Shown here: positions 1-61,341 of the stretch, piece after piece
How positions within the stretch are numbered: the first letter of the stretch is position 1
Layout of the letters: the number at the start of each line of letters is the position of its first letter
Assembly: GCA_039798065.1 (NCBI GenBank)
Contig: JBDKGS010000001.1
Coordinates: 1-61,341 of the forward strand
DNA length: 61,341 nt
DNA from: Fibrobacterota bacterium
Lineage (GTDB): Bacteria > Fibrobacterota > Fibrobacteria > UBA5070
Reading direction: 5' to 3'
Translations under genes and position numbers: made by a program
Notes under the pieces: model-generated
Seen by the model: the letters and a program-made list of their open reading frames with translations, nothing else
What the model was told of the DNA's origin: nothing
The model's database searches: none

Positions 1-408
1 CGAGATCAGCATCGGATACTCATTGAATTTAGTCAACGCTTGGTGGAATCATCTCAGGCGCTGCCTAAATTTGGTCCAGCATTAAATAAATTAATCAAGC
101 AGGTTGCAGAATTCATAAGCTTCGAAGCACATGGAGATGAGATAAAATATGTTGGGTGGTCATTCAAGTTGGGGAACATTACCGACGAAACGCGAGAAAT
201 CATCAAATTGGGTGCCGCATTTCAATACTTGGTTTGCGATCATCAAAGCTTGTCGTTAATTGATGAAGATACTGAAATTGAATTCGCAAATATAGTATGC
301 ACTTTCTATTGGATCCCAATGCGAAAAGGTGATCCGAAAAAGTTTACCATTGGCGAATTGCCAAGAGACTACACTAGGAAACAATTCAGCTTGCTTGGTG
401 ATCTATGA
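1..408 (+). CDS. 3' end of an unknown protein-coding gene, truncated by the window edge
   Basis: Frame 1 is open from nt 1 to TGA 406-408; the track entry 40..408 starts at an internal TTG. The stop overlaps the next start (ATGA 405-408). Low GC like the next two genes. No motif recognised. Confidence 0.45.
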   Translation, partial: RDQHRILIEFSQRLVESSQALPKFGPALNKLIKQVAEFISFEAHGDEIKYVGWSFKLGNITDETREIIKLGAAFQYLVCDHQSLSLIDEDTEIEFANIVCTFYWIPMRKGDPKKFTIGELPRDYTRKQFSLLGDL

Positions 409-1358
409 AAATTCAATTTAAAACGATAGATCCAAATACAATCAAGGTTGAAGACATAGATTTATTTGTTTGCGCAGTGGGGTACGAATCCAGGTCGACA
501 TACTCGTTGCAAAAACTGAGGCGGGCCGGATTATCTGATTCGAAATTACTTATTTTTGCGTTTCAAGATTGCGATACTGATGAATGCGCACGGAATAATT
601 TCTTATCGATTGGGATAGCTAGTGATAGCTGCCAAAAGGTCCCATATAGCGATTCTTCGATTGGGACGAACAAATTTGAATCTGAAGTTTTGCGATTGCA
701 AAGTGAAAAAATAGACAAGGGCATAACGATCCTAGTCGACTATTCTTCCATGCCTCGGTCGTTGTATTGTAAACTGCTGGAAAAAGTCTTTTCATTAAGG
801 CGACGCGATGATGTTTTTTGCTTCTCCTACTCGCACGGAGATTACTCGGGGACGCAACAGGCGCAAACAGCTGGTATTGATAGAATTGGACTCTATAGTG
901 GCACTCCACTACTAGATTCCGCTGGTGTTCGATCACATGTCATAGGACTAGGCTATGACTCGGAACGATCAAAAGCGTTGTATAGCTTCCTTGATCCACA
1001 GAATCTCTTTGTATGTTTTTCATACCCCAAGGGTAACGAGACCTTAAGACAAAATCTATACGAAATCAATGATGACGTACTCCAGGCAGCATCACATATC
1101 ACTCATTTATATGTTGATGACTTTGAAAGCATGATTGCGAAACTAACTGAGATTGTATTAGACTTACGGAAAGCAGGAACCGTAATTTTAGTTCCTGATG
1201 GACCAAAACCAGCGATTCTGGCCTTCTCAATACTGCCGTTAATCATACAAGCCAATGGCGTTACGTGCTTGAAAATTTACCGGCATGAAACGGCTTACCA
1301 TCGTGCCAACGTAATTCCAGACAAAAGGATATCGGGGTTTTTGGTGGAGCAATTTTGA
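405..1358 (+). CDS. hypothetical protein (317 aa), partner of the Dam-type methylase
   Basis: Uninterrupted ORF. ATGA overlap upstream and TTG/TGA overlap (1355-1358) downstream imply one operon. Low GC. Only a vague alternating beta/alpha (Rossmann-like) pattern; no catalytic motif I can name. Confidence 0.6.
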   Translation: MKIQFKTIDPNTIKVEDIDLFVCAVGYESRSTYSLQKLRRAGLSDSKLLIFAFQDCDTDECARNNFLSIGIASDSCQKVPYSDSSIGTNKFESEVLRLQSEKIDKGITILVDYSSMPRSLYCKLLEKVFSLRRRDDVFCFSYSHGDYSGTQQAQTAGIDRIGLYSGTPLLDSAGVRSHVIGLGYDSERSKALYSFLDPQNLFVCFSYPKGNETLRQNLYEINDDVLQAASHITHLYVDDFESMIAKLTEIVLDLRKAGTVILVPDGPKPAILAFSILPLIIQANGVTCLKIYRHETAYHRANVIPDKRISGFLVEQF

Positions 1359-2176
1359 ATCCATCAAGTGGAGCCCCGCAATCATTTTTGCGCTGGCCTG
1401 GTGGAAAGCGTTGGGCAGTGAATATTATTACGCCAATTATTCATGGTATAAAATTTGAACGGTATATAGAGCCGTTCATCGGCGGAGGGAGTATATTTTT
1501 TTCTGTTCACCCTCGGGAAGCAATAATTTCTGATTTGAATACAGACCTAATTGCTACATATAAAGCAGTCAAATCCAGCCCCGCAAAAGTACTTGATCAG
1601 CTTCGGCAACTTACATGCTCAAGGGAACAGTACAACGCTTTTCGAAACATGAGTCGATTGAAGAAGAATGTAGATATTGCTACTAGGTTCCTGTATCTAA
1701 ATCGAATGAGCTTCTCTGGAATGTATAGGGTAAACCTAAAAGGCGAATTTAATGTGCCATTTGGTGGAGATAGAGATCTAAGGACGCTGACAGAAAGCAA
1801 AATAATACAAAATGCGTCAAGGTGCTTAAAGGCAGCAGCTATTGAGTCTAGTGATTTTGAGGAAGTAATGGAACGAGCTAAGAAAGGCGATTTGGTATAT
1901 TGCGACCCGACATATACGGTCGCACACAATAATAATGGCTTTGTGAGATACAACGAAAAAGTCTTTCGGTGGGAAGATCAGCAGCGACTCGCAAAAGCAT
2001 GCCTACGAGCGAAAAAGCGCGGAGTAAAATTGATAATCTCTAATGCTGCGCATGAATCTGTCATTGAATTGTATCGAGATTTTTCTGAATGCCGAATTCT
2101 TGAGCGACCGACAAATATATCAGTCAAAATTCATGCGCGAAAAATTGTTTCAGAAGCCCTATTCATCGTCAAATAG
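1355..2176 (+). CDS. dam: D12-class (Dam family) N6-adenine DNA methyltransferase
   Basis: N-terminal FLRWPGGKRW, SAM-binding EPFIGGGSIFF (FxGxG) and catalytic DPPY-variant CDPTYTV, in the order typical of Dam-like enzymes. TTG start inferred. Target sequence unknown. Confidence 0.9.
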   Translation: MNPSSGAPQSFLRWPGGKRWAVNIITPIIHGIKFERYIEPFIGGGSIFFSVHPREAIISDLNTDLIATYKAVKSSPAKVLDQLRQLTCSREQYNAFRNMSRLKKNVDIATRFLYLNRMSFSGMYRVNLKGEFNVPFGGDRDLRTLTESKIIQNASRCLKAAAIESSDFEEVMERAKKGDLVYCDPTYTVAHNNNGFVRYNEKVFRWEDQQRLAKACLRAKKRGVKLIISNAAHESVIELYRDFSECRILERPTNISVKIHARKIVSEALFIVK

Positions 2177-2349
2177 CCTTAGTCAGCATGAAATTATTGA
2201 ACACCATTTACACCAAACCAGTCCCTACGCCGACGCCGCCGTTTCGACTCCGTAGTTCGCCCGTTGATTGCTCGCCTACAGGCGGCACAGGATTGGATGG
2301 CGCTACGCTATGGCCCAGGAGCGTCTGGAGTCCCCCGTTTCATCGGATA

Positions 2350-2775
2350 TGAACATGCGGCAGAGGTGAGACAACGCGAATCGTGAGGAATCGCCTCGAA
2401 AGGCCGATAAATACTGGGTTTCCTTGTCTCACAACCCCGCCAAGACAAAAACCGGGCCAACGCTATCTCGGAAGCACGAAGGCGACTCTGTCTCAAAACC
2501 CCGCCAAAGCAGGGAATTCAACAGGTCTCGTTCGGAATCGATAAATGGGCTGTAAAATGCCATTCCATGCAGTTTGAACGGGATTTTGAGCTGTGAAAGA
2601 GCTCCGGCGTGTCCGCCAGCTTTGTCCGCCTTGTCCGGCATCAAATTGGAATTTTGCGGAGACGATCAGCTGGACAGTCGAGCATTTAAGCCTTTATCCA
2701 GCAACGCTAAAACTGCTGGATTGTTCCTTTTGTCTCAAAACCCCGCCAATTTTGTCTCACCTGAGCCGCCCAACT
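2350..2775. repeat. cluster of TGTCTCA-core repeats: three 19-nt direct copies, one degenerate direct copy, one inverted copy
   Basis: TGTCTCACAACCCCGCCAA at 2425-2443, TGTCTCAAAACCCCGCCAA at 2489-2507 and at 2731-2749. TGTCTCACCTGAGCCGC at 2753-2769. Its inverted partner GCGGCAGAGGTGAGACA at 2357-2373 matches 15 of 17 nt. The region is a convergent intergenic gap with no credible ORF. Confidence 0.8.
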
Positions 2776-2795
2776 ACAGGCACATCACACCAAGC

Positions 2796-3151
2796 TCACA
2801 GATCCGCCGAATCGATCCCGACTGTCGTCAGCAACCACGAAAGATCGACTGGATCCCGTTTCTGGAACTTTGCCATGCGGGCTTCGTTCAGCTGACACTC
2901 GCGCACCCAGTCCAGCACAGCTTCCCGCCCTTTAGCAGACCTCACGCACTGCCGCGGGGACTTGTTTTCCAGGACCGGGATCGGTGTGTCCGGCCACTCC
3001 CGGTAGGTCGAGCGGTACACCGCGTCGATCACCTCTGGTGTCATCGGAAGAGGCCCAGCTTCACTGCCCGATCCTCCTTCGTCTGTCTTTCCAAGCTCCT
3101 GGGTCATGTCCACGATCTTGCGTGACCGGAAGCGGAGCAGGTCGCCCATGT
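2796..3151 (-). pseudogene. C-terminal fragment of a SEC-C-motif protein gene disrupted by IS66 insertion
   Basis: ORF 2796..3149 begins MGDLL. Its first codons lie in the 8-bp target duplication, so it continues the reading frame of 5453..6457 (..KWLKAHMG|DLLRFRS..) once the IS is removed. Confidence 0.85.
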
Positions 3152-3230
3152 GTAACCGCTCGGTGATCCCCTCTTACTCCGTCCCCGCTTGATTTTGAGG
3201 CTTCCGTAGTCCACTACTTCGGAGGTCGAT

Positions 3231-3401
3231 ATGTCACCGATTCCATCCCACCACCAGCTGATCCATATCCAGCGTTGGCTCTCCAGTTCCAGCGCTTTAC
3301 GCAATCGATTGCGCCAACAGCTTCTCGCCCCTGTCACCGCGAAACGTCATACTCCATTGTTCCAAGAGTTACTCGTTGATTGGGATGACTCGTCATGCTG
3401 A
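3231..3401 (+). CDS. short IS66 accessory ORF (orf1/TnpA position), 56 aa
   Basis: Below the track length cut-off. ATG at 3231 is preceded by GGAGG (3221-3225). Stop TGA 3399-3401 overlaps the tnpB start (ATGCTGA). Translation read by hand: MSPIPSHHQLIHIQRWLSSSSALRNRLRQQLLAPVTAKRHTPLFQELLVDWDDSSC. Much shorter than usual IS66 Orf1. Confidence 0.4.
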   Translation: MSPIPSHHQLIHIQRWLSSSSALRNRLRQQLLAPVTAKRHTPLFQELLVDWDDSSC

Positions 3402-3751
3402 GCCCCTCGAATCTTCGGGTTTTCGTTTGCAGCGAGCCCGCCGACATGCGCAAGTCGTTCGATGGCTTGTCGGGATTGTGCCGCGAATTCCTCGGACAAG
3501 ATCCGTCAAGCGGCCAGGTTTTCGTGTTCTTCAATCGTCGCCGCGACCAGGTCAAAGCGCTATGGTGGGATAACTCTGGCTTTGCGATTTGGTACAAGCG
3601 CTTGGAATCGGGCCGATTCCATTTTGGGCCCCACAAGGGCGTGATCAGCCAAGCGGAGCTTGCGATGATCCTGGAGGGGATCGAGATCAGAAATGTTCGT
3701 CGCTTCAAGCGATTTCGACTACAAAACAACGAAGCGCAATGCTCGAATTGA
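3395..3751 (+). CDS. tnpB: IS66 family Orf2 (TnpB-IS66) accessory protein
   Basis: 118 aa with the conserved IS66 Orf2 signature DMRKSFDGLSGL..VFVFFNRRRDQVKALWWD..GFAIWYKRLE. Confidence 0.9.
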   Translation: MLSPSNLRVFVCSEPADMRKSFDGLSGLCREFLGQDPSSGQVFVFFNRRRDQVKALWWDNSGFAIWYKRLESGRFHFGPHKGVISQAELAMILEGIEIRNVRRFKRFRLQNNEAQCSN

Positions 3752-3787
3752 TCAGTATTTATCGAACTTTCGAGGTAAATTGTATCG

Positions 3788-5407
3788 GTGTCGAAGACCG
3801 CTTCCAAAAAGCGCAATGCGCCGGAATCTGTCGCTTCGGAGAAGCTGTCCATCGACGCGATTCTCCAGCAGAATTCCGCCCTGAAAGAGCGCAACCGTTA
3901 CCTGGCCGAACAACTGGAATTACTCAAGCGCCACATTTTCGGCCACCGCTCCGAGAAGCTGCCGGCATCGCTGGATCCTGCATCGGCGATGGATCTGTTC
4001 GGATCCGAAGTGGTTGCGGTTTCTGTCGAAACCGTCCCGGTCCACGCTCACGAGCGCACCACAAGTCCCAAGGGGCATGGCCGCGCGGTGTTGCCCGAAA
4101 ACCTTCCGTGCGAAGAGATCGAACTGGACGTGCCCGATTCGGAGAAGATCTGTCCCTGCTGTGGCAAGGATCGAGTCTGCATCGGAGCTGATTCACGCGA
4201 TGAGCTGGACATCATTGCTCCCCAGTTTATCAAGCGCCGCTACATCCGTCCCAAGTACGCTTGCCGCACCTGCACCGAATGCGGCGTGGTGCAGGCCGAG
4301 CCCGCCATGTGCGTGATCGACAAGGGTATCCCCAGTGCAAATCTTGTCGTGTGGATCGTGCTGGCCAAGTACCTCGATCACCTGCCATTGTATCGGATCG
4401 CCAACCAGTTCAAACGCTGGGGCGTCGAGATCGCCGAAACGACCATGGTCGGGTGGATCGCGTCCGTGTTCGAACTGTTGGGGCCGATTCATCTAGCGTT
4501 GGAGCACGAAATCAAGACCTGCGGATGCCTGCATGTGGACGAGACCACCTTGCGGGTACAGCGAGGCGAAAAGGACAAGCTCGGGTTGGGCAAGGCCAGC
4601 ACCGACTTCCTATGGGCCATGCTTGGGCGAAAACCAGATGGAACGCCGCTTGGCGTGTCCTTCCATTACGCCGATGGCCGACAGCATGCCGTGGCGCGTG
4701 CATTGTTGGATGGTGTGACAGGAGTTGTCGTTAGCGATGGGTATGGAGCCTATGACCAGCCATGCGGTGACGACAAGGGAATCGTCCATGCCGCTTGTTG
4801 GGCGCATGCGCGCCGCAAGTTTCACGAAGCGCGCCAGTGCGGCCACACGGAGGCTGATCAGCCACTGAAGCGGATCGCCAAACTTTACAAGGCGCACCAG
4901 CGAATCGATCTCTTCGCAGTAGGTCTGCTCCGTCGATCCAGACATTTTGGACAAGAACTGACGCAGTCGGAAATTGACGCCATCATCGTTGATCGGCGTC
5001 GCAAATGGATGAAGCCGGTGGTCGATGGGATCAAGAACTGGAATGATCAGACACGCATGAGCGCTTTGCCCAAAGGGCATATGGGCAAGGCAGTCCGATA
5101 TTTCGACAACCAGTATCCGAGACTGGTGAAGTTTCTCGAACATGCGCGGGTGGATCTGGACAACAACATCATCGAGCGCTCGATCCGGCCGATCGCCATC
5201 GGCCGCAAGAACTGGATGGTCGCAGGAAGCGAAGACGGAGCCGAGCGCGCCGCCCTGCTGATGTCACTGATCGGAACCTGTCGCATGCTTGGAATCGACC
5301 CCACCGCGTATTTTTGCGACGTGCTACTGCGGGTTAGGATGAGACCAAAGAACGCCGATTGCGCCGACCTCACGCCTGACAAATGGATGACGGCGCGGGC
5401 AAACTAG
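3788..5407 (+). CDS. IS66 family DDE transposase (TnpC)
   Basis: 539 aa. N-terminal leucine-zipper-like LKERNRYLAEQLELLKRHIFG, CPCCG..C..C zinc-finger-like segment, and catalytic-region motifs HVDETTLRV, VSDGYGAY, CWAHARRKF. GTG start inferred. Confidence 0.93.
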   Translation: MSKTASKKRNAPESVASEKLSIDAILQQNSALKERNRYLAEQLELLKRHIFGHRSEKLPASLDPASAMDLFGSEVVAVSVETVPVHAHERTTSPKGHGRAVLPENLPCEEIELDVPDSEKICPCCGKDRVCIGADSRDELDIIAPQFIKRRYIRPKYACRTCTECGVVQAEPAMCVIDKGIPSANLVVWIVLAKYLDHLPLYRIANQFKRWGVEIAETTMVGWIASVFELLGPIHLALEHEIKTCGCLHVDETTLRVQRGEKDKLGLGKASTDFLWAMLGRKPDGTPLGVSFHYADGRQHAVARALLDGVTGVVVSDGYGAYDQPCGDDKGIVHAACWAHARRKFHEARQCGHTEADQPLKRIAKLYKAHQRIDLFAVGLLRRSRHFGQELTQSEIDAIIVDRRRKWMKPVVDGIKNWNDQTRMSALPKGHMGKAVRYFDNQYPRLVKFLEHARVDLDNNIIERSIRPIAIGRKNWMVAGSEDGAERAALLMSLIGTCRMLGIDPTAYFCDVLLRVRMRPKNADCADLTPDKWMTARAN

Positions 5408-5452
5408 AAAGGCGATCACCTCAACAAAAAGAGGGGATCACCGAGCGGTTAC

Positions 5453-6457
5453 GCCCATGTGTGCCTTCAGCCACTTCCGGTTATCCGCTGCGGCGAGCCG
5501 ACTCCGGGACTCCAGGATCAGCACATCGCCGTCCAGGGTGAGCTTGGCCAAGCTGCGAATCACCCCGGTATCCGTCGACTGCACGCGATTCCACTCGGTC
5601 TGGAAATCGTTCATGGGCTCGATGTCCTTGATCCCAAAAAGCGACCGCCGAATCCCCTTGAGATCCAGCACAGTGAACCGGTCCATCACCAGCTCCAGCG
5701 GCGCGCGACTTGCACCATCGACGATGCGGATTTTGGGCGGAATCGCAACCTTGCGCAAGTACTGACGCAGGAACTCGCGCTCCAGTGCCAAGGCGGCTTC
5801 ACGGAGAGCGCTCTCGCTCTTGGAGGTGGACCGAAACTGGGCCAGAAGCTGCTTGGCCTCCTTGCGGTCGGCCCGAAAAATCGAGGAGACCGTGGGCTCG
5901 GCGGCATCGTACACGACGCGCGCCGCCAGCACATCGAAGTGCAGCACCTGGGTGGAGGCGCTGATCTCCGCGACTTCGATCAGATCCCCACGTGGCGAGT
6001 TCAGCGGGACAAGGCCGATGAACTTCCCCACGGACACCGACTGGACCTCCCAGAACCGAAGCGGATGTAACGCCAACTGTTGCACATTCGCCAGCTGCTC
6101 CCGAGACAAGCGGTGACCGAAACGCTCCGCAAGTCCGCAGCGCGCGAGCTCAGCAAGCATGCACTCCTGCACACCGACCAGCAGGCCAGAAAGCTCTTCG
6201 GGGTTGGCCTCGCCGAATCGCGCAAGCCCTTGCCGTACTTCCGAATCATCGATGATCGAGTCGAAGAAGCGCCCGGTCTCTTCCGGCATCCACTTGGGTG
6301 CGGACTCGATCAGCTGTTCGACCTGGCGGCCGTTAACGTAGTCCGGATGCTCGTTCGCTGGAGCCGTTGCCAACCCGTGCTTCTGGTCGGCGGCCATGCA
6401 GCATTTCTTGTACTTGTTCCCGCTGCCACAAGGGCATGGATCGTTTCGACCTGGCAT
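5453..6457 (-). pseudogene. N-terminal fragment of the SEC-C-motif protein gene disrupted by IS66 insertion
   Basis: Starts MPGRNDPCPCGSGNKYKKCC (canonical SEC-C metal-binding motif). The frame runs into the IS right end and stops after 4 IS-encoded codons (VTAR). The reconstructed gene would encode about 450 aa. Confidence 0.85.
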
Positions 6458-6844
6458 CGTTTGGCTCCGTCCCTTTCGAGTGACGCACGGGCGAAAATAG
6501 CACGGAGAAGTGCTTCACGGATGAATCAGCCGCTACTCCTCGGTGCGCCTAGCCAAACCCTCTGGACCTCCGCGGACACCTGGATTACCTGGGCCCATCG
6601 GGCCTACCAGCGAAAGTGGTTCAGGGGGGTCCACCGACGTAAAATGCCCGGTGGACACCGGAAACATCGTTTCAATCACTGCTGACCCGGGTCCACCACC
6701 AAGTGCAATTCATGAGGTTTGTGATCAGCAAAGACGAGACAACTTGAAGTGTCGCACGAACAATCTTCGCCAAAACAAGCTGAGGACTCGCTCATCCATC
6801 TATATATTGATTCTCATTCTCATACTTTGAAACAGGAGACAACC

Positions 6845-7186
6845 ATGAACAACGACGCAACGCCACTCCTTCAAACCGTTAACGGTGCCGTCTACCCGAT
6901 GTCCAGCGGAGCCCGCGTTTTGCTTGGATTCGACGGCGCCTGGATGGCCCTCACCCGCGAGCAGTTGACCGGTGTCGGCAACACCCTGGCCAACATCCTG
7001 AACTGCCCGTTCAAGCACCATCACCTCGAAGCCGGCATGCTGTTGCGCTCCAAGGACGGCGCCCATCGGTTGCCGCTGACCGAGGATTCCGCCAAGGAGC
7101 TGCACGGCCTGATCAACGACACGCTCCTGCTCTTGGAGGCTGAGTCGGCGTTGGCCGATGCATTTCCCGCCACCGCTGTGGAGTGA
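6845..7186 (+). CDS. hypothetical protein (113 aa)
   Basis: ATG at 6845 preceded by AGGAGA (6834-6839); the longer track ORF starts upstream in an AT-rich spacer. No motif recognised. Confidence 0.5.
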   Translation: MNNDATPLLQTVNGAVYPMSSGARVLLGFDGAWMALTREQLTGVGNTLANILNCPFKHHHLEAGMLLRSKDGAHRLPLTEDSAKELHGLINDTLLLLEAESALADAFPATAVE

Positions 7187-7280
7187 CACCGGCGCAGGCA
7201 TTCGGTGGTTGCGGCGTCGCCAAACCACCACCACTCGACAATCTTGCCAATCACAACCACCAGATCTAGTATTCCCCCAA

Positions 7281-7480
7281 GCAGGTGCCCGTCGACCAGA
7301 AGCGTTGCTTTCGGTCTTGGAACGGGAGAATCGGGAAGTCCGGTGGGGAGGGTTACCTCTGATTCCGGCGCGGACCCGCCACCGTGACCGGGGACCTTGA
7401 ACGCAAATCCACTGAAGCCACAAAACTTCGGGAAGGCGCGTCGAAGGGGTGATCCGGGAGCCGGGAGACCGGCCTGCTGC
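7281..7480 (+). promoter_or_regulatory. cobalamin (B12) riboswitch in the nrdDG leader
   Basis: Conserved core GGGAAGTCCGGTG..ATTCCGGCGCGGACCCGCCACCGTGA (about 7333-7386). B12 box AGCCGGGAGACCGGCC (7459-7474). P1-like pairing GCAGG (7281-7285) with CCTGC (7473-7477). Located 107 nt upstream of the nrdD ATG. Confidence 0.8.
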
Positions 7481-7586
7481 AGGAACGCGGCCCTCGGGAT
7501 ATAGGGTCTCGCGCATTGGTGGAATGCCTCGGCATCCCGCCTTGTGGGTCGCGCCTGCTCATCGTCCTCCAGGCGGAGATCCCGGA

Positions 7587-9797
7587 ATGAACCAGACAAC
7601 CAACCACCTCGCCACAGCCACACCGCTTCCGTTTCCGCGCATCCGCAAACGCGACGGACAGATCGTCGAATTCGAGGCATCCCACATCGCTCGCGCCATC
7701 GCCAAGGCGGGACTGGCCACCGGCGAGTTCGATGAAGCCTCCTCACGGCGCCTCACCCTCAAGGTTCTCGCCCTGCTACCGTCAGCCGTTACCGACGCGG
7801 TTCCCACCGTCGAAGAGGTCCAGGACCTGGTCGAGGAAGTGCTGCTGGCCTCGCCGTTTCGGAAGACTGCCAAGGCCTACATCCTGTACCGCGACCAGCA
7901 CACCAAGCTGCGCGAGATCCGCGACCGCGCCAGCATCGATCTGGTCGACGGCTACCTGCGCAAACTCGATTGGCAGGTGCGCGAGAACTCGAACATGAGT
8001 TACTCGCTGCAGGGGCTCAACAACTACATCGCCAGTGCAGTCAGCCAGACCTACTGGCTGAACTCCATCTACACCCCCGAGATCCGCAACGCCCACGAGT
8101 CCGGCGAGCTGCACCTGCATGACCTGAACCAGCTCTCGGTGTACTGCGTGGGCTGGGATCTGCACGACCTGCTTTCCCAGGGTTTTCAAGGCGTCTCCGG
8201 CAAGGCGGAAGCGCGACCAGCCCGCCACCTGCGCACCGCTCTGGGGCAGATCGTGAACTTCTTCTACACACTCCAGGGCGAAGCCGCCGGGGCCCAGGCG
8301 TTTTCCAGCTTCGACACGCTGCTGGCTCCATTCATCCGCGCTGATGGACTCGACTACACCCAAGTCAAGCAGGCTCTGCAGGAGTTCGTCTTCAACATCA
8401 ACGTGCCCACGCGCGTGGGCTTCCAGACCCCGTTCACCAACGTCACCCTGGACCTGGTCTGCCCCGAGCACTTCGCCAGCCAGCCGGTGGTCATCGGAGG
8501 CGAGCTCCAAAGTCTGACCTATGGCGAGCACCAGGCGGAAATGGACCTTTTCAACCGGGCTTTCTTCGAGGTCATGAGCGAGGGCGACGCCAAAGGACGC
8601 GTCATGACCTTCCCCATCCCCACCATCAACCTGACCAAAGGGTTCGACTGGGACAACCCAGCCTGGAAGGGCCTTTGGGAGATGACCGGGCGTTACGGGA
8701 TCCCCTACTTCTCGAACTTCATCCATTCCGACCTCGATCCGTCCGACGCACGCTCCATGTGCTGCCGGCTGCGCATCGACAACACGCAATTGGAACGCCG
8801 CGGCGGCGGCCTCTTCGGCGCACACCCCCTGACAGGTTCTGTCGGCGTGGTCACGTTGAATCTGCCACGGGCCGCACACCAAGCTTTTGTCGAAGCCCAT
8901 GATCAACCGGCCCGGATCGCCGAATTCCGACGCATCCTGGAAGCACGGATGGAGGTCGCACGCGAGAGCTTGGAGATCAAGCGCAAGTTCCTGGAGCGAC
9001 TCACCGACTCCGGTCTGTTCCCGTACACCAGCTTCTACCTGCGCCACATGCGCGAACGTTTCGGTTGCTACTGGAAGAACCATTTCAGCACCATCGGGAT
9101 CGTCGGCATGAACGAAGCCTGCGAGAACATGGGGCTCGGCGGCATCGGCTCCGAGGCCGGGCACCGCTTCGCTCGGGAGACCCTGGATTTCATGCGTCAG
9201 ATTCTGACACGCTTCCAGGAAGAAACCGGCAACCTGTACAACCTGGAAGCCACCCCGGCCGAAGGCACCAGTTACCGGCTCGCCCGCAAGGACAAGACCG
9301 ACCTACCACGGATCCAGGTCGCCAACGAACAGGCGGTTCGCGAAGAGGGTGCCGCACCGTACTACACCAACTCCTCGCACCTTCCCGTCGATTTCACCAA
9401 CGACCTCTTCGAAGCATTGGAACACCAGGACGATCTGCAGACACGCTACACCGGCGGGACGGTCCTGCACCTGTACCTGGGCGAGCGGGTCTCCGATCCC
9501 GACGCGGTCAAGGACCTGGTGCGCACGATCGCCAACGGTTACCGGATGCCGTACTTCTCGCTCACGCCCACGTTCAGCGTGTGTCCCGAGCACGAATACA
9601 TCGCCGGCGAACATCCGAGCTGCCCCGTGTGTGCACGCACGAGCGAAGTCTATTCCCGTGTAGTCGGTTACCTCCGACCGGTCCAGCAATGGAACGAAGG
9701 GAAACAATCCGAATTCGCAGCTCGGCGCGCCTACCAGATGCCCGAAGGAAGTGAATCGGAAACCGCATTCCGGACCTCCTGCCCGCAGCCCGCGTGA
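7587..9797 (+). CDS. nrdD: anaerobic (class III) ribonucleoside-triphosphate reductase
   Basis: 736 aa from the ATG at 7587 (GGAG at 7575-7578). N-terminal ATP-cone (IRKRDGQIVEFEASHIARAI..KAYILYRDQH). C-terminal Zn ribbon CPEH..CPVC followed by glycyl-radical motif SRVVGYLRP. GTGA overlap with nrdG. Confidence 0.93.
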   Translation: MNQTTNHLATATPLPFPRIRKRDGQIVEFEASHIARAIAKAGLATGEFDEASSRRLTLKVLALLPSAVTDAVPTVEEVQDLVEEVLLASPFRKTAKAYILYRDQHTKLREIRDRASIDLVDGYLRKLDWQVRENSNMSYSLQGLNNYIASAVSQTYWLNSIYTPEIRNAHESGELHLHDLNQLSVYCVGWDLHDLLSQGFQGVSGKAEARPARHLRTALGQIVNFFYTLQGEAAGAQAFSSFDTLLAPFIRADGLDYTQVKQALQEFVFNINVPTRVGFQTPFTNVTLDLVCPEHFASQPVVIGGELQSLTYGEHQAEMDLFNRAFFEVMSEGDAKGRVMTFPIPTINLTKGFDWDNPAWKGLWEMTGRYGIPYFSNFIHSDLDPSDARSMCCRLRIDNTQLERRGGGLFGAHPLTGSVGVVTLNLPRAAHQAFVEAHDQPARIAEFRRILEARMEVARESLEIKRKFLERLTDSGLFPYTSFYLRHMRERFGCYWKNHFSTIGIVGMNEACENMGLGGIGSEAGHRFARETLDFMRQILTRFQEETGNLYNLEATPAEGTSYRLARKDKTDLPRIQVANEQAVREEGAAPYYTNSSHLPVDFTNDLFEALEHQDDLQTRYTGGTVLHLYLGERVSDPDAVKDLVRTIANGYRMPYFSLTPTFSVCPEHEYIAGEHPSCPVCARTSEVYSRVVGYLRPVQQWNEGKQSEFAARRAYQMPEGSESETAFRTSCPQPA

Positions 9798-10390
9798 GAA
9801 TCGGAGGCTACGAGAAAACGTCGCTGGTCGACTTTCCGGGTCGGGTGGCGGCGGTGGTGTTCACTCAGGGCTGCAACTTCCGCTGTCCATGGTGTCACAA
9901 CCGACAGTTGGTCGAGCCAAGGGCGTTCGGCCCGCCGATTCCTGTCGATGACATTTTCCGGCATTTGGGTGGCCGCGTGGGAAAACTCTCCGGGGTGGTC
10001 GTGACCGGCGGAGAGCCCACCCTTCAGCCCAACCTGGAGTCGTTTCTTGCACGCCTGTGCGCACTCGGTTTCGCGACCAAGCTGGACACCAACGGCTCGA
10101 ACCCGGCTGTCGTTCAAAAGCTTCTGGACCGTGCGCTGATCGACTTCGTGGCTGTGGATCTCAAGGCGCCATGGTCGCGTTACCGCGAAGCGTGCGGGGT
10201 GCGGGTCGACACCAGGGCTGTTCAGGAAACCATCCAACTTCTGCGTGCGCAACGCATCCCGCACCATCTGCGTACCACCGATTGGGCGGAGTTCGCTCCC
10301 GGGGAGCGCGAGGAGATCGAAGCGATTGCTGGCGGATCAACCTTGGTCTGGCAAACCTTCCGCGCAGTCCATCTCCAAACCTGTGGCTGA
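9794..10390 (+). CDS. nrdG: anaerobic ribonucleotide reductase activating protein (radical SAM)
   Basis: CNFRCPWCHN (CxxxCxxC radical-SAM cluster) near the N-terminus, GGEPTL motif, about 200 aa, immediately downstream of nrdD. Confidence 0.9.
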   Translation: MRIGGYEKTSLVDFPGRVAAVVFTQGCNFRCPWCHNRQLVEPRAFGPPIPVDDIFRHLGGRVGKLSGVVVTGGEPTLQPNLESFLARLCALGFATKLDTNGSNPAVVQKLLDRALIDFVAVDLKAPWSRYREACGVRVDTRAVQETIQLLRAQRIPHHLRTTDWAEFAPGEREEIEAIAGGSTLVWQTFRAVHLQTCG

Positions 10391-10449
10391 AAACACCAGG
10401 CACAGCCCATTCGGGTGCTCGAAGGGCTGTGTCGCCACGGAACCATCGA

Positions 10450-10743
10450 TCAAGTCGAGCTTGAATCTTCCGGAAGCGCCGCGAGAATCCGAGTCCACTT
10501 GTCCACCAGGAGATCGATCCTTTCCGTCAACACCTGCACATGTTCCACCAACTCTCGATCCTGCTGGCGACGCCGATGACGTAACTCCGCTTCCAGAGCC
10601 TCATCCGAAAGCAAGCTCAAGCCCTCATGAGCCTCCAGGTGTCGACGAAGATCCAACCGCTCCTCGAGTGTCGTGGTCGATGGTACCGTTTGCTGCTCCA
10701 GGACTTCCTGGGGCTGTTCTGCAATGGGCGTGGTGTCGTGCAT
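10450..10743 (-). CDS. small helical hypothetical protein (97 aa), LSxEExxAELxRR-motif family
   Basis: ATG at 10743 preceded by AAGGAG. Predicted coiled-coil composition. Shares a motif with ORFs 12214..12711 and 13690..13869. Confidence 0.55.
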   Translation of the reverse strand: MHDTTPIAEQPQEVLEQQTVPSTTTLEERLDLRRHLEAHEGLSLLSDEALEAELRHRRRQQDRELVEHVQVLTERIDLLVDKWTRILAALPEDSSST

Positions 10744-10944
10744 CTTCGCTCTCCTTGTTGAGGGATACGAAGAATTGCGGCATCGTAAAGCACCCTGAAG
10801 ACACCGCCGTCGCGGCGGCGTGAACAGCCGCCCCGAACCGGCACGCACTCTCCCTAGCGCCAACGCAGACCAGAATTTCTTGCTTTCAAGCACGACTCCG
10901 CCAAACACCCCGGTGATGAATCATCCAATCATCGGAGCCTCGCT

Positions 10945-12204
10945 ATGAAGCTCGCACAAATCCGCATCCTGCTTCCCCTCGCCTTTTTGACTTGTGCAGC
11001 TGCAAACGCAGCACTCGATACAAACGTCGTCCGGGCACAGCTTCCGGCACCCCGCCCGCTCATCGCCGTCGGCCACCCCGTCGACTGGTGGTTCGTCTTC
11101 AAATTCAACTCCGCCAAGTTTCCGGGGTGCGCAGGAGTCGCACAGCAGGCATGTGTGTTCGGCGGATCCGTCCAAGAGGGAAAGAAGTACAGCCAACAGT
11201 TCGTCTACGCCAGCAGCACGAACCCAGCCCTGCACGAAGGGGGCACCTGCCTCGGCAATGACACAATCCAGGATCCCCTGGGTGCAACCTTCGAGCAGGT
11301 CTACTCAGGCGGCTACAACTACCTCACCTGGAACGACCAGTTCTACAAGGATCCGCCCATCCATGGGTGCGGCAACTCCTGCAGCGCACCTTGGGGACAC
11401 TCCAAAGGCCTGGTGGCCTGGAACGACAGCGGCGTTGGATTCGTGTTACAGGTTTCGACACCATCGTGGCCGGCATCTGCGAGCAAGGACCATCCGCGCG
11501 CAACTGACGGAAACACCCTCGGATGTATCAGGGACAACAACATCCGCCTCAGCCAGCATTTCTTCGCGCTCAGGCTCACCAAGGATGACCTCGTGCTTAC
11601 GCTCCGGGGCATCCAGAACGCCAGCGTGGCCACAGATCCAAGCAACCCCCAGATCGCGCGGAACGGCGGGCCCGAGGATGTGCAGAAGCTCGTCCAAAGC
11701 CTGGGCCAGAAGTCCAGCTCGCACACAGCAACGCACACCATGCTTTCCACAGGCGTGGAGCTGATCTCCAAGCCATCGCAGCTGCATGTACCACCCTGGC
11801 AGATGGTGTCTTCGATCCTGAGTGGGGTGCCGCTGCGTACGGCCAACTGGTGGAATCGCACGTCCATTCCAACAACGACAACCGAAACCCCGATCGGCTG
11901 CTGGGACTCAACCTTGGACAAGCCTGGTGCGGTCGAGATCGCAACCACAGGCCGATGGAACACGGTCCGTTTCAGCCTCAAGGGCGGCCCCAGTGGGAAT
12001 AACAACCACGCCAAGATCGGAGTGTCCATCGACTCCGTGCACGCGTACACGATCTTCGGTGACATGAATCAGCAAGGCGCATTGTCCGGGCCGGATTGCA
12101 ACAGCAGCCAAGATGGTCGCGGCGGGCTGTTCTTCGTGGTCAGCAACCCCACCCTTCATCAGAGCGTGCAGGAACTGATCACCGGCGACACCGCGGATCC
12201 TTGA
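10945..12204 (+). CDS. secreted deoxyribonuclease II (DNase II, PLD-superfamily) homologue
   Basis: Signal peptide MKLAQIRILLPLAFLTCAAANA. Two HxK motifs in DNase II context: WGHSKGLVAWNDSGVGFVLQVSTPSWPA (compare human [26 protein letters not shown], recalled from memory) and NNHAKIGVS..FGDMNQQG..DGRGG (compare DHSKW..GDMNRNQGEEQRGGG). Confidence 0.85.
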   Translation: MKLAQIRILLPLAFLTCAAANAALDTNVVRAQLPAPRPLIAVGHPVDWWFVFKFNSAKFPGCAGVAQQACVFGGSVQEGKKYSQQFVYASSTNPALHEGGTCLGNDTIQDPLGATFEQVYSGGYNYLTWNDQFYKDPPIHGCGNSCSAPWGHSKGLVAWNDSGVGFVLQVSTPSWPASASKDHPRATDGNTLGCIRDNNIRLSQHFFALRLTKDDLVLTLRGIQNASVATDPSNPQIARNGGPEDVQKLVQSLGQKSSSHTATHTMLSTGVELISKPSQLHVPPWQMVSSILSGVPLRTANWWNRTSIPTTTTETPIGCWDSTLDKPGAVEIATTGRWNTVRFSLKGGPSGNNNHAKIGVSIDSVHAYTIFGDMNQQGALSGPDCNSSQDGRGGLFFVVSNPTLHQSVQELITGDTADP

Positions 12205-12213
12205 GGTCTGGCT

Positions 12214-12711
12214 TCATGCTCCTGAAGGTCGCCTGCCCGGCTTCCCTGTGAATAGCCCAGTTGCATCGGACTTGCAGAGGATTCGGTCACGAATCATTTC
12301 AGCGGTTTGCTCGTCACAAGTGTTCTCAGGCTCCTTGCCTGTGCGCTGGTTGAACTCCCAGACGTAGAAGGCGTACGCGTACAGCTTCGCCTCATCCTTC
12401 TTCAGGGAATCCACCAGAGCCTGGAAGTCCTCGACGCAGCACAGCGCACGGAACCGAGCCATGTCCGCACGCATCTGGGCTTCGTTCACCTTCAACGGTG
12501 AAAGCTTCACCACGTACACGACTTCCTCGATGATCTTCCGAAGCTCCGCGACCTCCATGCGATAGTCGCGCATCGTCTTGAAATGGCGGCGCCAGATCTC
12601 GGTTTCGATCTCGTCGGTGCTGTAACTGCTCAGCGGATTTTTCGACACGTCATCCTCGTTGGATCCGGAAGGACGAGCACTTCGTTCACCGGGGAGATGC
12701 AGGCATCCCAT
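12214..12711 (-). CDS. hypothetical protein (165 aa) carrying the LSxEExxAELxRR-like motif
   Basis: ATG at 12711. N-terminal SYSTDEIETEIWRRHFKTMRDYRMEVAELRKIIEE resembles the two small neighbours. The rest is unrecognised. Confidence 0.5.
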   Translation of the reverse strand: MGCLHLPGERSARPSGSNEDDVSKNPLSSYSTDEIETEIWRRHFKTMRDYRMEVAELRKIIEEVVYVVKLSPLKVNEAQMRADMARFRALCCVEDFQALVDSLKKDEAKLYAYAFYVWEFNQRTGKEPENTCDEQTAEMIRDRILCKSDATGLFTGKPGRRPSGA

Positions 12712-12840
12712 TCGGAGGCCGCCCCAGGATCAGCTGGATTGTTGTCCGGCACGTGCACGCGTGATCATTCTATCACGTTGCAGACACAACTGCAATAAGC
12801 TGTACGTGCATGGCCGCACACGCCACCTCTGGAAGTGCCC

Positions 12841-13683
12841 CTACGGCAGAAAGCCGTCGGCACCAGGCTCCGGCGCGTGCCAGTACCGGAACTTGTCCAG
12901 GTACTCACGCAAGCCGGGATACTCCGTGACGTGCTCCTCGATCAGCTTGTGCGCGGACTCGACCAAGCCGTTCTCTTCCTCGGGCTTGACCTTGCCCCGA
13001 AGTACGGCAATGCGCAGCTGGACGAAGTACGTGTCCAGAACATCGCACACGCAGTAATCGTCGATGCGGACATGTTCACCGGCATCCCAAAGATCCTGCA
13101 CCATGCTGCCCTTGGTGTCCATCTTCCCGGGCTTGTGCAACAGCGTCGCGAGCATGTGCAGGCCACCAGCCATCCGCGTGGCACCATGCGAGGTCATGAA
13201 TTCCATCAGGTCCAGGTGCCCGCGCTGCTGGTAACGTGACCGCGGCGAACTCGGACCTTCCACGCCAAACCACCCCGGCGCTTGCACCCCGTAGCGGAAG
13301 GCCGCCAGCTCCAGCACCGGCAGATCAAAGCCCCGGCCGTTGAACGTGATCAACTGCGGCTTGTGCCGGCGCTCCCAGCCGTCCCAGAACGCCTTGGTGA
13401 TGATGTGTGGCCGGAAGCTCGGGCGATCCAACGTCGCGAGACCTACGAGCTGGAAACGGTCATCCACACCCGCGAGCGCCGTCGACACCGGGACATGGAA
13501 CACGTGCGGGATGAAGTCGGACTTGCCATCGCTGGCCTCGCGCAACTCCGCTGCAAGGCGTTCGCGCGCTTGCGCCGGCGTGAGCTCCGGTTCGGCCGGC
13601 CACTTCACACGCTGAACCAAGCGACCGTCGACGACGGTCTCAATGTCCATGACCAGCGCGGTCACGTTCGCGGGAAGTGACAC
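12841..13683 (-). CDS. 3'-5' exonuclease related to the PolB exonuclease domain (RNase H-like fold)
   Basis: Exo I LVMDIET, Exo II ITFNGRGFDLPVL, HLDLMEF, KPGKMDTKG, and Exo III DDYCVCDVLDTYF. This arrangement is typical of the stand-alone 'predicted PolB-like exonuclease' family. GTG start 6 nt after the upstream stop. Confidence 0.85.
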   Translation of the reverse strand: MSLPANVTALVMDIETVVDGRLVQRVKWPAEPELTPAQARERLAAELREASDGKSDFIPHVFHVPVSTALAGVDDRFQLVGLATLDRPSFRPHIITKAFWDGWERRHKPQLITFNGRGFDLPVLELAAFRYGVQAPGWFGVEGPSSPRSRYQQRGHLDLMEFMTSHGATRMAGGLHMLATLLHKPGKMDTKGSMVQDLWDAGEHVRIDDYCVCDVLDTYFVQLRIAVLRGKVKPEEENGLVESAHKLIEEHVTEYPGLREYLDKFRYWHAPEPGADGFLP

Positions 13684-13689
13684 GCTTGG

Positions 13690-13869
13690 TTACTTTCGGC
13701 CGCGGGCCTTCGCCGCGATCTTCAGCTGCTGAATCTGGATTTCCAGCACGTTGATCGCGCGCTTGTGCTCAGCGATTTGTGCGCGATAGGCGTCAAGTTC
13801 CTCACGCTTGCGGCGCTGGAGCTCGGCGTGGATTTCCTCTGTGGAAAGCAGATTCACTGGAAAGGACAT
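13690..13869 (-). CDS. small coiled-coil protein (59 aa), LSxEExxAELxRR-motif family
   Basis: ATG at 13869 with GAGGTG upstream. MSFPVNLLSTEEIHAELQRRKREELDAYRAQIAEHKRAINVLEIQIQQLK. Tightly precedes the exonuclease gene. Confidence 0.55.
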   Translation of the reverse strand: MSFPVNLLSTEEIHAELQRRKREELDAYRAQIAEHKRAINVLEIQIQQLKIAAKARGRK

Positions 13870-14095
13870 GAGCACCTCGAAACAAAAAGAATTTCATAAG
13901 AATGATACCAAACTTACAATTAACAATCATGACTCAGCCATATCCGCGGACCATCAAAAATACCGATGTGCAAATTCAACGTCATGACCCTTGAAGCTCT
14001 ACTATACCATTTTACAAACATGAGCTATCCAGCACAAAATTCACGCGCGTTCTGCCTCAATTATCGAGACAAAATTGGATTTGCCCCCAAAGCGC

Positions 14096-14614
14096 CTAGA
14101 ACAATTCGCGATATTCACGATCTTCCAAATTCAATCGACGCATCTCTAGTATTTCCTTATACGAGATCTTCGCCCCTGTAAGCGCGCAAACATCTACATC
14201 GGAAATGCATTTTTCAACTAGATCATCCGATTGAAATCTAAGTGGAGGAAGAATCACAGCAAAATCATCAACCCAATAAAACAATCCTTGCTCTAGCCAA
14301 ACGATTGATTTTGGTGGCAGCGTTTTCGCAAGCTCGATCAAACAATTCAGCCATTCATGCCGGCATTCAATAAAATCGACAGAACTCCGGAACGCAACAA
14401 TTGCACCGCGATACACAGTCTTGTCAATAGTTAACAACAGATTCGGGATAATTGGCCCGCCCTTCGTCGTCAATCTTGACTGAGCAATCTGAGTGAGCCT
14501 TAGAATTTCAGAAACAAAATCACGATGACCAAACCCCTTGATAAACAAGTGTGAGTTTTGAAATACAACTAAATTTCGCTCAGATTCTAATAAACTCATT
14601 TCACCAATTTCCAT
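14096..14614 (-). CDS. hypothetical protein (172 aa) in low-GC island
   Basis: Clean ORF with an ATG start in an AT-rich segment downstream of the RHS locus. No motif recognised. Confidence 0.5.
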   Translation of the reverse strand: MEIGEMSLLESERNLVVFQNSHLFIKGFGHRDFVSEILRLTQIAQSRLTTKGGPIIPNLLLTIDKTVYRGAIVAFRSSVDFIECRHEWLNCLIELAKTLPPKSIVWLEQGLFYWVDDFAVILPPLRFQSDDLVEKCISDVDVCALTGAKISYKEILEMRRLNLEDREYRELF

Positions 14615-14726
14615 TCGATTTCAGGCACAATGTGCCAAGTTAAGTCCTGAGCCGAAATCAGGGACAGGAGAAATTGTACAAGCATGCGTAATTGTGCTTT
14701 CTAGGAAATTGATCCTGACAGAACGG

Positions 14727-15398
14727 CTACTTGCGAATCCCCGCCAGCTGATCTTTCAGGTCATCCGCCAGTTTGCCAGCGTCCGCGTACCAGTCGGATT
14801 GGGTGATGATATTGGTCACCACGGCAAAGGTCGTTGAGGACGCCTCCAACCTACCACCCGCGATCGCATTTTGGCTTCGGGGGTCGAACACGAGCCAGTT
14901 CATTTTCGCGTAAAGGTGCGAGCTCGTCGTGCCTCCGCTCCCGCCGAGGCCGGGCATATTCAACAAGCCTGTCGAAAAGACCATCGGCCCGAAGAACAGG
15001 TGAAGCTTCGTGGTATCCAAGTCCGCCTTCGCGAAGTAGGCCTTGATGGATTGGTCGCCGAGTTGGAAAGAACTCGAGTCATCAGCTGAATGGAACGGCG
15101 TTACCGAATCTAGGACCACCCCTGTCGATTTCGATTGGGCCATAAGCTTGCCAAGGAAGACCGCCTGAATTCGGTGCTCAAACTCCGCATCCGAAATTCC
15201 GTCCTTGGCGAACGACTTGTACGGCCCTGATGCCAAAGCCGTGAACGGATGGACAGACTGTGCGAGCAACACCACCATCGGAAGCTGCCGAATTTCCACT
15301 CGATCGATTCCCGTGAGAACTCCAGTTCGAGCGGCAGCACATCCATACAAAAGAGGAAAACAGAGAAAAAGGCAAAGGCCGAAAGCCGCACTTCGCAT
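14727..15398 (-). CDS. putative lipoprotein (223 aa)
   Basis: From the internal ATG: MRSAAFGLCLFLCFPLLYGCAA, i.e. a signal peptide plus lipobox (L-Y-G-C). Confidence 0.6.
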   Translation of the reverse strand: MRSAAFGLCLFLCFPLLYGCAAARTGVLTGIDRVEIRQLPMVVLLAQSVHPFTALASGPYKSFAKDGISDAEFEHRIQAVFLGKLMAQSKSTGVVLDSVTPFHSADDSSSFQLGDQSIKAYFAKADLDTTKLHLFFGPMVFSTGLLNMPGLGGSGGTTSSHLYAKMNWLVFDPRSQNAIAGGRLEASSTTFAVVTNIITQSDWYADAGKLADDLKDQLAGIRK

Positions 15399-15433
15399 CG
15401 CAACAAGGCTTCGAGTCGCAGGCAACCTCACGG

Positions 15434-16009
15434 TCAATTGTAAGTCCAGGTCAATTGAAATCCCGGCCCCATCGCATGCCAATAGAGAGACTGATCCGGA
15501 TCACTCCACTTGACCTGTTCCCAAGTAATCATTGCTCCCAATCCACTGAATTCGGAAACCATGAATTCTTTCCCTAAACCAATTGATAGCCGATATCCCT
15601 GGCCATTCCCGAATTTATCAGAACCCACAAGATAGCCCATAGAACTGGTTACGAAATAATTCTCTTTCGAGTACCAAGAGAATCCTGCACCAAACGTCAA
15701 ACTTTGGAATTCGCTCTGATAGGTGACCAGCGCGTCTATAAGCGACAAATGTACGGCGAAGCGCGGCACAAGAGATCCACCCATTTGAACCCGAACAAGG
15801 GTGGCGGCGTTTCCCAATGATGAATGTCCCGTCGAATTGATATCAACGGAAGCTGGAGCCATGGGGATTCCACCCAGACCTGCCCGGAAAAAGAAGCCTT
15901 CATGAGTAGCTTCGTTTGAACTCCCATCAACGGCTGAACCCTCAGGTCCAAGCCAATCAGGCCTAGCCACCGCAATTGCAGCGAGCAAACAAACCAATTT
16001 CAAAGCCAT
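15434..16009 (-). CDS. putative small outer-membrane beta-barrel protein (191 aa)
   Basis: From the internal ATG: signal peptide MALKLVCLLAAIAVA. Alternating hydrophobic/aromatic beta-strand pattern rich in G, S and Y, with an aromatic-rich C-terminus (GFQLTWTYN). Confidence 0.5.
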   Translation of the reverse strand: MALKLVCLLAAIAVARPDWLGPEGSAVDGSSNEATHEGFFFRAGLGGIPMAPASVDINSTGHSSLGNAATLVRVQMGGSLVPRFAVHLSLIDALVTYQSEFQSLTFGAGFSWYSKENYFVTSSMGYLVGSDKFGNGQGYRLSIGLGKEFMVSEFSGLGAMITWEQVKWSDPDQSLYWHAMGPGFQLTWTYN

Positions 16010-16109
16010 CGCATCTCCTATCAATCTTTCCAACAACAATTTCGTGCACAAATCGTTCCCCAATGCCACCGCAAGGAAAACGGCCTAGGGATTAGCGCCC
16101 AATCACCGT

Positions 16110-16442
16110 TCACGAAAACACATAAATCAAATCAAAAATCACAACATTCCAAGAGCCAAGCGCTAGTCCTTTCTTTATGTTATTGCGATGCATCTTCGAT
16201 TCACAATACGTATCAGAATATGACACAATACAAAAAGGGAAGACCCATGCATTAATACTCTTGAAGAACCGGACATCCCCAGTTGGGCACTTCTTGGAGT
16301 CAGAATATTCCGACATCATCACGCCATCCGAAACTTTACCCCACCCCACTGACTTATTGAGCCCGGGATCGACAAGCAGTGTCATGATCACGTTCACCAC
16401 AAGGTAGAGGCTGAGCCCAAGATAGACTGATTTTTTACTCAT
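16110..16442 (-). CDS. small membrane protein (110 aa)
   Basis: N-terminal TM segment VYLGLSLYLVVNVIMTLLV and C-terminal hydrophobic segment. AT-rich. No homology recognised. Confidence 0.45.
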   Translation of the reverse strand: MSKKSVYLGLSLYLVVNVIMTLLVDPGLNKSVGWGKVSDGVMMSEYSDSKKCPTGDVRFFKSINAWVFPFCIVSYSDTYCESKMHRNNIKKGLALGSWNVVIFDLIYVFS

Positions 16443-16603
16443 TTTGAGGCTGCCGTTTTGGGTGGATAAGTTATAGAGCCGAATAACAGAATCTCAGCCA
16501 TAAACCCTTCACCAGCTCCATCAGTCCTCTCCGCTGGAGTCAGCAAACTATATGCATTCAGAAACTGAAGTCCGCTTGGCAGCAACACTGGTGGAGCACT
16601 CGG

Positions 16604-17155
16604 TTACTGATAAAATACCTTGAATGTATTGCCTGCACTATCTTTTGCGACACCTTCTACCAAAGGATTATAGCACGTGTAATCCTTTGGATTGCCCGGC
16701 TTACAATTTGTGTAAACTATTGATTCTGCCATTAACGTCAACCCCGAGTCGCACATATACACTTCCTTGCTGTGTAATCCTTTATTGTATGAATCACCGT
16801 CACAATAGCCGCGGCCATAGACAAGCTCCCATTCATCACGCAAGGTGAAATTGAAGACGCTCATCGTATCTCGACTGAGATTGTCGCCTAAGCTTCTAAT
16901 CCAAATGCAAGAACGCTTCTTGCCGCTTGAAAACACCAAGTCATCAACCCCTTTCTCAGATGCTCCAACCTGACGATCCAGGTATAAGTATCGGGCCCCC
17001 TGGTATGTTTTTTTGGGTTCTCGCGGAACGAAAATCACTCTGGAACTACATCCCAGAATCGGAACGAAAGAAAATACACATATAATCAGCAGCAACGAAA
17101 ACGGCATCACTCTATTGAATTGGTAAACACGCCCTGAAAATGTGAGAATTCTCAT
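16604..17155 (-). CDS. lipoprotein, candidate cognate immunity protein of the RHS toxin tip
   Basis: Start ATG overlaps the RHS stop (ATGA 17152-17155). Hydrophobic segment plus lipobox FSLLLIICVFSFVPILGCSS. The position immediately 3' of a polymorphic toxin is typical of immunity genes. The true start may be the internal ATG at 17107. Confidence 0.6.
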   Translation of the reverse strand: MRILTFSGRVYQFNRVMPFSLLLIICVFSFVPILGCSSRVIFVPREPKKTYQGARYLYLDRQVGASEKGVDDLVFSSGKKRSCIWIRSLGDNLSRDTMSVFNFTLRDEWELVYGRGYCDGDSYNKGLHSKEVYMCDSGLTLMAESIVYTNCKPGNPKDYTCYNPLVEGVAKDSAGNTFKVFYQ

Positions 17156-20100
17156 TTTGCCCCAGGCGCCTTATTAATTGCAGAATTGTCACCATCAAGA
17201 TATTTAGCGAACCAGTCCTCGTCTTTTGCACTCCACCACCAACTGGGACGACTTGCTACTACACCTGCAGTAAGTAGGTTTGAGCAATTCATTCCAGCTT
17301 CTCCACAAGCTTGATGTTGCGGGCCAGGAATACCGTAAACCGGTACAAATACCCAGTCTCCAGCTCTCCTGCCATCTGAACCGGTTTGTAATCCAGACCA
17401 AATCAAACCAACCCCAAGTCCATATCCATTCGCAACCATATCACCTGGTGTATCATATAACCAATCCAACAAAGGCTGATCATCAAACGGATGGCCGCCG
17501 GTTCCTTTATAGCCCTTGGCCACTTCATAGCCAATATCATACGCCAAAGCCACAATCGACAAAATCGTTTTAGGCAAAAAATTCACAATTGAATTATATG
17601 TGCCTGTAACCTCTCTCGCGGCCTCATTAACATAGTGAAAATTATTCAACGCGTGTAAAATCTTGAAATCATTTCGGCTTGCGGCGATCCAAGCTTTACT
17701 GTACCGACTCATGTCCGCTTGAGAATTGCTGTATGCGCGCGACTTCGCAGCACTAAAGTCCATCCACATCCCTGTGGGGTCAATACCTTCTAAAGGACTA
17801 TTTCCCGTATAGGAGTAAGGCGTCCAAAACTGCTCCCCAGCGTCTCTTCCCGTGAAGCTTCCTCGTTCTGGCGAGTACCATCTGGCGTTGAAATACCAAT
17901 CGCCCATGGCAGCCTCGTAGACTTTTCCCTGGTAGAGTAGTTCCGTGGTCAGTTGGGTCCAGCTTTCCTCGATGTTCCCCCACGGATCCCAGATCCAACG
18001 ACCCAGCACAGCTCCAGTGTCAGAAAGCAGAGCCTGAGTGGTGCCTTGGTGGTCGACGAGCACGTAGCGCACTCGCGTTTTCCCAGAGGAATCCGTCGCC
18101 TCCGCCACGCGATTGAGGCCGCTGTAGACGTGCCAGTTCCAGCCGTGGTCCGATCCACTATCAGCAACGATGGACGAACCGTCGTAGACCCACTTGTGGG
18201 TCACGGTCCAGCTGGACGTGTCGCTTCCCTTGCCGATGGCCGATAGAATCCGGTTCCCGTCTTCGCCGTAGTCGAAGCGCAGCCAAGTGGTGTCCAAGTT
18301 CGCCAGCCGATTGATGATCCTCACCCTCTCCAGCTCGTCCCGTTTGTTGAAACGCCGCTCAACCACGCGCCAGGCCTTTGAAAGTGTTCCGGTGTCGGCA
18401 ACTTGGGCGAAGCTCGCTTCCACGGACAGGTTGCCCCGAGCGTCATGCCTGTAACTCGTCCAGCCCTTACGGGCCGTATAGCCGGTGGCCACGCGGTTGG
18501 CCACGTAGGTAAAGGTGTCGCTCGCGCCACGCCCCATGGGGTGGGACAGGCGGGTTCGATTTCCGTTGGGATCGAAGCCGGTTGATATTGCCTGTCCATC
18601 GGGGTAGCGGATGTTGTTGAGCTGGTAGAGGCGATCCACGTCGAAGCCCAAGGTATCCCCCAAATTTCGGCGCATCCCTGCCACATTCCCAGCGCCATCC
18701 CAGCTCATGCGTTGAAGATACAGCGTGTCCTTGGTCGTGGAGTTGTTCTTCTGCACAAGGCTCTGTGTCAGGTATAGGCGCTGAGCCTCGAAATTGTTCG
18801 TTTCCGTCAACCTCGCTCCCATTCCGTATCCCGCCACTAGGTCATTTTGACGGTAGCTGATGTCGTGCAGAACCGCGATTGAATCGTTTCCGTGAACCAC
18901 GGATTCGGATGACAGGCGATGGTAGAGATCGTAGGATGTCGACACATGGGCCATACCAGGCAAATCCTGTCGAACAACCCCTCCTCCAAGATCATATCGC
19001 CAGGATTGATTCACCGAATACAGCGACGGCATCGCGAGGCCTCGCGACAAGCGGCGCCCCATTACATCGTAAGTGTAAGCAGCAGTCACTCCTGTGCCTC
19101 GCGTGATCCCGAGCAACCGACCAAGATCGGCAACTGCACCGAAGTTGTCCCATGCGTAGGTGACATTTTCGCGAGCACTTGCGCCGTAGCTTTCCGCCAA
19201 CAAACGCGACAGGCCATCGTAGGTCATAACCTTGACTGTGAGCGACTCCGGATGCGTCACCATCTGCACGGTATCCGTAACAAGGCGAGAACCAAGATCG
19301 TAGCCCATCGCATGGCGTATATCGTCCGGATAGACATTCCACAGCAATCGATTGCGCTCATCGTAACGTCGCGTTTCAACCAGCCCCTTGGGGTCGGTCA
19401 GTTTAACCAAGTTCCCGAGATTGTCGAAGACTTGTCGCACCTTGATGGTACCGGTAGCCGCTGGCGCAGGAACACCCGCTGACGCGTCACCACCCAACCG
19501 CAATTGGAACGCTCCCGAATCGCGCTCGATCAGCGTGTCACGTCCAAAACCATCCCAATGGAAGGTGGTCTTGACACCCAATGGATCCTGTTCGACCAAG
19601 AGTCGGGCACTGTCGTTGTAGAAATAGCCGTTCTCCCAAGAAAGAGAGCGACTACTTGCTAGAGCTGGTTGCAGATAGACACGGCTTGTCGTCAGTCGAC
19701 CCGTACCATCGTAGTTGTGAAATTCTTCTCGGGCATCAGCATCTCTTTTCCACTGCAGCTTGTCGAAGATGTTGTAGGAGAAAAGAGTGGTGGTTTGTTT
19801 CGACGTATCTGTTGTAGACGGGTCGCTTCCCTTAGCTATCCGTTTTTCTGCGACCATGCGTCCTGTGCCATCAAAACGAGCTTCGATCGTCACTCCCGAT
19901 GGGTCGGTCTGCCGTACCGCGAGCGTCTTCTGGTTCGGGTAGTTGCTCGCGAAACCTTGAACCTTGCGCCAGGCGCTGGTCGGCTGTAGGCGATCGACGT
20001 ATCCGAATGACACCACACCGCCGTCGGGGTTAGTCACTGATACGGGTCGGCCCAAACGATCATATTGCCTCGTGGCAACTCGCCCACCTGGATCCTTCGT

Positions 20101-23100
20101 GGCGAGCACCCAGCCATGATCCACATCGAAGAAGCGACTGGTATCCAAGACGGATCCTGTCGGCGACACACCTGGGGTCTGTGCGCTCACATACAAGCGG
20201 CTCCGAGCTGGCAGCATCTGGAAAATGCTGTCATAAGTGGTCTCCTGGACGGAGACCGAATTTGGCCCAAGGTACCGACTTGTTCGGAAGGGAAGCAACG
20301 GACGGTTCTGGGCCTCGGCATAGGCTATATCCAGACTTGGCTGCCAAGCTCCGTTCAACCAAATCCGCTGACGGACTACGCGTGGCAAAGGAGTTGGCAA
20401 GCTCGCTCCCTTCCAATCCTGATATTCGGTCGAGTCGGCGACAAGCACCGAGTCGTTTGGATTAAAGGTTGTGGTTCCAGAAGCAACGCCACCCTTGCGC
20501 CAAACGCGCGAGCTTGTGCCCAAACCCAGCTGATACAGGCTGTCCAGGCGGAAATTTGGGTTTGGCTTGGCGTTCACTGCGACGACCTTCAGGATGCCGC
20601 CTGTCGCCGAATCCTTGACGATGCTCGTGTCGCGGGTGATGCTCCAAAACTCTCCGTTGCGGCGATGCTGCACACCATACCGGGTGTCGACTTCAGGACA
20701 AGACACCGTTACACTGATTCCCGTCGAAGCAATGACGGAATCCGTCTTCAGCTTGTTCGAGAGATCGGATGGGCACACGCGTTCGCGAATTACACCACCA
20801 TCATCATCGTACTCCCAGGTCGTGATTTTCGGATCGTATTTCGCGGACATTCCACGCGAATCGATTTGCACGATCTTGCGATCGCCATTGTACTGGTACT
20901 GCGTGCGTTTCATTCCAGGCGCCCCAGCCCCGTGGTACTCCGCCATCAACAGGAATCGACTGGTCCTGAATTCCAGACTGTCTAGCACCTTGTCGGTGTC
21001 GTGAATGGTTCCGTCGAGACGCTGGACCGTCGTGCGCCCCTGGTACCCGTGCTTCTTCATGTTCACGTTCTGCGATTCCAACATGGGTGCAAAGACGTAC
21101 CAGTCGGTTGTTTCCGATTGCCTCCATGCATCCCGTGGATTCACGACGTGATCCGGCTGCATCAACTGTGTGTGGATTGAAGTGCGTAAGGCCTGTGGCC
21201 GCCCCGCCGTCCATCCGTCATAGAAGTAATCTCGCTCCAAACGGAACTTCTGATCGTTTCTGTCTGGATACTCAACAACCGCCCGGACGAAACCGTCAAA
21301 GGTCGTGTTCCGCTCACCCGAATAGGCATAGGAAGTCCTGCTTCCGTTCGCATGGTCGATCTGGTACAAATCGCCATTTGAGTACGAGAAGGTCGTTGTG
21401 TCGATTTGAGTGGAATTCACACGCTTGGCTTCCCAGTTAACCACGGTGGTGGAATCGAACACGTTGCCGTTTTTCCCCGAGTAGGCGAGGTAGGGATGGC
21501 TTCCCATGCCACCCCAAACCGTATCTACAGCCCTTGCCAATTGTCCATTCTGGCCGAGTACGCCAGAAATCACATGATTTCCTGAAACAACTGACCCGCG
21601 GCCCGTTGCCCCTTCCCAAGCGGCGATCACGTGGTGCAAAGAATCGCGACGGATCGTAACGGAGTCGCCTGTAGGGTGACGAAACTTCGACGGTACAGCC
21701 CAATACGAATGGTAACCCACCTGATCGAACACCATGCCTTTGTCGGCACGACCTGCGCCGAAAACAATTTGAGTGCCTCCCGGATCCTTGACGAGGTAAT
21801 ACCCGGTGGAATCCATCGCACGACTGGATTTGATAGCATCATCGCTAGGATCTTGACCAAGATCCTCGACATCAGGCACACCTTGGGGCAAGCAGAAGTA
21901 CACCTTTCTTTGGTCCACATTCGACAAGCTCACGTAGCTGACCCATTTCCGTCCATCAACCGTTCGCGCGGAATCGTCGGATAGAATGAACCGGGACGCT
22001 CCTCCATCCGCTCCGACCAGATGCAAGTCAGGCATCGGATGCCGCGACTCGCTGGAATAGTCTACGACCGTATCAAATGTCGCGTAAGAGTTACCATCCT
22101 CATCCTTTGGACAAGCTGGCTGCCCTTCAGATCCACATGTCTGCACGATGGTCGTCTGACTCCACATTCTTTGGAATCGTCCTTGGGCCTTCTGCAATTC
22201 AGGATCAAGGTTTGTCCCAAGCATCCCCGTGTACCCGTTAACACCCAGTACCCATGGATTGAGAGTCACGAATCCTACATCAAACGTCTTGGCAGCTTCC
22301 GCCTGTTCGTAGATATACAGACGCATCAGTTGGATTGCGGTCGCAACAGCTACCCCGGCTACCCCGCCCGCCATTCCACCGCCCACGATGTTTGATGCGA
22401 TGGACTGACCTGCCATCGTTCCAACTTGCCAAGCCGCATCCTCGACGCTCTCCTGTCCCGTCCCGAGATTGTAAGCCATATCCGCCATGGTGAGATAGGG
22501 AACACCCGAAGTACTCAACAGGCTGTTCGCCCCGGCATTGATGTATTGCCCACCCATGTTTTGCGAAACCGACAGAATCGCTGAACCACACTTTGCCCAG
22601 TGGTCAGAACACTCCTTGATGGTCCCGTAATCCTTCGCAGCGCTGGTGAACATATAGATCGCAGCCCCCAAGGCTTGCTGGGCGGCCATGTTGTCGGCTT
22701 GAAGTTTTTTCAACCAGACCGTGTCACTTGCGGACATCACGAACGTTTTGCGCTTGGAGTCCATGATTTCCTTGCGATTGTTCATGTCGATCAACCAAGA
22801 GGAGTATTTCTTGTTGATCGCTTGTCTGATCGCATCCGATGCCGCCGCCTGAAACATGTTGACCGATACCGACTGGACGAAGCCCCATGTCGAGGGTAGA
22901 TCCGTCATCGATCCGTATTTCTGGATCCGTCTGGTCGCGAATCCGCCGATGTCCATTACATCATTTTGAACGATTCGCTCACTGAAGGTTGGCTTCTGTT
23001 TGGACGCATTGCTCGGATCAATGGCGTTGTAATCCATATCGTATTGGAACGAGAACAGCGGATCGCGCCAGTGGCTGTTCCAGGAGCGTGTGAGATTGAC

Positions 23101-23307
23101 TCCAAGCGGAGCACCAGGAAGATCCGCCGGCGTCGAGGTGACGACAAGATTGCCATTGAGATTGGAGACCACCCCTTCCGCACCGGAACGCTTGTAACTG
23201 TGGGTTGGACTCAAGCCTTGCTCGTTGTGGCGAGAAAGTAATGCGTAGGAAGCTTTCGGGAAAGCCAACACGCAGACCACGAAACTTGCTGTCAAAATCC
23301 GGCGCAT
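17152..23307 (-). CDS. RHS/YD-repeat polymorphic toxin (2,051 aa) with variable C-terminal toxin domain
   Basis: Signal peptide MRRILTASFVVCVLAFPKASYA. N-terminal RHS plug-type motif SNLNGNLVVTSTPADLPGAPLGVNLTRSWNS. Many YD repeats (YDRLGRPVSVTNPDGG, FDGTGRMV, YDGTGRLT, WDGFGRDT, FDNLGNLVKLTDPKG, YDERNRLL, YDGLSRLL, YDVMGRRL). Core-end motif PLEGIDPTGMW followed by a 203-aa unrelated tail. The start ATG overlaps the upstream stop (TGATG). Confidence 0.93.
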   Translation of the reverse strand: MRRILTASFVVCVLAFPKASYALLSRHNEQGLSPTHSYKRSGAEGVVSNLNGNLVVTSTPADLPGAPLGVNLTRSWNSHWRDPLFSFQYDMDYNAIDPSNASKQKPTFSERIVQNDVMDIGGFATRRIQKYGSMTDLPSTWGFVQSVSVNMFQAAASDAIRQAINKKYSSWLIDMNNRKEIMDSKRKTFVMSASDTVWLKKLQADNMAAQQALGAAIYMFTSAAKDYGTIKECSDHWAKCGSAILSVSQNMGGQYINAGANSLLSTSGVPYLTMADMAYNLGTGQESVEDAAWQVGTMAGQSIASNIVGGGMAGGVAGVAVATAIQLMRLYIYEQAEAAKTFDVGFVTLNPWVLGVNGYTGMLGTNLDPELQKAQGRFQRMWSQTTIVQTCGSEGQPACPKDEDGNSYATFDTVVDYSSESRHPMPDLHLVGADGGASRFILSDDSARTVDGRKWVSYVSLSNVDQRKVYFCLPQGVPDVEDLGQDPSDDAIKSSRAMDSTGYYLVKDPGGTQIVFGAGRADKGMVFDQVGYHSYWAVPSKFRHPTGDSVTIRRDSLHHVIAAWEGATGRGSVVSGNHVISGVLGQNGQLARAVDTVWGGMGSHPYLAYSGKNGNVFDSTTVVNWEAKRVNSTQIDTTTFSYSNGDLYQIDHANGSRTSYAYSGERNTTFDGFVRAVVEYPDRNDQKFRLERDYFYDGWTAGRPQALRTSIHTQLMQPDHVVNPRDAWRQSETTDWYVFAPMLESQNVNMKKHGYQGRTTVQRLDGTIHDTDKVLDSLEFRTSRFLLMAEYHGAGAPGMKRTQYQYNGDRKIVQIDSRGMSAKYDPKITTWEYDDDGGVIRERVCPSDLSNKLKTDSVIASTGISVTVSCPEVDTRYGVQHRRNGEFWSITRDTSIVKDSATGGILKVVAVNAKPNPNFRLDSLYQLGLGTSSRVWRKGGVASGTTTFNPNDSVLVADSTEYQDWKGASLPTPLPRVVRQRIWLNGAWQPSLDIAYAEAQNRPLLPFRTSRYLGPNSVSVQETTYDSIFQMLPARSRLYVSAQTPGVSPTGSVLDTSRFFDVDHGWVLATKDPGGRVATRQYDRLGRPVSVTNPDGGVVSFGYVDRLQPTSAWRKVQGFASNYPNQKTLAVRQTDPSGVTIEARFDGTGRMVAEKRIAKGSDPSTTDTSKQTTTLFSYNIFDKLQWKRDADAREEFHNYDGTGRLTTSRVYLQPALASSRSLSWENGYFYNDSARLLVEQDPLGVKTTFHWDGFGRDTLIERDSGAFQLRLGGDASAGVPAPAATGTIKVRQVFDNLGNLVKLTDPKGLVETRRYDERNRLLWNVYPDDIRHAMGYDLGSRLVTDTVQMVTHPESLTVKVMTYDGLSRLLAESYGASARENVTYAWDNFGAVADLGRLLGITRGTGVTAAYTYDVMGRRLSRGLAMPSLYSVNQSWRYDLGGGVVRQDLPGMAHVSTSYDLYHRLSSESVVHGNDSIAVLHDISYRQNDLVAGYGMGARLTETNNFEAQRLYLTQSLVQKNNSTTKDTLYLQRMSWDGAGNVAGMRRNLGDTLGFDVDRLYQLNNIRYPDGQAISTGFDPNGNRTRLSHPMGRGASDTFTYVANRVATGYTARKGWTSYRHDARGNLSVEASFAQVADTGTLSKAWRVVERRFNKRDELERVRIINRLANLDTTWLRFDYGEDGNRILSAIGKGSDTSSWTVTHKWVYDGSSIVADSGSDHGWNWHVYSGLNRVAEATDSSGKTRVRYVLVDHQGTTQALLSDTGAVLGRWIWDPWGNIEESWTQLTTELLYQGKVYEAAMGDWYFNARWYSPERGSFTGRDAGEQFWTPYSYTGNSPLEGIDPTGMWMDFSAAKSRAYSNSQADMSRYSKAWIAASRNDFKILHALNNFHYVNEAAREVTGTYNSIVNFLPKTILSIVALAYDIGYEVAKGYKGTGGHPFDDQPLLDWLYDTPGDMVANGYGLGVGLIWSGLQTGSDGRRAGDWVFVPVYGIPGPQHQACGEAGMNCSNLLTAGVVASRPSWWWSAKDEDWFAKYLDGDNSAINKAPGAK

Positions 23308-26300
23308 CACGGGGTCCACCTCACGTTGTCAACAAGCATTCGAGTTCCATTCGGAGCATTTGCGTTCACAGAAAGCATGAATTTTGCAGTGGTCCCCAAG
23401 CCGTAGAGCGAGCCACTGAAGGGGATGTTGATCGTTGTCCATCCCGTCGAGACCGAATTCGGGATGTTGGCCAAGTATTGATCCCAGTTATACCTATATG
23501 GCGAGTCATCGACGAAGAACCATGCTTGCTCCCATCCCTGTAGGACAAATTCTGACTTCAAGTCGAAACTCAACGTCCGGGCTATCGTCAACGATGAATC
23601 GACTGGCACGGTGAAGGCCAATGCAGTTCCACCTCCTACAGGCGCGAATGCTGTGGCTTTCCTCGATCCATCAGTGACTATCGCACATTGATTGCAGCTG
23701 ATGAAGCGGGACAGCGAGTCCATCGAGATTGAATTGCTTGGGGCCGTGTAGTTCGTATCAACGACGGTAGAGTCTCCACCCGAGCCGCTGGCTCCTTCGA
23801 CACTGACCGAACCGATGTCGAACTTGAAACTCGACGTGCCGTTCCCATGGCCATTCGCCAAAAACTGGAGATCGAAGGGACGTCCAAGTACGTAAGACGC
23901 TGGATTGTACTGGAATCGCAACGTGATCCACTTGCCAACAGCGGAGTCCAGCGCCGTTCCACTGAGAGGGGTCAACTCCAGCGTACTCCAAGTCTGGTTA
24001 TCAAAGGTTGATGCCATCAGTGTCCCAGCCCAAGCCGTACCAGTCATCTGCGCCGGGTCAACGTACACTTCGACATCGACCACCGAATGGTGTACCCAAG
24101 CCGTGTCGAAAATGAAGGTGTGCTTGATATTCCAGTCAGGCTTCGACTGGATCACCTGTACACCCTTTCTTCCCGCGTCGGTAACTGATTGCGTGATTAG
24201 CAACGGATCTCGTCCAGTGGATGGCAATGCTGCAACATCTCCGGCGGCGATACTGGTATTCGTCGTGGTGCCGATCAGCCCGGTGGAATCCACACAGGCC
24301 CCTGAGAGGTTCACCACTGCTGCGGAAGGCATCGCAGTGTCCGCTGGCACCCGGATGCCTTCCCTGGCCCAGTAGGTAACCGTGTCAGGAGATTCCCAAG
24401 CTTCCGTACCCCACAACCTTTTCCAACCGCCGGCTTGCTTGTAGTCGATTACAATGCCGTCGAATAGAGCCGAAGACGGCGACGCATCCGGTGCGAAGTG
24501 TTGGCGCGACTGACCGTTCGAGAATACGGAGTCCGAGAATCCAAGGCTCCAAATCGCCTCCCAACCCTTACCAGCTGCAAGCGGTACAGAAGAAGCCCAG
24601 GTCAGCTGATGCCCTCGATTAGCGTTCCGCCCCACGATGTCGGTCGAAAGTGCGAAGCTCCAGGCAGTATCCTGCGGCACGAACCAGTTCGAAGAAACCG
24701 ACTCGTCGGTGCCCATGGCGCCAATGTTGTTTGAGAAACTGGAACCCACCGAGGACGAATTCCAATACTCTGCCCTGATCCGAAGGCTGTCCGAGAACAA
24801 CGGCTGTGGAGCAACGTTCAGCAGTCGGAAGTCCATCCGCGTGCTACCCAGGTTCGGGATCGGATATGCCGAACCAACCGCGATAGCTCCGATCCTGCGC
24901 GTGGTTACACGCGTCCCTGGGTCGTACTTGGCGAAGCGGATGCCCGTCAGGTACAGGTCGGCTCGGCGAGCGGAATCCACCTCCGACGAGGCTGTATTGT
25001 CCAGCATGAACTTCAGGAAGAGCTTCGTCATATCCGAATTCGCGGACAACGAGGTCTGGTAGAGCTCGTCCAGGGGAATCGAGACCTTCTGCCATCTCCT
25101 CAACAGATGAGAGGAAGGTAGGTAGGCCTGGATCAGGTTGAAATCCTCTTCGGACGAATGGTTGTTGTCTCCCGTACCCGGCTGCACTTGATGGGTCAGC
25201 CAGATGCGCACTGGAACATCCCGATGGTTGCGCGTCGGCCATTCCCTGGAGGAGGCCACCCAGAATTCCAGGTGCGTGAACCGGTTCCGGTCCAATGCCG
25301 CAGTCGGCGCATCGAAACGCACGCCATCCAACGTAACGCTCGAGAAGGGAAGGGAAAGGATCGAATCTCCCGCGATCGGGAGCAATCGAACCGGGCACGA
25401 TCCATCCCGAGCAACAAGATCCACCGAAGCCTTCCAGCTTGGGAAGGCAGTTGAGGTTGATCCCCAGGCACTGCCAGGGATCCAGGTCCCGCGACTTCCG
25501 GTTAAGATCTGCAAGGAATCAATCGCTTTTGCCGAAGAGGTTGACCAGACAGTCACAGAATCCAAACCAACTCGAGTCGGGTCCAGAATATCAAACGCTC
25601 GTAAGCGAAGCACAATCTTGCCGGTATCTGGTACCACAAAAGAATCAATAGAGCCGACTCGTATCACACGTCCGATCGAATCGATCCAATGGAACTGGAG
25701 GGGATGACCGAGCGGATCCACAGATGCATCCGCCGAGGCGAATAAGCGCGCCCCCGGTGTCGTATTTCCGTTCACCGTGATGTGGGCTCGGATCTGATGA
25801 ATGGAATCGATCGCCATTACCGGATCGACAAGATCTTCAGGCGTCCAGTAGGAAACCGTTCTCGAATCTTCATTCGGCGCCAAGCCCCAGGCGCGAACCC
25901 AATCACCATTCGACATGAGGTGATCGAGAATAATGTGAGGCGCGAACTGATCGATGCTGTCTAGATTCGGCCAACTCCACGCTAGGGAGCGGACACCATC
26001 GAAACTTGTCATTGGTATCCGGTTGGCAGGCAAGCCGGAATGAGCCAAACGCCCGGAATAATTTTCAACTGCAAACCAGAAGGAAGCGGAAGCAGTCGAC
26101 TGCAACTTCAGTCCGACATCCGGACCGCTGGTATTTCCAACCCACCGAATCTCCCCAAAATGATTCGAATGCAACCCAGGTGGCACTAAGGAATCATGAG
26201 ATAATGCTGCCATCTTGAGTTGAGGGCCATCAATGGTGGAATCGGTCGGCATGCCTCGATTCCAATCCAGAGCCACAGTGTCCGGTCCTACCCAAGTTGT

Positions 26301-29300
26301 ATCACCAATCGTTTGGAACTGCTTCGACTGGTAAAAAGCCCTCAGCCGAAGACTGTCCAACTGAAGCGGTAAAGAGCCCTGGTTCAACAGGCGGACGACC
26401 ATCGACAACTGGCTTGGATCTCCATATTGGATGGTATTCGCCATAACCTGCAAACCTGTCTTCCGGGTAGTCACGATTTGACTGTCGACAGTCTTGTATT
26501 TGACCAATCTGATATCGTCAAGAAGAACCCGAGGGCGGTACCGCATTGCACTGGTCAGTCTGCCAGTATTTGTCATGAACTTCAATTGCAGCCAACCCTG
26601 ACGCAACTGAGGCTCCGTATAGATCTCCTTCAAGGGGATGCTAACCGTTTGCCAGTGCGAAGGATCGGACATGTCCTTCAGGTAACTGTTGACATAGGCA
26701 AAGTCCTCTTCTCTCGCACCATTGCCTTGGCCATTATTCTGCATGACTCTATCCAACCAGACACGAATCGGATCCTTGAGCCCTGCATCCATCGCGATCT
26801 TGAATTCCAGGTTCGTGAACTTGGAAAGATCGATTTCATCAGGGCACCAAGGGGTTCCATTGGCATTCCAGTAACTCGAGTCACATGTTGCCCGCAAATA
26901 GGTGTAGTCGCTCGCACTATCGAACGGAACGGAGAGGAGCTTTGTTCCGCGTGCAGGGTTGATCGCGTGCCGTGTGCCGTCCAACCCAAACAGCGAGTCG
27001 ACAGTCTTCGCACTGTCCTGAATGTCCCAAGACTGCCACTTTGAATCCCATTGATCATCGAACAAGTACACAGCGTCAGCTAAGACCGGACGCGCGCCCA
27101 TAGCCCCAAGTGTATCCTGCACATATATGCTGTCTGTGGCCCATGCGGAGCGCTGGAGATCGCTTCCATCGAAGACCTTCAGCGATACCTCATACACCCC
27201 AGGCCTCGATGCAACAAAGGTGTCAATTGTGCTGGTGTTGTTTGTGCCTGTTCTTGAATGCCACCATTGATACGAAAGCTGGCGCCGCTCGGGATCGAAA
27301 GAAGAATCGGCCCGTAGTACCAACGGCTGTCCTACTGTGGTCCACAAAACTCCCGATGGCGTTATTCGCGCCACCGGCAGTCGCAATGCACGCGGAGGCG
27401 GCTCGCTACCAAACAGGATCACACCGGAGGCGTCGTAGGCCGTAAAGTGCGGATTTGCAATCGATGAGTCAAATGAATTACTCCAGTCCAAGGCACTGCT
27501 AGCCTTCGGGCTATTGCGCTTGATTTTCAGGAACGCCACCGGCGAGAAATAGGATCCTCCAGGAAGCATGCAGCTATCGCAGGAAATCGAGATTCGCCAA
27601 GTCGCCAAACGCCTTAGTGTGTCCACGATCTTGCTGGAGTCAACCACTGTGCTGGCAACCCTCATCCGTCGCCATTCGTATGGCATTTCCGACAGCGATG
27701 CCGTGGGAATCGAATCTGACATGATCCAGTAGACGAGATTGACACCTCGAATCGTGCGTGTGCTCGAATTCTTCAACCCGATCAACACGCGGAGACTGTC
27801 GCCTAACGTATCGGTTTTACTACGAACTTCGATGTTGATAGGAGTGTTGTTGGGCCACCATTCGGAAGCATCTCCATCCACATTGACCGGCTTATAGTCC
27901 CTCGGCTCAAATTTCAGCATGCCTCCCGAGGAGTCACGCACGGTATCTCCTGCGAAGCCATCGGGCACGATGGCCCATCGAATGGGGTGCAAGCTGTTGG
28001 TCAACCCTGATCGAACACCAATTTCCGTCACACCTGCCGAGGCCGGAGCCACGACTCCCGATGGCAAACGTTGGTCGCCTCGTCCCAGAGAGTCAGTGTT
28101 CGGATTATCGGGTTCGTTCTGGTGGAAGCCGTAACCTGCGAGCAGATCAAGCCCCTCGTGCCCTGAGGCAGACTGAATCCAGTGCTTGAGGGTATCGTTC
28201 CAACGGTACATGGTCACCTGAGCCGCGCTTCCGTCATCCGCAGTGGTCAGGTTAGTCCATTCCAAAGTGACATCAGCACCTTTGAACCCGCGCGGTATCG
28301 AATTGGTAGTGTCGCCGGTCGCGCTATCGCCATCGGCGTCCACCAACAGACGATAGATGTGATTGTCACGCTCACCCGGAGCCATGGAATTTCGGCGCTG
28401 GATCAGCCAATAATCCCAAGTCTGTGGAAGCGAAATTCCCGACGGCTGGTACACGTTGCGGCGCATGTAGACCTCGCCCCAATCCGCACCCAGGCCATTG
28501 TGATCTTGACTACTGTCGACCACCTGCAGGTCGGCCAGAGAATCATCCAGCATCAACACCAAAGAATCCGATTCGTAAGCATCGGATGCTCGGAAAACCA
28601 AACGGTGGTGGGCTTTCGAAGGCGTGATTTCGATCAACCGCTGTGTTGGATGCTGGCTCAACAGATCTCCGTAGGCCTGGAAGGCCGCTGGTGGTGTGTT
28701 AACCACATTTCCATCCATCGTCACCGACATCAACGAAATCTGTCCATTCGTCTGGGGTGCAAAGACGAAGTCCATCGGCACACCGCGATGCGACTGGCGC
28801 ACTTGAATCCCGCTGTCTCCATTGGTCCAGCCGTAGATAGCATTCTCCGTATCCTCTTTCGGGATAGGCCGCAGAACAAAGCCTTGACCCGCTCTCACCA
28901 TACTATCCACCCGAGAACGACTTAGCGAACTCGAGAAGCTGTCAAGAATTGTCGGGTACTGGAGTGTCCCGCCATTCGACGGTATTCGAACATGGAAGAT
29001 CTGTGGGAGCGGCGGTGGCTCCGAAATCACCTGGAACCGCACAGTTGTGTCATTTCCAGCGAGGTCTCGCACCACCAACGACATGACGTTTTCCGAAGTC
29101 ACAGTATCGTAGGGAGTGATTTTTGTGACAGGCACGGGGCGCTTCAGGTTCAAGGAACCCAATTTCACGGTATCCAGCCAGCTCACCGAGTCACCAGCGC
29201 TGGTTACCAAAATGACTCGCCCGAATTGCTGATTGTCAGAAATGGCTATCGAAGCCGTATCAACTGCCTTGGCATTAGAAGGCAAGCGGAATGTGACCAA

Positions 29301-32300
29301 ATTGCCATTGGCTGTATCGAGACCACCTTGGCGCCCACCAACCGTAAATGCGCCCAGAACCGGCTTGACGGCATCAACTCGCAAGCGCACCTGGATCGAA
29401 TCCGTGTTGTTGAAAGCGTCATGGGCACGAAGCATGGCCGACTGCATCGAGCCGTCGGTGGCATCGGGATCGATATTGCCGGAAATCACCCAGCGCGTCG
29501 AATCGGACTGGGTCGATGTCGTCGAATCACCATCCAGGCGATTTCCCTGACTCGACCTCAACTCCCAGGCATAGCTCCATCGAGACTGGTGATGCCTACT
29601 CCAAGCGGATGCGGTGACGAAGAACGGTTTTCCTGCCGCCACCGGAGCGAGCCGAAGAGGCAATCCAGCGAATTGGCCATCCAAGCGATCCTTCCACGCA
29701 AGCCCTGGAGCAGCGATGTCACCCACCAAGAACTGTCCTTGGATGGAATTGTTTCCCAGATACTGTTCCGCCAGAGTTCCAAGCTGGAATGGCCGAATCG
29801 AAACTGCGATCGAAGCCTGTCCATACGGAAAATTCACAGGAAGCTTCACAGGCAACTGCGGCAAAGCAATCGTTCCGGTCTTCAGGTGTTTAACGACCAA
29901 GACCGTATCGTTCCAAAGGCCAGGAATCTTCTTCAAGTCGAGTACTGCAGAGTCTGGAAGAGTATCCATCCCACCGTCGCGTACTCGAATGGAAAGAGAA
30001 AGCTTCAGGCTGTCGCCGGGGATCGGCCTCCATTGTGCAGATGTACGTGCACCTACCGGAGCTGCCGCAACTCGCACATCCGAGCGGCTGATGCCGAAGT
30101 CCGGAACCAACAACTGGGTCCAGATCAACTGTCCGGCATTGGACGCGTCGGCGATCCCCGCGATTTGCGGAAGCTCCAGAATCTGTCCTTTCCGGAGTCC
30201 GGCATCCTGGGCAGGATAGTAGTTGAGGCTTCCTGCAAGATTCGAGTCTAGGTACACCGAATCTCGACCACGTTGGTTCAACTGATGAAGACTGTCCACG
30301 CGGTGTTTCAAGAGCCCAGATTCGACATCAACCCCAATGGAGTCGAACCATCTCAGCCGCAAAGACCAAGACATGATAGAGCCCGTGTCGTGGGACCAGA
30401 TCCGACGCGAGAAATCATCCAAGGAATCGACACGCAGTCCCGCATAACGAATACCTCGTGCAAAACTTCGCTGTGCAGCCGCGCTCGTTCCAGCCGTCGG
30501 ACCACCATAGATCGACATGCGCGCATAATCGGTGTCCGAAGCCTTACGCACAGCACCAAGCGAATCGCGCCATGCGGACAACGCTGGCGCACCCGCAAAG
30601 ACGGCGTTGCCGCCGGAAAGAGTCCAGGGGATCAAGCCACCGGCCGAGCGGCCAGACCAAAGTTTCGAAGAGATCGCCGTATCCAACATCACGAGCGTAC
30701 CCTTGGGATTGTCCAAGAGGTATTCAGATGCCGCCGAAGCGTCTCCACGGGATGTCAGCACACCGTTAGCCGTCAACGAATTCACGAGCGTTGCGGCCAA
30801 AGTGTCGGCGACGGTCCCGGCCCAGACGAAAGCCCTGGGAACGCGATGGATTTGAATGCTCCAGGAATAGCTCGTGTCCGGTGAACTCGTCGCGTTATCA
30901 GCCCAAACCTTGATCTGGACAAGCCCTTCGGGCAATAGCTTTCCAGAAACCCTTCCGTCCCATGTCCACGCGAAGCTTCCAAACAACACCGGCAACGTGT
31001 CCTGACGAACGACGAGGCCATTTCGCGAAATCTGTCGGATCAGTCGACCCGATCGATCCGCCTGCCCGGTCAGAACCCAAGTGTTCACTCGATTCCGGTG
31101 ACGCTGGAAGGTGCCTTCGGGCCATCCCGACCACAGCGTGTCGGAAGGACGCGCCGTCATGGACGCCAATCGAGGCACCAAAGGCCGGATGACCAAGTCC
31201 TGACATACCTGGCGATTCGATCCTAGAAGCCCCATCCCGATCGCGCATGCTTTGTAACGTCCGCTGGGAAGCGTGTCCGTGCGCAGCAGCAGCTGGAGCG
31301 ACAAATTCCGCGATCCAACTCCTGTCAGCTCTCCAATCTGGTTAGAATCCTTCAAGATGCGAAGCTTCCATGAAGCCAGGTTGCTTCCAGTCAGGGCAGC
31401 GGGAACTCGGTCCCCTTGGTACGGGGTGGCCGTCGAAGAAAGCGACAGCGAGATGGCCGAAGTCTCTGTGTCCACACCGAACAACGCCGTGCGCGAAATC
31501 TTGAAGCTCCCTGCCAGCCCCTGAAGTTGCACCTGGTAGGTGCCTCGAGGCGCCCACGCCAAACCATTTCGGGCATCCCAGACCGCCCGAACCGAGTCGG
31601 ATGCAGCAATAGGTGTCGCCAGAGCCCTCCAAACCGAATCGGCTCCGACTCCGCGCTCATCGAAAACTCGACGGATCTTGGCGCTCCAGGTTGTCGTGGA
31701 TGGCCATCCTGTATCCGTCGCAGAGATTGAAACTCCTGCGACTTCACGAGGCACCATTGCCGGATCAGGAACTTGGATCGCACCCAACGACGGCACCAGG
31801 GTATCGATGCCCCAAACAGCCAAATTCAACGAGGAATCGGCGACCGACGTCCCATCGACCTGGATCGCTTCAACCAGCGCTCGATACAGGCCTTTGGGGG
31901 CGGGAGTGGCGCCGTTGCAGACGCTCCACTTCAAGGTGTCGAGCCCAGCCACAACTGACCCAAGCAGGTTCCCCACCACGGTTCCCGAGGAGTTCACCAC
32001 CTTCGCACGAGCGATCCCCGAAAGATTCGAATTGAACGACAGGCGAACCGTGTCTGAACAGTTCGAATGCGCAAACGAGGGCGCAACGGTGACCGGCCCG
32101 AAGGACACCTTGCTGGACGAGTCGCGCACCACGATCGACGACCAGGAAGAGCCTCCGTCGAAACGCGCAAACAAGTAACCGCTCGTACGGGAAAGTATCT
32201 GGCTCCAGGCAGATGGGAGAGATGCGACCACCGTATCGATGCGACCTTGGTGTAGAGTAAGGACCATTTCGCCCAAGGCGAATTTCCCAGTGTCAGCTGA

Positions 32301-35300
32301 TGGCGTTGCCGACAACCGGACACGGATCAGCTGGGGCTTCGCACCTAGACTGATGGCCTGCTGGGCATCGAGCGACATCGCCAGTCCCGTCCCTGATCGG
32401 ATCGCGGAGATCCAGCGAGGAGCCAAATTTTTGGAAGGATCCTTGTGCAGGACCGCAGCATAAGAGAAGTGCGAAATCAACCCGGTCAGGACCACTTGCA
32501 AGTTGTCGAGCGACACCAAACTTCCGCTTGTGTCACCCGCGAACGTCAAACTGGTGGGAGCAGCTTCGAACTGTCCACCATCCGAAATTTCCCAGATCGC
32601 AAGTTCGGAAATCGCCCATGTCCAAGCTTCACTCCACTTCGCTCTTGTCGTAACAAGACTGTCCTTGGAGGCTGGACGATTCATCTGACTCAGGAGCTCC
32701 CTCAGGGTCATGCGGTACTGCAAGGTGGCAGGGGTGGAAAACCGCGTGCCAGAAGGCGACATCTTGATGACCGGCCCCATCGGAACAGCACCTGCCAGTG
32801 GCAGGCTCGCCAAATCCTGTCCAGACAGCGTATTCAGGACGATAGGAGTCCCGGAATTCGTCGAGTCAGGGGGCATGTTCAGCGTTGCACGTCCGTAGGC
32901 GTCAGCCACCTTCGTGGATGCGTTGGAGACGCGAGGCTGCCCCAGAACGAACGGAACCTTGGTCCACGTTGCCAGCGAGTCAGTAGCGTTCGCGTATACA
33001 CCTTGCACCAGGAATTGCGAGGCGCCTTGCTGCCCCGTCACATTCCACCAAGCTAGGTCGGGAACATCGCTTGGTGTCCAGGTGTTATCACCAGTCTTGG
33101 CCTTGTGAATTCCAACCTTGATCTGGACGCTGTCCGTCTGCGACACAGGAAGATCCAAATCGATCGCTTGGCCGTTGTTCGATCCAAAAACCCGCCAACG
33201 CACCAGCGAAAAGGTCTTACCCCCGTTTTGGATTGTATCGGCCAAACCACCTTGCAAGCGCACCCAACGCTGGCTTGAACGGTTATCGGACAGTCGCAAC
33301 GTCATCGATTGAAGATTCGATGTACTTCCCTGACCAAGGTCAAGATTCGGTGTCTGCCCGTCCGGGTAGTAGATCTCTACATTCCAGCGCGCTTGACTGC
33401 CAGAAAGCAACAGGTTTGGATTCAGGCCTAGCGAATCCTTGCAAAGGCTCGAGCCGGAATCGTGAACTCGCACGAAAGCGGATGTCACCCAAGGGCGATA
33501 GCATGGTGCCGCTTGTACCACGGAATCAGCCGCAGACGTGGGCACCAAGGAAATGTTCGAATGAACTGGATCGAACCCTGTCATTGGTGAGGGATTCATC
33601 GAATCCCGCAAGTAGATCCAGCCGCTACGATCTTTCAGGATTGGATCTTGTTGTGAACTCCAAGCTTGCAACGTGTCCGGTTGCAAAACATATCCAGCGG
33701 TCAGCACTGGCTTTCGGACCGTCAAATTCTGAGTCGCATTCTTCCAACGATCAAGCCAGGTGAACGTAGTGTCGCTTGAAAGATTCAAATTCCAGCGCAA
33801 CCGCGTCTGATCCGGAATTAACATCCCCCGCGCATCAAGTGGCGACACTCCCCAGGCCAAACTTTTGAGCCGAACAAAATTGTATAGAGAGTCCATTCGA
33901 CCCGTGACACCTCCGGTGAGAGGCTCCCCAGGAAGTCGGGGAAACAGCGACCAGAGAGACAGTCGGATGGAGTCCGCTGCCGTCGCGCCGAAATTCGTCA
34001 CACGAGGGATCCATAAGGAATCCGGCTGCAGGGTCCTGTGCACCTGGATCCAGGTGCGCCCCCAATTGGTGGTATCTCCGAATCCTGAGTCCTGCATGGA
34101 AGAAGCGTCGATATGGTCTGCAGTTGCACCCGGTAGAGGCCAATCGATCCCCACTGTATCCCAGACCACTCCACGGGTCCTTGGCGAAACAACCAAACGA
34201 GGTTCGAACCGAAGGTTGTGGTTGGAGTAGACCCCAGGATTCGACGGATCCAGGTGAATGTGGTGCGAATAGTCCTTGACGTAATCGACTTCCGAAAGAA
34301 TCTCTCCATAGGCATTTGCGCGGAAGACACGATGCTCCGAATCCAATGCGGGTCGGAACCAGTAACCAACCTGACCCTCCTTATAGCCGCCCAATGTCGC
34401 CAATGAATTATTGGTGCGCTCGCCATTCACATCGCCCCAAGGAAATTCATCTGTCCAGGAAAGCGAATCATTGGCGTATAGCATCTTGCGCACGACGGTG
34501 GTTCCGGTATCCCCCACATAGAACCACGGATTCATCCAGTTCAAGCGAGGAGGAACGGTGTAGGCCGTTTGAACCTTCATTCCCCAGGGATCGTCCATTT
34601 TCGTGTAATGATGATAGTTGTTACCAATTGAATATTTATAGCCCCAGTCATCCGAACAGCACCCGGTGAAACTCGGGTGTTTCCGCATAAACCAGGGCCC
34701 TTGCCCTGGTCGAAGTCGATATTTGAAATCATCGCTATTGCTCGTGCTATCTTTAGTGCTATCCGCAGGTATGATTCGATCAAATCCTACGCGAACAATT
34801 TCAGAATCATGAATCGACTGGATTCGATTATGAAATGATCCGTCTTGAGTAAGTACTTCATCGAATCGACGAGCCAGCGAGTAGAGTGGAACACCAACAG
34901 AGTCGTGGTAAATTTTTCGATACCCAGGGCCATAGACATAATATGACTGGGACCAATCCGTTGGTGCAGAAAGCCACCAAGCATCATCAATGACCCCTTT
35001 GGTACGTGGCCGAGTCAAATGGAAAGACGCTGAGATATTATCAGGTGCTGACCACGCACTTCCGTTCAGTGCACCAACAATGTTCGAGAAGTAATCCTGA
35101 AGAGTTACCGGGCTTTGAGGAATCGCAATTCCCGCATTCTTCATGTTGATATAGACTGCTGCCAAGGTTGAATCTTCACACGCCTGATAGGCGAACGCGA
35201 AAGTTGAGTCGATTCGAGGATCCCAAGTTCCCCAACGGAGTGCCCGACGGCCATCGGGATAGCAAAGACACCGCAGTGTCCAAGGCGACGGCAAACTGTC

Positions 35301-38300
35301 ATGCTGTGGCGAAGGACAACGAGCCCATTCCGGATGCTGGACCGTCAGAGCTCTGATCATAAGCCTTTCCAAGCTTTGGTCATACTCCACTGGCTGTGGA
35401 TCTCGATATGTTCCCGTCGAGCCAATTTCGTTGCAGAATTGAAAATTATTCGTGTCAGCAGTAACGTCATATCTGCTTTTATTGTACGCAAACAACGCGC
35501 CTATCGGATCATCTTCATGATATCCTGAATACCCCGAATTCGTCACAGAAAACGGATCAGATGAAACATCATAATTAAAGCTATTTACTCCGCTACCAAA
35601 AAATGCTTTTGGAGAAAAACGATACACCATGCTTTCACGCTGGATCTCTATCATCTCCGAATCCAAGTCCGGCTGATAGCGTGGCGGTATCCCGACGCGC
35701 ATCGTGCGGTCAATACCGTTCGCATTTGGAGAAACGACATTCATCCCGCTTCGAACGCCCATCCCTGTGTTCCCGGCGTTAGCCAACATCCAGAAAGGAA
35801 TCTGCTTCTTCATGACTTGGCGCACGCGATCGTCATGCCTTGTTCGTCCCCAAGAGAGATACCAACCATTGGACTCATAATCACCCGAATAATTTTCAAA
35901 TCCGGCGATTGAATTGTAATACTTGGCCCAATAAATCTGATAATCCGTCGGAAAATACTGTCGAACGACTTGTTTACCGTATGGCCTTATATCGAAGGTC
36001 ACATCCCGAGGAGGGAAATACAGCAGGTTGCCCGCGAATTGAGCCCGCAGCTTGTAATCGCTGATCAGGTCAGCAACACGCAAACCATTTTCGGTCTTTC
36101 CTTGCACGGTCAGCGAACTCGATGCGACCTGCCGAGCCAACATGTCGCCAAAGCGAACAGTGTCTCGATCGATTTCAAACCAAGCACCGCCTTGCTTCCG
36201 CTCTAAGCCAACCACCAAGCGACCAGTGGAAGCACCTGCGAACGGGCTTGAAGTGGGATCAAGCCACAATCGTCCAGCCTGATCCTCGCCTGTCCAACTC
36301 CCTTCCCAAGAGCTGACTGTCTTTTGCCCGACAACCGCTAAAATGCTGGACGTATCGTTCGGACCGCGGATCACAAGCCGTGTTGTGTCCAGTCGTGGAA
36401 GTGCAACCTTGCACTGCAGCTGCAACGCACCACCCAAGATCCTGGCCATCGAAAAATCCACGTACGACGGTGACACTTTGAGCAAGCTCGAATTCCAACT
36501 CAACGGGCTTGCAACCACCGTGAAGGGCGATTCCGCGATCCACTGCCCATCAAGATTTGCGGATGTCGCGCGCATCACGTACGATCCAGTTGGCAGCGCT
36601 TTGCCGTCGCTTCCATAACCGCCAAATTTTACCGACGAATCCATCGGCGAGCCTTGCCACACCCGTTGGGAAACAATCCCCAACCCAGTGGTCCAAACAG
36701 ATAGCGTCGAGCTCAGACCTGATGCCCCGCTCAGTAGCCAGCGCAAAGTGTCGTTCGCCGTGTCGCTGTCCGAGCGGTCAAGGATTCCTGAAAGCGGCGA
36801 GAGCAACGGCAACGAGATGGAACGATTCGCGAAGCCCGAGCGGTCAAGCGTGAACGTTGCACTGGCCGTTTGGACCAGCTCGCCTTTTCCCGTCCAAAGC
36901 ACCAAGGTGTAGAGCGTGTCCCGAAGGTTACGAGGATCGAACGTCGCGAGATTCTCGTCGAGTCCCAATCGGAGCGCGGTTCCGACCGAACCAGGAATGG
37001 ACGACAGGTCCTGAGTGATCCTGGCAGCACCTGGTAACGCTTTTGCCTCCATCACGGACAACAGCTGAGTCGAAGGGAGCGATTTCAAAAACGCCCAATT
37101 TGTCGAGGCTGGAACGGCTAGGCTACCAGGATGCAGGGAAAGTCGATAGACCGCAGTCCCTGTATCCTTCGGGCTGGGATCGGGCGCAATGCCACGAACA
37201 ATGATGGACCCACCTTTGGCCTTCAAGACCGTTCCGTTCGAGGGGTAACTGATCCTCGGTCCTACTGCGCCGACGAACATGACCGCGGAAGCTGTGGAGC
37301 TGAGACCTGATTCGGAAACGACCACGCTCCAGAACCAGGTTCCCGCCGTGCGCGCTTTGCTGGTCACTGGAATATCCGCCGTGCCGACGCCTTTGGTATC
37401 CAACCGAACCACCACGGAGTTCGCTTTGACGGAATCCGGTCCCGTGATCTTGATAGTGTCGTAGGCCAACGCCGTTCCCGAAACGTCCACATGAACGAAT
37501 GTCGATATCGGAGCCGACGCAGCTACTTGAATGGGAGTCACACTCGCCCTCACGGATGGCCCTGACCACCGGACGCGAACGGCTCCAGTCACACCCGTCA
37601 CAAATGCCGAAGAAGAATCCGATGCGTTCCCGGCTCCGTCCACAAGGGTCCATTTCGCGTCGTAGTCGCCTTCCGGCAACATGCTCCCATCGGACAATTG
37701 GCCGTTGAAGGTCCATTTGTGATCCGCGCGGCTTGAGCGTAGGAAGCTGGATGTGTACACCTGACCATTCCGAGCGAAGCGGACAACCAAAGTCACAGGG
37801 CGAGTAGAGTCTTTGTTGTCGATCGCACCGGTCAGATTCGCGCTCCAAGGAGTCGTCGGGCTGACCGTATTCGTGGACGAACTCGTGCTCCAGATCCCAG
37901 CTCCAACGGGGGCGATCGCGTCCAGCTCGAAGCCAGTGCTGTCAAGAACTGTCGATGGTCCACGAACGACCTGGATGAAGGCCTTCCACATTCCTGTCGA
38001 GTCCGGCGTGGTACCGTTGGAAATCTTCCCCGACCACTGGAGGGACAGCGTGCCGGATGGCAGAACCGATCCGGTCTGGAGGGTGAACGTGTCACCTTTG
38101 GGACGCTTGAGCCAGACTCTCCAGGCTGCGGATCCCGGAGCGAGGATACCCGCCGTTATCGATGCGCCAATCAATTTGGGCGAAAACAAGGCAGGATCGA
38201 CACGGAACGATCCGATTTCAGGATGGCCAGGCTGATGCAGCGAGCCCAAAAAACGAATCCCTTCACCAAGCGTTGCAGCGGCCGTCGCAAGCGTTCCGCC

Positions 38301-39299
38301 CAGCAACAGGTATTGCGAATTCCCCGGCGTTCCAGCGGACATCACATCGGCGATCGACGAGGCCAGTCGCTGTCGAACTCCTGGCGACAATCGCCAAAGC
38401 TCGCCCGAAGCTGGCGTCCATAGCAAGACCGAGCCTGAATGTAAACTGTCGTCTGGGAGCAAACGGCCGACCTGGGGAGCGGTGTCAACCACACCGGTTT
38501 GCCAGAAGATCCTCTTGTCCGCGGCAAGCAGGACCCATTGCCGATTCCCCGACGCCTTCCAAAAGCCCGCTCCGCTCCACTGCACTCCCGTGGGAAGATT
38601 CGGAAGCAATGTATCGGTTGCCAAGTTGGTTCCACTCACCCATACCTGGCTGCCATTCCACGAAAGCACGCGATAACCGCTTCCATTGGGCCAAACCTTG
38701 ACACCCAGCATCGTGGCGGAATTCGACGAACTTTGATTCTGCACAAGACGCTGCGCGCCCGTGCACATCATCCAGCCACGTTTTCCGGATGCCAGGTAGA
38801 CCAGAGTGTCCCCAGCCCACTCCACCGTGGAAGGGCTGCTTGCGAACCACGCCTGATGACGACTTGAATCTCGGAGATTGGAGCCATTCCATGCGCGCAG
38901 AAGGATGTAACCGGCTCCATTCACATCCTTGACCGGCATAGCAATCGAGTCGCTGATCCCTCCCTTGATCACCATAGCACCACCGATCGCGATCAGGTTC
39001 GGAGGTACAACTGTCGGTGCATTGGTGATACCCACGACAGCAGGCAAGCCTCCACCCTTGGGTAACGCTAGAACCCGTCCATTTGGGGAAAGAAACACCA
39101 GCTGAGAACCTGGAATGAGCCCGTCAAGAATGCCAAGGCTTGAGAAAGCCCAGCCGAGCACAGGAAGAAGTAGAGCGAGTAGAGCAAGGCGAGTTTTGTT
39201 TAGCACGGTGGCCGCAAATTTACCCTTGGACACGCTGTGCCCCAAGGAAATTTCTTCGCAAGTCATTGATATGCAACATTTTGCACACTTCAAGCCCAT
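23307..39299 (-). CDS. giant secreted multidomain protein (5,330 aa): Ig-like/FlgD-Ig-like, PKD-like and CBM-like modules
   Basis: Single uninterrupted 15,993-nt ORF. N-terminal h-region LALLALLLPVLGWAFS. Recurrent Ig-like module signatures (GDYDAKWTLVDGAGN, GSYVMRATSANLDG, GLYRALVEAIQVDG, GTYQVQLQG). Two PKD-like segments (SFDPERRQLSYQWW; SVDPLGHPLQFHWID). Three beta-sandwich CBM3/cohesin-like signatures (LRLRAFY, LRIRAEYW, VNLVYWI). The start could be 39299 or 39266. Confidence 0.88.
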   Translation of the reverse strand: MGLKCAKCCISMTCEEISLGHSVSKGKFAATVLNKTRLALLALLLPVLGWAFSSLGILDGLIPGSQLVFLSPNGRVLALPKGGGLPAVVGITNAPTVVPPNLIAIGGAMVIKGGISDSIAMPVKDVNGAGYILLRAWNGSNLRDSSRHQAWFASSPSTVEWAGDTLVYLASGKRGWMMCTGAQRLVQNQSSSNSATMLGVKVWPNGSGYRVLSWNGSQVWVSGTNLATDTLLPNLPTGVQWSGAGFWKASGNRQWVLLAADKRIFWQTGVVDTAPQVGRLLPDDSLHSGSVLLWTPASGELWRLSPGVRQRLASSIADVMSAGTPGNSQYLLLGGTLATAAATLGEGIRFLGSLHQPGHPEIGSFRVDPALFSPKLIGASITAGILAPGSAAWRVWLKRPKGDTFTLQTGSVLPSGTLSLQWSGKISNGTTPDSTGMWKAFIQVVRGPSTVLDSTGFELDAIAPVGAGIWSTSSSTNTVSPTTPWSANLTGAIDNKDSTRPVTLVVRFARNGQVYTSSFLRSSRADHKWTFNGQLSDGSMLPEGDYDAKWTLVDGAGNASDSSSAFVTGVTGAVRVRWSGPSVRASVTPIQVAASAPISTFVHVDVSGTALAYDTIKITGPDSVKANSVVVRLDTKGVGTADIPVTSKARTAGTWFWSVVVSESGLSSTASAVMFVGAVGPRISYPSNGTVLKAKGGSIIVRGIAPDPSPKDTGTAVYRLSLHPGSLAVPASTNWAFLKSLPSTQLLSVMEAKALPGAARITQDLSSIPGSVGTALRLGLDENLATFDPRNLRDTLYTLVLWTGKGELVQTASATFTLDRSGFANRSISLPLLSPLSGILDRSDSDTANDTLRWLLSGASGLSSTLSVWTTGLGIVSQRVWQGSPMDSSVKFGGYGSDGKALPTGSYVMRATSANLDGQWIAESPFTVVASPLSWNSSLLKVSPSYVDFSMARILGGALQLQCKVALPRLDTTRLVIRGPNDTSSILAVVGQKTVSSWEGSWTGEDQAGRLWLDPTSSPFAGASTGRLVVGLERKQGGAWFEIDRDTVRFGDMLARQVASSSLTVQGKTENGLRVADLISDYKLRAQFAGNLLYFPPRDVTFDIRPYGKQVVRQYFPTDYQIYWAKYYNSIAGFENYSGDYESNGWYLSWGRTRHDDRVRQVMKKQIPFWMLANAGNTGMGVRSGMNVVSPNANGIDRTMRVGIPPRYQPDLDSEMIEIQRESMVYRFSPKAFFGSGVNSFNYDVSSDPFSVTNSGYSGYHEDDPIGALFAYNKSRYDVTADTNNFQFCNEIGSTGTYRDPQPVEYDQSLERLMIRALTVQHPEWARCPSPQHDSLPSPWTLRCLCYPDGRRALRWGTWDPRIDSTFAFAYQACEDSTLAAVYINMKNAGIAIPQSPVTLQDYFSNIVGALNGSAWSAPDNISASFHLTRPRTKGVIDDAWWLSAPTDWSQSYYVYGPGYRKIYHDSVGVPLYSLARRFDEVLTQDGSFHNRIQSIHDSEIVRVGFDRIIPADSTKDSTSNSDDFKYRLRPGQGPWFMRKHPSFTGCCSDDWGYKYSIGNNYHHYTKMDDPWGMKVQTAYTVPPRLNWMNPWFYVGDTGTTVVRKMLYANDSLSWTDEFPWGDVNGERTNNSLATLGGYKEGQVGYWFRPALDSEHRVFRANAYGEILSEVDYVKDYSHHIHLDPSNPGVYSNHNLRFEPRLVVSPRTRGVVWDTVGIDWPLPGATADHIDASSMQDSGFGDTTNWGRTWIQVHRTLQPDSLWIPRVTNFGATAADSIRLSLWSLFPRLPGEPLTGGVTGRMDSLYNFVRLKSLAWGVSPLDARGMLIPDQTRLRWNLNLSSDTTFTWLDRWKNATQNLTVRKPVLTAGYVLQPDTLQAWSSQQDPILKDRSGWIYLRDSMNPSPMTGFDPVHSNISLVPTSAADSVVQAAPCYRPWVTSAFVRVHDSGSSLCKDSLGLNPNLLLSGSQARWNVEIYYPDGQTPNLDLGQGSTSNLQSMTLRLSDNRSSQRWVRLQGGLADTIQNGGKTFSLVRWRVFGSNNGQAIDLDLPVSQTDSVQIKVGIHKAKTGDNTWTPSDVPDLAWWNVTGQQGASQFLVQGVYANATDSLATWTKVPFVLGQPRVSNASTKVADAYGRATLNMPPDSTNSGTPIVLNTLSGQDLASLPLAGAVPMGPVIKMSPSGTRFSTPATLQYRMTLRELLSQMNRPASKDSLVTTRAKWSEAWTWAISELAIWEISDGGQFEAAPTSLTFAGDTSGSLVSLDNLQVVLTGLISHFSYAAVLHKDPSKNLAPRWISAIRSGTGLAMSLDAQQAISLGAKPQLIRVRLSATPSADTGKFALGEMVLTLHQGRIDTVVASLPSAWSQILSRTSGYLFARFDGGSSWSSIVVRDSSSKVSFGPVTVAPSFAHSNCSDTVRLSFNSNLSGIARAKVVNSSGTVVGNLLGSVVAGLDTLKWSVCNGATPAPKGLYRALVEAIQVDGTSVADSSLNLAVWGIDTLVPSLGAIQVPDPAMVPREVAGVSISATDTGWPSTTTWSAKIRRVFDERGVGADSVWRALATPIAASDSVRAVWDARNGLAWAPRGTYQVQLQGLAGSFKISRTALFGVDTETSAISLSLSSTATPYQGDRVPAALTGSNLASWKLRILKDSNQIGELTGVGSRNLSLQLLLRTDTLPSGRYKACAIGMGLLGSNRQVCQDLVIRPLVPRLASMTARPSDTLWSGWPEGTFQRHRNRVNTWVLTGQADRSGRLIRQISRNGLVVRQDTLPVLFGSFAWTWDGRVSGKLLPEGLVQIKVWADNATSSPDTSYSWSIQIHRVPRAFVWAGTVADTLAATLVNSLTANGVLTSRGDASAASEYLLDNPKGTLVMLDTAISSKLWSGRSAGGLIPWTLSGGNAVFAGAPALSAWRDSLGAVRKASDTDYARMSIYGGPTAGTSAAAQRSFARGIRYAGLRVDSLDDFSRRIWSHDTGSIMSWSLRLRWFDSIGVDVESGLLKHRVDSLHQLNQRGRDSVYLDSNLAGSLNYYPAQDAGLRKGQILELPQIAGIADASNAGQLIWTQLLVPDFGISRSDVRVAAAPVGARTSAQWRPIPGDSLKLSLSIRVRDGGMDTLPDSAVLDLKKIPGLWNDTVLVVKHLKTGTIALPQLPVKLPVNFPYGQASIAVSIRPFQLGTLAEQYLGNNSIQGQFLVGDIAAPGLAWKDRLDGQFAGLPLRLAPVAAGKPFFVTASAWSRHHQSRWSYAWELRSSQGNRLDGDSTTSTQSDSTRWVISGNIDPDATDGSMQSAMLRAHDAFNNTDSIQVRLRVDAVKPVLGAFTVGGRQGGLDTANGNLVTFRLPSNAKAVDTASIAISDNQQFGRVILVTSAGDSVSWLDTVKLGSLNLKRPVPVTKITPYDTVTSENVMSLVVRDLAGNDTTVRFQVISEPPPLPQIFHVRIPSNGGTLQYPTILDSFSSSLSRSRVDSMVRAGQGFVLRPIPKEDTENAIYGWTNGDSGIQVRQSHRGVPMDFVFAPQTNGQISLMSVTMDGNVVNTPPAAFQAYGDLLSQHPTQRLIEITPSKAHHRLVFRASDAYESDSLVLMLDDSLADLQVVDSSQDHNGLGADWGEVYMRRNVYQPSGISLPQTWDYWLIQRRNSMAPGERDNHIYRLLVDADGDSATGDTTNSIPRGFKGADVTLEWTNLTTADDGSAAQVTMYRWNDTLKHWIQSASGHEGLDLLAGYGFHQNEPDNPNTDSLGRGDQRLPSGVVAPASAGVTEIGVRSGLTNSLHPIRWAIVPDGFAGDTVRDSSGGMLKFEPRDYKPVNVDGDASEWWPNNTPINIEVRSKTDTLGDSLRVLIGLKNSSTRTIRGVNLVYWIMSDSIPTASLSEMPYEWRRMRVASTVVDSSKIVDTLRRLATWRISISCDSCMLPGGSYFSPVAFLKIKRNSPKASSALDWSNSFDSSIANPHFTAYDASGVILFGSEPPPRALRLPVARITPSGVLWTTVGQPLVLRADSSFDPERRQLSYQWWHSRTGTNNTSTIDTFVASRPGVYEVSLKVFDGSDLQRSAWATDSIYVQDTLGAMGARPVLADAVYLFDDQWDSKWQSWDIQDSAKTVDSLFGLDGTRHAINPARGTKLLSVPFDSASDYTYLRATCDSSYWNANGTPWCPDEIDLSKFTNLEFKIAMDAGLKDPIRVWLDRVMQNNGQGNGAREEDFAYVNSYLKDMSDPSHWQTVSIPLKEIYTEPQLRQGWLQLKFMTNTGRLTSAMRYRPRVLLDDIRLVKYKTVDSQIVTTRKTGLQVMANTIQYGDPSQLSMVVRLLNQGSLPLQLDSLRLRAFYQSKQFQTIGDTTWVGPDTVALDWNRGMPTDSTIDGPQLKMAALSHDSLVPPGLHSNHFGEIRWVGNTSGPDVGLKLQSTASASFWFAVENYSGRLAHSGLPANRIPMTSFDGVRSLAWSWPNLDSIDQFAPHIILDHLMSNGDWVRAWGLAPNEDSRTVSYWTPEDLVDPVMAIDSIHQIRAHITVNGNTTPGARLFASADASVDPLGHPLQFHWIDSIGRVIRVGSIDSFVVPDTGKIVLRLRAFDILDPTRVGLDSVTVWSTSSAKAIDSLQILTGSRGTWIPGSAWGSTSTAFPSWKASVDLVARDGSCPVRLLPIAGDSILSLPFSSVTLDGVRFDAPTAALDRNRFTHLEFWVASSREWPTRNHRDVPVRIWLTHQVQPGTGDNNHSSEEDFNLIQAYLPSSHLLRRWQKVSIPLDELYQTSLSANSDMTKLFLKFMLDNTASSEVDSARRADLYLTGIRFAKYDPGTRVTTRRIGAIAVGSAYPIPNLGSTRMDFRLLNVAPQPLFSDSLRIRAEYWNSSSVGSSFSNNIGAMGTDESVSSNWFVPQDTAWSFALSTDIVGRNANRGHQLTWASSVPLAAGKGWEAIWSLGFSDSVFSNGQSRQHFAPDASPSSALFDGIVIDYKQAGGWKRLWGTEAWESPDTVTYWAREGIRVPADTAMPSAAVVNLSGACVDSTGLIGTTTNTSIAAGDVAALPSTGRDPLLITQSVTDAGRKGVQVIQSKPDWNIKHTFIFDTAWVHHSVVDVEVYVDPAQMTGTAWAGTLMASTFDNQTWSTLELTPLSGTALDSAVGKWITLRFQYNPASYVLGRPFDLQFLANGHGNGTSSFKFDIGSVSVEGASGSGGDSTVVDTNYTAPSNSISMDSLSRFISCNQCAIVTDGSRKATAFAPVGGGTALAFTVPVDSSLTIARTLSFDLKSEFVLQGWEQAWFFVDDSPYRYNWDQYLANIPNSVSTGWTTINIPFSGSLYGLGTTAKFMLSVNANAPNGTRMLVDNVRWTP

Positions 39300-39386
39300 T
39301 CATTTCAGCGTCCTCAGAATTGAGACGAGCAACAGCTTTTGCTTCGGTCCGCTCAGAACAGACAATCGGACCACCTTCAAATTCGG

Positions 39387-40214
39387 TCATCCCCATCCCT
39401 CCTCCAAAAAGGTGTAACGGGCGGAGTCGTAGATCGGGGCGTCACCGAGCGTCGGCAACCCAACCTCTTCGGCTGGCAACCGGATCCGAACAGCGCTGGG
39501 AACGAACACAAAGTCCACTCGGCCCGCACTCGCACACCCCAACAGCTGTTGTCGTGGAAAACGGTCGCCGCAGGGAAAGGCCCCGCGCCCCTCGGGGTAG
39601 CCAAAGACGGGAATCCGCCAGACCTCGCCATCGCCGGCCTGGTCCGAAAACTCCTCGTGCAGGTACTTCGCTATCAGATGCCTGAGAACGCAGTAGACGC
39701 CGTGCCAGCAGCCAAGCGATGGGAGCCCATCATCCAGCACAGGACTTTGATAGATACCTCGGCAGCTTCGCTGGAAGTTCGCCAATGCTTGTGACGGCTG
39801 CCCTTGCACAAGATGACCAAGCGTGTTCGTGTCACAGCCCCAGTTCATTAGGGCTGCAACACCAGCAAGGGTCAACGACAACTCCTGGATCGAAGCAGAA
39901 GACGCAGCCAGCCGCCACGCCGCCGAATCGCACTCTAGGATGGATCGCACAGCCAAGGCTCGCCTGGCCGACAAGTTGTAACAGGCCTGCTCCGAGCTCG
40001 CGTCGTCGGCGTGCCCAAAGACGACCAAGCGAGCTCCAGACAGGGACGGCGAATGCCCGATCACCTGCGCGATGCTTTTGGCAAGCACACCATCTCGATC
40101 CAGACACGGCATGTGCCCACCCCGAACGAAGTGCCGACTGCCAAGGCTTACCGCAGCAAGCGACGCCAACTTCTTCTTCGACTTCGGGAAGATCAATAAC
40201 ACCTCTGCGCGCAC
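39387..40214 (-). CDS. OmpA-like (peptidoglycan-associating) domain protein
   Basis: OmpA C-terminal-like core LVVFGHADDASSEQACYNLSARRALAVRSIL (pattern GHxD..N..LS..RA.AV). A following segment resembles a PG_binding_1-type helix bundle (ALANFQRSC). No obvious signal peptide, so the start is uncertain. Confidence 0.6.
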   Translation of the reverse strand: MRAEVLLIFPKSKKKLASLAAVSLGSRHFVRGGHMPCLDRDGVLAKSIAQVIGHSPSLSGARLVVFGHADDASSEQACYNLSARRALAVRSILECDSAAWRLAASSASIQELSLTLAGVAALMNWGCDTNTLGHLVQGQPSQALANFQRSCRGIYQSPVLDDGLPSLGCWHGVYCVLRHLIAKYLHEEFSDQAGDGEVWRIPVFGYPEGRGAFPCGDRFPRQQLLGCASAGRVDFVFVPSAVRIRLPAEEVGLPTLGDAPIYDSARYTFLEEGWG

Positions 40215-40344
40215 GGAAGTTCGCTGTAGATCCGGAAATCATTCACCCGACCAGCTTCATCAGAGGCAGGCATCATTGCCCCTCCGCTCGACAATGATGG
40301 CGAGTACGAAGCCGCCTTTTCGCATCACGATCACTTCCGCTCCC

Positions 40345-41757
40345 TTATTTCCTGGGACGAGACGGCGATTCATCCTGACTCAAATTCAAAGGAAATGTCA
40401 CCACGGTAGACTCACCATCAAATGGACCGAAATGAATGTTCCTGGCCCCATGCATGAGTGCATTATCAAGCTGAATGCTGCCGGTTTCGGACGATACGAC
40501 CCGGACCGCGGAAACATCACCTGTCGGTGCGATAGTCAGCTGAAGCTTGATCCTGCCGCCCAGTCCAGTGTTCTGTTTGGCCAACTCCAAGAAGATCGAT
40601 CGTAGATCATCCAGGCTTCCACGTATGACTTCCTGAATCGACTCCATTGAACGCTTTGGCGGTGGTTTGATGTTCAGCAGCGGCACATCCTGTTCCACTC
40701 CTTGCATACTTGTCTTCGAGCCAGAAACCAGAGACACCCATCTCCCGTCAAACTCGTAGACCTCTTCTTGTGTCCTAGCCTGACCATGCGCCTTGGGAGC
40801 TGGAAATTTGACGGTGACACCGTTCTTTCGCTTGTTCATGGTAATGACAGGCTCGATGTCACATTCGGGAATCGCGATCATTCGCACGACTCCTGTGTCA
40901 TTGAACGCAATCAGCCGCAAGCCGCGATACGGGCAAGCACTGCCTCCAAGCGCGCCAGCGTTATCGTTCAACACGACGATCTGTTCAGCAGCCCCGGTCA
41001 ACCCCGTGAAATTGGAATTCACGTCAACTCCCCAAAGCTCACGGCTCGAGTCTGCCCATATAACCTTGCCCTGAACCAAAATTGCCGTCGCTTGGATGGA
41101 ATCTTTCTCGAAGTTTGTCTTGCGAAATTGGAGTGGCCCTGCGAGAGTCGCAACACCCACTGGATCCAAGTCTCCCGTGGCCTCCGAAACTTCTCCACTG
41201 ATCAGTGTTGCACGCATTGGCGAAACAAGACGCTGAGAATCAACAAGGACAGCTTTGACAACCGTGAGGCCGGCAACAGTGAACGGAGCACTGTAAATGG
41301 GCGAATTGATGCTTGGTTGAGATCCGTCGATGGTGTAGAAGATCTTGGCTCCAGGCCTTGATTCCATGACCACGGCACCAACGCCTTGCTTGTCTACCAG
41401 AGCATTGATCTTCGGCGCAGCGAATTCCGCTTCACCAGCCTTGGAAACTGAAAGCGTATCCATTTTCCCATAGCCGCGGAATCCATCCGATGGAGCAGGA
41501 AGGACCATCGACCGAACCAACTGAGCAGCATTTTCACGATCTTCTTTCGCCCCCTCTTTCGTGGCGGCCAGCTTTGCAGGTCGTGACGCCTGTGACGCTG
41601 CTTGAACTTGTGCCGTGGCGAAAAGAAAGGCGAGTACGGAAAAGCAACACGCGTTGGTAAACACAGAGATCTCCTTGTGAATCGCTCCGGGTTTACGGTA
41701 GGCCGAAGTACTCGGCGACGAACTCTTCACTTGAACCAGCTTGCTCCAAGATTTCAT
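40345..41757 (-). CDS. secreted protein with chitobiase/Fn3-associated-like domain and TonB/AgmX-PglI-type C-terminal domain
   Basis: ATG at 41757 preceded by GGGAGG. Signal peptide CCFSVLAFLFATAQVQA. AKIFYTIDGSQPSINSPIYSAPFTV (CHB_HEX_C-like). C-terminus IQEVIRGSLDDLRSIF..GGRIKLQLTIAPTGDVSAVRVVSSE..FGPFDGESTVVTFPLNL matches the TonB-C/AgmX-PglI pattern. Confidence 0.6.
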   Translation of the reverse strand: MKSWSKLVQVKSSSPSTSAYRKPGAIHKEISVFTNACCFSVLAFLFATAQVQAASQASRPAKLAATKEGAKEDRENAAQLVRSMVLPAPSDGFRGYGKMDTLSVSKAGEAEFAAPKINALVDKQGVGAVVMESRPGAKIFYTIDGSQPSINSPIYSAPFTVAGLTVVKAVLVDSQRLVSPMRATLISGEVSEATGDLDPVGVATLAGPLQFRKTNFEKDSIQATAILVQGKVIWADSSRELWGVDVNSNFTGLTGAAEQIVVLNDNAGALGGSACPYRGLRLIAFNDTGVVRMIAIPECDIEPVITMNKRKNGVTVKFPAPKAHGQARTQEEVYEFDGRWVSLVSGSKTSMQGVEQDVPLLNIKPPPKRSMESIQEVIRGSLDDLRSIFLELAKQNTGLGGRIKLQLTIAPTGDVSAVRVVSSETGSIQLDNALMHGARNIHFGPFDGESTVVTFPLNLSQDESPSRPRK

Positions 41758-41788
41758 TGGCGCCTCCCTGCCGTAACTGCGTACGAAA

Positions 41789-43453
41789 TCAGAAACGTCC
41801 TTCAATAACCAGCTGATGTCGCAGATACACACCAGCCCCCATGACAAACCTGACGAAGTCGGGATCGATGGAGATCTCGGATTTGTTGGATTCAGACGAG
41901 CTTCCGTCGGACGATGAGCTGCTGGAGCTCGATGATTCCTTGGACGTGAAACTGGTGAGCATGTTGTAACCGAACATCCCCTTGTATCCGATGGACACGT
42001 ACCTGCCAAGATCCACGGTCACCGCAGCACCCAATCCGCCGCCTGCCGCGATCGATGTCGGCGCATCAAAGCTGGGCGTTGTGGTCGTCCACACCCCACC
42101 TTCTGTTGCATCCTTGAGCATTGCCGAACGACCTCCGTTGCCGGAGTAGTATAGTGCACTTTTGAAGTCACTTTCCTTGCCGACCACGACCATATCCGCG
42201 CCGATCTGGAGCAACGGGCCGATGGAGAACCGCTCTGGAACCACGTACCATGTGAACCGTCCTTCGAGATCGAAATTCATCCAGTTGAAGTTGCCCCAGT
42301 TGCTGATCCCAAGATCGGCTCCCACACCAAATCCGGTTCCCTTCTCCCGCCAGCCACCGGAAAACGCCAAGCCAGCCAAGCCCCAAAAGTTCTTCGCACG
42401 ATAGTATGTGTTACCTGTCACTTTCTTCTGTGTGTACCCGGGAGCGAGACTCACGTACCAGTAGCTCATCCGTCCAGTTTCCCGGGGAAGTTCACGCAAC
42501 GCCTGCCCCGAGTCCACTGACGTTTCCCCTTCCACGATATGTGCGACGGAGACCTTTTCACGAACCTCAGTAAGCATGATCCGCCCCTTGGTTTGCTTCG
42601 ACACAGTCAGCACCTCACCGGTCTCCGGATCCCGAATCTCCTTGCCCTTGCTCGCGGCCTCGAACACATCACCGACGTTCAACCCGACATTCTTACCGCC
42701 GCGGATCCAGACCGTCTTGCCTTCCTTGCGGATGATCACCAACGACACACCTTGCTCGTCGGCCGGAAACAACTCCCGAAGGGACGCCCGCAAGTCTTTG
42801 ATCGCCAAGTCCATCGCCTTGGAGTAAGCGGCATTTGAACTTGCATCGGAGGTTGCCGCCCCACTGATCTGGTCACTGGCACCGACAACGGCACCTGTCT
42901 TGACGTCGATGAGCTTGTAGGTCAACGCTACCTGTGCGGAATAGATCGTGTTGCAGCCGGACTTGTCGCAGACGCTCTTGTTGGACACGGATGCATCGTA
43001 CGTGCCTGTCATAACATTGGTGGCTCCAGCCATCATTCCCAACTCCACTCCGTCCTGGGTCGCCCCCGAGTTTTGGAACTGCTGTTCCGAGGTAACGTGC
43101 TCCAGGGACGAGCGATCCAAAATCGTCCAACGACCGATCGAGGCCACAGCGGCTTCGACTTTGTCGGTCACGTATCTTCCCCACCCCGACGAGAGGGCTG
43201 CCGCTGAGGACCCACCTGGTTTGAAACCAACCACTGCGATTTTTGGCTTTTCCTTCTGCTTCGGCGCCACTGTGACAGCTATGGTCGGCTTTGTTGGAGC
43301 TGGATCAGCCGGGACAACAGGCGCTTCCGGCACCGAAACCTGTGCTTTGGTGCCCACCGGTACCCGCAGGTCGAATTCAGGCAAACTATCGGAAGCACTT
43401 GCGCTCCAGGTCATAATCGCGACCAGGACTGTTACTCGTGCACGAATGGACAT
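41789..43453 (-). CDS. CsgG/LpoB-like N-terminal domain fused to a predicted C-terminal beta-barrel (554 aa)
   Basis: ATG at 43453; signal peptide MSIRARVTVLVAIMTWSASA. PKIAVVGFKPGG..WGRYVTDKVEAAVASIGRWTILDRSSLEHVTSEQQFQNSG..GMMAGATNVMTGT follows the CsgG-family pattern. The C-terminal half has a G/Y/W-rich alternating-strand pattern ending ..HQLVIEGRF. Confidence 0.6.
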   Translation of the reverse strand: MSIRARVTVLVAIMTWSASASDSLPEFDLRVPVGTKAQVSVPEAPVVPADPAPTKPTIAVTVAPKQKEKPKIAVVGFKPGGSSAAALSSGWGRYVTDKVEAAVASIGRWTILDRSSLEHVTSEQQFQNSGATQDGVELGMMAGATNVMTGTYDASVSNKSVCDKSGCNTIYSAQVALTYKLIDVKTGAVVGASDQISGAATSDASSNAAYSKAMDLAIKDLRASLRELFPADEQGVSLVIIRKEGKTVWIRGGKNVGLNVGDVFEAASKGKEIRDPETGEVLTVSKQTKGRIMLTEVREKVSVAHIVEGETSVDSGQALRELPRETGRMSYWYVSLAPGYTQKKVTGNTYYRAKNFWGLAGLAFSGGWREKGTGFGVGADLGISNWGNFNWMNFDLEGRFTWYVVPERFSIGPLLQIGADMVVVGKESDFKSALYYSGNGGRSAMLKDATEGGVWTTTTPSFDAPTSIAAGGGLGAAVTVDLGRYVSIGYKGMFGYNMLTSFTSKESSSSSSSSSDGSSSESNKSEISIDPDFVRFVMGAGVYLRHQLVIEGRF

Positions 43454-43672
43454 GGATCTGCCTTTGGGAATGAGAAATGGCCACCTAGCAACTTCGATGA
43501 ACGCGGAATCAACGGCTGCTGTCGCGGCAAGCAGCCCACGAGATTCTACGTGATCGAGGATTCCAGAGAGAAGAGACGAGTCGCTCAAGGCGGGGTCTTT
43601 CCATGGTTGACGGGCTCATAGGAGTTGATCGACTCCAGTATAACTAGAGTCTGAATCAGGCGCAAGCCCAGA

Positions 43673-44113
43673 TTGGTAGCCCGAATCGCCACCGGTGCCG
43701 ACCTTTCCTGTGTGGACAATGACTGGCATGCACAAGCAACCGCGATCGGCTCCAAGATTCGAACGCATCGCCGCGCCAAGGGGATGACCCAGGCCGCCAT
43801 GGCCGATGCCTTGAAAGTCAGCTTCCAAAGCATCCAAGCATGGGAAAGCGGACAAGTCTTGGCCAGCATCCATCGCCTGACGGGTATCGCCAAAACCCTC
43901 GAAGTCCCACTCTCCGCCCTCCTGCCCGATGAACTGGCGAAGTCGGCCAAGGCCAAGGCTCCTCGCCAGAACGAGCTCCTGCTGAAACCGGTCGAGCTGA
44001 AAATGATCAAGAGCTACCGGCAGATCACGTCGAACAAATCCAGGACACTGGCGCGAAACATGATCAGCGCGCTTGCCGAAAACACCAGCAAGCCCAAGCC
44101 AGAGCGGTCGTAA
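43673..44113 (+). CDS. XRE-family helix-turn-helix transcriptional regulator
   Basis: Canonical HTH_3 segment IGSKIRTHRRAKGMTQAAMADALKVSFQSIQAWESGQVLASIHRLTGIAKTLEVPLSALL. Divergent from the CsgG-like operon. The start is non-ATG (TTG 43673 or GTG 43712). Confidence 0.8.
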   Translation: MVARIATGADLSCVDNDWHAQATAIGSKIRTHRRAKGMTQAAMADALKVSFQSIQAWESGQVLASIHRLTGIAKTLEVPLSALLPDELAKSAKAKAPRQNELLLKPVELKMIKSYRQITSNKSRTLARNMISALAENTSKPKPERS

Positions 44114-44496
44114 CGCAACCATTTTTGCGGTCGTCACATCGCGACGGACGCACACCCCTCGGGCGCAGTGCCCAGCTCCGCGAACAAGAATGCATCCCCG
44201 CACCTGCCAGCTGACCCGCCTGAGCCGCTCCAGCCTCTGACCAACGGACAGGATACAGGACGCAACCCCGCTACATAGCGAGGACATTACTGAAATTTCG
44301 CTATCGCCCATCTGGATCTGAGATGCCGTGATGTCCACGTGGTTCGTCCCGGGAAACTGTGCAGGTTTGCACAATTTCGAAGAGAAACGCACCTGTTTGA
44401 AGTCACAATCAAATTTTCCGTAGTTCGCTACTGGCTCAAGAAGCCACCATGACCTTAACAAGTTCACGAGCCTGTGTTCTCGACGTTTGGACATGT

Positions 44497-45354
44497 TCAA
44501 GCCGTCTGCTGATCCACATCGGCCACGCCACCGACTTCGTCAAGGGTACTGAGGTATTGGAGCAACGCTTCCGCCATCGCGCGGGCCTTCGGTGCCACTT
44601 CGCGGGTGTCCAGCCACCGGCACAAGGCAACCTTCAGCCGCTTGTCTTCAACAACAATCGTTTGACCTTTGCGCTTGTCAGCTATTCCAGCCCCCTCAGC
44701 TCCAGCTTCAATCGAGGCAAGCATCATGTACACGGCCCGACGTGACTTCCCGAGCACCGCAGACAATGCCGGAATCACTGTCCGCTCGCCTTGTTTCGGA
44801 CGACCAACACCGTCGCGATATCCCGCGGCTTTCAGCGTTGTCGCAAGTGCCCTAATTTCTTGCTTAGAAAAGTTGCGTCGCTGACAGTTTTCGGCGACGT
44901 CGATTCCGAGCGCAGTCGATGGATCCGTAACGGAGTCAATCGAAAGCACATGCACCGCCACCGGATTCCCCGAAACCGGGAGCATCCCCAGCCTTTCACT
45001 CATCGCCGGCGACGGATCCGCTTTGAACAACTCCCGCCACACCGATGTACGCTGCTCCTGTGTAGCTGCGATCAGCCGTAGCGCCGCCCAACGGTGACCA
45101 CCGGCAAGCAACCTGTGCTTGGTGTCCACAGCTACCGGCTCGATGAGCCCAAGGGCGACGATGGACTCTGCCAAATCAAGCACATGTACAGTATCGAGCG
45201 ACCGTGTCGCGGGATTGTGACGCGGGCGGATCTCGTGGACCAGTAGCCTGTGCTCCTGTGCATTTGCCAGTACCGCAGTGACATTCTGCTCTTGCTTGTG
45301 CAGCCCTGCTCCGGCCGTCAGCGCACGTCCGAAGACATCGGGCTTCGACTTCAT
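44497..45354 (-). CDS. parB: ParB-like partition / nuclease-domain protein
   Basis: ParB N-terminal domain signature HEIRPRHNPATRSLD..LAESIVALGLIEPVAV..LLAGGHRWAALRL. The start ATG overlaps the parA stop (ATGA 45351-45354). Confidence 0.8.
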   Translation of the reverse strand: MKSKPDVFGRALTAGAGLHKQEQNVTAVLANAQEHRLLVHEIRPRHNPATRSLDTVHVLDLAESIVALGLIEPVAVDTKHRLLAGGHRWAALRLIAATQEQRTSVWRELFKADPSPAMSERLGMLPVSGNPVAVHVLSIDSVTDPSTALGIDVAENCQRRNFSKQEIRALATTLKAAGYRDGVGRPKQGERTVIPALSAVLGKSRRAVYMMLASIEAGAEGAGIADKRKGQTIVVEDKRLKVALCRWLDTREVAPKARAMAEALLQYLSTLDEVGGVADVDQQTA

Positions 45355-46058
45355 TGGACCTCCGTCTGTTCCACAATCCATGACGCGATAACGTCGATGT
45401 CTGCGAGAGCCTTGCTGTGCTGCAACACCGCCGTTGGTGAGCCTTCCGCGAGCGCGCGTTCGAGTCGTGCGTCCTGATGAACGACGAACACGTTCTCGCC
45501 TGGGAATGCGTTCGCGATACCTGCAGTGACGTCACGATGGAGTGCACGGCGAGGATCCACACGAGAGACAACCAACGCACGGCGCTTCACAGCTTCGAGA
45601 GACTGGAGGATCGTCGCTGCGCCGGCGAGACCCAGTGGATGCGGTTCCGTCAGTACCAGCACGACATCCGCGGCGGCGACAACTGCGCGGCTGAGCGCAC
45701 TGGAGCCTGCAGCGGTATCGAAGATGACAACATCGGACTGTACACGAGCGAGAGCACGCCGAAACACATGTTCGTCCACGTTCTGGAGCTGCTCGAGATC
45801 TGGTCCGCCAGCCAGCAGACGCACGCCTGGTTGCGGCTCCTGTACAAGTTCAACCGGCAGGTCACCAGCGGCGAGCCACTGCCCTGCGCCACCGACCAAG
45901 GGATCAACACCCATCGCCAACGCGGCCAAGGATTGTGCATCCAGGTCCGCGAGCAGCACCGAGTAACCCGCATGCGCCAGAATCGATGCGAGCGTGGTCG
46001 CCACGGTTGTCTTACCCACGCCGCCTTTACGGGCTACTACAACAACTGAAATCGCCAT
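45351..46058 (-). CDS. parA: ParA/MinD-family partition ATPase
   Basis: Deviant Walker A ARKGGVGKTT 8 residues after the ATG at 46058 (GGAGG upstream), followed by LLADLDAQ. 235 aa. Confidence 0.88.
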   Translation of the reverse strand: MAISVVVVARKGGVGKTTVATTLASILAHAGYSVLLADLDAQSLAALAMGVDPLVGGAGQWLAAGDLPVELVQEPQPGVRLLAGGPDLEQLQNVDEHVFRRALARVQSDVVIFDTAAGSSALSRAVVAAADVVLVLTEPHPLGLAGAATILQSLEAVKRRALVVSRVDPRRALHRDVTAGIANAFPGENVFVVHQDARLERALAEGSPTAVLQHSKALADIDVIASWIVEQTEVQ

Positions 46059-46096
46059 TTCAATTCCTCCGGTTACGACAGCCGCTCGTGCAGCTG

Positions 46097-46876
46097 CTAT
46101 TGTTTTTCCAGCGCACGCAAGCATCCACACCCATGGTCGAACGCCTCGTGCAGCTGCTGGTGCCAGCGTGTCCAGATCCGAGGTGCGCACGGACTCGGGG
46201 GGCCTTCTCGCAATCCCACGATGAGCTGCGAGAACAACCGATACGGATGCACGTTCAGGCTCTCGTTCGCCAAGATTTTCAACATCAACGCCAGAAGACG
46301 ATCCAATTGCCGTCCGGTGATGACATCCGGGCCTTCCGTCAGGAAACAATCACAACCGTCCAGCCTACCCTGCCGTAAGGTCATGGCCAGTAGCCCGGTT
46401 CTCCATTCATCGTCAGCGTGCTCACCATCGGGCTGGCGGTATACGTACACACACATGGGTTCGCATGGCTCCTTTGCCTTGAGCTGACCCTCAACAAAAT
46501 CCAGCTGCAAGCACTCAGGAGGACATCCCAATGCGTGCAGCAGATAACCGGGATACATATCGTCCTCACGCGGGCGAATCCCGACGATCACGGTTCCAGA
46601 AAACGGAACCAGGCCCTGTTTCCAGCCCAGGATCTCGCCGTCGTGTACAAGGCGCCCACTTCGGAGCACATAGCCACGAGGCTCGCGTGAAGAACCTTTC
46701 CAGGTAACGTACGCCAGACCGCGTTCATCGGCTGGATGGACCGGGCTCCCGTGCACAGCGAGGATGTCGTGATCGACACAATTCAGACAGATACTGTCGA
46801 ATGCGGATGACTTCCCACCAACGTCCAATGGCGTCAAGCATTTGATGTACGCAGGTGGGGCCTTGTATGGCTGCAT
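46097..46876 (-). CDS. hypothetical Cys-rich protein (259 aa), paralogue of 46951..48024
   Basis: Shares FSGT(V/I)IVG, HPY(R/G)L, APR(I/T)WTR(W/H)HQ and C(G/K)CLR(A/T)LE blocks, in the same order, with the upstream gene. Confidence 0.6.
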   Translation of the reverse strand: MQPYKAPPAYIKCLTPLDVGGKSSAFDSICLNCVDHDILAVHGSPVHPADERGLAYVTWKGSSREPRGYVLRSGRLVHDGEILGWKQGLVPFSGTVIVGIRPREDDMYPGYLLHALGCPPECLQLDFVEGQLKAKEPCEPMCVYVYRQPDGEHADDEWRTGLLAMTLRQGRLDGCDCFLTEGPDVITGRQLDRLLALMLKILANESLNVHPYRLFSQLIVGLREGPPSPCAPRIWTRWHQQLHEAFDHGCGCLRALEKQ

Positions 46877-46950
46877 GATGACTTTCCGTATGATCCGTTC
46901 AGAGGAGGTTGTCGTGGATGCACATCACAAACACGCGTTGGTGTTAGTGG

Positions 46951-48024
46951 TTACAGGGACGCACACACGCAGGATTTCGGAATGACACCACCGAGCTCCG
47001 TCCGAACCAGGCTTTCGCCGCGTATGCGCGAGCCGGTCTTTCTGAGCCGATTCAGACGCTGGATCAACGGGCAGTCCCCTGGACACGGATCGCCCTCGCG
47101 ACGGATCGGACAGACACCGGTCTTGGCGATCGGCCAGTGTGCGCCGGGAGCCAGAGCATCCTCCAGCGTACGCAGACATTTACAGTTGTCGATTCGCTCG
47201 TGGATGACCTGATGATGACGCGTCCATGTGCGTGGCGCATCCGCACTCCCCGGCCCGGCCCTCAACCCTCGCAGAACAAGAAGCAGCAGCCCGTAAGGAT
47301 GTGCGTTCGTGTCATCACGCCCGGCGGAGTCGATCAACGTGGCCAGGATCTCGTACAGAGGCTCGCTCGAGATCGGCCCGCGGGCACGAAGCCCCAAAGG
47401 GCACTTACATCCCGCTTCCAGCCAGTTACGTGGTAGCACAGAGTGCAACAGGTTGTACATAAGCTCTTCGCCTGTTTGTGCATTCTCTACCGCCAGCTTG
47501 AGCTGCTCTTCGACTGTGTTCAACGTGTACATGCGCTGTACATCACACAGAGTCTTGGTGAGCAACTTCCCATTTCGGAAGGTCAGCTCAAGGCAGTCCC
47601 GGTGTTCCGTAGATCCTAGCCTCTGATGGCCGAGGTTGAAATCATCCGGGGTGTCCCCGACACCAACGACAATCGTCCCGGAGAAGTACACGATCCGCCC
47701 AATTCCATACCAGCACGCGACACCATCGTCGATCGTACACACGACGCCGTCGATGGTGGGCAATGTCTCCATTCGGCCGGTGGCGCGATCAAGCGCCATC
47801 CGGAATTGAGGGATGTTATCCTCGTCCACGCCTATGCAGGTTTGGATCATGATCAACACCCCATTTTTCAGGGCGTAGCCTACGCTGAACCCGCGGGCGC
47901 AGCCTTCAAACGGCTCGCGAGTAAGGCCTATTTGATCCGGCCGAAAGAGCCCTGCACCTTTGACAGCGAGGATATCGTACACGACCCTCTTGAGACAGAT
48001 TGTGTCAAGGATCTGGTATTTCAT
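46951..48024 (-). CDS. hypothetical Cys-rich protein (357 aa), paralogue of 46097..46876 with extra Cys-rich tail
   Basis: The ATG at 48024 lies 1 nt after the upstream stop (TGA-C-ATG). Same conserved blocks as the paralogue. C-terminal extension GVCPIRREGDPCPGDCP. Confidence 0.6.
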   Translation of the reverse strand: MKYQILDTICLKRVVYDILAVKGAGLFRPDQIGLTREPFEGCARGFSVGYALKNGVLIMIQTCIGVDEDNIPQFRMALDRATGRMETLPTIDGVVCTIDDGVACWYGIGRIVYFSGTIVVGVGDTPDDFNLGHQRLGSTEHRDCLELTFRNGKLLTKTLCDVQRMYTLNTVEEQLKLAVENAQTGEELMYNLLHSVLPRNWLEAGCKCPLGLRARGPISSEPLYEILATLIDSAGRDDTNAHPYGLLLLVLRGLRAGPGSADAPRTWTRHHQVIHERIDNCKCLRTLEDALAPGAHWPIAKTGVCPIRREGDPCPGDCPLIQRLNRLRKTGSRIRGESLVRTELGGVIPKSCVCASL

Positions 48025-48025
48025 G

Positions 48026-48508
48026 TCAAACCTCGACGGCTTCGCCATCGGTGTACACAGAAAGATCACCAGGACGCACAAGCACCGGAAGGCCGTCAAT
48101 AAGGGCCACGCTCCAATCAATTGTCTCGGGTCCCCATGTGACACGGCGGCACAACCGCGACTCGTGTGCGCACTCCAAGGACAGAAGTGTCAGGAGTGGA
48201 AAGAGTGCCTCCCATGCACCGTCATCGCTTCGGCGGAGCGGCCAAATGGTTACACCACCGGCGAGCACGTATTTCCCTGATGGCAAGCACACGGGGTCGA
48301 AGCTGTCACCGCCACCGAGTTCGTCGGACTGTGCGACTTCGATTTCCTCGCTAAAATCGGACACGGGCGCAGGGCCCAACGGCACCGGTGGGATTCCTGT
48401 TTCACCGTCGGCGATACGGGTGTCGACCGGTGGCTTTGGAGGCGTTGCCCGCAAATTCGCTGCGGACATAAGGGTTGTCTTGGGTTTCCTGGGCATAGCA
48501 GACCTCAT
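48026..48508 (-). CDS. hypothetical protein (up to 160 aa), first gene of the par-linked operon
   Basis: The ORF ends 1 nt before the next start. Pro-rich N-terminus. No motif recognised; exact start uncertain. Confidence 0.45.
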   Translation of the reverse strand: MRSAMPRKPKTTLMSAANLRATPPKPPVDTRIADGETGIPPVPLGPAPVSDFSEEIEVAQSDELGGGDSFDPVCLPSGKYVLAGGVTIWPLRRSDDGAWEALFPLLTLLSLECAHESRLCRRVTWGPETIDWSVALIDGLPVLVRPGDLSVYTDGEAVEV

Positions 48509-49213
48509 TCATCGGGAAATGGCAATACTGATCACCGGCCACGGCGACATTACCGCTGGCCTTGTTCTCGATTTCATTCGCATTCAATCGGCTCCGACGA
48601 AGATATTCCCGAACGCCAAGATTTCAAATAAAAATTGCATTCGAAATCGAAATAAATATTTGCAAGATTTCCGCGTTACATGAATCGCAAAACACGTTAT
48701 TCGACAGCAAGCCAGATGTCAACAGCGATTGCGGCATGCCCTCATTGAAAATTTGACACCTGATGAAATCACGAATCGCACCGCACCCCATATAAATACT
48801 GGGATTGCGCCGAACTTGACAAACTCAATTTCGCTATTCGATGCGATTTACAAGCACAACAATAAAGCAGGTGCCAGAGATCATAACCAAGCAATACAGC
48901 CATTCGACAAATCAATTGCAGGCCGTAACAATCCCATCCCACACATCAACCCTGCCAGCACCTGTTATGCATTCCAATTCCATTCGCGAAACAAATTCAA
49001 ATAGATTGAAAAGCAGATAGCAGATTTTGAACCTGCGTTATTCCTGTTATAGCCTTTCGCCAAACCCATCTATTCCATGCCCTTTGTCAGAACTCGCTGC
49101 TCATGTAACGCGCGCCCCGATGAGCCATTGCTGCAAGGACTCGTTTCGCATGAAGCCGAGAGCGTGTTTTACCTTGGTCCGTATCAACGGCTGCCAATCC
49201 GGAGACCCCGCAA

Positions 49214-51583
49214 ATGCTTCTTCCATATCTGCTATCCTGCTTTACCTCGTTGACCGGAGCCTGGAGCACAATCCAAGTTGCAGGCGGCAACGGTGCCGCG
49301 CAACGTATCCAAGCCGCCGTGGATGTCTGTCCAACCTACGGGTGTACCATCGAGCTGCCAGACGCCCAGTACCCCATGGAAGCCCCGGTGTGGATCCTGA
49401 ACCGATCCGACATCCGATTGATCGGCACCGGACCGAGTGCACCAGTTTTTGTCTGGAAGGATTCGCTGTTCACCAGAGACACCGCGGGTGTCGCTGCGCT
49501 TTTCCAGATGCCGTCATTGCCAGGTGGAGAACGCCCCGTGCTTCCGGCGGGGTCGCTGCGGTGGCCGACAAACACCACCGATTCAACCAACCCGTACTAC
49601 CGCACCGGATTCCAGCATAACGGCATGTTCAATGTCGAAAACTCGACGCGCATCGAGTTCAACAACCTGATCCTGGACGGAAACAAGCTCGCGATGTTCT
49701 ACAACGTCGGAGTCTTGAACGGCATGTACTCGATCTTGTTCGGCAGTGTCGGCATCACTTTCCTGAAAAGTTTGGCCAGCACCGTCACCCATTGCGAATT
49801 CCGCCATTTTTGGTCGGCCATGTACATGAACAACCGCAACACCAAGTGTGCAGCATGGACGACCAAAGCCAACATCGATCTGGTACCCCAGCAAGCCTGG
49901 ACCGACTGCGGAAAGATGGGCGGGCATCTGATCGAGCGAAACCGCATCCACGGCAACTGGTGGGCTATCTACTCCGAATCCCAGTGGGATCAGGGAAGCG
50001 TCATCCGAGAAAATGTCGCCTGGAACAATGCTAACCAGTTCGCGCGGGATTCGACCACGGTGCTGTTGCCGAATGCCAAGTTCATCCGAAGCGACAACGA
50101 ATTCCAGGCAAGCGGCTTCATCTTCTCGAAAGACGCCATGTTCCCGGCCGATGTGGTTTCGCACAACACCCTCGTCGACAACCCCATGCCTTACGCGCAC
50201 TCCGGGTACCACGCCGCCGGCAACGCCCTGTGGTCGGACGACATCCTCGACGCGCTCGAACCCGCGGGTTCCAGTTGGATGCAATTATTCAGGTCAATAG
50301 GAAGTCCACGTCTATGGAATTCGACCGTCCAGCACCAAGCCACGGGTGCGATCTGGGGCAAGTCCAACTACGTCGAAATCAAGGATTCGACATTCAAGAC
50401 CACAATGAATCGACTTGTCGTACGCGACAGCGCTCCTGGAGCCGTGTCCGGCGGACAGGTGTTAAGGACACCGATCGACACCACCGACACACTTATCAAC
50501 GGCCAGATCGCCTACAACATCACCTACTACACCTACACGCTCTTCTACGACACACTTGTCGACACCGTAGCATGTAAACAGACCTGTTACCTCACTCTGG
50601 TAAACGGAGATCATTTCATTCGTGATTGGCAATATCTGCCCTGGAATTACAAGCCACTGCAGGGCGGCTGGTGGACCGCCGTCGTACGAGATGCCTACCA
50701 GGTACTACACAGCTACAGGCTGTGGGATCCGCAGTTTTGCGATTCCTCGGGGCTCATCAAATTCTATGGCAACGACTCCAGCTTGACCAATCACTTGGGA
50801 ACCAGCCACTGCAGAAACTGTCGTTTTGCATCCAATCGCACTTCGGATTCGCTGTTTCTGGTGCCGAAGTGGTCGGACTCATCAGGCACAGCCCCTTTCA
50901 ACCAAGGGTTCCGCGGCAATCCTCAAGGCGCCTTCGGACGCGACAACCGACTTGGGTCCCACGTTCCTGTGCGTGTGCGTGCTACGGGAATGCCATCCTA
51001 CGACAACAACACCAGCACCCTGTCTCTTCCAGTGTCCTGGTTCTCCGAAGGCGCTGCTGTACAGAGGCTATCCGTTGCTCGTGCACGCGCAACTCGACGC
51101 CAGATCGTGATCAACTCTTCCGATGTGCTCTCCTTCAACATCGAACCCATGATCAGCATCGGTGCCATCCCGGATGTGAACGCGGGCGACTCCGTGATCA
51201 AGATCCCATTCACCCCAAACGCCACCGACAGCATCTACCAGTTCGACTTGTGGCTCGTTGGCATCTCCGGTACCGACACCCTCGCGGCCACGCCGATGTC
51301 TTGGGTGTGGTCTCCTCGGGCTGCATCCGGTCATTCCTTCACCGTGAACACAAGCACTCGCACATTCGAAGCCGCCACCTCGATCCGTCGAGTGGGACGA
51401 CACACATGGCTTCGGTGGACCGGAGCTGCGGCAACCAAAGTGACCATGACCGACCTCCGGGGCCGAACCGTTCGCCTGACCGTACATGCACTTGGCACCA
51501 CCAACGAGGCCGACCTGTCCGCATGCCCCAAGGGCATTTGGCTCCCCGATCTTCCCGGTGCGCGCCCGGTGACACTGTTCTAA
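49214..51583 (+). CDS. secreted right-handed beta-helix protein (789 aa) with T9SS-type/FlgD-Ig-like C-terminal sorting-like domain
   Basis: GGAGA then ATG at 49214. Signal peptide. GGNGAAQRIQAAVDVC..CTIELPD N-terminal cap. Beta-helix rungs (NRIHGNWWAIYSE, NLILDGN). Last roughly 80 aa (..VTMTDLRGRTVRL..GIWLPDL..) resemble T9SS CTDs. Confidence 0.7.
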   Translation: MLLPYLLSCFTSLTGAWSTIQVAGGNGAAQRIQAAVDVCPTYGCTIELPDAQYPMEAPVWILNRSDIRLIGTGPSAPVFVWKDSLFTRDTAGVAALFQMPSLPGGERPVLPAGSLRWPTNTTDSTNPYYRTGFQHNGMFNVENSTRIEFNNLILDGNKLAMFYNVGVLNGMYSILFGSVGITFLKSLASTVTHCEFRHFWSAMYMNNRNTKCAAWTTKANIDLVPQQAWTDCGKMGGHLIERNRIHGNWWAIYSESQWDQGSVIRENVAWNNANQFARDSTTVLLPNAKFIRSDNEFQASGFIFSKDAMFPADVVSHNTLVDNPMPYAHSGYHAAGNALWSDDILDALEPAGSSWMQLFRSIGSPRLWNSTVQHQATGAIWGKSNYVEIKDSTFKTTMNRLVVRDSAPGAVSGGQVLRTPIDTTDTLINGQIAYNITYYTYTLFYDTLVDTVACKQTCYLTLVNGDHFIRDWQYLPWNYKPLQGGWWTAVVRDAYQVLHSYRLWDPQFCDSSGLIKFYGNDSSLTNHLGTSHCRNCRFASNRTSDSLFLVPKWSDSSGTAPFNQGFRGNPQGAFGRDNRLGSHVPVRVRATGMPSYDNNTSTLSLPVSWFSEGAAVQRLSVARARATRRQIVINSSDVLSFNIEPMISIGAIPDVNAGDSVIKIPFTPNATDSIYQFDLWLVGISGTDTLAATPMSWVWSPRAASGHSFTVNTSTRTFEAATSIRRVGRHTWLRWTGAAATKVTMTDLRGRTVRLTVHALGTTNEADLSACPKGIWLPDLPGARPVTLF

Positions 51584-51605
51584 CCATCCGCACAGGACCC
51601 GCACT

Positions 51606-54029
51606 ATGAAATCCATGCTCGCTCTCGCGCTGATGGTGTCGACAGCATCGACGGCGCTCGCAACACCAACGCTCCAGGTCCGAGGCGGCAGTGGATCCGC
51701 TAAGCGCATCCAAGACGCAGTGGATGCTTGTGTGGCCCAAGGCTGCACCATTGAGCTACCCGACCCGAACTACAAGATGGAAGCTCAAGTCTGGATCATC
51801 GGGCACACCGACTTGAGCCTGGTCGGAACTGGGACGACACAGCCTGTGCTGGCCTGGGAGGACTCGCTCCTGGTCCCCGATAGCAGTGGCGTGGCGAAGC
51901 TCTTCCGTTTGAAGCCGCCAACAGGTGCCGGCCGGCCGGATCTTCCTGCTGGCTGGCTGCGATGGCCCATCAGCTACTCCGGTGGAGTCGGCTCTCTACT
52001 GGATACCCTGAATCCCTATTCCAGCTCGGGATTCCAACGTAACGGCATGCTCCTGGTCGAGAACTCCGCGCGAATTCACATCGAAAACCTTGTGCTTGAC
52101 GGACAGAAATCCGCAGCGTTCTACAATCCCTCGATTTGGAACGAAAAGTATCCCGTGCTCCACGGAAGCGTCGGAATCAGCTTGTTCCACAGCTTGGCCG
52201 TCGATGTCCTGCGGTGCGACATCCGTCATTTCTGGTCAGGCCTCTACTCCAACGGTCGTAACGACGCTTGTGCTGCCTGGGGCAACTCCGGCGACCTGAG
52301 CAAATCCAAGAGCCCGATCTGGTCCAACTGCGCGAAGATGGGCGGACATTTGATCGAGCGCAACCGCATCCACGACAACTGGTGGGGCATCTACAGCGAG
52401 ATCGAGTGGGACCAAGGCAGCGTCATCCGCGAGAACCTCGCCTGGAACAACGTCAACCAAGGTCTCCGAAATCCCGCAGGAACAGTCTTCCCTAAGGCCA
52501 TCCTATCCGACTTCGACGTCAAGGCACCGGGAGGATTTCTGTTCGTCAAGGATGTGGTCTTCCCCGCCCACGTGGTGACCAACAACACCATCGTCGAGAC
52601 CATCCTTCCATACGCATGGTCATTTTACAACGCCGCACCCAACGCCCTGTGGTCCGGAAACATCCTGGAAGTTCAGGATACCCTTGGTGGCGCCAATGCC
52701 TCCCTAGACATCCACAATCTGCTTCAGTATGGAAGCTCGCAGCACATCTGGAGCACGGCTCTGCTGCACCACACCACCGCAACGACGACCACCGCGCCAG
52801 CACCGTCGAAGGTATGGGTTGTCGATTCAAGCGTAAGCTTCCTGGCACCGACACCGATCCCCCGTGACACCGTTCATGGTGTGGTCGCAGGAGCGGGGTT
52901 TCTGCTGGTGCCGTTGGACACGTTCGAAGAAATCGTCGGCGGCAAGACCGTACACACAATCGACTTTGACACCTTCTCTGTCCGTTACGACACAGTCATT
53001 CGACTCACAAATTGCGCACGGGGATGCACGCTCCCGCTGGCGTCGACAGCAGCAAGACCTGCAACCTGGCCGAATCTGCCGCTATCTGCCGTTGCTATGC
53101 GCGACTGGTCCCATGGACTCGTCAAGGCACCGGACAGTTCCTTGCAGATCGGGCGCTACATGGACACCACCGTCGCCGACTCCTCATGCGCCATCCGCTT
53201 CCCCGGGCTGGACACTGGCGTTGCACGACTTCAGCGGAATCGGCAATGCCGCAACTGCCAGATTGCGTCCTGGGACCCGAGTAGCACATCCTTCTTGCAA
53301 CCAGTCTGGGGCACGACGCAGGTCGAGGACGCCATCGGTGGTGACACGCACGAGGCACCTCGTGGCGCGATCGGTCGAGATGGAAAGCTCGGCTCTCACA
53401 TGCCGGTTCGGATTCGGGCCACGGGACTTCCGACCTACGACAAGACACATGGCCAACTGCTATTACCGCTCTCGTTTCACTCCGAAGCTGGTGCTGTATC
53501 GAAATTGATCGTGCTTCGCGCTTGGGTGGCCAAGCGCCCTGTGACACAGATCCTGTACGGTTCCGGACTCACGCCTGCTGAGACACGAGTAGCGACGGGA
53601 GCGATTGCGGAGGTCGAAGCGACGGACAGCGTCGTTCATTTGCCGTTTGCGGGACCAGGAAGCGACAGCATCGTCCAAGTCGATCTGTGGATGGCAGGCA
53701 TTTCCGGCTCCGACACGCTTGCGGCAACACCGATGTCTTGGGCTTGGTCGGCCAATGCCGGGGGACGATCGTTCACGGTCGGAAACGCAGCTCGCATTTC
53801 CAGTCAGGAACGACTGAAGCCGATCTTGGTCAGGGATCAACTCGTCCTGCCTGTTTCTAACAGGGCAGCACCGACGTCGATCATGCTGCTTGATGCCAAA
53901 GGAACGCGCATCAGGATTCGCACCTACCTCGACGGGAACACATTAGTCGCCAAACTGTCGGGAGTCCCGCGAGGAATCTGGTTCACGTTCATCCCTGGAT
54001 TTGAGTCGTTTTCTTTCGTGAGAAATTAA
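51606..54029 (+). CDS. secreted right-handed beta-helix protein (807 aa), tandem paralogue of 49214..51583
   Basis: Collinear similarity to the upstream gene along the full length (GGSGSAKRIQDAVDAC..CTIELPD, NRIHDNWWGIYSE, SDTLAATPMSW). Signal peptide MKSMLALALMVSTASTALA. Confidence 0.7.
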   Translation: MKSMLALALMVSTASTALATPTLQVRGGSGSAKRIQDAVDACVAQGCTIELPDPNYKMEAQVWIIGHTDLSLVGTGTTQPVLAWEDSLLVPDSSGVAKLFRLKPPTGAGRPDLPAGWLRWPISYSGGVGSLLDTLNPYSSSGFQRNGMLLVENSARIHIENLVLDGQKSAAFYNPSIWNEKYPVLHGSVGISLFHSLAVDVLRCDIRHFWSGLYSNGRNDACAAWGNSGDLSKSKSPIWSNCAKMGGHLIERNRIHDNWWGIYSEIEWDQGSVIRENLAWNNVNQGLRNPAGTVFPKAILSDFDVKAPGGFLFVKDVVFPAHVVTNNTIVETILPYAWSFYNAAPNALWSGNILEVQDTLGGANASLDIHNLLQYGSSQHIWSTALLHHTTATTTTAPAPSKVWVVDSSVSFLAPTPIPRDTVHGVVAGAGFLLVPLDTFEEIVGGKTVHTIDFDTFSVRYDTVIRLTNCARGCTLPLASTAARPATWPNLPLSAVAMRDWSHGLVKAPDSSLQIGRYMDTTVADSSCAIRFPGLDTGVARLQRNRQCRNCQIASWDPSSTSFLQPVWGTTQVEDAIGGDTHEAPRGAIGRDGKLGSHMPVRIRATGLPTYDKTHGQLLLPLSFHSEAGAVSKLIVLRAWVAKRPVTQILYGSGLTPAETRVATGAIAEVEATDSVVHLPFAGPGSDSIVQVDLWMAGISGSDTLAATPMSWAWSANAGGRSFTVGNAARISSQERLKPILVRDQLVLPVSNRAAPTSIMLLDAKGTRIRIRTYLDGNTLVAKLSGVPRGIWFTFIPGFESFSFVRN

Positions 54030-54576
54030 CACCCCAGTCTCCGAAGAAGAACCATTGGGCCGGCCGAGCCTCAAGCCAGCTCTCCAGACCGGCGAGCGCC
54101 TCCGACACCAGCAACAAGACATCGTCTTCGCCCCAGCGCTCGTCGCCACCAAACAAAGGCGACAACCGGCGATGCATCGGCAAACCCGCGGTTCGGTAGA
54201 TGCGGTACCCTTCCAGGATGATCCCGCGCAGGGTGTCCTCGAACTCCACCGCGGCATCACGCAGCACCTCCACGGTAACACCGGGGCGACCAACAAGTAG
54301 ACCCTCCTGATCGGAAACAGCGCTGACCGCCAAATTCGCCGCGATTTGGAGATGACTCCAGTACCGGACATCATCGACATTGACCCGTATCAAGGACAGA
54401 GCCTGGATGATCTCCTTGTGCCCTGCAAACGGAGCCCCAAATCGCTCTCCGAGCCTCACCGCGTAATATCCCGCGGCGTAGCAGACACGAGCGACCAACT
54501 GCAGCAGTCGATGCTCGATCACAGCTCTGGCCTTGCGTTCCGACCGACGCACGACCACCAAAGTACCGTTGGACAT
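53989..54576 (-). CDS. hypothetical protein (195 aa)
   Basis: The internal ATG at 54576 is chosen because the upstream gene ends at 54672. The 3' end overlaps the convergent beta-helix gene by 41 nt. No motif recognised. Confidence 0.45.
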   Translation of the reverse strand: MSNGTLVVVRRSERKARAVIEHRLLQLVARVCYAAGYYAVRLGERFGAPFAGHKEIIQALSLIRVNVDDVRYWSHLQIAANLAVSAVSDQEGLLVGRPGVTVEVLRDAAVEFEDTLRGIILEGYRIYRTAGLPMHRRLSPLFGGDERWGEDDVLLLVSEALAGLESWLEARPAQWFFFGDWGVNFSRKKTTQIQG

Positions 54577-54671
54577 GTTCAACCTCTTCTTGACGCCTTG
54601 CGAATTCCCACTGACCTGGTCGCCTTGGGACGACACGAGAACACCGGTTCGTTCTGGTGCATTCCAAGCCG

Positions 54672-55280
54672 TCAGCGCACTTGCTTGTACAGATCCGCCA
54701 CTTTTTTCGCAAGACGGGATTTGTCGGCGTCGATGTGATGATGTCGACGACGACGCAACGACTTTTGCTTCAGGTAAGCACGTCCGTCCTCGGTACGAAG
54801 CCATCGGCGCCTCAATTTGCGGGCATGCAGTCGCTCGCGGAGAGGCGTCTGTGTCAGCGCAATCACCTGCACCGGCAACCCACGATCAGCGAGGGCTTGT
54901 TCGATTTCACGCATCGCTGGCGATCGCCGCTCAAGCACACGAATCCTGTGCTCTAAGTTATCAGTGATCGCTGCAAAATCGAAATCGAAGCGTTTACACA
55001 GTAGATGGATTTCTTCTGTGCGTTCGGGGCAAGCAGCCATGGCTTCGTCTTCGTGTTCGTCCAGCAGGTCCAGCAATTCCCCGATTTCGGGAAGGATGAC
55101 CATGTTTGTTGACGCTGAAGGATCTATTTCGCTGGTAATGCGCAAAATCAGATCCGTGATCGCCGACGGATCCCGGTACGGAGTCCCGGCAATTTCACCC
55201 AAGCAAATCAAGTGCTCGTGAGCATATAAGCACAACTCGACGGTGCTGGAGAGAATGGCGTCAGCGATGGTCTTGTTCAT
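54672..55280 (-). CDS. hypothetical protein (202 aa) with highly basic C-terminal tail; paralogue of 56661..57290
   Basis: ATG at 55280 (GAGGAA upstream). Shared C-terminal block ER.HARKLRR.WL..G.AY....RRRRHH.D.D.SR.AK..A.LY. Confidence 0.55.
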   Translation of the reverse strand: MNKTIADAILSSTVELCLYAHEHLICLGEIAGTPYRDPSAITDLILRITSEIDPSASTNMVILPEIGELLDLLDEHEDEAMAACPERTEEIHLLCKRFDFDFAAITDNLEHRIRVLERRSPAMREIEQALADRGLPVQVIALTQTPLRERLHARKLRRRWLRTEDGRAYLKQKSLRRRRHHHIDADKSRLAKKVADLYKQVR

Positions 55281-55704
55281 GGGTTCCTCGTTCGCTGTGG
55301 TTGCGTTTGGAGTTGTCAGATTTTGACAACGGCATTGAGATGTCCAGATCCGTGAGTTGGCGGACCAGTTTGCGGTGTAGCTGCCAAGTCGCAGCCGTAA
55401 GCTTGGTACGGAGGTCGACCCCCGATACATACAGTAAGAGCGAGGCGATAAGGGGCAGGGAGGTCATTTCCGGCGGCGGAAGAATCGGTTCACCTCGCGC
55501 CATCCGTTCTCGCAACTTTTGCGCAGCGGCGTGGTGGCGCTGTTCATTAGCAAAGGCTTCAGTAGGCGACTTTCTGCCGGGACGTAGAGGCATTCCAAGA
55601 GCTACACGACGTCGATACGGCAGCAATTCGCCACCAGTAGTAAGCTCGTATGCTACGGTAGTTAGGTTACGCTTATTCGGGCGGATCATGGTTTGTGGCG
55701 ACAT
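55261..55704 (-). CDS. hypothetical protein (147 aa)
   Basis: ATG at 55704 preceded by AAGGAGG. No motif recognised. Confidence 0.55.
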   Translation of the reverse strand: MSPQTMIRPNKRNLTTVAYELTTGGELLPYRRRVALGMPLRPGRKSPTEAFANEQRHHAAAQKLRERMARGEPILPPPEMTSLPLIASLLLYVSGVDLRTKLTAATWQLHRKLVRQLTDLDISMPLSKSDNSKRNHSERGTHEQDHR

Positions 55705-55962
55705 AGCTCCTCCTTGGTTATAGGCCCAGCGGGTTGCTGGTCCGATGCAACGAATTGCGTATTTATGCTCGCCTGAATCCGCGATGTTTCCCGAATCCCA
55801 TTTGAATCAAACCAAAGAGCCGTCCACGTAAAGGCGCCCCGAATTCACCCTGCAACTCCAACTGCGGTGTACACGCCCCGCCTACTTGCCTACCTTCGTG
55901 AACATGAGCACGAAGCCCAGTGATTCCAAATCCATTCCGACGGCCTCGCCCCTGGAGGCGGC

Positions 55963-56541
55963 ATGAAGGTTCGCGACAGTGGAATGCCCGGCCAGGACAT
56001 GTGGGAGACCTTCTTCGATCCCCTCGATATATTCGACAACCTCGGGCTCGTCGATCCCGCCGGGATCATCGTCGACCTCGGAAGTGGTTACGGCACGTTC
56101 ACTTTGCCAGCTGCCCAGATTTTCAAGAAGTCACAAATCGTCGGCATCGACATCGAACCAGACCTGAACCACGATGTCATTGCCCGTGCACAAGCCGCAG
56201 GCATCAACAACCTGACGACGCGTACTTGCGATTTCGTCCGCGACGGCACCGGGATGGATTCGGATTCCACGGACATGGTTCTCCTTTTCAACATCCTGCA
56301 CGCCGATAACCCCGTTGCCTTGCTCAAGGAGGCGTTTCGAATCCTGAAACCTGGCGCTGTCACTGCGATCATCCACTGGAACTACGATCCATCTACACCG
56401 CGCGGCCCGAGAATGGAGATCCGTCCCAAACCCGACCAAGTGCTGGCCTGGGCTGCACAAGCCGGGTTTGCCGTCCCGGCTTCGGCGATTCCCGTCGCGT
56501 GTTTCCACTACGGCTTCCTCGCCACCAAACTCGACAGCTAA
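55963..56541 (+). CDS. class I SAM-dependent methyltransferase
   Basis: Motif I IIVDLGSGYGTF, post-I IVGIDIE, motif II/III MVLLFNILH..LKPGAVTAIIHW. Substrate unknown. Confidence 0.8.
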   Translation: MKVRDSGMPGQDMWETFFDPLDIFDNLGLVDPAGIIVDLGSGYGTFTLPAAQIFKKSQIVGIDIEPDLNHDVIARAQAAGINNLTTRTCDFVRDGTGMDSDSTDMVLLFNILHADNPVALLKEAFRILKPGAVTAIIHWNYDPSTPRGPRMEIRPKPDQVLAWAAQAGFAVPASAIPVACFHYGFLATKLDS

Positions 56542-56660
56542 CTGCAATCAAACTTCATCAAGCTGTGATCGCCATTGAGATGTGAATCCGCATCTATTCA
56601 AGTTCTGTTTATGCTCCGCTCCTCCGGCGGCGAGAAAGAGCCTCCCGTACATCGTACGAG

Positions 56661-57290
56661 TTAGCGTTCATCGGCATACAATCGGGCCGCTTGCTTAGCG
56701 GTTCGTGAACGATCGCGATCCACGTTGTGATGTCGACGACGACGTTTGGCAAGTTCACGCGTGTACGCCTTTCCTGCCGCAGTGTGCAGCAGCCAGGCCC
56801 TACGTAGCTTTCTAGCATGTGCCCGTTCCGTGCGGGATTTGCGCTGGAAGCCAGAGACCACGACCTTCTCAGTTAGCCCGCGTCGGCCCAGTTCTTCGTG
56901 GAGTTCCTCGGCGAGACTGACTTGACCAGCACGCAGACGAGTCAAGTATGCACGCTGTTGATATGTCGCGAGTACCTGATCAAATGCGGAGCACCTTTTG
57001 TCGTACAAGTCCACGTCAACGTCAGGCTTTCGATCTTGTGCGATCGCAATGACCATCTCCTCGTATGCCTGTATTGAGTCGAGTAAACTGGTCATGGCAT
57101 CGGCATTCGGGAATTCCATGATTTCGATTTGATCCGTAATCTGTTCGATGTACACAAGTACATCCGTCACGTGTTCATGTTCATGGAACGGCACTCCAAA
57201 CAACCTCCCAACGAGTATGACGTGGAGATGAGTCTGCAGAATTATCTCCACGCTTAGGGTCCGGAATTGATCAACGATTGTCTCGTCCAT
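56661..57290 (-). CDS. hypothetical protein (209 aa) with highly basic C-terminal tail; paralogue of 54672..55280
   Basis: ATG at 57290 (GGAGA upstream), chosen by alignment with the paralogue N-terminus (MDETIVD versus MNKTIAD). Same basic C-terminal block. Confidence 0.55.
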   Translation of the reverse strand: MDETIVDQFRTLSVEIILQTHLHVILVGRLFGVPFHEHEHVTDVLVYIEQITDQIEIMEFPNADAMTSLLDSIQAYEEMVIAIAQDRKPDVDVDLYDKRCSAFDQVLATYQQRAYLTRLRAGQVSLAEELHEELGRRGLTEKVVVSGFQRKSRTERAHARKLRRAWLLHTAAGKAYTRELAKRRRRHHNVDRDRSRTAKQAARLYADER

Positions 57291-57514
57291 GTTGTCTCCG
57301 TTTTGTGCCATCGCATAAATGCGATTTCTAGGAGTTACTGCAGTTACGCGTTCACGTTTTCCCAGTAAGAACAAAGCCGGGGCTGTACGCCACCGGCCTT
57401 CTTGTTGATCAACGACACCGAGGTCCCCGCCCACATCGTCGAACACAGACCTGGATGTCATACCGATTGCGCGAACGCTGCCCTGGGTGCGGCGTCGCGA
57501 TTACCCTGTGGTTG

Positions 57515-58363
57515 TCAGCGCTGCCTGCCGAGAAAAAACAGCACCGGATCAAGGATCTCGCCCAGGTGAGCGCAGCAGTCGTCATGCTGGGTGTCCGAGA
57601 GCTGCAATGACGAGAGCATTGCCTCCACGACTTCGGCACCAAGTCCAGTAATCTCTTCCACCTTCACACCCGTAGCACGCTCGAGCAAGCTCGCCATGCC
57701 GGTGGGATTGCAGCTGACTTCGCAGCTGATCAACGAGCATCTGGACCAGTCATTGGCAACAGCTTCAGCCTTCGACACCCAGCGGAACCGGAGCTCGCAA
57801 TCCCCGTTACTCCAGCCGAACGAGTCCTCGTCTCGGACAGGCACGGCAGCGTGCACAAAATCACTCCCCGAGTACATGGTGTCCAAGAAGAGGTGCACTC
57901 TCCAATACTCGAACACATCGCGCAGCGCGGACTCGGAGGTGAGTCCACGTTCACGGGTGTATGTTACACCACGCACAGACTCCGGCACCAGCGTCACGTC
58001 CACGCCAGGTTTGGCAAGCTTCGAGAGCTCGTCGCGGAGATGCTCGCAATAGTGCGAGAACTCATTTTTGTGTTTGCTCAACGTGCTGGCCTCCCAGCGA
58101 GGCAGGCGCCCCGTGACAACCAAGACATCGTTGTCGACGGCGATGGTCAGTGGGTGCTCGTCCCTCTTCGGATGACGTCTGGCATGTTGCCTGGCACGCC
58201 CTGTGTTCGCGAGCAAGTCATCGACAGAAACACCCGCAGGCATACGCAACCCGATGCTGAGTGCGGACATCACCGGATCATCCGAGTCCCTGACATAATC
58301 GCTGATGTTGGCGCTGTCGATGGCGATGACACCGGAAGTACTGGATATGTTGTTGGTGTACAT
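57515..58363 (-). CDS. hypothetical protein (282 aa); paralogue of 58766..59674
   Basis: Shared ordered blocks KPG..V.L.P...RGVTY..ERG, LR..F.YW..HL, FGW....C.L.FRWV..AEA, and AHLG...DP..FF. Confidence 0.6.
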   Translation of the reverse strand: MYTNNISSTSGVIAIDSANISDYVRDSDDPVMSALSIGLRMPAGVSVDDLLANTGRARQHARRHPKRDEHPLTIAVDNDVLVVTGRLPRWEASTLSKHKNEFSHYCEHLRDELSKLAKPGVDVTLVPESVRGVTYTRERGLTSESALRDVFEYWRVHLFLDTMYSGSDFVHAAVPVRDEDSFGWSNGDCELRFRWVSKAEAVANDWSRCSLISCEVSCNPTGMASLLERATGVKVEEITGLGAEVVEAMLSSLQLSDTQHDDCCAHLGEILDPVLFFLGRQR

Positions 58364-58512
58364 GAGCTGCTCCTGGTTGTGGTTGGCGAGCGTTATGGCT
58401 CGTGATATGAATTGCTGTTTTTTTCGAAAAACTTGAGCGACTTGCCCGACAACAAAAGAGGCCGGAGTGTAACCCCAGCCTCCGTGTTCGCGATTCCTGT
58501 TGTGGGCTCAGG

Positions 58513-58707
58513 TCACGCCTTTGTCGACGCCCCCGACTTCTTGCCTCGGGATGCCTTGCTGCCCAGTTCCGCCTTGGCCGGCTTCGATTTCGTCGGCGAC
58601 GCAGCTGAAGACACAGCTTGCTTCGCCGCCTTGTTCATTCCCGAGCGTACCGAGGCTGATGTGGGTGTCGATTGCTTCGACGGCTTCGACGGATTCTTTG
58701 TGTTCAT
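58513..58707 (-). CDS. small Lys/Ser/Ala-rich basic protein (64 aa)
   Basis: ATG at 58707 preceded by AGGAGA. MNTKNPSKPSKQSTPTSASVRSGMNKAAKQAVSSAASPTKSKPAKAELGSKASRGKKSGASTKA. Low complexity with a histone-H1-tail-like composition. Confidence 0.5.
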   Translation of the reverse strand: MNTKNPSKPSKQSTPTSASVRSGMNKAAKQAVSSAASPTKSKPAKAELGSKASRGKKSGASTKA

Positions 58708-58765
58708 GTTCTTCTCCTGTGTTCGCGTGAATGGGCCAATCACGGCCTCACGAGGAATTGCCTGA

Positions 58766-59674
58766 TCACCGGTTCAGTCCGAAGAATGTCATCGGATCCA
58801 CAACACCACCGAGATGGGCGGTTCTGGTGTTGCTGTCGGCACACCAATCGAGCACACGGAACATGCGACGCATGGCGTCCACGGACTTGCCGACGGCTTC
58901 GTGGGCGCAGAGAGATTCTTCGACCCCCAGCCTCAGCAGCCGTTCCAGGACGTCATCTGCAAATCCGACGTCACAGGCAATGAGTGCGTGCGACGCAAGC
59001 CTGGATTCCATGGCTTCCGCCTGCGTCACCCAGCGAAAAATGAGGCTGCACTCGCTGGAACGCCAGCCGAACTCATTGTCCTCGACAACCCGCTCCAACC
59101 CCTCGCCGAAGACCTCGAGGGCGTCAAGAAGCTCGATGTCCAAGTGCAGGGACCAGTATTGGAACAGCTCTCGGAGTGACACGGCGTTCGCCCAGCCGCG
59201 CTCCGCGCGGTACGTTACACCGCGCATCCAGCCCGGTGTCAGGTGAACGTAAGCCCCGGGTTTGGCCACCGCAGCCAAGGCCGCCTCGATGACATCGAAG
59301 TGCTGGTCGAGCTCACAGTCACGTTTGATGTTGATATTAGGGCCGATCCACTCACCTTGCAGTGGACCTTCCACGGACAGGCACCCCTCGTCGACATCAA
59401 ACGTATACGTGAGGTCAGGGTACATGCTCTTCAGGATCTGCTCCCGCTCGTTGGACGCGACGAAGGCATCGTCCACGGCGACTCCCGCGGACAGCTCCAG
59501 ATCCATGGCGATTTCGACGATGTAGGGTTCGCCTTGGCGCCGGGCGCATGCCAGCAGCTCCGTACGGTCAACGGAGATGTATGTGGGTTTCGCGCCGTTG
59601 ACCGCGTGTACATGCGGTGTCGCGTTGTCGGTGTTGTTGTCGGCGATGCTGATGTCGGCGTCGGTCGTGGTCAT
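58766..59674 (-). CDS. hypothetical protein (302 aa); paralogue of 57515..58363
   Basis: Same conserved blocks as 57515..58363. ATG start. Confidence 0.6.
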   Translation of the reverse strand: MTTTDADISIADNNTDNATPHVHAVNGAKPTYISVDRTELLACARRQGEPYIVEIAMDLELSAGVAVDDAFVASNEREQILKSMYPDLTYTFDVDEGCLSVEGPLQGEWIGPNINIKRDCELDQHFDVIEAALAAVAKPGAYVHLTPGWMRGVTYRAERGWANAVSLRELFQYWSLHLDIELLDALEVFGEGLERVVEDNEFGWRSSECSLIFRWVTQAEAMESRLASHALIACDVGFADDVLERLLRLGVEESLCAHEAVGKSVDAMRRMFRVLDWCADSNTRTAHLGGVVDPMTFFGLNR

Positions 59675-59885
59675 GGTTTGCTCCGGAGTTGGTGTTCGCG
59701 GACAGGGCCGGGATGGCCCCTGCTAGTAGTTGCTGACTTTCAGAGAATTTTCGTAAAGACAGATTCTGCCATCAGATTCCACCCGTATCCGCACGCAACA
59801 CCGACGCGTTTCACACGCGTCCATAGACATCCTCTTACTCAGGCCCACCGCACCGTAACGGAGTTCATCGCGGCCTCGAACAGCA

Positions 59886-60449
59886 TCAGTCCCCAGCGTA
59901 CGCCGTTGCTTGACCTGCGTAGTACCTCGTTGCGGCTTCGTAATCCGCAACCACCTCAGGACACGCGCCTTCAATCTGTGTTCGCTTCCGCAGGCGGATA
60001 TTGAGATCGGCCTCGGCGCACAGGAACTGCCGAGGCGAGAATGCTTCCGTCGCTGCGTGCCAGCTGTGAACGACCAGCGTGGTCACGCACAGATTCAGAC
60101 TGGATCCTGGCAACGCCAAGGCGGACAAAGACGACGCCAGCAGTGGCGCCAACGCCAGGAACACATCGCCGTTGGTCATCCGGATCCCTGCCTCGAGCAC
60201 ACCTCCGACAGCCTGGACGTCGACAACGATCTTGCGTGCGTGGACAAGCACTGAGATCTTGGAACGACCACAGTCGACTGAGATGGCCGGAGCGTTGACA
60301 AGATCACCGAAGACACCATGGAGGTCCGGTCGTTGGTAGTCGACCATGTGGATGATGCAGTGACCGACCACAGGCTCTTCGCCCACGCCCCGGATCTGTC
60401 GACCGAGGCTGAAGATGTCGACGGTCACGTTAGGGTGTTGCTGATGCAT
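59886..60449 (-). CDS. hypothetical protein (187 aa)
   Basis: ORF with an ATG start, co-directional with its neighbours. No motif recognised. Confidence 0.45.
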   Translation of the reverse strand: MHQQHPNVTVDIFSLGRQIRGVGEEPVVGHCIIHMVDYQRPDLHGVFGDLVNAPAISVDCGRSKISVLVHARKIVVDVQAVGGVLEAGIRMTNGDVFLALAPLLASSLSALALPGSSLNLCVTTLVVHSWHAATEAFSPRQFLCAEADLNIRLRKRTQIEGACPEVVADYEAATRYYAGQATAYAGD

Positions 60450-60572
60450 TCAGTGCTCCTGGTGTTGTGTGCAGCGTCTGGCACGTGGTGTAGTGGTATT
60501 TACAAGAGCAGCTCTTTCGTCCAGCTCGAACGTGGATCCCTGGTTCTGACACAGCGGCTTCGACTACAACGT

Positions 60573-61325
60573 TCACGCCGCAACTCGGCCTTCACCGGCA
60601 GCGCGTACGCGTGGCGGCGGCGCCACCGCGAGCAACAGCGGTGTGCGCGTACACGCACGCCGCAGCGCCTTCGGCGACAACACCGGCGTCGCCCATCGCT
60701 GCCGATCCCGGGCATCAGCGGCCACAGCCACATCAATGCCGCGTTGGCCGAGCGCCTTCGCAACTGCTGTTGAACCAGCGACGACCCGACCACTGATCCA
60801 GGCGTGGAAAGCACGCGCTACCGCGGGCGTCAGATCCGCCGGCGCCAACACGCACCGCGTTGACCGGAAGTGCTGCATGTCCTCAAGCAAGGGTTCCAGC
60901 TTTCGACCGAGCAGGAGCTCATGCTGGGTGTCGAGCTCGCGCACACTCCACTTCGGTCGCCTGGTCTTGTTCGTAACGATACCGAGCATGTCTTTGTACA
61001 CGGACATGCGGACAGTCAGCGTGCTCGAACGCTCTGCTTTTTGTGGGGCAGCTCGCAGCTCCAACGTCGACACTCGGCCATGGACCGTACGTGAAGGTGC
61101 GGGCACTGTGATACACCGACAGCCATGGTCACACACGACGTCGGCGCAGATGGATTCCAGGTACCTCATCCACTGCTGAAGAGACTGAGGCACGGTTTCG
61201 CCGTCGTAGGTGAGCATGTACTCGATGACAGCATGCTCCAGTAGCTGAGCCGGATCCAGCCGTACGCCCGGAACATTCCGGAGGCGATCATTCATCGCCT
61301 CCGCCATCGCAACGACACTTTCCAT
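60573..61325 (-). CDS. hypothetical protein (250 aa)
   Basis: ORF with an ATG start, co-directional with its neighbours. No motif recognised. Confidence 0.45.
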   Translation of the reverse strand: MESVVAMAEAMNDRLRNVPGVRLDPAQLLEHAVIEYMLTYDGETVPQSLQQWMRYLESICADVVCDHGCRCITVPAPSRTVHGRVSTLELRAAPQKAERSSTLTVRMSVYKDMLGIVTNKTRRPKWSVRELDTQHELLLGRKLEPLLEDMQHFRSTRCVLAPADLTPAVARAFHAWISGRVVAGSTAVAKALGQRGIDVAVAADARDRQRWATPVLSPKALRRACTRTPLLLAVAPPPRVRAAGEGRVAA

Positions 61326-61341
61326 CGGTGTCGATGTCGCG

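Follow-up and report, generated by a model that had tools for sequence, protein, structure and literature searches.

A four-gene operon on a low-GC island

The window analysed here, a 61,341-nucleotide stretch of a Fibrobacterota contig, opens with three overlapping open reading frames on the + strand, as the preliminary description had reported. These span positions 1–408 (open at the 5ʹ end), 405–1358 (317 amino acids) and 1355–2176 (273 amino acids, with a TTG start), and their stop and start codons overlap at 405–408 (ATGA) and 1355–1358 (TTGA). The DNA that carries them is AT-rich, with a GC content of 0.38–0.44 (about 41%) over positions 1–2200 versus 0.51–0.64 beyond; the sequence surrounding the genes stands at 55–62%. 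The right edge of this low-GC island, a step from ~0.41 to >0.5, lies at about 2177–2250, in agreement with the change near position 2200 described earlier.

The suspicion that the gene cassette extends past the window edge proved correct. The window opens at residue 454 of an ATPase, and positions 1–2176 are the downstream 2.2 kb of an operon of four genes and 4.8 kb. The remainder of the ATPase gene (positions 1–1307, reverse strand) and one upstream gene, encoding a metallophosphoesterase, occupy positions 1–2542 of G000:C11, a second contig from this genome, and 52 bases between the two contigs are missing from the assembly. Their linkage is shown by L002, a 119.6-kb metagenome contig that is 100% identical to both the window and C11. 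In order, the complete operon encodes the metallophosphoesterase (412 amino acids, outside the window), an ORC/Cdc6-like AAA+ ATPase (588 amino acids), a tandem-CARF protein (317 amino acids) and a Dam-type methyltransferase (273 amino acids), and all three junctions overlap by 4 nt. The left edge of the island, at ~L002:6950, is just 5ʹ of the phosphoesterase start at L002:7003; the island thus comprises exactly the four genes (~4.8 kb), which run from L002:7003 to 11772.

A scan for promoters and terminators found sites no more numerous than in shuffled sequence. In one freshwater metatranscriptome, three contigs of 151–161 nt are at least 99% identical to the cassette, all within the CARF gene; because DNA carry-over is possible and the rest of the cassette was uncovered in that run, they are a weak hint of expression rather than evidence for it.

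Families and folds of the four proteins

The first frame of the window (1–408, + strand) is the 3ʹ end of the ATPase gene and encodes residues 454–588 of 588. These last 135 residues match the ORC-CDC6-like ATPase family PF24389 (E 2.5e-7, profile positions 453–570 of 571), and the product of the complete gene (L002:8238–10004) matches it at E 1.2e-92, with residues 17–567 aligned to profile positions 1–570 of 571. The Walker A motif GxRGxGKT (G55-x-R-G-x-G-K-T62), the Walker B motif DEAE (D237-E238) and a GNPR motif (G-N430-P-R432) are invariant or near-invariant in 30–59 homologues; the last of these can be read as the counterpart of the GDAR-type sensor 2 of Cdc6. Sequence and PDB profile searches against solved structures returned P-loop matches only. 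The best PADLOC matches are likewise weak P-loop ones (mad8, E 7e-5), and a search of the ESM Atlas re-identified the ATPase's own family and nothing more.

The middle frame (405–1358, + strand) encodes a stand-alone tandem-CARF protein of the CARF6 family. It matches the PADLOC model PDLC01921 ('CARF6') at E 1.2e-75 over residues 14–314 of 317, and nine more CARF6 models also match. The two proteins encoded upstream of the methyltransferase in the window, which had been thought to match nothing, hence both belong to catalogued families. Although a Foldseek search of the PDB with the AF2 model of the 317-residue protein (pLDDT 92.4) gave only poor global matches (TM 0.2–0.3, to tandem Rossmann proteins), a subsequent wide search with VIA-align, the only one in which the relationship was visible, placed it nearest Can1 (6sce; Z 12.2, rmsd 3.7, 229 residues aligned over 18–300). 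Residues 174–300 align with Can2, Csm6ʹ, Cam1, Card1, Csa3 and Cdn1 at Z 9–12, and 15 of the 18 top matches, at Z 8.3–12.1 on these same residues, are CARF proteins. A fold search of the Atlas returned unnamed clusters. In the model, two CARF copies within one chain form a pseudo-dimer of Rossmann-like fold; CARF was among the folds that the preliminary description had proposed looking for in this protein.

CARF domains carry the signature [DN]-x-[ST]-xxx-[RK] following core strand 4. Here, the signature reads D112-Y-S114-S-M-P-R118. All 85 homologues have the same D, S, S and M, and each has R or K at position 118; further motifs of the protein are near-invariant as well. Fold and signature are those of the CARF proteins of type III CRISPR-Cas systems (Can1, Can2/Card1, Csm6, Cam1 and Csa3), of which Can1 also has two CARFs in one chain. 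However, unlike these proteins, the cassette CARF has no fused effector domain and its partner is an AAA+ ATPase. No longer or fused CARF6 forms were found in a search that is weak evidence by the tool's own account.

The known role of CARF domains is to receive cyclic oligonucleotides from Cas10 or CD-NTases. In contrast to the type III systems, no Cas10 or other cyclase is encoded in the operon. In at least one host, the complete chromosome likewise yielded none: the 1.7-Mb chromosome of G002, which carries the full cassette, has neither SMODS nor a Cas10 palm. No cyclase occurs among the recurrent neighbours of the cassette. SMODS was not found in any of the four host genomes searched (G000 and G001–G003), a small sample in which G000 is 81.6% complete, and a Cas10-palm search of the host genomes gave only weak, GGDEF-like matches.

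Structure prediction supports binding of the CARF protein by the ATPase. The model of the ATPase–CARF complex scores 0.81 compared with 0.04 for the best of three controls; among solved complexes, 58 of 80 attain this mark, as do 2 of 110 mismatched pairs, counts that hold only roughly here because the ATPase–CARF model was built from custom alignments. The predicted contact lies between CARF residues 155–176 and ATPase residues 94–104, 125–133, 179–187 and the Walker A stretch 57–62. At least 78% of contacts are shared between runs, with a partner pLDDT of at least 84, and a sequence search found no solved relatives of either chain. The predicted interface positions are variable in cassette-linked and solitary CARF proteins alike, so their conservation does not separate the two groups. 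The 317-residue protein is predicted to sense a nucleotide ligand and to dock onto the ATPase.

The last frame (1355–2176, + strand), whose TTG start overlaps the CARF stop codon, encodes a D12 N6-adenine DNA methyltransferase of the Dam family (alpha-class), as had been recognized from the sequence. It matches PF02086 at E 6e-46 (157.6 bits, against a cut-off of 22), TIGR00571 'dam' with 207.7 bits (cut-off 114.85) and the PADLOC model MTase_II at E 2e-76. Motif I (EPFIGGGS) is present, and motif IV, which contains D184, reads DPTY in place of DPPY. Among 54 cassette methylases, 47 have DPP[YF]; DPTY occurs in five rows, which represent four cassettes because L012 and L033 are one contig, and is common to the Desulfobacterota-type cassettes L012/L033, L037 and L020. 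All DPTY rows fall in this one clade, and DPTY is thus a retained form. The shorter methylase of L004 is not a variant, since the DNA is identical and only the called start differs. Apart from the cassette enzyme, no D12 methylase was found in the 81.6%-complete genome. In Pseudoalteromonas maricaloris, the cassette is without a methylase and the genome's own Dam (303.7 bits) is encoded on another contig.

Cassette proteins upstream of the methylase had been put forward as sensor or effector candidates. This holds for the 317-residue protein, which is of sensor type, but the first protein of the window is an ATPase likely to act as a switch, and the putative effector is the off-window phosphoesterase. 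This protein begins directly with its D-x-H metal motif (residues 15–17), and its metal site is assigned to D15, H17 and H212–214. By its model, the fold is nearest to cyclic-nucleotide and small-molecule phosphodiesterases, namely Lmo2642 (Z 26.0), Rv0805 (23.7), GpdQ (23.6) and SMPDL3B (21.6), rather than Mre11/SbcD (15–18). Sequence profiles rank these families in the same way (Lmo2642 E 4e-14 versus SbcD 1e-4), and in NCBIfam both DS9_1 and CpdA stand above SbcD. The best named family is the anti-phage phosphoesterase DS9_1 (E 6e-29), matched over model positions 196–484 of 486, the Cal part; its score of 101.3 bits falls far short of the cut-off (420), and the cassette enzyme is not itself a DS-9 member. 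The phosphoesterase probably attacks nucleotides instead of cutting DNA. In Foldseek, its top match is chain B of an integrative YydD–YydB model (9a6c).

These assignments bear on the initial reading of the cassette as restriction-modification (R-M)-like. In a strict R-M scheme, the methylase would protect self DNA, the ATPase would load or translocate on unmethylated DNA, the phosphoesterase would be an Mre11/SbcD-like nuclease and the CARF protein would only modulate. The methylase is indeed tightly coupled to the other genes and co-inherited with them, the metallophosphoesterase fold is shared with Mre11/SbcD, and ATPases of the ORC/Cdc6 clade are DNA-binding, with one of them (BrxC) paired with a methylase in BREX (PMC12839542). 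However, the phosphoesterase is clearly nearer to nucleotide and small-molecule phosphodiesterases by both fold (Z 22–26) and profile, a sister system described below has in its place an effector that does not belong to a DNase family, and the 81.6%-complete genome yielded no enzyme of the DpnII type. Moreover, no type II R-M endonuclease (PD-(D/E)xK, HNH, PLD or GIY-YIG) was found among the cassette proteins with Pfam, NCBIfam or PADLOC. The cassette is not a classical R-M system, and the strict scheme is improbable.

Distribution, co-inheritance and neighbourhood

The cassette was not found in 40 relatives, nine of them of the same genus, and PF24389 occurs in only 2 of 296 genomes of the phylum. 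Elsewhere, it is distributed patchily over at least 10 phyla, and the CARF6 family comprises ~2,750 sequence clusters from many phyla. The four genes recur in related cassettes at 24–36% CARF identity. All four are present in 43 of the 58 species-genome loci with enough flanking sequence, in three different methylase arrangements, and no recurrent fifth gene was found in 54 loci. Catalytic motifs are intact in all cassette partners. The phosphoesterase, ATPase and CARF protein co-diverge (r 0.94–0.96), as does the methylase (r ~0.8; Mantel 0 of 2000). The methylase is no orphan; it is one gene of a conserved, horizontally mobile module made up of immunity-type families, in line with the methylase-linked defence reading of the preliminary description.

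One sister system, L104, combines a PF24389 ATPase and a CARF6 protein with different partners, a PRTase-CE effector and an N4C-type methylase (N6_N4 family, motif SPPF). The PRTase-CE family of L104 is listed in PADLOC as a type III-A CRISPR-associated PRTase. Its accession, PF24390, directly follows that of the ATPase family, PF24389, which suggests a single curation source. The effector and methylase may thus represent exchangeable modules around a constant core of ATPase and CARF6.

In a handful of loci, the neighbouring genes are of defence or mobile kinds and include a TerB/BrxD-type ATPase/helicase operon, SRAP, GmrSD, Mrr, HNH, NERD, MmeI-type RM and IS elements. The four-gene operon is horizontally acquired. 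An IS66 element adjacent to the cassette was considered as the vehicle but discarded, because an 8-bp target duplication of its own flanks it and the site is empty in another sample.

Low GC, neighbouring IS elements and the serine recombinases found upstream of the cassette in five loci could also be expected of counter-defence or selfish cargo. In such a role, the methylase would shield against GATC restriction, the phosphodiesterase would destroy cyclic-nucleotide immune signals and the CARF protein would soak them up as a sponge or cleave them as a ring nuclease. Among the fold neighbours of the phosphoesterase are the cyclic-nucleotide phosphodiesterases Rv0805, Lmo2642 and SMPDL3A, and the titles of matched structure entries indicate that cyclic oligoadenylates can be degraded or sequestered by CARF domains. 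However, tblastn found no match to the cassette in 50,697 phage records, and the only plasmid match is an 843-kb chromid. The cassette is a bare 4.8-kb chromosomal island without a constant mobile backbone, and the IS66 beside it was inserted later and is polymorphic. The large ATPase would also be left unexplained, and cargo of this kind is very unlikely.

A distant Bacteroidota branch of CARF6 (13 of 58 loci) is solitary, lies in a syntenic housekeeping context and has the same pocket motifs, indicating that the CARF6 fold is not restricted to immunity. Dam methylation is regulatory in some bacteria. Both observations would fit a host nucleotide-signalling or epigenetic regulatory module that is not involved in conflict. 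Nevertheless, the patchiness over at least 10 phyla, the absence from close relatives, the foreign composition, the defence-type neighbours and the swapping of effectors are hallmarks of an accessory conflict system rather than of housekeeping regulation, and a non-conflict role is scarcely credible.

Proposed working of the cassette

The cassette is most likely a methylation-linked, nucleotide-targeting immune module directed against phages or mobile elements, a reading of moderate confidence. In the proposed mechanism, the methyltransferase would label self DNA, with GATC as its probable site. A complex of ATPase and CARF protein, in keeping with their predicted binding, would serve as a sensing switch: DNA or signs of infection would act on its ATPase part, and the CARF pocket would read a small nucleotide that is supplied without a dedicated cyclase. 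Once activated, the complex would release the phosphoesterase, which would hydrolyse free or signalling nucleotides, not DNA, so that replication of the invader halts in an abortive-infection type of response.

This arrangement has partial precedents. PUA-Cal-HAD (DefensePredictor system DS-9; E. coli ECOR28), a validated system of which DS9_1 is the Cal part (PMC13092281, PMC12871103), has an effector of the same calcineurin-like sub-type as the cassette. Both are functionally linked to Dam-type adenine methylation without a restriction nuclease, and nucleotide destruction, the outcome of PUA-Cal-HAD, is also expected for the cassette. However, the cassette has no PUA domain and no HAD partner gene; it instead contains a separate ORC/Cdc6-like ATPase and tandem-CARF protein as well as its own methylase. 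BREX, which includes the ORC/Cdc6-clade ATPase BrxC, the methylase PglX and the phosphatase-family protein PglZ (PMC12839542), follows a similar logic of methylase, ATPase and phosphoesterase-type protein without a classical nuclease. In the cassette, however, a D12 Dam stands in for PglX and a calcineurin-like enzyme for the alkaline-phosphatase-like PglZ, the ATPase has 588 residues rather than the 1200 of BrxC, BrxA, BrxB and BrxL are absent, and a CARF protein is added. A PADLOC scan of all four cassette proteins gave no match to BREX models.

The cassette had also been described as possibly novel, but it is not entirely so, since PADLOC and Pfam already model its CARF6 and ATPase families. 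The window proteins are clear members of the CARF6 set in PADLOC-DB v2 (PDLC01910–01925) and of PF24389, but these entries describe single proteins and define neither a four-gene system nor a function for one. The literature searched contained no experiments on any cassette member and no description of the cassette; that search did not extend to Makarova et al. 2020 (CARF classification) and Nicastro et al. 2023 (Calcineurin-CE), on which the CARF6 and PF24389 models probably rest.

A more specific and rather improbable proposal concerns the ligand. The tandem-CARF protein, docked beside the P-loop of the ATPase, may read a nucleotide derived from the host's methylated DNA, or some other product of nucleotide breakdown or metabolism, without any cyclase, and thereby license the nucleotide-destroying phosphoesterase. 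In its most explicit version, the methylase would barcode the host chromosome rather than protect DNA. Degradation of the chromosome by a phage would free methylated nucleotides, for instance m6-dAMP or short m6A oligonucleotides, which would bind the CARF pocket and turn on the ATPase and phosphoesterase, and (d)NTPs would be depleted. The CARF protein would thus take the role of the PUA domain of PUA-Cal-HAD, a system triggered by Dam-derived m6-dAMP in which the Cal domain hydrolyses dADP (PMC12871103). Several observations are consistent with this version. Among named proteins, DS-9A, the PUA-Cal protein, is closest to the effector, and Calcineurin-CE effectors are linked to N6A methylases without restriction enzymes (PMC12871103). 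Moreover, CARF domains bind small nucleotides, yet the operon lacks a cyclase and the four host genomes gave no SMODS; the only D12 methylase found in the genome is that of the cassette, and the cassette without a methylase resides in a Dam-positive host. Against it, the sister methylase carries SPPF, a motif characteristic of N4-cytosine enzymes, with no change in the CARF6 pocket motifs, and the solitary Bacteroidota CARF6 proteins have the same pocket motifs without an adjoining methylase. For these reasons, a ligand tuned to one methyl mark is not the most parsimonious interpretation. The ORC-like ATPase would also be left without a clear role, and this version is on balance rather unlikely.

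The question is directly testable, since the cassette packs its four genes into only 4.8 kb, its catalytic residues are clear and nature provides a contrast set of methylase-first, methylase-last and methylase-less forms with Cal or PRTase effectors. In it, a CARF family is coupled with a DNA methylase, an ORC/Cdc6-like ATPase and nucleotide-targeting effectors that can be exchanged, and no cyclase is evident; the identity of the ligand would reveal either a new CARF input or a nuclease-free coupling of DNA methylation to immunity. If the cyclase-free reading is true, the cassette methylase would manufacture a future alarm signal instead of protecting DNA, and the pathway would be the first for CARF proteins that is independent of CRISPR or CBASS-type second-messenger synthesis. 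It would also extend the principle of the methylome as a danger barcode, read as m6-dAMP, from PUA domains to the CARF superfamily.

Reconstruction of the operon and its products

At the left end of the window, three plus-strand ORFs overlap as the preliminary description had proposed (1–408, 405–1358 and 1355–2176), with an ATGA at 405–408 and a TTGA at 1355–1358. The AT-rich composition that it reported, changing near 2200, is also borne out: GC is 0.38–0.44 up to about 2200 and 0.51–0.64 thereafter. The window opens contig C1 of its genome. The 317-aa product of the middle gene occurs letter-identical on seven metagenome contigs, including the 119.6-kb contig L002, which is 100% identical to window positions 1–11358 and, in reverse orientation, to the first 9544 bases of G000:C11, another contig of the same genome. 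The assembly break therefore lies inside an ATPase gene, with just 52 bases absent; ORF1 is the 3ʹ part of this gene (residues 454–588), open at its 5ʹ end. The suspicion that the cassette continues past the window edge proved correct, the rest of the ATPase gene and a metallophosphoesterase gene being present on L002 and G000:C11. Read through L002, the operon consists of four genes joined at every junction by 4-nt overlaps: the metallophosphoesterase (412 aa, L002:7003–8241), an ORC/CDC6-like ATPase (588 aa, L002:8238–10004), the 317-aa protein (window 405–1358, L002:10001–10954) and a Dam-family methylase with a TTG start (273 aa, window 1355–2176, L002:10951–11772). The low-GC stretch, at approximately L002:6950–11780, exactly matches these four genes.

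The last gene, initially read as a D12 methyltransferase, matches PF02086 (E 6e-46) and TIGR00571 (207.7 bits; cut-off 114.85). Motif I is present, and motif IV is DPTY. Because DPTY is also found in Desulfobulbaceae, Syntrophaceae and Desulfobacterales cassettes with CARF proteins just 31–36% identical to that of the window, it is, by sequence comparison, a retained clade feature and not a fresh lesion. The phosphoesterase retains all five metallophosphoesterase motifs. Among named families, NCBIfam DS9_1 ("anti-phage phosphoesterase") is the closest (E 6e-29), but the score is well under the cut-off and the match is limited to the catalytic part of the DS9_1 model. The folds nearest to its structural model (pLDDT 83) are Lmo2642 (Z 26.0), Rv0805 (23.7), GpdQ (23.6) and SMPDL3A/B, whereas Mre11/SbcD reaches Z 15–18; the sequence profile agrees with this ranking (Lmo2642, E 4e-14; SbcD, 1e-4). 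Separately, the top Foldseek match of the model (L002:7003–8238) is PDB 9a6c chain B (E 1e-16), from an integrative model of the Bacillus subtilis YydD–YydB complex. Should YydD turn out to be a related type of ATPase, YydD–YydB might serve as a tractable model of the phosphoesterase–ATPase half of the cassette.

The 317-aa protein had no match in Pfam or NCBIfam and matches the PADLOC CARF6 model at E 1.2e-75. Folded with 25 homologues, it forms two Rossmann-like halves (pLDDT 92.4). Exhaustive structural comparison placed Can1, a nuclease of type III CRISPR systems whose single chain holds two CARF domains, at the top (Z 12.2, rmsd 3.7, 229 residues over both halves), followed over residues 174–300 by Can2, Csm6ʹ, Cam1, Card1, Csa3 and Cdn1 (Z 9–12). 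Near-invariant across 85 homologues are D112-Y-S-S-M-P-R118, which fits the CARF signature, and G-Y-E28-x-R30, Y142, G-L-G183, N222 and G-P-K268. The protein carries no fused effector domain, and in an exhaustive profile search that returned 2,752 clusters (1,629 at E 1e-10), nearly all of the best 150 of the 2,752 were 300–345 aa long.

The ATPase matches PF24389 end to end (E 1.2e-92) and retains Walker A and Walker B together with a G-N-P-R motif, which we interpret as a Cdc6-type sensor 2. In RefSeq, the cassette ATPase of Pseudoalteromonas donghaensis (NZ_CP032091.1, L100:5238–6998) is labeled "EutP/PduV family microcompartment system protein" with a biogenic-amine GO term, evidently a P-loop-driven misannotation; the PGAP names for cassette proteins are "metallophosphoesterase", this misnomer and "hypothetical protein". 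When the ATPase and CARF6 were each supplied as an alignment, complex modeling gave 0.81 in three runs, compared with 0.04 for the best of three controls. A score this high was obtained for 58 of 80 solved complexes and for 2 of 110 mismatched pairs, counts that hold only roughly here because the alignments were our own. The runs shared at least 78% of contacts, with a partner pLDDT of at least 84, and recall of a known complex is unlikely since a sequence search detected no solved relative of either chain. In the model, the CARF inter-domain linker (155–176) lies against ATPase residues 94–104, 125–133 and 179–187 and also touches Walker A (57–62). Taken together, the modeling supports a putative ATPase–CARF6 interaction.

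Distribution and genomic setting

The same four genes occur at the loci of CARF relatives with 24–36% identity. A pattern-based scan across 185,579 species genomes yielded 100 relatives, and 80 loci were fetched from Bacillota, Bacteroidota, Desulfobacterota, Pseudomonadota, Planctomycetota, Acidobacteriota, Verrucomicrobiota, Nitrospirota, Chloroflexota and others. Gene content was scored with HMMs from five cassettes at the 58 loci with enough flank. All four genes are present with the methylase first at 33 loci, last on the same strand at seven and last on the opposite strand at three; one locus lacks only the methylase, one is a remnant, and 13 have the CARF gene by itself. No recurrent fifth gene was found at cassette loci. 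Pairwise identities correlate at r 0.94–0.96 among phosphoesterase, ATPase and CARF and at approximately 0.8 between the methylase and the other three (Mantel 0/2000).

The 13 lone CARF genes make up a distant branch in Bacteroidota (23–27% identity) without ATPase, phosphoesterase or methylase. The two inspected (L048:7992–8963 and L053:7950–8903) have a beta-lactamase-family gene on one side and 2-oxoacid dehydrogenase E2/E1 genes on the other, a syntenic housekeeping setting, and this branch is possibly a housekeeping relative. That the cassette itself is a housekeeping regulator is barely credible.

The cassette looks accessory and mobile. A search of 40 relatives, nine of them congeneric, did not find the CARF gene, and of 296 genomes from the phylum, two contain PF24389. 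Comparison with 50,697 phage records gave no match to the cassette, and a role as counter-defence cargo is very improbable. One match lies in an 843-kb Pseudoalteromonas chromid, and the cassette DNA is present in freshwater and groundwater metagenomes from several studies.

In this genome, the stretch just upstream of the cassette (L002:229–6109, minus strand; equivalent to G000:C11) encodes a 783-aa TerB_N/TerB/TerB_C protein, a 432-aa BrxC_BrxD-family ATPase and a 731-aa DEAD/Helicase_C protein, with an SRAP gene next; this operon looks like a second candidate conflict system on the same island. Neighbors in various hosts also include GmrSD, Mrr, HNH, NERD, an MmeI-type enzyme and IS elements, with a serine recombinase beside the cassette in five Bacillota loci. 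Downstream, a complete IS66-family element (3152–5452; TnpB 3395–3751, transposase 3788–5407) has perfect 24-bp inverted repeats at its ends and is flanked by an 8-bp target duplication, GCCCATGT (3144–3151 and 5453–5460). It interrupts a minus-strand SEC-C-motif gene (5ʹ part 6457–5438, 3ʹ part 3149–2796). A DNA contig from another groundwater sample carries the empty site, with 3153 joined directly to 5463, which marks the insertion as recent and polymorphic. The 0.6 kb separating the cassette from the interrupted gene holds a 20-nt direct repeat, TTGTCTCAMAACCCCGCCAA, three times (2424–2443, 2488–2507 and 2730–2749), with an inverted partner of part of it close by; another sample differs in this stretch by several SNPs and by 9 bp inserted after 2621.

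Exchangeable parts and a proposed mechanism

Within the phylum sample, PF24389 has just one further representative, in an organism of the same class (L104:2925–7725, G145:C60). It belongs to a sister four-gene array with an MmeI-type restriction-modification enzyme next to it and thyX after it. Its methylase is a beta-class N6_N4 enzyme with motif IV SPPF, the form typical of N4-cytosine enzymes; the remaining genes encode PRTase-CE (PF24390, PADLOC "PRTase_III-A"), the PF24389 ATPase and a CARF6 protein (E 2e-47). Since the layout is shared and the parts differ, the constant core is, as judged from these genes, the ATPase plus CARF6, with the effector and the methylase as its exchangeable partners. 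Such swapping argues that the phosphoesterase is the cassette's effector, that methylation itself matters rather than adenine methylation specifically, and that the effectors target nucleotides rather than DNA. A strict restriction system, in which the phosphoesterase would be a DNase, is improbable. No DpnII-type enzyme was found in the host genome (81.6% complete), where the cassette methylase is the only D12 methylase found.

We consider it somewhat probable that the cassette is a methylation-linked immune module. The ATPase–CARF pair would be a sensing switch controlling a nucleotide-hydrolysing phosphoesterase, and the methylase would supply a mark linking the response to DNA state. A need for Dam-type methylation, which the host can supply, fits one genus: the Pseudoalteromonas cassette has no methylase, and P. 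maricaloris, in which the phosphoesterase gene is broken into two ORFs, carries a strong Dam (303.7 bits) on a separate contig. By analogy with BREX, the ATPase may read the mark on DNA, the CARF ligand being a common nucleotide; we mildly favor this reading, as the CARF pocket is invariant across systems with different methylase classes and every pocket motif is retained in the methylase-free solitary branch, which could help ligand identification. The main rival, by analogy with PUA-Cal-HAD (PMC12871103), is that CARF would read the mark as a released methylated nucleotide; we regard it as unlikely, and the restriction, counter-defence and housekeeping readings as less likely still. As to a ligand source, the cassette contains no cyclase, and no SMODS domain was found in four cassette-bearing host genomes, a small sample that includes the 81.6%-complete genome. 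Cas10-palm matches in the tested hosts are weak and GGDEF-like, and an E. coli control matches too; a 1.7-Mb Acholeplasmataceae chromosome with the full cassette has neither domain.

A literature search found no experimental work on the cassette. Its component families are already catalogued (PADLOC CARF6, Pfam PF24389), the PF24389 accession number adjoining that of PRTase-CE (PF24390), and the cassette may already be predicted computationally, in part or whole. We class it with CARF-sensor, methylation-linked, nucleotide-targeting immunity.

Follow-up and report, generated by a model that had tools for sequence, protein, structure and literature searches.

RHS polymorphic toxins that depend on Sec (Sec/T2SS-type) are a recognised class that has already been catalogued (PMC3482391, Table 1), so that when an earlier note on this DNA states that no described system has such a set of genes, this is correct solely as regards the pairing of a giant secreted protein with an RHS toxin. 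The window, by which we mean the whole 61,341-nucleotide stretch that was analysed, carries this pair within a run of six co-directional minus-strand ORFs that are either separated by 31, 130 and 87 nt or joined by an overlap (TGATG and ATGA), all lying at the positions first reported for them. No terminator-like excess was found in this six-gene run. Directly upstream, ParA and ParB-like genes prolong the co-directional run, and short gaps alone are therefore insufficient to define an operon in this region. Searches of Pfam and NCBIfam profiles bore out the domain calls that had been made by eye (CsgG, an AgmX/PglI-TonB C-terminus, OmpA, RHS repeats and the RHS core); signal peptides were called from hydropathy only. 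The core of the locus is best explained as three genes and not six, namely those for the giant protein, the RHS toxin and its putative immunity protein.

The RHS/YD-repeat polymorphic toxin (17152..23307, minus strand; 2,051 aa from its ATG) matched RHS_repeat (E=1.7e-20, Pfam) and YD_repeat_2x, and the nearest sequence in a PDB search was the RHS toxin Tse5 (8cp6, E=1.5e-11). The signal peptide previously proposed for this protein is clean at aa 1–22 and kept across all lineages. Its N-terminus continues with a DUF6531-like first shell segment (aa 47–81), followed by a variable, predicted alpha-helical region (aa ~95–345; 22273..23025, minus strand) and then by the beta-rich shell, in a low-confidence AF2 model (pLDDT 35) that was read for topology only. 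The helical region includes a glycine-rich hydrophobic stretch (aa ~295–335; hydrophobic segment at aa 307–325 by hydropathy) and was the least conserved part of the RHS N-terminus, with values of 0.44–0.52 against close relatives and 0.07–0.20 against the distant relative L009, in comparison to 0.72–0.78 and 0.42–0.50, respectively, for aa 1–100. The idea that this region is an insertion is taken from the weak DUF6531 match (E=0.048) and secondary structure, and is offered as a possibility. Towards the C-terminus, the RHS-associated core domain (TIGR03696, 48.2 bits versus a cutoff of 32.5; aa 1774–1847; 17767..17988, minus strand) ends in IDPTGMW, a motif at which, by analogy with what is established for Rhs and TcC proteins, the autoproteolytic boundary ahead of the toxin would be expected.

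The C-terminal toxin domain that follows this boundary (aa 1848–2051, 204 aa; 17155..17766, minus strand) had no Pfam match at E≤5, no meaningful PDB match and no plasmid match. The RHS stop codon overlaps a 183-aa ORF as ATGA at 17152–17155 (16604..17155, minus strand), and from this position the ORF is assumed to encode a putative immunity protein; it had no family match in Pfam or NCBIfam and no plasmid match. The protein is lipoprotein-like, with a lipobox-like signal (…FVPILGC|SS) and a hydrophobic segment at aa 16–34 by hydropathy, which suggests diderm target cells in which the toxin may act within the periplasm or the envelope. Where the RHS core ends, GC content drops from ~0.60 to ~0.45, and it remains low across both the toxin and the immunity sequence. 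A break of this kind typically marks a toxin/immunity cassette that has been exchanged and supports the reading of these two sequences as a probable cassette of that type.

The giant protein (23307..39299, minus strand; 5,330 aa) is non-repetitive, with no internal repeats detectable by BLAST, and in composition it resembles surface proteins that are rich in beta structure and built from many domains. Matches to FlgD_ig, Big, PKD, CBM30 and SGBP_B_XBD in Pfam and NCBIfam were all sub- or near-threshold, a PDB search returned a weak PKD match only, and no C-terminal sorting domain was found with the Pfam and NCBIfam models. Hydropathy showed a sole hydrophobic stretch at aa 38–58; the region before it is unusually long, and a later start codon is therefore possible. 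In gene order, a large protein ahead of an RHS cocoon is reminiscent of tcA then tcB and tcC, and an RHS shell with a C-terminal toxin is a principle shared with Tc toxins, such that the giant protein could be likened to the pore-forming injector, component A, and the RHS protein to a fused BC cocoon directed at eukaryotic or bacterial targets. TcA, however, consists mostly of helices and has a channel with a hydrophobic tip, whereas the giant protein is beta-rich, helix-poor and devoid of any hydrophobic segment besides its signal peptide. Furthermore, SpvB, TcdB_toxin_mid and TcA-type domains were not found, the giant and RHS proteins both bear Sec signals, unlike the Tc components, and the adjacent immunity-like gene indicates bacterial targets. 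We consider a Tc-like analogue to be very improbable.

At the junction of the two genes (23305..23322, minus strand) the giant TGA (23309–23307) and the RHS ATG (23307–23305) have one A in common, forming the TGATG overlap at 23305–23309, and an SD-like GAGGTGG (23316–23322) sits within the final codons of the giant gene. The same arrangement, in which the stop of a giant gene overlaps the start of an RHS gene, was also present in three relatives, L012, L013 and L009, giving four lineages with the window, all of them uncultured and known from metagenomes; L014, which has the same sequence as L009, and L010, which belongs to L012, were not counted separately. The giant orthologues had 60% identity over aa 2003–5330 in L012, 60 or 68% over the last 130 aa in L013 and 48% over aa 3543–5330 in L009, as all relative contigs break inside the giant gene and its 5' end is visible in none. 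In alignment, all four lineages shared GTTGACAACNTGAGGTGGANNCCGTGA at the junction, even at synonymous positions. Approximately 27 nt, with the SD-like GAGGTGG among them, were nearly invariant, and 37 junction nt were identical across the three closer lineages. When measured at a resolution of 40 codons, identity at synonymous sites around the junction was only mildly raised (0.50–0.57 versus a mean of 0.42, sd 0.10). Conservation of adjacency in relatives was one of the tests that the earlier note had set for its proposal, and the recurrence of the overlap in three independent relatives goes beyond what chance would explain. These comparisons indicate that the giant/RHS pairing is under selection, and they support translational coupling of the RHS gene to the giant gene. 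Overlapping genes may also merely be co-expressed.

The one-nucleotide overlap would in principle allow the two ORFs to be joined by frameshifting or readthrough at TGATG into a single fusion protein, or to represent a split pseudogene. Against this, all lineages conserve a canonical signal peptide at the start of the RHS ORF, with an SD-like motif ahead of the ORF, and the two-ORF structure is retained although the overlap type varies, being GTGA in L009 in place of TGATG; a fusion or pseudogene is hardly credible. A less remote alternative is that the two genes are co-transcribed and functionally independent, where the overlap ensures co-expression only. The giant protein would then be a substrate- or glycan-binding surface adhesin, of the sort often met in Fibrobacterota-like polymer degraders, and the RHS toxin would leave alone, through Sec together with T2SS, vesicles or lysis. 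The weak CBM30, SGBP_B_XBD, PKD and Ig-like signatures of the giant protein, the absence of a conservation peak at its C-terminus and the complete signal peptide that the RHS protein has of its own are all consistent with this, as is the fact that Sec-only RHS toxins, which have no need of a partner, form a catalogued class (PMC3482391). It is important to note, however, that the adjacency and the nearly invariant overlapping junction are retained across the four lineages even where identity is as low as 48% and 26%, and that the giant gene was present upstream of every RHS relative with a visible upstream region (L011 and L010 being too short). This persistence exceeds what is expected for unrelated functions, and we therefore regard independent function as possible and somewhat doubtful.

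Models for PAAR, VgrG, LXG/WXG, TPS, RTX, SpvB/TcdB and T9SS-CTD had no match in the giant or RHS protein among Pfam and NCBIfam profiles, and a standard targeting domain such as PAAR, TPS, T9SS-CTD or Tc-B was thus found in neither, in line with the by-eye view of the earlier note on PAAR, VgrG, LXG/WXG, TPS, RTX and T9SS signatures. T6SS, TpsB and ABC-exporter genes, said earlier to be missing from the window, were not found in it or in ~10 kb beyond either end on the 119.6-kb source contig, and T6SS and Tc genes, which might have lain just outside, were likewise not found within ~10 kb beyond.

The three genes upstream of the pair had been proposed as a module for its export or anchoring. 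The first (41789..43453, minus strand; 554 aa from ATG 43453) combines FlgT/CsgG-fold periplasmic domains with a small C-terminal outer-membrane beta-barrel. CsgG (PF03783) scored 41.9 bits versus a cutoff of 20.8 over aa 62–206, and in a Foldseek search with the AF2 model (pLDDT 81.9, pTM 0.70) FlgT was the best match (3w1e, E=3.6e-11), with the CsgG pre-pore 4uv2 at E~3e-4; the C-terminal domain matched small 8-stranded barrels (3dzm, Ail, NspA, OmpA-TM, OmpX and TtoA). The second (40345..41757, minus strand; 470 aa), adjacent to the pair and at most a candidate member of its system, has an AgmX/PglI-type TonB-like C-terminal domain (NF033768, 51.6 bits versus 40) with a weak TonB_C match and a weak PDB match to TonB (E=0.015). 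It also contains a CHB_HEX_C/Fn3-associated Ig-like domain, and by hydropathy its N-terminus bears a hydrophobic anchor or signal. The third (39387..40214, minus strand; 275 aa, GTG start), likewise adjacent and at most a candidate member, has an OmpA-like peptidoglycan-binding domain (PF00691) at 27.2 bits, equal to the cutoff, and no hydrophobic segment or clear signal peptide by hydropathy.

A dedicated six-gene delivery locus, in which these three proteins form an outer-membrane export or anchoring machine, would be consistent with six co-directional genes at gaps of 31–130 nt, with the formation of rings by FlgT and CsgG-fold proteins, and with the same gene order on a second contig (L001), though its sequence is identical to the window. 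In myxobacterial gliding, which involves an adhesin displayed on the cell surface, the layers of the envelope are coupled by proteins with an AgmX/PglI-type C-terminal domain, as in the 470-aa protein. Full-length orthologues of the CsgG-like fusion, however, numbered only three among 1.84 billion representatives, and with two more distant family members added, all five (48, 39, 34, 31 and 32% identity) lay among unrelated and in many cases housekeeping genes (purE-like, MgtC, NamZ, sulfatase-modifying enzyme), with no TonB-like, OmpA-like, giant or RHS gene near any of them. The predicted 8-stranded barrel also looks like an anchor or scaffold and not a wide conduit for a 5,330-aa protein, as its pore would be too small for a folded or very long substrate, the OmpA-like protein lacks a clear signal peptide, and the ParA/ParB-like genes belong to the same run. 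We thus judge a six-gene machine unlikely; these are most likely separate envelope genes on a shared plasmid-like element, although they might still be conserved ahead of the giant gene in the relatives, whose contigs end within it. Of the earlier interpretation, the coupled giant/RHS pair without a standard targeting domain is supported, and the role given to the envelope genes, including export through the CsgG-like fusion, is not supported.

Our preferred reading, held at about even confidence, is that a plasmid-like element encodes a polymorphic RHS toxin exported by Sec together with a giant surface protein as its dedicated partner. Both proteins would pass the inner membrane via Sec, and the host envelope would be diderm if the host taxonomy is as suggested by a Fib_succ_major neighbour and weak Chitinispirillaceae and Fibrobacterota matches. 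The RHS YD-repeat shell, beginning right after the signal peptide, would enclose the ~200-aa C-terminal toxin, which would be freed at the DPxGxW core boundary. The giant protein would remain on, or project from, the surface of the producer and, through a physical interaction that we infer, may act as a dedicated partner, either a carrier or a target binder, by which the RHS cocoon is presented to cells nearby, with the fast-evolving helical, glycine-rich RHS N-terminal region as a candidate docking or membrane-interacting element. The pairing of giant and RHS genes in the window and in three other uncultured lineages may therefore represent a new mode of RHS toxin presentation.

Gene calling and profile searches identified six consecutive open reading frames (ORFs) on the minus strand from 43453 down to 16604, separated by gaps of 31, 130 and 87 nt and then by two stop/start overlaps, all at the coordinates that the earlier note had read by eye. 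The run consists of a CsgG-domain protein of 554 aa (41789-43453; ORF call and Pfam), a 470-aa protein with an AgmX/PglI-type TonB-like C-terminus and CHB_HEX_C (40345-41757; profile search), an OmpA-like protein of 275 aa (39387-40214; Pfam score at threshold), a giant protein of 5,330 aa (23307-39299; weak Ig/PKD/CBM-like matches only), a 2,051-aa protein with RHS repeats and an RHS core (17152-23307; profile search) and a putative immunity protein of 183 aa with a lipoprotein-like signal and no assigned family (16604-17155). Profile searches likewise bore out that note's CsgG, TonB/AgmX-type, OmpA-like and RHS domain calls. The TGA of the giant gene and the ATG of the RHS gene have one base in common in TGATG at 23305-23309, and the RHS stop overlaps the start of the 183-aa ORF in ATGA at 17152-17155. 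Scans of the gaps between genes for promoters and terminators gave no excess over shuffles. A 56-aa ORF placed by one gene caller within 39220-39390 (minus strand), seen on a second contig of identical sequence and overlapping both the OmpA-like stop (ATGA) and the giant start, is probably spurious.

The 2,051-aa protein clearly belongs to the RHS polymorphic toxins. Its repeats were matched by PF05593 (E=1.7e-20) and also by TIGR01643, the closest solved sequence in a PDB search was Tse5, and the RHS-associated core TIGR03696 lies at aa 1774-1847 (48.2 bits against a cutoff of 32.5) and is followed by IDPTGMW, a DPxG(L/W)-type core boundary of predicted cleavage before the C-terminal toxin domain (CT). 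GC content is ~0.60 ahead of this boundary (~17,770), drops there to ~0.45 and does not recover across the 204-aa CT and the 183-aa ORF, a pattern characteristic of recombined toxin/immunity cassettes. Neither the CT nor the putative immunity protein had a family, PDB or plasmid match, and no orphan RHS, CT or immunity copies were found elsewhere in the window. The lipoprotein-type signal of the immunity candidate (…ILGC/SS) suggests that the predicted toxin may act in the periplasm or envelope. Four small minus-strand ORFs downstream of the putative immunity gene (a membrane protein ORF at 16110-16442, and others at 15434-16069, 14727-15482, with a lipoprotein-like signal, and 14096-14614) occupy a region (13800-16450) of mixed low GC (0.41-0.50, with an island of 0.55); no family match and no RHS-core or CT remnant was found among the four, which might be further immunity or orphan genes.

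At the other end of the RHS protein, a signal peptide (aa 1-22) is followed directly by the first segment of the shell, which resembles DUF6531 (aa 47-81; weak, E=0.048), and the first 100 aa are the best-conserved part of the N-terminus. The ~250-residue region that follows is its least conserved part, is predicted to be helical by AF2 (low confidence, to be read for topology only) and includes a glycine-rich hydrophobic stretch at aa ~295-335, while from ~aa 345 to the core domain the protein forms a beta-rich shell. This order of segments indicates that the 'N-terminal ~430 aa' probably represent the shell start plus a variable helical module, itself a candidate for docking or membrane interaction, rather than a leader domain in its own right. 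A profile search of the RHS N-terminus against the PDB gave no match, and the AF2 model of aa 23-620 from a 3-sequence alignment (pLDDT 35) was unusable for fold search.

Matches to the giant protein (FlgD_ig, Big, PKD, CBM30 and SGBP_B_XBD) were all near- or sub-threshold, its sole FlgD_ig-like segment is internal (aa 490-549), and a PDB sequence search returned a weak PKD match and nothing beyond. The protein is beta-rich in composition, lacks a hydrophobic channel segment and showed no internal repeats detectable by BLAST. Candidate starts are ATG 39299, ATG 39266 and a GTG near aa 32, the last of which would give a canonical signal peptide. No T9SS C-terminal sorting domain of type A (TIGR04183/PF18962) or type B was matched by Pfam on any piece of the giant or by NCBIfam on aa 1601-5330 and the last 400 aa, and a search for a conservation peak at the C-terminus found none, identity being fairly uniform.

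The earlier note had seen no standard targeting domain in either protein and no T6SS, TpsB or ABC-exporter gene in the window. Both observations held: PAAR, VgrG, LXG/WXG, TPS, RTX, SpvB/TcdB and T9SS-CTD models gave no match to the giant or RHS protein, and no T6SS, Tc, TpsB or ABC-exporter genes were found in the window or its ~10-kb flanks on both sides. The RHS protein resembles T6SS Rhs effectors of the PAAR-/prePAAR-Rhs kind (RhsA, Tse5, Rhs1) in its cocoon, C-terminal autoproteolysis motif and toxin/immunity cassette, and some of these effectors also carry N-terminal hydrophobic helices. It differs from them in that no PAAR/prePAAR N-terminus, VgrG, Eag chaperone gene or T6SS genes were found in the window and ~10-kb flanks, and its Sec signal peptide cannot be reconciled with loading onto a T6SS spike in the cytoplasm. 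Similarly, the giant recalls CdiA of CDI (CdiB/CdiA) systems as a very large surface protein tied to contact-dependent toxin delivery, and recalls the giant non-fimbrial adhesins of SprB/SprF and LapA/LapE, for which accessory outer-membrane proteins are encoded close by. Unlike these systems, however, the pair shows no TPS domain, FHA repeats or haemagglutinin match, no RTX/T1SS signal and no T9SS CTD, with no TpsB in the window or ~10-kb flanks, and the toxin is carried by an RHS protein of its own rather than by the C-terminus of the giant.

A Tc-like injector, in which the giant would serve the RHS cocoon as its injecting subunit, was also considered. Tc (ABC) toxins of Photorhabdus and Yersinia likewise have a large partner gene upstream of an RHS-type cocoon gene, and the concept of a cocoon needing a separate delivery or targeting subunit is common to both. 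Yet SpvB and TcdB_toxin_mid domains are absent from the RHS and giant proteins, the giant has no TcA domain and matched no TcA sequence in the PDB, Sec signals stand on both proteins, an immunity-like gene accompanies them, and the beta-rich giant offers no hydrophobic channel segment; an injector of this type is very unlikely and was rejected on these grounds. By the features tested, the RHS/giant pair belongs with none of T6SS-Rhs, Tc, TPS/CDI or T9SS cargo.

Sec or 'T2SS-type' RHS polymorphic toxins, among which the RHS protein falls, are an already catalogued trafficking class (PMC3482391, Table 1; Zhang et al. 2012), in which WapA has been studied as the monoderm representative (PMC12704120). 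The RHS protein is like members of this class (WapA, Bacillus subtilis, Streptococcus suis) in having an N-terminal signal peptide, a YD/RHS shell, a core boundary, a presumably variable CT with a composition break, a downstream gene in the immunity position and no secretion-system domain. WapA-type toxins are nevertheless single proteins of monoderms with their own wall-binding region, whereas here the toxin is coupled to a separate 5,330-aa secreted protein in a probable diderm, and the RHS N-terminus differs in its variable helical, glycine-rich region with no family match.

Relatives of the giant/RHS pair were very rare. Word-indexed searches of 5.8 billion clustered proteins returned two fragments matching the RHS N-terminus and two matching the last 1,500 aa of the giant, and a metagenome scan with the RHS N-terminal alignment added three loci. 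Once duplicates were collapsed (L009 equals L014; L010 is part of L012), three independent metagenomic lineages stood beside the window: L012 (giant aa 2003-5330 at 60% identity, RHS aa 1-1056 at 60.6%), L013 (last 130 aa of the giant at 68%, RHS aa 1-1171 at 60%) and the more divergent L009 (giant aa 3543-5330 at 48%, RHS N-terminal ~860 aa at 26%). In all three the giant stop overlaps the RHS start, as TGATG or, in L009, GTGA, and the RHS protein opens with a signal peptide. Conservation of this adjacency was the main point on which the earlier note had let its proposal stand or fall, and the overlap recurs in every independent lineage besides the window. The relative contigs all break inside the giant gene, and the comparison starts from there rather than upstream of it.

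The junction GTTGACAACNTGAGGTGGANNCCGTGA is kept in all four lineages, at synonymous positions too, with 37 nt identical among the three closer ones, and an SD-like GAGGTGG lies within this stretch nine nt before the RHS ATG. Synonymous-site identity at the junction was only mildly raised at 40-codon resolution, indicating that nucleotide-level constraint is local (~30-37 nt), which is what a coupling or ribosome-binding element would give. The same overlap could be taken as the site of a frameshift that fuses giant and RHS into one product, but the RHS signal peptide is conserved, which argues against such a fusion; this reading was rejected as extremely unlikely. Each relative's RHS ORF is cut short close to or at the end of its contig (L012 at ~13,150, L013 at ~3,880, L009 at ~10,400), ending in …PPSQAI and a stop in L012 and L010, in …GRASCRERV and a stop in L013 and inside the shell in L009. 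Repeats or insertions probably caused the assemblies to break at these points, and toxin and immunity genes are consequently visible in none of the relatives.

The three envelope genes upstream of the giant had been proposed as its export or anchoring module, within a dedicated six-gene delivery machine. The CsgG-domain protein matched PF03783 over aa 62-206 (41.9 bits against 20.8; profile positions 2-158 of 210), and its AF2 model was confident (pLDDT 81.9, pTM 0.70). The best PDB structural match of this model was FlgT (3w1e; E=3.6e-11, 288 columns), the CsgG pre-pore matched more weakly (E~3e-4), and the C-terminal domain resembled small 8-stranded barrels (TtoA, Ail, NspA, OmpA-TM and OmpX). 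On these model comparisons the description that fits the protein best is that of a periplasmic module of FlgT/CsgG fold carried on a small barrel anchor, with no evident export pore. It shares the CsgG Pfam domain and structural matches with FlgT of the Vibrio flagellar H-ring and with the curli channel CsgG, but differs from both in the fused OmpA/OmpX-like barrel, in a signal peptide without lipobox cysteine and in the lack of flagellar or curli genes nearby (no csgA/B/E/F in the window).

While a word-indexed search with this CsgG fusion returned only itself, exhaustive HMMER of 1.84 billion representatives gave three full-length orthologues only (48, 39 and 34% identity), a few more distant barrel-bearing relatives and >1,000 generic CsgG-domain matches. 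Neighbours in five contexts of its relatives (L019-L023) were unrelated, many of them housekeeping genes, and tblastn of the window's TonB-like, OmpA-like, giant and RHS proteins against these contexts gave no match. A scan of GTDB genomes with the CsgG-fusion alignment returned weak CsgG-domain matches only (Chitinispirillaceae, Fibrobacterota and Moduliflexus MAGs) and no orthologous locus. The fusion defines a small, previously unnamed family that occurs as a stand-alone gene in genomes of 33%-70% GC (L020-L023). The last residue is aromatic in every member, a feature typical of outer-membrane barrels.

The TonB-like protein matched NF033768, the C-terminal domain of AgmX/PglI (GltG/GltJ-type) proteins (51.6 bits against a cutoff of 40), with TonB_C and TIGR01352 below cutoff, a weak PDB match to TonB and 27 bits against 650 for the GltG equivalog; no motor (ExbBD, TolQR, AglRQS) or other Glt genes were found in the window or flanks examined. 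The OmpA-like protein matched PF00691 partially (profile positions 18-65 of 98) at 27.2 bits, exactly the cutoff, and had no clear signal peptide. With CsgG-fusion relatives among unrelated genes in five contexts, a small barrel and an OmpA-like protein of no clear signal, the export or anchoring role was not upheld; the evidence gives no support for counting the envelope module within the giant/RHS system, and a six-gene machine appears unlikely.

The window corresponds to ~31,932-93,272 of a 119,603-bp JGI metagenome contig (3300043426 Ga0451745_0000036), and segments identical to this contig occur in at least four other samples. ParA (45351-46349) and a weak ParB_N gene (44497-45381) lie directly upstream of the CsgG-like gene and co-directional with it on the minus strand, genes for ORC/Cdc6-like, TerB, BrxC/D and DEAD-helicase proteins flank the window on its left, and its right flank encodes a Fib_succ_major-domain protein and a weak Phage_CRI-type Rep. 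Together with the weak CsgG-domain matches in Chitinispirillaceae and Fibrobacterota MAGs, the Fib_succ_major protein may point to a host of the FCB group. Within the window are also a Dam methylase (1355-2176), IS66 (about 2990-5407), a plus-strand cobalamin riboswitch (RF00174, 7270-7491; 95.6 bits, E=1.4e-22) immediately ahead of the genes for anaerobic ribonucleotide reductase, nrdD (to 9797) and nrdG (9794-10390), and a plus-strand gene for a 419-aa DNase II homologue (10945-12204; PF03265, E=1.7e-18), of a mainly eukaryotic family unusual in bacteria, adjoined by a PolB-exonuclease-like gene (12841-13683). Two adjacent large plus-strand ORFs of 789 aa (49214-51583) and 807 aa (51606-54029) had no Pfam or PHROG match, and eight further ORFs between 46.9 and 61.3 kb were likewise without annotation. 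No tRNA was found in the examined part of the 119.6-kb contig, the window and its ~10-kb flanks. A phage origin was not supported, as ten neighbouring ORFs had no PHROG match and viral collections, like plasmid collections, contained no relatives of the CsgG fusion, RHS N-terminus, toxin or immunity protein. The contig looks like a large plasmid-like or otherwise mobile or extrachromosomal element.

In summary, the locus combines a predicted Sec-type RHS toxin/immunity cassette with a conserved, translationally coupled giant secreted partner, and no canonical delivery domain or machine lies nearby. Judging from four metagenomic lineages and the gene arrangement, we favour, at about even odds, a mechanism in which both proteins would cross the inner membrane by Sec, the giant would be displayed on the surface as carrier or target-binding partner of the cocoon, and on contact the toxin would reach the target's envelope while the lipoprotein would protect sibling cells. 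More tentatively, the pair may form an undescribed two-component RHS delivery system of diderm FCB-group-like bacteria, in which the dedicated, non-repetitive giant would dock the Sec-exported cocoon at the latter's variable helical module near the N-terminus and so carry it to target cells. The giant would then functionally replace PAAR/VgrG of the T6SS, TcA of Tc toxins or the wall anchor of WapA. By weight, the alternatives run from mere co-expression through the six-gene machine and the Tc-like injector to the frameshift fusion. Co-expression of an adhesin with an independent toxin, which we consider doubtful, would leave an ordinary Sec-type RHS toxin/immunity cassette beside a large adhesin on a mobile element.

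To our knowledge, the catalogued 'T2SS-type' RHS class has no known delivery partner, and literature searches turned up no report of an RHS toxin with a conserved giant partner. For the exit of Sec-exported RHS toxins from Gram-negative-type producers and their passage to a target, the conserved, coupled giant provides a concrete and testable candidate for the missing delivery partner in diderms, and the lineage it comes from lies apart from the model systems, which centre on Proteobacteria. If true, two-component delivery would represent a new way of delivering RHS cocoons and would give a role to one of the numerous giant genes in environmental genomes that resist annotation.

What the first reader, a model, noticed from the sequence alone, without database searches (positions are those of the whole stretch)
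39387..43453. Unusual three-gene envelope module: CsgG-like domain fused to a beta-barrel, TonB/AgmX-type CTD protein, OmpA-like protein
Seen: three co-directional genes directly upstream of the giant gene. The first combines a CsgG/LpoB-like N-terminal half (IAVVGF..ILDRSSLEHVTSEQQFQNSG..GATNVMTG) with a G/Y/W-rich, strand-patterned C-terminal half ending in F. The second ends in a TonB-C/AgmX-PglI-type domain. The third has the OmpA peptidoglycan-binding core but no visible signal peptide. Established: CsgG forms the curli secretion channel, TonB-type CTDs couple to outer-membrane partners, and OmpA-like domains tether complexes to peptidoglycan. Inference: together they resemble a trans-envelope scaffold, and the divergent XRE gene (43673..44113) may regulate it.
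Basis: partly seen in the sequence, partly recalled or inferred. Interest (0 to 1): 0.6.

Follow-up and report, generated by a model that had tools for sequence, protein, structure and literature searches.

The report
Non-conserved envelope gene trio before giant-RHS operon
Three real cell-envelope genes sit in front of a giant surface-protein/RHS-toxin operon in an uncultured Fibrobacterota genome, but sister species keep that operon without them, so they look like a local assortment of accessory envelope genes and not a dedicated secretion machine.

Summary
Three co-directional minus-strand genes (43453-41789, 41757-40345, 40214-39387) encode the proteins below.

1. A signal-peptide protein with a CsgG/LpoB/FlgT-type periplasmic module, a FlgT_C-like beta-sandwich and a C-terminal 8-stranded OmpA-type barrel ending in F.
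2. An exported protein ending in an AgmX/PglI-type TonB-C domain.
3. A protein with no signal peptide that is an OmpA-like domain carrying a degenerate PG_binding_1 insertion.

The "trans-envelope scaffold for the giant gene" reading is weakly supported.
- The giant+RHS pair is conserved in at least two same-genus genomes with none of the three genes nearby. A third carries two giant homologues, also without them.
- The barrel-anchored CsgG/FlgT-like protein belongs to a widespread, unnamed family that stands alone elsewhere. This scan noted the same architecture earlier in other genomes.
- No ExbB/TolQ motor gene is on the contig, and gene 2 looks cleaved, not membrane-anchored.
- Gene 3 has no export signal in any homologue.

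Two sub-links do recur. An XRE regulator of the same subtype lies next to gene-3 homologues in three other loci. A gene-2 orthologue lies two genes upstream of a gene-3 homologue in one metagenome contig.

Verdict: real genes with correct domain calls, but not a conserved system. Interest is modest.

The parts
41789..43453 (-). Gene 1 (P0001, 554 aa): signal peptide, disordered linker, CsgG/LpoB/FlgT-N-like alpha/beta domain, FlgT_C-like beta-sandwich and a C-terminal 8-stranded outer-membrane barrel.
   Evidence: Translation. Pfam CsgG E 9e-11. AlphaFold2 pLDDT 85.3. Foldseek hits to FlgT, TolB-N, CsgG, PelC and 8-stranded OMPs. Pfam on relatives: CsgG 79/81, LpoB 63/81, FlgT_C 30/81.
42749..43258 (-). 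Gene 1, residues 66-235: periplasmic alpha/beta domain of the CsgG/LpoB/TolB-N/FlgT-N/PelC fold.
42491..42739 (-). Gene 1, residues 239-321: small beta-sandwich (FlgT_C-like in relatives).
41792..42466 (-). Gene 1, residues 330-554: 8-stranded OmpA/NspA/Ail-type beta-barrel. It has two long low-confidence loops (435-457, and the Ser-rich 507-525) and a terminal F.
   Evidence: AlphaFold2 strands. Foldseek target-normalised TM-scores 0.5-0.7 to 1p4t, 3dzm, 1qjp and 3qra. A related ~200-245 aa C-terminal barrel occurs in at least 34 of 149 representatives, most ending in F or W.
40345..41757 (-). Gene 2 (P0002, 470 aa). Layout: an N-terminal hydrophobic segment followed by AQVQA/AS (a probable cleaved signal peptide), CHB_HEX_C_1/Fn3_assoc domain (129-178), an unassigned middle region (about 190-360) and an AgmX/PglI-type TonB-C-like C-terminal domain (368-461).
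   Evidence: The only full-length orthologue is L010:2-1177, 33% identity over 357 aa, E 6e-51.
40375..40656 (-). Gene 2, residues 368-461: AgmX/PglI / TonB-C-like domain.
   Evidence: NCBIfam NF033768 E 7.8e-14, above its cut-off. This domain alone matches C-terminal domains in 230 of 296 Fibrobacterota genomes.
39387..40214 (-). Gene 3 (P0003, 275 aa): an OmpA-like domain with no signal peptide, split by a helical insertion about 135 aa long that is a degenerate PG_binding_1 module.
   Evidence: Pfam OmpA at the cut-off. Alignment with relatives that carry a canonical PG_binding_1. AlphaFold2 pLDDT 89.5. Profile against PDB OmpA-family and Pal domains, E 7e-8.
43673..44113 (+). Divergent XRE-family regulator (146 aa). 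The same subtype lies beside gene-3 homologues elsewhere.
   Evidence: HTH_3 E 1.5e-11. Alignment A3 with the XREs of L059, L015 and L009 shows a shared C-terminal tail.
23307..39299 (-). Context: downstream 5330-aa signal-peptide protein. It is conserved with the RHS gene in sister genomes that lack the trio.
17152..23319 (-). Context: 2055-aa RHS-repeat protein whose start overlaps the end of the giant gene.
   Evidence: RHS_repeat E 1.5e-20. Homologues at 57% (G002) and 45% (G009) identity directly after the giant homologues.

Best explanation
The trio is a strain-specific set of three envelope-related genes, probably co-transcribed. The three come from families with independent distributions. 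They lie between an XRE regulator and a giant-protein/RHS operon that is conserved in the genus. The trio is not a conserved, dedicated trans-envelope or secretion apparatus.

Gene 1
- Shown: its fold. It is an outer-membrane protein whose 8-stranded barrel replaces the lipid anchor used by CsgG, LpoB and PelC. The barrel holds a FlgT/LpoB/CsgG-type module and a beta-sandwich in the periplasm.
- Inferred: it acts as a sub-outer-membrane scaffold, possibly oligomeric.

Gene 2
- It is exported by Sec and probably released into the periplasm.
- Inferred: its AgmX/PglI-type TonB-C domain docks on an envelope partner by strand addition, as TonB-C domains do.

Gene 3
- It is a derived copy of an OmpA-like/PG_binding_1 composite module. 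In Fibrobacterota this module is normally embedded in large multi-copy proteins that have no signal peptide, at least one of which carries a peptidoglycan hydrolase domain.
- It belongs with the XRE regulator, and is always followed by a gene for an exported protein.
- Its own location and role are not resolved.

The most defensible functional units are XRE + gene 3 (four loci) and gene 2 + gene 3 (two loci). Gene 1 is an independent passenger.
For: Anatomy.

Independence of the parts
- The exhaustive search finds full-length gene-1 relatives at 48%, 39% and 34% identity. Their contexts lack gene-2-like and gene-3-like genes: a short contig, a spot after a PPC-domain lipoprotein, and a spot among housekeeping genes.
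- At least 34 of 149 family representatives share the C-terminal barrel.
- Three further barrel-bearing relatives also have no such neighbours.

Giant/RHS without the trio
- Giant N-terminal homologues occur only in same-genus genomes G001 (two copies), G002 and G009.
- RHS follows the giant in G002 and G009.
- Neither tblastn nor HMM/phmmer finds gene 1, gene 2, gene 3 or the XRE in the fetched flanks.
- No full-length gene-1 or gene-2 orthologue was found in those genomes (40 relatives searched for gene 1, 296 phylum genomes for gene 2), and no close gene-3 relative.

Recurring sub-links
- XRE lies next to gene-3 homologues in L009/L020, L015-17 and L059.
- L010 carries a gene-2 orthologue, then a GYF_2 protein, then a gene-3 homologue, then a lipoprotein.
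- The gene directly after every gene-3 homologue encodes a signal-peptide or lipobox protein.

Origin of gene 3
- The same module is found in 57 of 296 Fibrobacterota genomes. It lies inside 500-1300-aa reading frames; the members inspected start without a signal peptide. Pfam PG_binding_1 hits are present, and one member has a C-terminal SagB/Atl-type glucosaminidase.
Against: - The short gaps and the lack of terminator-like sites above chance fit one transcript running into the giant gene. The trio could therefore still serve that cargo in this strain.
- The closest giant homologue, in G001, is also preceded by three co-directional genes. One is a GYF_2 membrane protein homologous to the one between the gene-2 and gene-3 homologues in L010. 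Non-orthologous but analogous accessory sets are therefore possible.
- The contexts of gene-2 and gene-3 relatives come from few, short metagenome contigs. L010 starts inside the gene-2 orthologue, so a gene-1 relative upstream cannot be excluded.
- The genomes compared are incomplete MAGs (66-96% complete).
Confidence: 0.6

Rival explanations
1. One reading: the three proteins assemble into a trans-envelope or sub-outer-membrane scaffold that anchors, displays or helps export the Sec-dependent giant protein and RHS toxin encoded downstream. Gene 1 would be the outer-membrane ring, gene 2 the TonB-like connector and gene 3 the peptidoglycan tether.
For: - The genes are co-directional with short gaps directly upstream of the giant gene.
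- CsgG, PelC, PqiC and FlgT-type alpha/beta domains are known to form rings under the outer membrane (PMC13631591, read).
- The giant and RHS proteins have signal peptides but no recognisable outer-membrane export signal.
- The G001 giant homologue also has exported accessory genes upstream.
Against: - Giant+RHS loci in G002 and G009, and both giant homologues in G001, lack all three genes.
- The gene-1 family stands alone elsewhere.
- Gene 3 has no signal peptide in any homologue.
- Gene 2 has a probable cleavage site and no TonB-type anchor, no Pro-rich spacer, and no ExbB/TolQ gene on the contig.
- An 8-stranded barrel is too small to be a channel.
Confidence: 0.15
2. Gene 3 is a relic or derivative of a family of peptidoglycan-targeting proteins with no signal peptide that leave the cell by a non-Sec route, most plausibly the type VI secretion system of this genus. 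It would act outside the cytoplasm, on peptidoglycan of the cell itself or of a target. Genes 1 and 2 are unrelated neighbours.
For: - The gene-3 module is embedded in multi-copy 500-1300-aa proteins, often in tandem, that have no signal peptide. One has an Atl/SagB-type glucosaminidase domain, E 3e-44 to PDB 6fxo.
- Genomes of the genus encode TssC (E about 1e-126), VgrG and PAAR.
- In L009 and L015 the gene-3 homologue lies beside members of that larger family. In L009 a YkuD-like protein with no signal peptide is also nearby.
- Cys positions are conserved across the family. This would fit disulfides, but that is inference only.
Against: - The large-family genes are not adjacent to T6SS, VgrG or PAAR genes in the genomes checked.
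- Gene 3 lacks both the N-terminal region and the C-terminal variable domain of the larger proteins.
- Its PG_binding_1 motif is degenerate.
- No secretion has been shown.
Confidence: 0.15
3. XRE + gene 3 is a cytoplasmic sensor-regulator pair. The OmpA-like protein, which has no signal peptide, would bind a cell-wall fragment in the cytoplasm and modulate the XRE repressor. That would switch on the downstream envelope and toxin genes when the wall is damaged.
For: - Gene 3 and all its close homologues lack export signals.
- An XRE of one subtype is adjacent in four loci, in either orientation.
- The Arg of the OmpA-like DAP-binding pair is invariant (R85), and the Asp is present in this copy. 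The residue assignment rests on my knowledge of OmpA-like domains.
Against: - No precedent is known to me for a cytoplasmic OmpA-like sensor.
- The Asp is not conserved in several homologues.
- No shared operator motif was found in the intergenic regions.
- This is pure inference from synteny.
Confidence: 0.08

Closest known systems
FlgT (Vibrio polar-flagellum H-ring protein; PDB 3w1e, 8z5n)
   Same: It is the best structural match to the N-terminal two domains of gene 1 (Foldseek E 2e-10). Pfam FlgT_C is detected in 30 of 81 relatives. It is a periplasmic module that sits under the outer membrane.
   Different: FlgT is soluble, has no membrane barrel and is encoded with flagellar genes. Gene 1 carries its own 8-stranded barrel and has no flagellar neighbours.
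CsgG (curli channel), and the related ring lipoproteins PelC, PqiC and LpoB
   Same: Gene 1 shares the alpha/beta core: Pfam CsgG E 9e-11, with Foldseek hits to 4uv2 and 5t10. These proteins are held at the inner face of the outer membrane, and several form rings (PMC13631591).
   Different: Gene 1 has no lipobox Cys. The Pfam match stops at model position 158 of 210. No csgE/F/A/B or pel genes are nearby. Anchoring is by a fused OmpA-type barrel, not by lipid.
OmpA N-terminal domain / NspA / Ail / TtoA (8-stranded outer-membrane barrels)
   Same: The C-terminal 225 residues of gene 1 superpose on these barrels with target-normalised TM-scores of 0.5-0.7. The protein ends in an aromatic residue.
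   Different: The domain order is reversed relative to OmpA, with the periplasmic domain first and the barrel last. There is no Pfam barrel hit.
GltG/GltJ (PglI/AgmX) of the Myxococcus Agl-Glt gliding machine, and TonB
   Same: The C-terminal domain of gene 2 passes the NCBIfam AgmX/PglI model. In Glt and TonB systems this domain links to outer-membrane partners (PMC3169522).
   Different: - GltG and GltJ are bitopic inner-membrane proteins with cytoplasmic FHA or GYF domains and work with AglRQS. TonB has an anchor, a Pro-rich spacer and ExbBD.
- Gene 2 has a probable cleavable signal peptide and folded beta domains in place of a spacer. No motor gene is on its contig.
Pal / OmpA C-terminal domain / TpgA (peptidoglycan tether of the adhesin AtaA) / TagL
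   Same: Gene 3 has the OmpA-like core motif and fold. Like TpgA, it is encoded next to a giant surface protein. The TpgA comparison rests on my own knowledge.
   Different: All of these are exported (signal peptide, lipobox or transmembrane segment), and gene 3 is not. Gene 3 also carries a helical insertion about 135 aa long, derived from PG_binding_1.

Membership tests
CsgG curli secretion channel | Sequence match to the CsgG family model | tested here: met
   Pfam PF03783 E 9e-11, 41.9 bits against a cut-off of 20.8. Only model positions 2-158 of 210 are covered.
CsgG curli secretion channel | Lipoprotein signal (lipobox Cys) for outer-membrane anchoring | tested here: not met
   The N-terminus MSIRARVTVLVAIMTWSASA/SDS has no Cys, and an SPase I-type ASA site is likely (read by eye).
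CsgG curli secretion channel | Genomic association with csgE/csgF and curli subunits | tested here: not met
   The neighbours are an XRE gene, a TonB-C protein and an OmpA-like protein. No curli families appear in the Pfam scans of the surrounding genes.
CsgG curli secretion channel | Two transmembrane hairpins per subunit that build the 36-stranded pore | tested here: inconclusive
   The model shows a compact alpha/beta domain with a polar, Cys-containing hairpin at 146-183. The only membrane-like sheet is the separate C-terminal barrel. No oligomer model was made.
FlgT-like periplasmic scaffold | FlgT N-domain plus following beta domain fold | tested here: met
   Foldseek 3w1e E 2e-10 and 8z5n E 2.8e-10. 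FlgT_C is found in 30 of 81 relatives.
FlgT-like periplasmic scaffold | Association with flagellar basal-body genes | tested here: not met
   No flagellar families appear among the window genes scanned. The rest of the genome was not searched for flagellar genes.
8-stranded OmpA-type outer-membrane barrel | Eight antiparallel amphipathic strands closing a barrel, with a C-terminal aromatic residue | tested here: met
   AlphaFold2 strands at 330-553 with pLDDT mostly above 90. Foldseek to 1p4t, 3dzm, 1qjp and 3qra. Terminal F.
TonB | C-terminal TonB_C domain | tested here: inconclusive
   Pfam TonB_C scores 20.2 bits (cut-off 24.6) and TIGR01352 scores 25.1 (cut-off 27.1), both below cut-off. 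The related AgmX/PglI model passes at 51.6 bits against 40.
TonB | Uncleaved N-terminal membrane anchor, Pro-rich spacer and an ExbB/ExbD partner | tested here: not met
   - The hydrophobic segment is followed by AQVQA/AS (read by eye).
- Folded CHB_HEX_C and unassigned domains take the place of a spacer.
- Six MotA_ExbB genes are in the genome, none on contig C1.
GltG/GltJ (PglI/AgmX) gliding transducers | AgmX/PglI C-terminal domain | tested here: met
   NF033768 E 7.8e-14, above its cut-off.
GltG/GltJ (PglI/AgmX) gliding transducers | Bitopic protein with cytoplasmic FHA or GYF/ZnR domain, encoded with glt/agl genes | tested here: not met
   Gene 2 has no such domains and scores only 27 bits against the 650-bit cut-off of the GltG equivalog. 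The required features are taken from PMC3169522.
OmpA-like peptidoglycan-binding domain (Pal/OmpA_C) | Family model and fold | tested here: met
   Pfam scores 27.2 bits, equal to the cut-off. The family profile hits OmpA-family and Pal domains in the PDB at E 7e-8. The model's first 80 residues superpose on 3td5 at rmsd 2.5, but Foldseek E is only 0.12.
OmpA-like peptidoglycan-binding domain (Pal/OmpA_C) | Conserved Asp/Arg pair that binds meso-DAP | tested here: inconclusive
   R85 is invariant in 39 sequences. The Asp (D70) is present here but replaced by Ser in many relatives. The residue assignment comes from my knowledge of the motif GH(T/A)D...LS..RA.
OmpA-like peptidoglycan-binding domain (Pal/OmpA_C) | Export to the periplasm (signal peptide, lipobox or transmembrane segment) | tested here: not met
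   The stop-to-stop frame adds only 8 residues upstream. The domain's first strand starts at residue 17. No homologue has a signal peptide.

The most novel reading that the evidence does not exclude
The recurring pair of an XRE regulator and an OmpA-like/PG_binding-derived protein with no signal peptide is a new kind of cytoplasmic cell-wall-fragment sensor. It would switch on neighbouring genes for exported surface, envelope or toxin proteins: here genes 1 and 2, the giant protein and the RHS toxin. Alternatively, the trio is a strain-specific docking apparatus for a Sec-dependent giant-protein/RHS delivery route that has no described outer-membrane step.
Probability: 0.1. Interest if true: 0.7.

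Novelty: new member of a known kind. Interest (0 to 1): 0.33.

Why it matters
- The result removes an attractive but unsupported story, that a CsgG-like channel, a TonB-like connector and an OmpA tether form a new secretion machine for a giant toxin locus. The giant+RHS operon persists in sister species without these genes.
- It documents again that periplasmic FlgT/CsgG/LpoB-type modules are often anchored by a fused 8-stranded barrel and not by a lipid. This is a large protein family with no name and no Pfam model for the barrel.
- It brings to light a Fibrobacterota-wide, multi-copy family of OmpA/PG_binding_1 proteins with no signal peptide, some carrying peptidoglycan hydrolase domains. 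A small XRE-linked offshoot of that family is worth a localisation experiment.

Tried and rejected
- The word-index homology search for gene 1 found only the query itself. The exhaustive search was needed.
- The word-index search for gene 2 found only Fn3_assoc-domain matches. The single orthologue came from a contig fetched for gene 3.
- A complex prediction of gene 1 (residues 23-554) with gene 2 (56-470) gave no verdict: score 0.10 against a mark of 0.32. It says nothing either way.
- No sigma-70-type promoter was found, and terminator-like sites did not exceed chance. This phylum may use other promoter signals.
- A search for shared operator-like words or palindromes in the XRE/gene-3 intergenic regions of four loci found nothing convincing.
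- The gene fragment after the closest gene-1 relative (L012) is not gene-2-like.
- Type VI linkage of the larger OmpA/PG_binding_1 family: TssC, VgrG and PAAR genes exist in the genus but are not adjacent to family members. The link remains a hypothesis.
- The ESM Atlas look-ups added nothing beyond OmpA/PG_binding_1 and TonB_C leads.
- I considered a curli-type channel, a TonB energy transducer and a TpgA-like tether as identities. Each fails a defining feature; see the membership tests.

Full report
**Where and what.** The window comes from a metagenome-assembled genome with 417 contigs, 82% complete. On the minus strand the genes run as follows:
- gene 1, 43453-41789
- gene 2, 41757-40345
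- gene 3, 40214-39387
- a 5330-aa gene, 39299-23307
- a 2055-aa RHS gene, 23319-17152

The gaps between the first four are 31, 130 and 87 nt. A divergent XRE gene lies at 43673-44113 (HTH_3, E 1.5e-11). Terminator-like sites in the scanned region (38900-44300) do not exceed chance, and no sigma-70-type promoter was found. Co-transcription is therefore plausible but not shown.

**Gene 1.**
- Pfam CsgG passes its cut-off (E 9e-11, residues 62-206). LpoB is sub-threshold.
- An AlphaFold2 model built on 81 relatives is confident, with pLDDT 85.3 and pTM 0.74. It shows a signal-peptide helix, a disordered linker (23-65), an alpha/beta domain (71-234), a beta-sandwich (239-321) and a C-terminal sheet (330-553) with two long low-confidence loops.
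- Foldseek places the N-terminal half closest to the Vibrio H-ring protein FlgT (E 2e-10), then TolB-N, CsgG and PelC. The C-terminal half matches the 8-stranded barrels TtoA, Ail, NspA and OmpA.
- In relatives, Pfam finds CsgG in 79 of 81, LpoB in 63 and FlgT_C in 30. Nothing covers the barrel.
- The signal peptide has no lipobox Cys, and the protein ends in F.
- Gene 1 is therefore a FlgT/LpoB/CsgG-type periplasmic module held at the outer membrane by its own small barrel. It is not a curli-type channel. A recent paper groups PqiC-, LptE-, PelC- and CsgG-like lipoproteins as sharing this alpha/beta core (PMC13631591).

**How common is gene 1's architecture, and what are its neighbours?**
- The exhaustive search gives 1265 hits at E <= 0.001. 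Full-length relatives are at 48%, 39% and 34% identity.
- An iterated profile of the barrel region recovers 34 of the 149 best cluster representatives. Most end in F or W.
- The contexts of six distinct relatives (L012-L014, L085-L089) show no gene-2-like or gene-3-like neighbour, by precomputed Pfam or by my own HMM/phmmer scans.
- Forty relatives of this genome have only CsgG-domain paralogues and no orthologue.
- This scan has described barrel-anchored FlgT/CsgG-like proteins in other genomes before. I treat those notes as agreement, not as evidence.

**Gene 2.**
- The C-terminal 90 residues pass the NCBIfam AgmX/PglI model (E 7.8e-14). TonB_C models fall just below their cut-offs. Residues 129-178 are a CHB_HEX_C_1/Fn3_assoc domain.
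- The start at 41757 has a GGGAGG box upstream. An internal GTG with an AAGGAG box would give a shorter signal peptide. In either case the hydrophobic segment ends in AQVQA/AS, which looks like a cleavage site and not a TonB anchor (by eye).
- The C-terminal domain alone matches 230 of 296 Fibrobacterota genomes. No full-length orthologue was found there.
- The only orthologue is the truncated first gene of metagenome contig L010, at 33% identity over 357 aa, E 6e-51.
- The genome has six MotA/ExbB-family genes, none on this contig.
- GltG and GltJ, the namesakes of the domain, are bitopic proteins with cytoplasmic domains that work with AglRQS (PMC3169522). Gene 2 lacks those features.

**Gene 3.**
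- Pfam OmpA scores exactly at its cut-off.
- Close homologues at 40-59% identity come from about nine contigs.
- A profile search of 296 Fibrobacterota genomes finds the same module of about 250 residues in 57 genomes, often in several or tandem copies. It lies inside open frames of 500-1300 aa.
- Pfam sees OmpA plus a canonical PG_binding_1 between its halves in most of the eight larger proteins scanned. The ones I inspected start without a signal peptide. One ends in an Atl/SagB-type glucosaminidase.
- The 39-sequence alignment shows gene 3 and its close relatives as a derived branch. The OmpA core motif is kept, with G67 and R85 invariant, but the PG_binding_1 motif is degenerate and extra Cys, His and Trp positions are fixed.
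- The AlphaFold2 model is confident, pLDDT 89.5 and pTM 0.88. Its best Foldseek rows are OmpA-like peptidoglycan-binding domains, but only at E 0.12 because of the insertion. The family profile hits OmpA-family and Pal domains in the PDB at E 7e-8.
- No member has a signal peptide. The reading frame allows only 8 more residues upstream.

**Which links recur?**
- XRE proteins with the same HTH plus C-terminal tail lie directly beside gene-3 homologues in L009/L020 (same direction), L015-L017 (divergent) and L059 (divergent).
- In L010 the order is gene-2 orthologue, GYF_2 membrane protein, gene-3 homologue, and an 884-aa FGE-sulfatase lipoprotein.
- In every locus the gene after the gene-3 homologue encodes a protein with a signal peptide or lipobox. 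The proteins themselves are unrelated in kind: the giant protein here, lipoproteins in L010 and L059, and a 253-aa protein in L009.

**The decisive test: is the trio tied to the giant/RHS genes?**
- The first 800 residues of the giant protein have homologues only in three same-genus genomes: G001 (two copies), G002 and G009.
- In G002 and G009 the RHS gene follows the giant, at 57% and 45% identity.
- In the 10-13 kb upstream of all four giant homologues, and in the fetched downstream flanks in G002 and G009, neither tblastn nor profile searches find gene 1, gene 2, gene 3 or the XRE.
- G006, of the same genus, has two gene-3 loci and no detected giant homologue.
- One caveat applies. The G001 giant is preceded by three other co-directional genes, including a GYF_2 membrane protein homologous to the L010 one (31% over 299 aa). 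Accessory genes of a similar theme may therefore be interchangeable.

**Reading.**
- The trio is best seen as a local combination. It consists of a passenger outer-membrane scaffold protein (gene 1), a rare periplasmic TonB-C protein that has been seen with gene 3 once more (gene 2), and an XRE-linked, derived OmpA/PG_binding module of unresolved location (gene 3).
- How gene 3 could reach peptidoglycan is open. The genus encodes a type VI system. That would suit the larger family of peptidoglycan-targeting proteins with no signal peptide, but no adjacency supports it.
- A complex prediction for genes 1 and 2 gave no verdict.

**Novelty and score.**
- The domain calls are correct, and each protein is a new member of a known superfamily.
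- The barrel-anchored FlgT/CsgG-like family is uncharacterised but widespread, and this scan has already noticed it.
- The XRE + gene-3 pairing is a small new observation.
- The proposed three-part machine is not supported by conservation. Interest is 0.33.

Noticed in passing
G004:C1:622000-676000 (L052-L054); G007:C1:1688000-1708000 (L055); own genome contigs C193, C64, C3, C142: A multi-copy, often tandem Fibrobacterota family of 500-1300-aa proteins with no signal peptide. They have a conserved N-terminal 'GPSLLD' motif region and an OmpA-like domain split by PG_binding_1. The C-termini are variable, and one is an Atl/SagB-type glucosaminidase. They are candidate non-Sec (possibly type VI) peptidoglycan-targeting effectors.
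   Followed up: partly
G000:C76:1906-2802 and C337:3104-3994; G004:C1:552361-570856; G007:C1:471730-489576: The genus encodes a type VI secretion system (TssC E about 1e-126, VgrG about 1e-52) plus several PAAR genes. I found only one paper mentioning both Fibrobacterota and type VI secretion, and only in passing.
   Followed up: partly
L081:5466-6521 (G001:C574) and L010:1217-2101: A GYF_2-domain membrane protein family (31% identity over 299 aa) turns up in two places. One copy lies between the gene-2 and gene-3 homologues in L010. The other lies three genes upstream of the closest giant-protein homologue in G001.
   Followed up: partly
L082:4607-5698 (G001:C444): A PAAR-domain protein with Ig-like domains lies about 6 kb upstream of a second giant-protein paralogue. 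This hints at a type VI connection for that copy, even though the giant proteins carry Sec signal peptides.
   Followed up: no
L009:2071-2832, L019:710-1600 and the C-terminal half of L015:9974-11569: The gene after the gene-3 homologue in these loci, fused to it in L015, encodes a signal-peptide protein. By eye, its C-terminus resembles the conserved tail of tail-fibre/endosialidase-chaperone-type proteins. L009 also has a YkuD-like protein with no signal peptide.
   Followed up: no
window 3788-5407, 1355-2176, 45351-46349, 12841-13683: Several mobile-element or foreign-DNA-type genes surround the locus: an IS66 transposase, a Dam-type methyltransferase in a low-GC cassette, a ParA-like ATPase and a PolB-exonuclease-like gene. 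The region is mosaic.
   Followed up: no
window 14000-18000: GC drops to 0.46-0.49 over the RHS C-terminal tip and the small ORFs downstream. This is typical of a swapped toxin/immunity cassette.
   Followed up: no
L085:139-6554: Another barrel-anchored CsgG-like protein (P0012) is followed by a WG_beta_rep protein, an 853-aa protein and an FGE-sulfatase protein. An FGE-sulfatase lipoprotein also follows the gene-3 homologue in L010.
   Followed up: no

What the first reader, a model, noticed from the sequence alone, without database searches (positions are those of the whole stretch)
53989..61325. 7-kb block of unknown genes organised as paralogue pairs, possibly a duplicated module of unknown function
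Seen: nine minus-strand ORFs, interrupted only by one + strand SAM methyltransferase (55963..56541). Pair A is 54672..55280 and 56661..57290, with similar acidic N-domains and an almost identical, extremely basic tail (ER.HARKLRR.WL..G.AY..RRRRHH.D.D.SR.AK..A.LY). Pair B is 57515..58363 and 58766..59674 (KPG..V.L.P...RGVTY..ERG, FGW....C.L.FRWV..AEA, AHLG...DP..FF). Several have good Shine-Dalgarno sites. I recognise none of the families. Inference: a locally duplicated multi-gene module on a probably mobile (par-linked) segment. Such paralogue-rich unknown blocks are typical hiding places for defence or anti-defence, toxin-antitoxin or plasmid-establishment functions, and the Arg-rich tail suggests nucleic-acid binding.
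Basis: inference. Interest (0 to 1): 0.6.

Follow-up and report, generated by a model that had tools for sequence, protein, structure and literature searches.

The report
Rolling-circle mobile element with paralogue families
The 7-kb block of unknown genes is the inner part of a rare mobile DNA element of uncultured Fibrobacterota that copies itself with a filamentous-phage-type replication protein, and several of its "unknown" genes look like disarmed copies of that protein.

Summary
There are nine minus-strand genes and one plus-strand SAM methyltransferase. The pairs are real paralogues: A1/A2 are 31% identical (E 3e-29) and B1/B2 32% (E 1e-35). No Pfam, PHROG, NCBIfam, PADLOC or PDB match exists apart from the methyltransferase.

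The window is a whole MAG contig that breaks inside the last gene. A 119.6-kb metagenome contig of the same organism carries the identical genes. It continues straight into a Phage_CRI (M13 gene II type) rolling-circle initiator with intact RxD, YxKxxE and xRxE motifs.

Rep, o10, o3 and A recur together in at least four lineages, three of them with a P4-type integrase. Rep, full-length A and a linked p118/p397 pair occur in the same 3 of 296 Fibrobacterota species genomes. The block is therefore part of a patchily distributed rolling-circle element that lies next to parAB.

The duplications are of single genes, not of a module. The ORF at 53989-54576 is a third, tail-less A copy. The stretch o9-B2-o7-B1-A2-MT is lineage-specific cargo.

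Profile comparisons suggest, without proving, that o10, o9 and B1/B2 derive from Rep and lack its catalytic tyrosine. There is no evidence for a defence function. I rate it a new variant of a known kind, of moderate interest.

The parts
53989..54576 (-). o1, 195 aa. A third, tail-less member of family A and the positional counterpart of a full-length A-like gene in relative L033.
   Evidence: BLASTP to A2 gives E 0.02 in register. tblastn of o1 hits the N-domain of the L033 207-aa A-like protein at E 1.6e-5. hhalign against the A profile gives E 1.3e-3. It has no basic tail.
54672..55280 (-). A1, 202 aa. Acidic helical N-domain plus an Arg-rich C-terminal tail.
55261..55704 (-). o3, 147 aa, basic (pI 10.7). 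A core element gene that lies next to A in every lineage.
   Evidence: Homologues in G282, G281, L020, L032 and L033
55963..56541 (+). Class I SAM-dependent methyltransferase, 192 aa, of small-molecule/RNA type. It has no DPPY-type DNA methyltransferase motif. It is cargo.
   Evidence: It is 92% identical in L016.
56661..57290 (-). A2, 209 aa. Paralogue of A1. The AlphaFold2 model is confident and all-helical.
   Evidence: (pLDDT 89.6, pTM 0.77)
57515..58363 (-). B1, 282 aa, acidic. Candidate Rep-derived protein without the catalytic motifs.
58364..58540 (-). Conserved spacer, 90-98% nt identity between element variants while the flanking B genes are 60-75%. It holds a terminator-like hairpin at 58483-58457.
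   Evidence: MFE z -3.1
58513..58707 (-). o7, a 64-aa Lys/Ser/Ala-rich basic ORF. It is uncertain as a gene, because an antisense ORF is also open in both variants.
58766..59674 (-). B2, 302 aa. Paralogue of B1.
59886..60449 (-). o9, 187 aa, with one hydrophobic segment near residue 96. It resembles the first ~140 residues of Rep.
   Evidence: (dN/dS 0.29)
60573..61341 (-). o10, cut by the contig end (full length 331 aa). A core gene that starts at or over the stop of Rep. Its C-terminal half resembles the C-terminal region of Rep.
46951..48508 (-). Outside the finding: the p118-like and p397 pair. It travels with the element in other lineages.
44497..46876 (-). Outside the finding: p259 (a paralogue of p397), ParA and a ParB-like gene.

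Best explanation
SHOWN. The block is the inner part of a mobile-element-derived region of about 20 kb. The element's hallmark gene is a Phage_CRI (M13 gene II / Rep_trans-like) rolling-circle initiator. It lies just past the end of the window, on contig C43 of the same MAG.

The element family has a conserved core: Rep, then o10, then a variable slot, then o3 and A, then a p118/p397 pair. Relatives also carry a P4-type tyrosine integrase. The window copy has no integrase nearby and sits beside parAB.

The paralogue pairs are element-specific families made by single-gene duplication. A1, A2 and o1 form one family. B1 and B2 form another. The stretch o9-B2-o7-B1-A2-MT fills the variable slot as lineage-specific cargo.

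INFERRED. Rep nicks an origin in the 300-nt near-invariant, repeat-bearing region upstream of its gene and drives rolling-circle copying of the excised or episomal element.

o10 shares Rep's C-terminal region but not its active site, and it is coupled to Rep's stop codon. It would act as a Rep partner or brake, as gene X protein does for gene II protein in Ff phages.

The A proteins would bind the element's DNA, probably the single strand, through the Arg-rich helical tail. The acidic four-helix bundle would mask or regulate that tail.

o9 and B1/B2 would be further tyrosine-less Rep derivatives that bind Rep or origin-like DNA. They would set copy number or shut out related elements.
For: Adjacency. 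The identical A2 protein lies on a 119.6-kb JGI contig whose gene order is Rep (PF05144), o10 (331 aa), o9, B2, B1, A2, MT, o3, A1, o1, p807, p789. In the MAG, Rep sits at the very start of contig C43.

Rep identity. PF05144 scores 30-35 bits against a cut-off of 21.7. The motifs RID, YCKSVE and IRIE match the Rep_trans/Phage_CRI motifs RxD, YxKxxE and xRxE described in PMC5714925.

Recurrence. G282 and G281 carry int, p133, Rep, o10, o3, A, p139. L032 has the same order. L033 carries int, p488, Rep, o10, o3, A, A. L020 carries Rep, o10, two other genes, A, o3, p118, p354. L016 is a 60-90% identical copy of the window's arrangement.

Distribution. The Rep profile, full-length A and p397 are each found in the same 3 of 296 Fibrobacterota species genomes.

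Candidate origin. Identity between L014 and L016 jumps from about 45% to 93-100% over the 300 nt upstream of Rep, a stretch that carries direct and inverted repeats.

Rep-derived paralogues. hhalign gives Rep~o10 probability 47%, E 2e-4 over 210 colinear columns. It gives Rep~B E 1.8e-3 over 226 columns and Rep~o9 E 1.8e-3 over 100 columns. These are the three best of 55 family pairs. No reversed control and none of 40 column-shuffled controls reaches the observed scores. A Rep HMM run against all 28,553 six-frame ORFs of the MAG ranks B1 third and o9 eighth, behind only Rep and a 509-aa Rep paralogue. After one iteration the o10 orthologues of four lineages are the top outsiders. An independent language-model search put B2 near a cluster of rolling-circle replication-associated proteins (score 0.91).

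A protein. The tail has pI 11.8-11.9 and the N-domain pI 4.5-4.7. The helical model is confident.
Against: No HMMER hit of B, o9 or o10 to Rep is significant on its own (E 0.1-6). Pfam PF05144 and PF23343 do not detect them. B, o9 and o10 do not detect one another. Shared amino-acid composition within one element could inflate ranks. The AlphaFold2 model of B is poor (pLDDT 54), so the fold could not be compared.

The A fold matches nothing informative in PDB, BFVD or the ESM Atlas, so DNA binding rests on charge alone.

The window copy has no integrase within contigs C1 or C43. I found no att repeats. This copy may therefore be immobile.

I have no direct evidence of excision, circular forms or single-stranded DNA.
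Confidence: 0.6

Rival explanations
1. The variable stretch (o9, B2, o7, B1, A2, MT) is a defence, anti-defence or exclusion cargo island carried by the element. B1/B2 would be its effectors, unrelated to replication.
For: The stretch sits in a slot whose content differs in every lineage. B1 and B2 are far more diverged between two otherwise close element variants: 60-63% aa identity and dS 0.73-0.90, against 85-92% and dS 0.13-0.41 for their neighbours. This mosaic pattern is common for conflict genes. A methyltransferase lies in the same stretch, with a weak PADLOC domain match to mad2.
Against: No PADLOC, Pfam or NCBIfam defence or toxin family matches B, o9 or o7. dN/dS of B is 0.30-0.33, which indicates purifying and not diversifying selection. 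The methyltransferase is of the small-molecule type and reads the opposite way. The best sequence leads for B point to Rep.
Confidence: 0.2
2. The region is the provirus of an undescribed single-stranded-DNA virus. Its virion proteins are among the unknown families (p397, p118, B, o9), and A is the genome-coating protein.
For: The Rep family is that of filamentous phages. The G282 core element is 6-12 kb, in the size range of ssDNA phages. A has a strongly basic tail. The tail motif weakly matches the N-terminal part of a T4-type head scaffolding protein (P0043; E 2.6e-4, phrog_237). o9 has one membrane-like segment.
Against: No Zot/pI morphogenesis ATPase is found in any of the 10 genomes of the genus. 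No PHROG structural family is hit. There are no relatives in IMG/VR or in 50,697 phage records. There is no run of small hydrophobic coat genes. The window copy carries parAB, which is typical of plasmids.
Confidence: 0.12
3. These are ordinary lineage-specific chromosomal genes that merely lie beside a decayed Rep gene, with no functional link.
For: The window copy has no integrase or att sites. Host-type secreted beta-helix genes sit in the middle of the region.
Against: There is strict co-occurrence and conserved order with Rep across at least four lineages, and presence in only 3 of 296 genomes. All genes are under purifying selection, and Rep keeps all its catalytic motifs.
Confidence: 0.06

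Closest known systems
Ff (M13/f1) replication module: gene II protein with gene X protein
   Same: The initiator belongs to the Phage_CRI family. A second protein sharing the initiator's C-terminal region but not its nicking site is made right beside it. Here that protein is o10, whose start abuts or overlaps the Rep stop. The role of gene X protein as a regulator of gene II protein is from my own knowledge.
   Different: o10 is a separate, highly diverged gene and not an in-frame internal start. The homology is only probable (hhalign 47%). No coat or assembly genes follow.
RS1 satellite of CTXphi (rstR, rstA, rstB, rstC) in Vibrio cholerae (from my own knowledge)
   Same: An integrated element with a Phage_CRI-type Rep and a few small genes, without morphogenesis genes.
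   Different: It uses XerCD, not its own tyrosine integrase. Apart from Rep, none of its proteins is detectably related. No helper filamentous phage is detectable in this genus.
pDolos, a rolling-circle plasmid that acts as a satellite of the inovirus Dolos (bioRxiv 10.1101/2023.11.28.569023)
   Same: A small rolling-circle replicon without virion genes that could spread by hijacking a helper.
   Different: pDolos is an autonomous plasmid with a demonstrated helper. Here the element is chromosomal or within a large contig, has integrase-bearing relatives, and no helper is known.
Actinomycete integrative and conjugative elements (AICEs, pSAM2 type; PMC3218068)
   Same: An integrase combined with a rolling-circle Rep in a small integrated element. 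That survey lists PF05144 among its Rep markers.
   Different: No FtsK/SpoIIIE-type transfer gene is present here. The phylum differs and all accessory families are unrelated.
pT181-family Rep_trans initiators (PMC4797284; motifs in PMC5714925)
   Same: Rep carries the RxD, YxKxxE and xRxE motifs.
   Different: The Pfam assignment is Phage_CRI, not Rep_trans. There was no BLAST-level match to any of 72,556 plasmid records.

Membership tests
Phage_CRI / Rep_trans-like rolling-circle initiators (applied to the element's Rep, on contig C43 next to the window) | Pfam PF05144 match above the curated cut-off | tested here: met
   30.1-34.7 bits against a cut-off of 21.7
Phage_CRI / Rep_trans-like rolling-circle initiators (the element's Rep) | Motif I RxD, motif III YxKxxE with the catalytic Tyr, and motif IV xRxE (PMC5714925) | tested here: met
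   RID, YCKSVE and IRIE, conserved in six Rep orthologues
Phage_CRI / Rep_trans-like rolling-circle initiators (the element's Rep) | Site-specific nicking of an origin | not testable with these tools
   Only a candidate origin is known: 300 nt at 93-100% identity, with repeats, upstream of Rep.
Phage_CRI-derived proteins (applied to o10, o9, B1, B2) | Detectable homology to a Phage_CRI protein | tested here: inconclusive
   There is no Pfam hit. hhalign to the element's Rep gives E 2e-4 (o10) and 1.8e-3 (B, o9), above all controls. HMMER ranks are 3 and 8 of 28,553 ORFs, but at E 2-6.
Phage_CRI-derived proteins (applied to o10, o9, B1, B2) | Catalytic YxKxxE and RxD motifs | tested here: not met
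   In the hhalign alignments B has FRW-type residues opposite the Tyr motif. o10 has a gap there. o9 ends before it.
Inovirus (filamentous) prophage | Zot/pI-type morphogenesis ATPase (PF05707) | tested here: not met
   No match in any of the 10 genomes of the genus. No conserved Walker A motif in the block proteins.
Inovirus (filamentous) prophage | Run of small hydrophobic coat genes after the replication module | tested here: not met
   The intergenic gaps are too short. Only o9 has a single hydrophobic segment.
Integrase-dependent integrative element | Tyrosine recombinase adjacent to the element | tested here: not met
   Relatives have one: G282, L032 and L033 carry Arm-DNA-bind_3 + Phage_int_M + Phage_integrase. 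This copy has none on C1 or C43.
Known anti-phage defence systems (PADLOC-DB 2.0) | Match of any block protein to a defence-system model | tested here: not met
   Only a generic methyltransferase-domain match (mad2, E 2.7e-15) and chance-level Cas1 tail matches.
ParABS partition locus (neighbouring genes) | Adjacent ParA ATPase and ParB-like protein | tested here: met
   ParA at 45351-46349 (Pfam AAA_31/CbiA; phrog_164, E 1e-32). ParB-like at 44497-45381 (phrog_3264, E 3e-9). parS was not searched.

The most novel reading that the evidence does not exclude
The region is the provirus or episome of an undescribed lineage of single-stranded-DNA elements of Fibrobacterota. It would build its whole toolkit from novel proteins: a genome-coating protein (A) with an Arg-rich tail, unknown particle or transfer proteins (p397, p118), and a set of disarmed copies of its own initiator (o10, o9, B1, B2, and the 509-aa protein on C43) that control replication or exclude rival elements.
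Probability: 0.12. Interest if true: 0.8.

Novelty: new variant of a known kind. Interest (0 to 1): 0.5.

Why it matters
Fibrobacterota have almost no described mobile elements or phages. This gives a defined, recurring element family with a recognisable replication engine and a conserved set of dark-matter genes (A, o3, o10, p118, p397). That places five to seven families with no annotation into one testable functional context.

If the Rep-derivative reading holds, it would show an initiator gene being repeatedly duplicated and disarmed inside its own element. That is a route to replication control or incompatibility which is known in miniature from gene X of Ff phages, but which I know of nowhere as a multi-gene expansion.

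The finding is not evidence for a new defence system.

Tried and rejected
Family scans. Pfam, PHROGs, NCBIfam and PADLOC gave nothing for any block protein except the methyltransferase. Profile searches of the A, B and o10 alignments against PDB sequences found nothing below E 0.008.

Structures. The AlphaFold2 model of B was poor (pLDDT 54), and its fold search returned only short helical hairpins with Z below 6. The A model was confident, but Foldseek against PDB and BFVD, the ESM Atlas shape search and VIA-wide gave only generic helical bundles (best E 0.47; best Z 9.0, to a designed cage). The ESM Atlas feature search gave no usable hit for o10.

Collections. Rep has no tblastn match in the phage or plasmid collections. 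The Rep and A alignments found no relatives in IMG/VR, and the A alignment none in genome contigs.

Boundaries. I found no tRNA genes and no flanking direct repeats that could serve as att sites. There was no overlap between the end of C1 and the start of C43, and the short ORF piece at the C43 edge could not be matched to G282 o10. Adjacency was settled instead by the JGI contig.

Other checks. Whether o7 or its antisense ORF is the real gene stays unresolved; dN/dS is 0.77 against 0.49. Rfam had no credible match. I considered p282 (the zinc-finger-like gene upstream of Rep) as a second initiator, but hhalign gave no support. No complex-prediction job was sent, because I make no binding claim that it could settle.


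Full report
1. OBSERVATION

The region holds nine minus-strand ORFs and one plus-strand gene at the stated coordinates. A1 and A2 are 31% identical (E 3e-29). B1 and B2 are 32% identical (E 1e-35). Both pairs carry the quoted motifs. An all-against-all BLAST also links the first ORF (o1) weakly to the N-domain of A.

The plus-strand gene is a class I SAM methyltransferase. No other protein matches Pfam, PHROGs, NCBIfam or PADLOC. GGAG-type ribosome-binding sites precede nearly all starts.

Between two diverged copies of the element, dN/dS is 0.17-0.34 for Rep, o10, o9, B2, B1, A2 and MT. These are therefore genuine genes under purifying selection.

2. WHERE THE WINDOW SITS

The window is the whole of contig C1 of a 417-contig, 82%-complete MAG. 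Public records of its relatives name the organism as Fibrobacterota.

The contig ends 16 nt upstream of the ATG at 61325, and the frame stays open to the end. The identical A2 protein lies on a 119.6-kb JGI contig, fetched as locus L014. There the block continues, in the direction of transcription, from a 409-aa protein with a Phage_CRI domain. The order is Rep, o10 (331 aa), o9, B2, B1, A2, MT (opposite strand), o3, A1, o1, then the two beta-helix genes of the window.

In the MAG, the same Rep lies at the very start of contig C43. C1 and C43 are therefore neighbours.

3. THE REP

PF05144 is matched above its cut-off in three lineages. An alignment of six orthologues conserves RID, YCKSVE and IRIE. 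These are the RxD, YxKxxE (catalytic Tyr) and xRxE motifs that PMC5714925 gives for Rep_trans and notes in the M13 and Cri phage initiators.

Upstream of Rep, nucleotide identity between L014 and the diverged copy L016 jumps from about 45% to 93-100% for 300 nt. That stretch carries direct and inverted repeats. It is my origin candidate.

4. RECURRENCE

G282 is a complete 5.8-Mb chromosome of the same genus. It carries a P4-type integrase, a 133-aa protein, Rep, o10-like, o3-like, A-like and a 139-aa protein. G281 has the same Rep, o10-like, o3-like and A-like genes in that order, and L032 repeats the G282 order from the integrase on.

L033 has a Rep 70% identical to the window lineage. It carries integrase, p488 (opposite strand), Rep, o10, o3, an A1-like gene and a second full-length A-like gene. 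Nothing lies between o10 and o3.

L020 carries Rep, o10, two unrelated genes, A, o3, p118 and p354. L016 repeats the window's arrangement at 60-92% protein identity.

The core is therefore Rep-o10-[variable slot]-o3/A. In the window lineage the slot holds o9-B2-o7-B1-A2-MT.

o1 occupies the place of the second A gene of L033 and hits its N-domain (E 1.6e-5; hhalign E 1.3e-3). It lacks the basic tail. It is a third, truncated member of family A.

5. DISTRIBUTION

Among 296 Fibrobacterota species genomes, the Rep profile is found in 3 and full-length A in the same 3. B is found in the window's own genome only.

The protein at window 46951-48144 (p397) is also found in exactly those 3 genomes. 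Its small upstream partner accompanies it in each. In L020 the pair directly follows o3. In the window it lies 6 kb away, beyond the two beta-helix genes. It is followed by a p397 paralogue, ParA and a ParB-like gene.

The element-derived region therefore spans roughly 44.5 kb to the contig end, plus the first part of C43 (at least through p282; p175 and the 509-aa Rep paralogue lie further in, at 5.3-7.7 kb).

Family A has only 36 representatives at E<1e-3 among 1.84 billion clustered proteins, and the distant ones share little beyond the tail. Family B and Rep have 4 and 6 members in the 5.8-billion-protein collection. The family is rare.

6. WHAT THE UNKNOWN PROTEINS MAY BE

A: The AlphaFold2 model is confident (pLDDT 89.6, pTM 0.77). 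It shows an acidic helical bundle, a poorly ordered linker and three basic helices. It has no informative structural neighbour. The tail has pI about 11.9.

o10, o9 and B: In an all-against-all hhalign of eleven element families, the three best pairs all involve Rep, and each is colinear. They are Rep 104-344 with o10 69-293 (probability 47%, E 2e-4), Rep 41-277 with B 47-277 (E 1.8e-3), and Rep 39-141 with o9 21-123 (E 1.8e-3, 26% identity). The reversed control and all 40 column-shuffled controls score far lower: 16-24 against 30-39.

A Rep HMM run against all 28,553 six-frame ORFs of the MAG ranks a 509-aa protein on C43 second (E 2e-13, a clear Rep paralogue). B1 ranks third and o9 eighth, though at E 2-6. 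After adding the paralogues, the o10 proteins of four lineages become the best outsiders, at E 0.11-4.5, all on the C-terminal region of Rep. Separately, a language-model feature search placed B2 near a cluster of rolling-circle replication-associated proteins (score 0.91, a lead only).

In the alignments, B, o9 and o10 lack the RxD and YxKxxE motifs. I read these as probable, not proven, disarmed derivatives of the initiator.

7. MECHANISM PROPOSED

Shown: the element's membership, its core, its distribution, and an intact Rep.

Inferred: Rep nicks the conserved upstream region and drives rolling-circle copying. o10 modulates Rep, as gene X protein does for gene II protein in Ff phages. A coats or condenses the DNA through its tail. 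o9 and B1/B2 act on Rep or on origin-like DNA to set copy number or exclude relatives.

B1 and B2 are much more diverged between L014 and L016 than their neighbours, in both dN and dS (dS 0.73-0.90 against 0.13-0.41), while dN/dS stays near 0.3. This points to allele exchange and not to positive selection, and fits a specificity determinant.

8. RIVALS

A defence or anti-defence cargo reading cannot be excluded, but it has no positive support. A true ssDNA provirus is possible. However, no Zot-type ATPase exists in the genus, no structural family is hit, and no relatives appear in the viral collections. A chance juxtaposition of ordinary genes is contradicted by the co-occurrence data.

9. LIMITS

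The ends of the element are not defined, because I found no att repeats. This copy has no integrase nearby. No read-level test for circles could be run. The o7 ORF is uncertain.

10. VERDICT

The finding is a new variant of a known kind, an integrative or episomal rolling-circle element with an inovirus-type initiator, built otherwise from unannotated families. Interest is moderate.

Noticed in passing
G000 contig C43 6145-7674 (-), = L012:6145-7674: A 509-aa protein with no Pfam hit is a clear paralogue of the element's Rep (HMM E 2e-13). It keeps RLD and IRLE but not the full YxKxxE motif. G281 has a similar extra Rep paralogue at L010 5494-6774 (+), E 2e-7.
   Followed up: partly
L014:4334-4633 (= G000 C43, upstream of Rep): A 300-nt non-coding stretch is 93-100% identical between two element variants, while the adjacent p282 side is about 45%. 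It holds two copies of TACCGTATCGATACC and nearby GGAGTGGAATTCC inverted repeats. It is a candidate replication origin.
   Followed up: partly
window 58364-58540 (-): The spacer between o7 and B1 is 90-98% identical between variants, although both flanking B genes are 60-75%. It contains a 12-bp-stem terminator-like hairpin (58483-58457) that extends to a longer stem. The MFE z-score is -3.1.
   Followed up: partly
window 46097-48508 (-): p397 and p259 are paralogues (E 9e-21). The p118-like/p397 pair travels with the Rep element in G282, G281 (two copies) and L020. p397 has a Cys-rich C-terminus and matches no family.
   Followed up: partly
L014:165-692 (-), L009:9319-9738 (-), L009:13709-14110 (-): A family of small element proteins (p175, p139, p133). 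Each has a short N-terminal beta-like domain, a helix-turn-helix-like segment and Lys/Ala-rich histone-H1-like tails. They are likely DNA-binding regulators or excision factors.
   Followed up: no
P0043 (404 aa, metagenomic): The basic tail motif of family A weakly matches (E 2.6e-4) the N-terminal part of a T4-type head scaffolding protein (phrog_237, E 3e-75). The match is Lys-rich and may be compositional.
   Followed up: partly
L014:3187-4035 (-), L033:2320-3786 (-), L016:263-1954 (-): A conserved gene reads away from Rep (p282, p488, p563; 33-34% identity over the first 220 aa). It has an N-terminal Cys cluster that looks like a zinc finger, and matches no family.
   Followed up: no
window 49214-54029 (+): Two tandem secreted paralogues (43% identity) of a multi-copy family of this genus sit inside the element-derived region, on the opposite strand.
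   Followed up: partly
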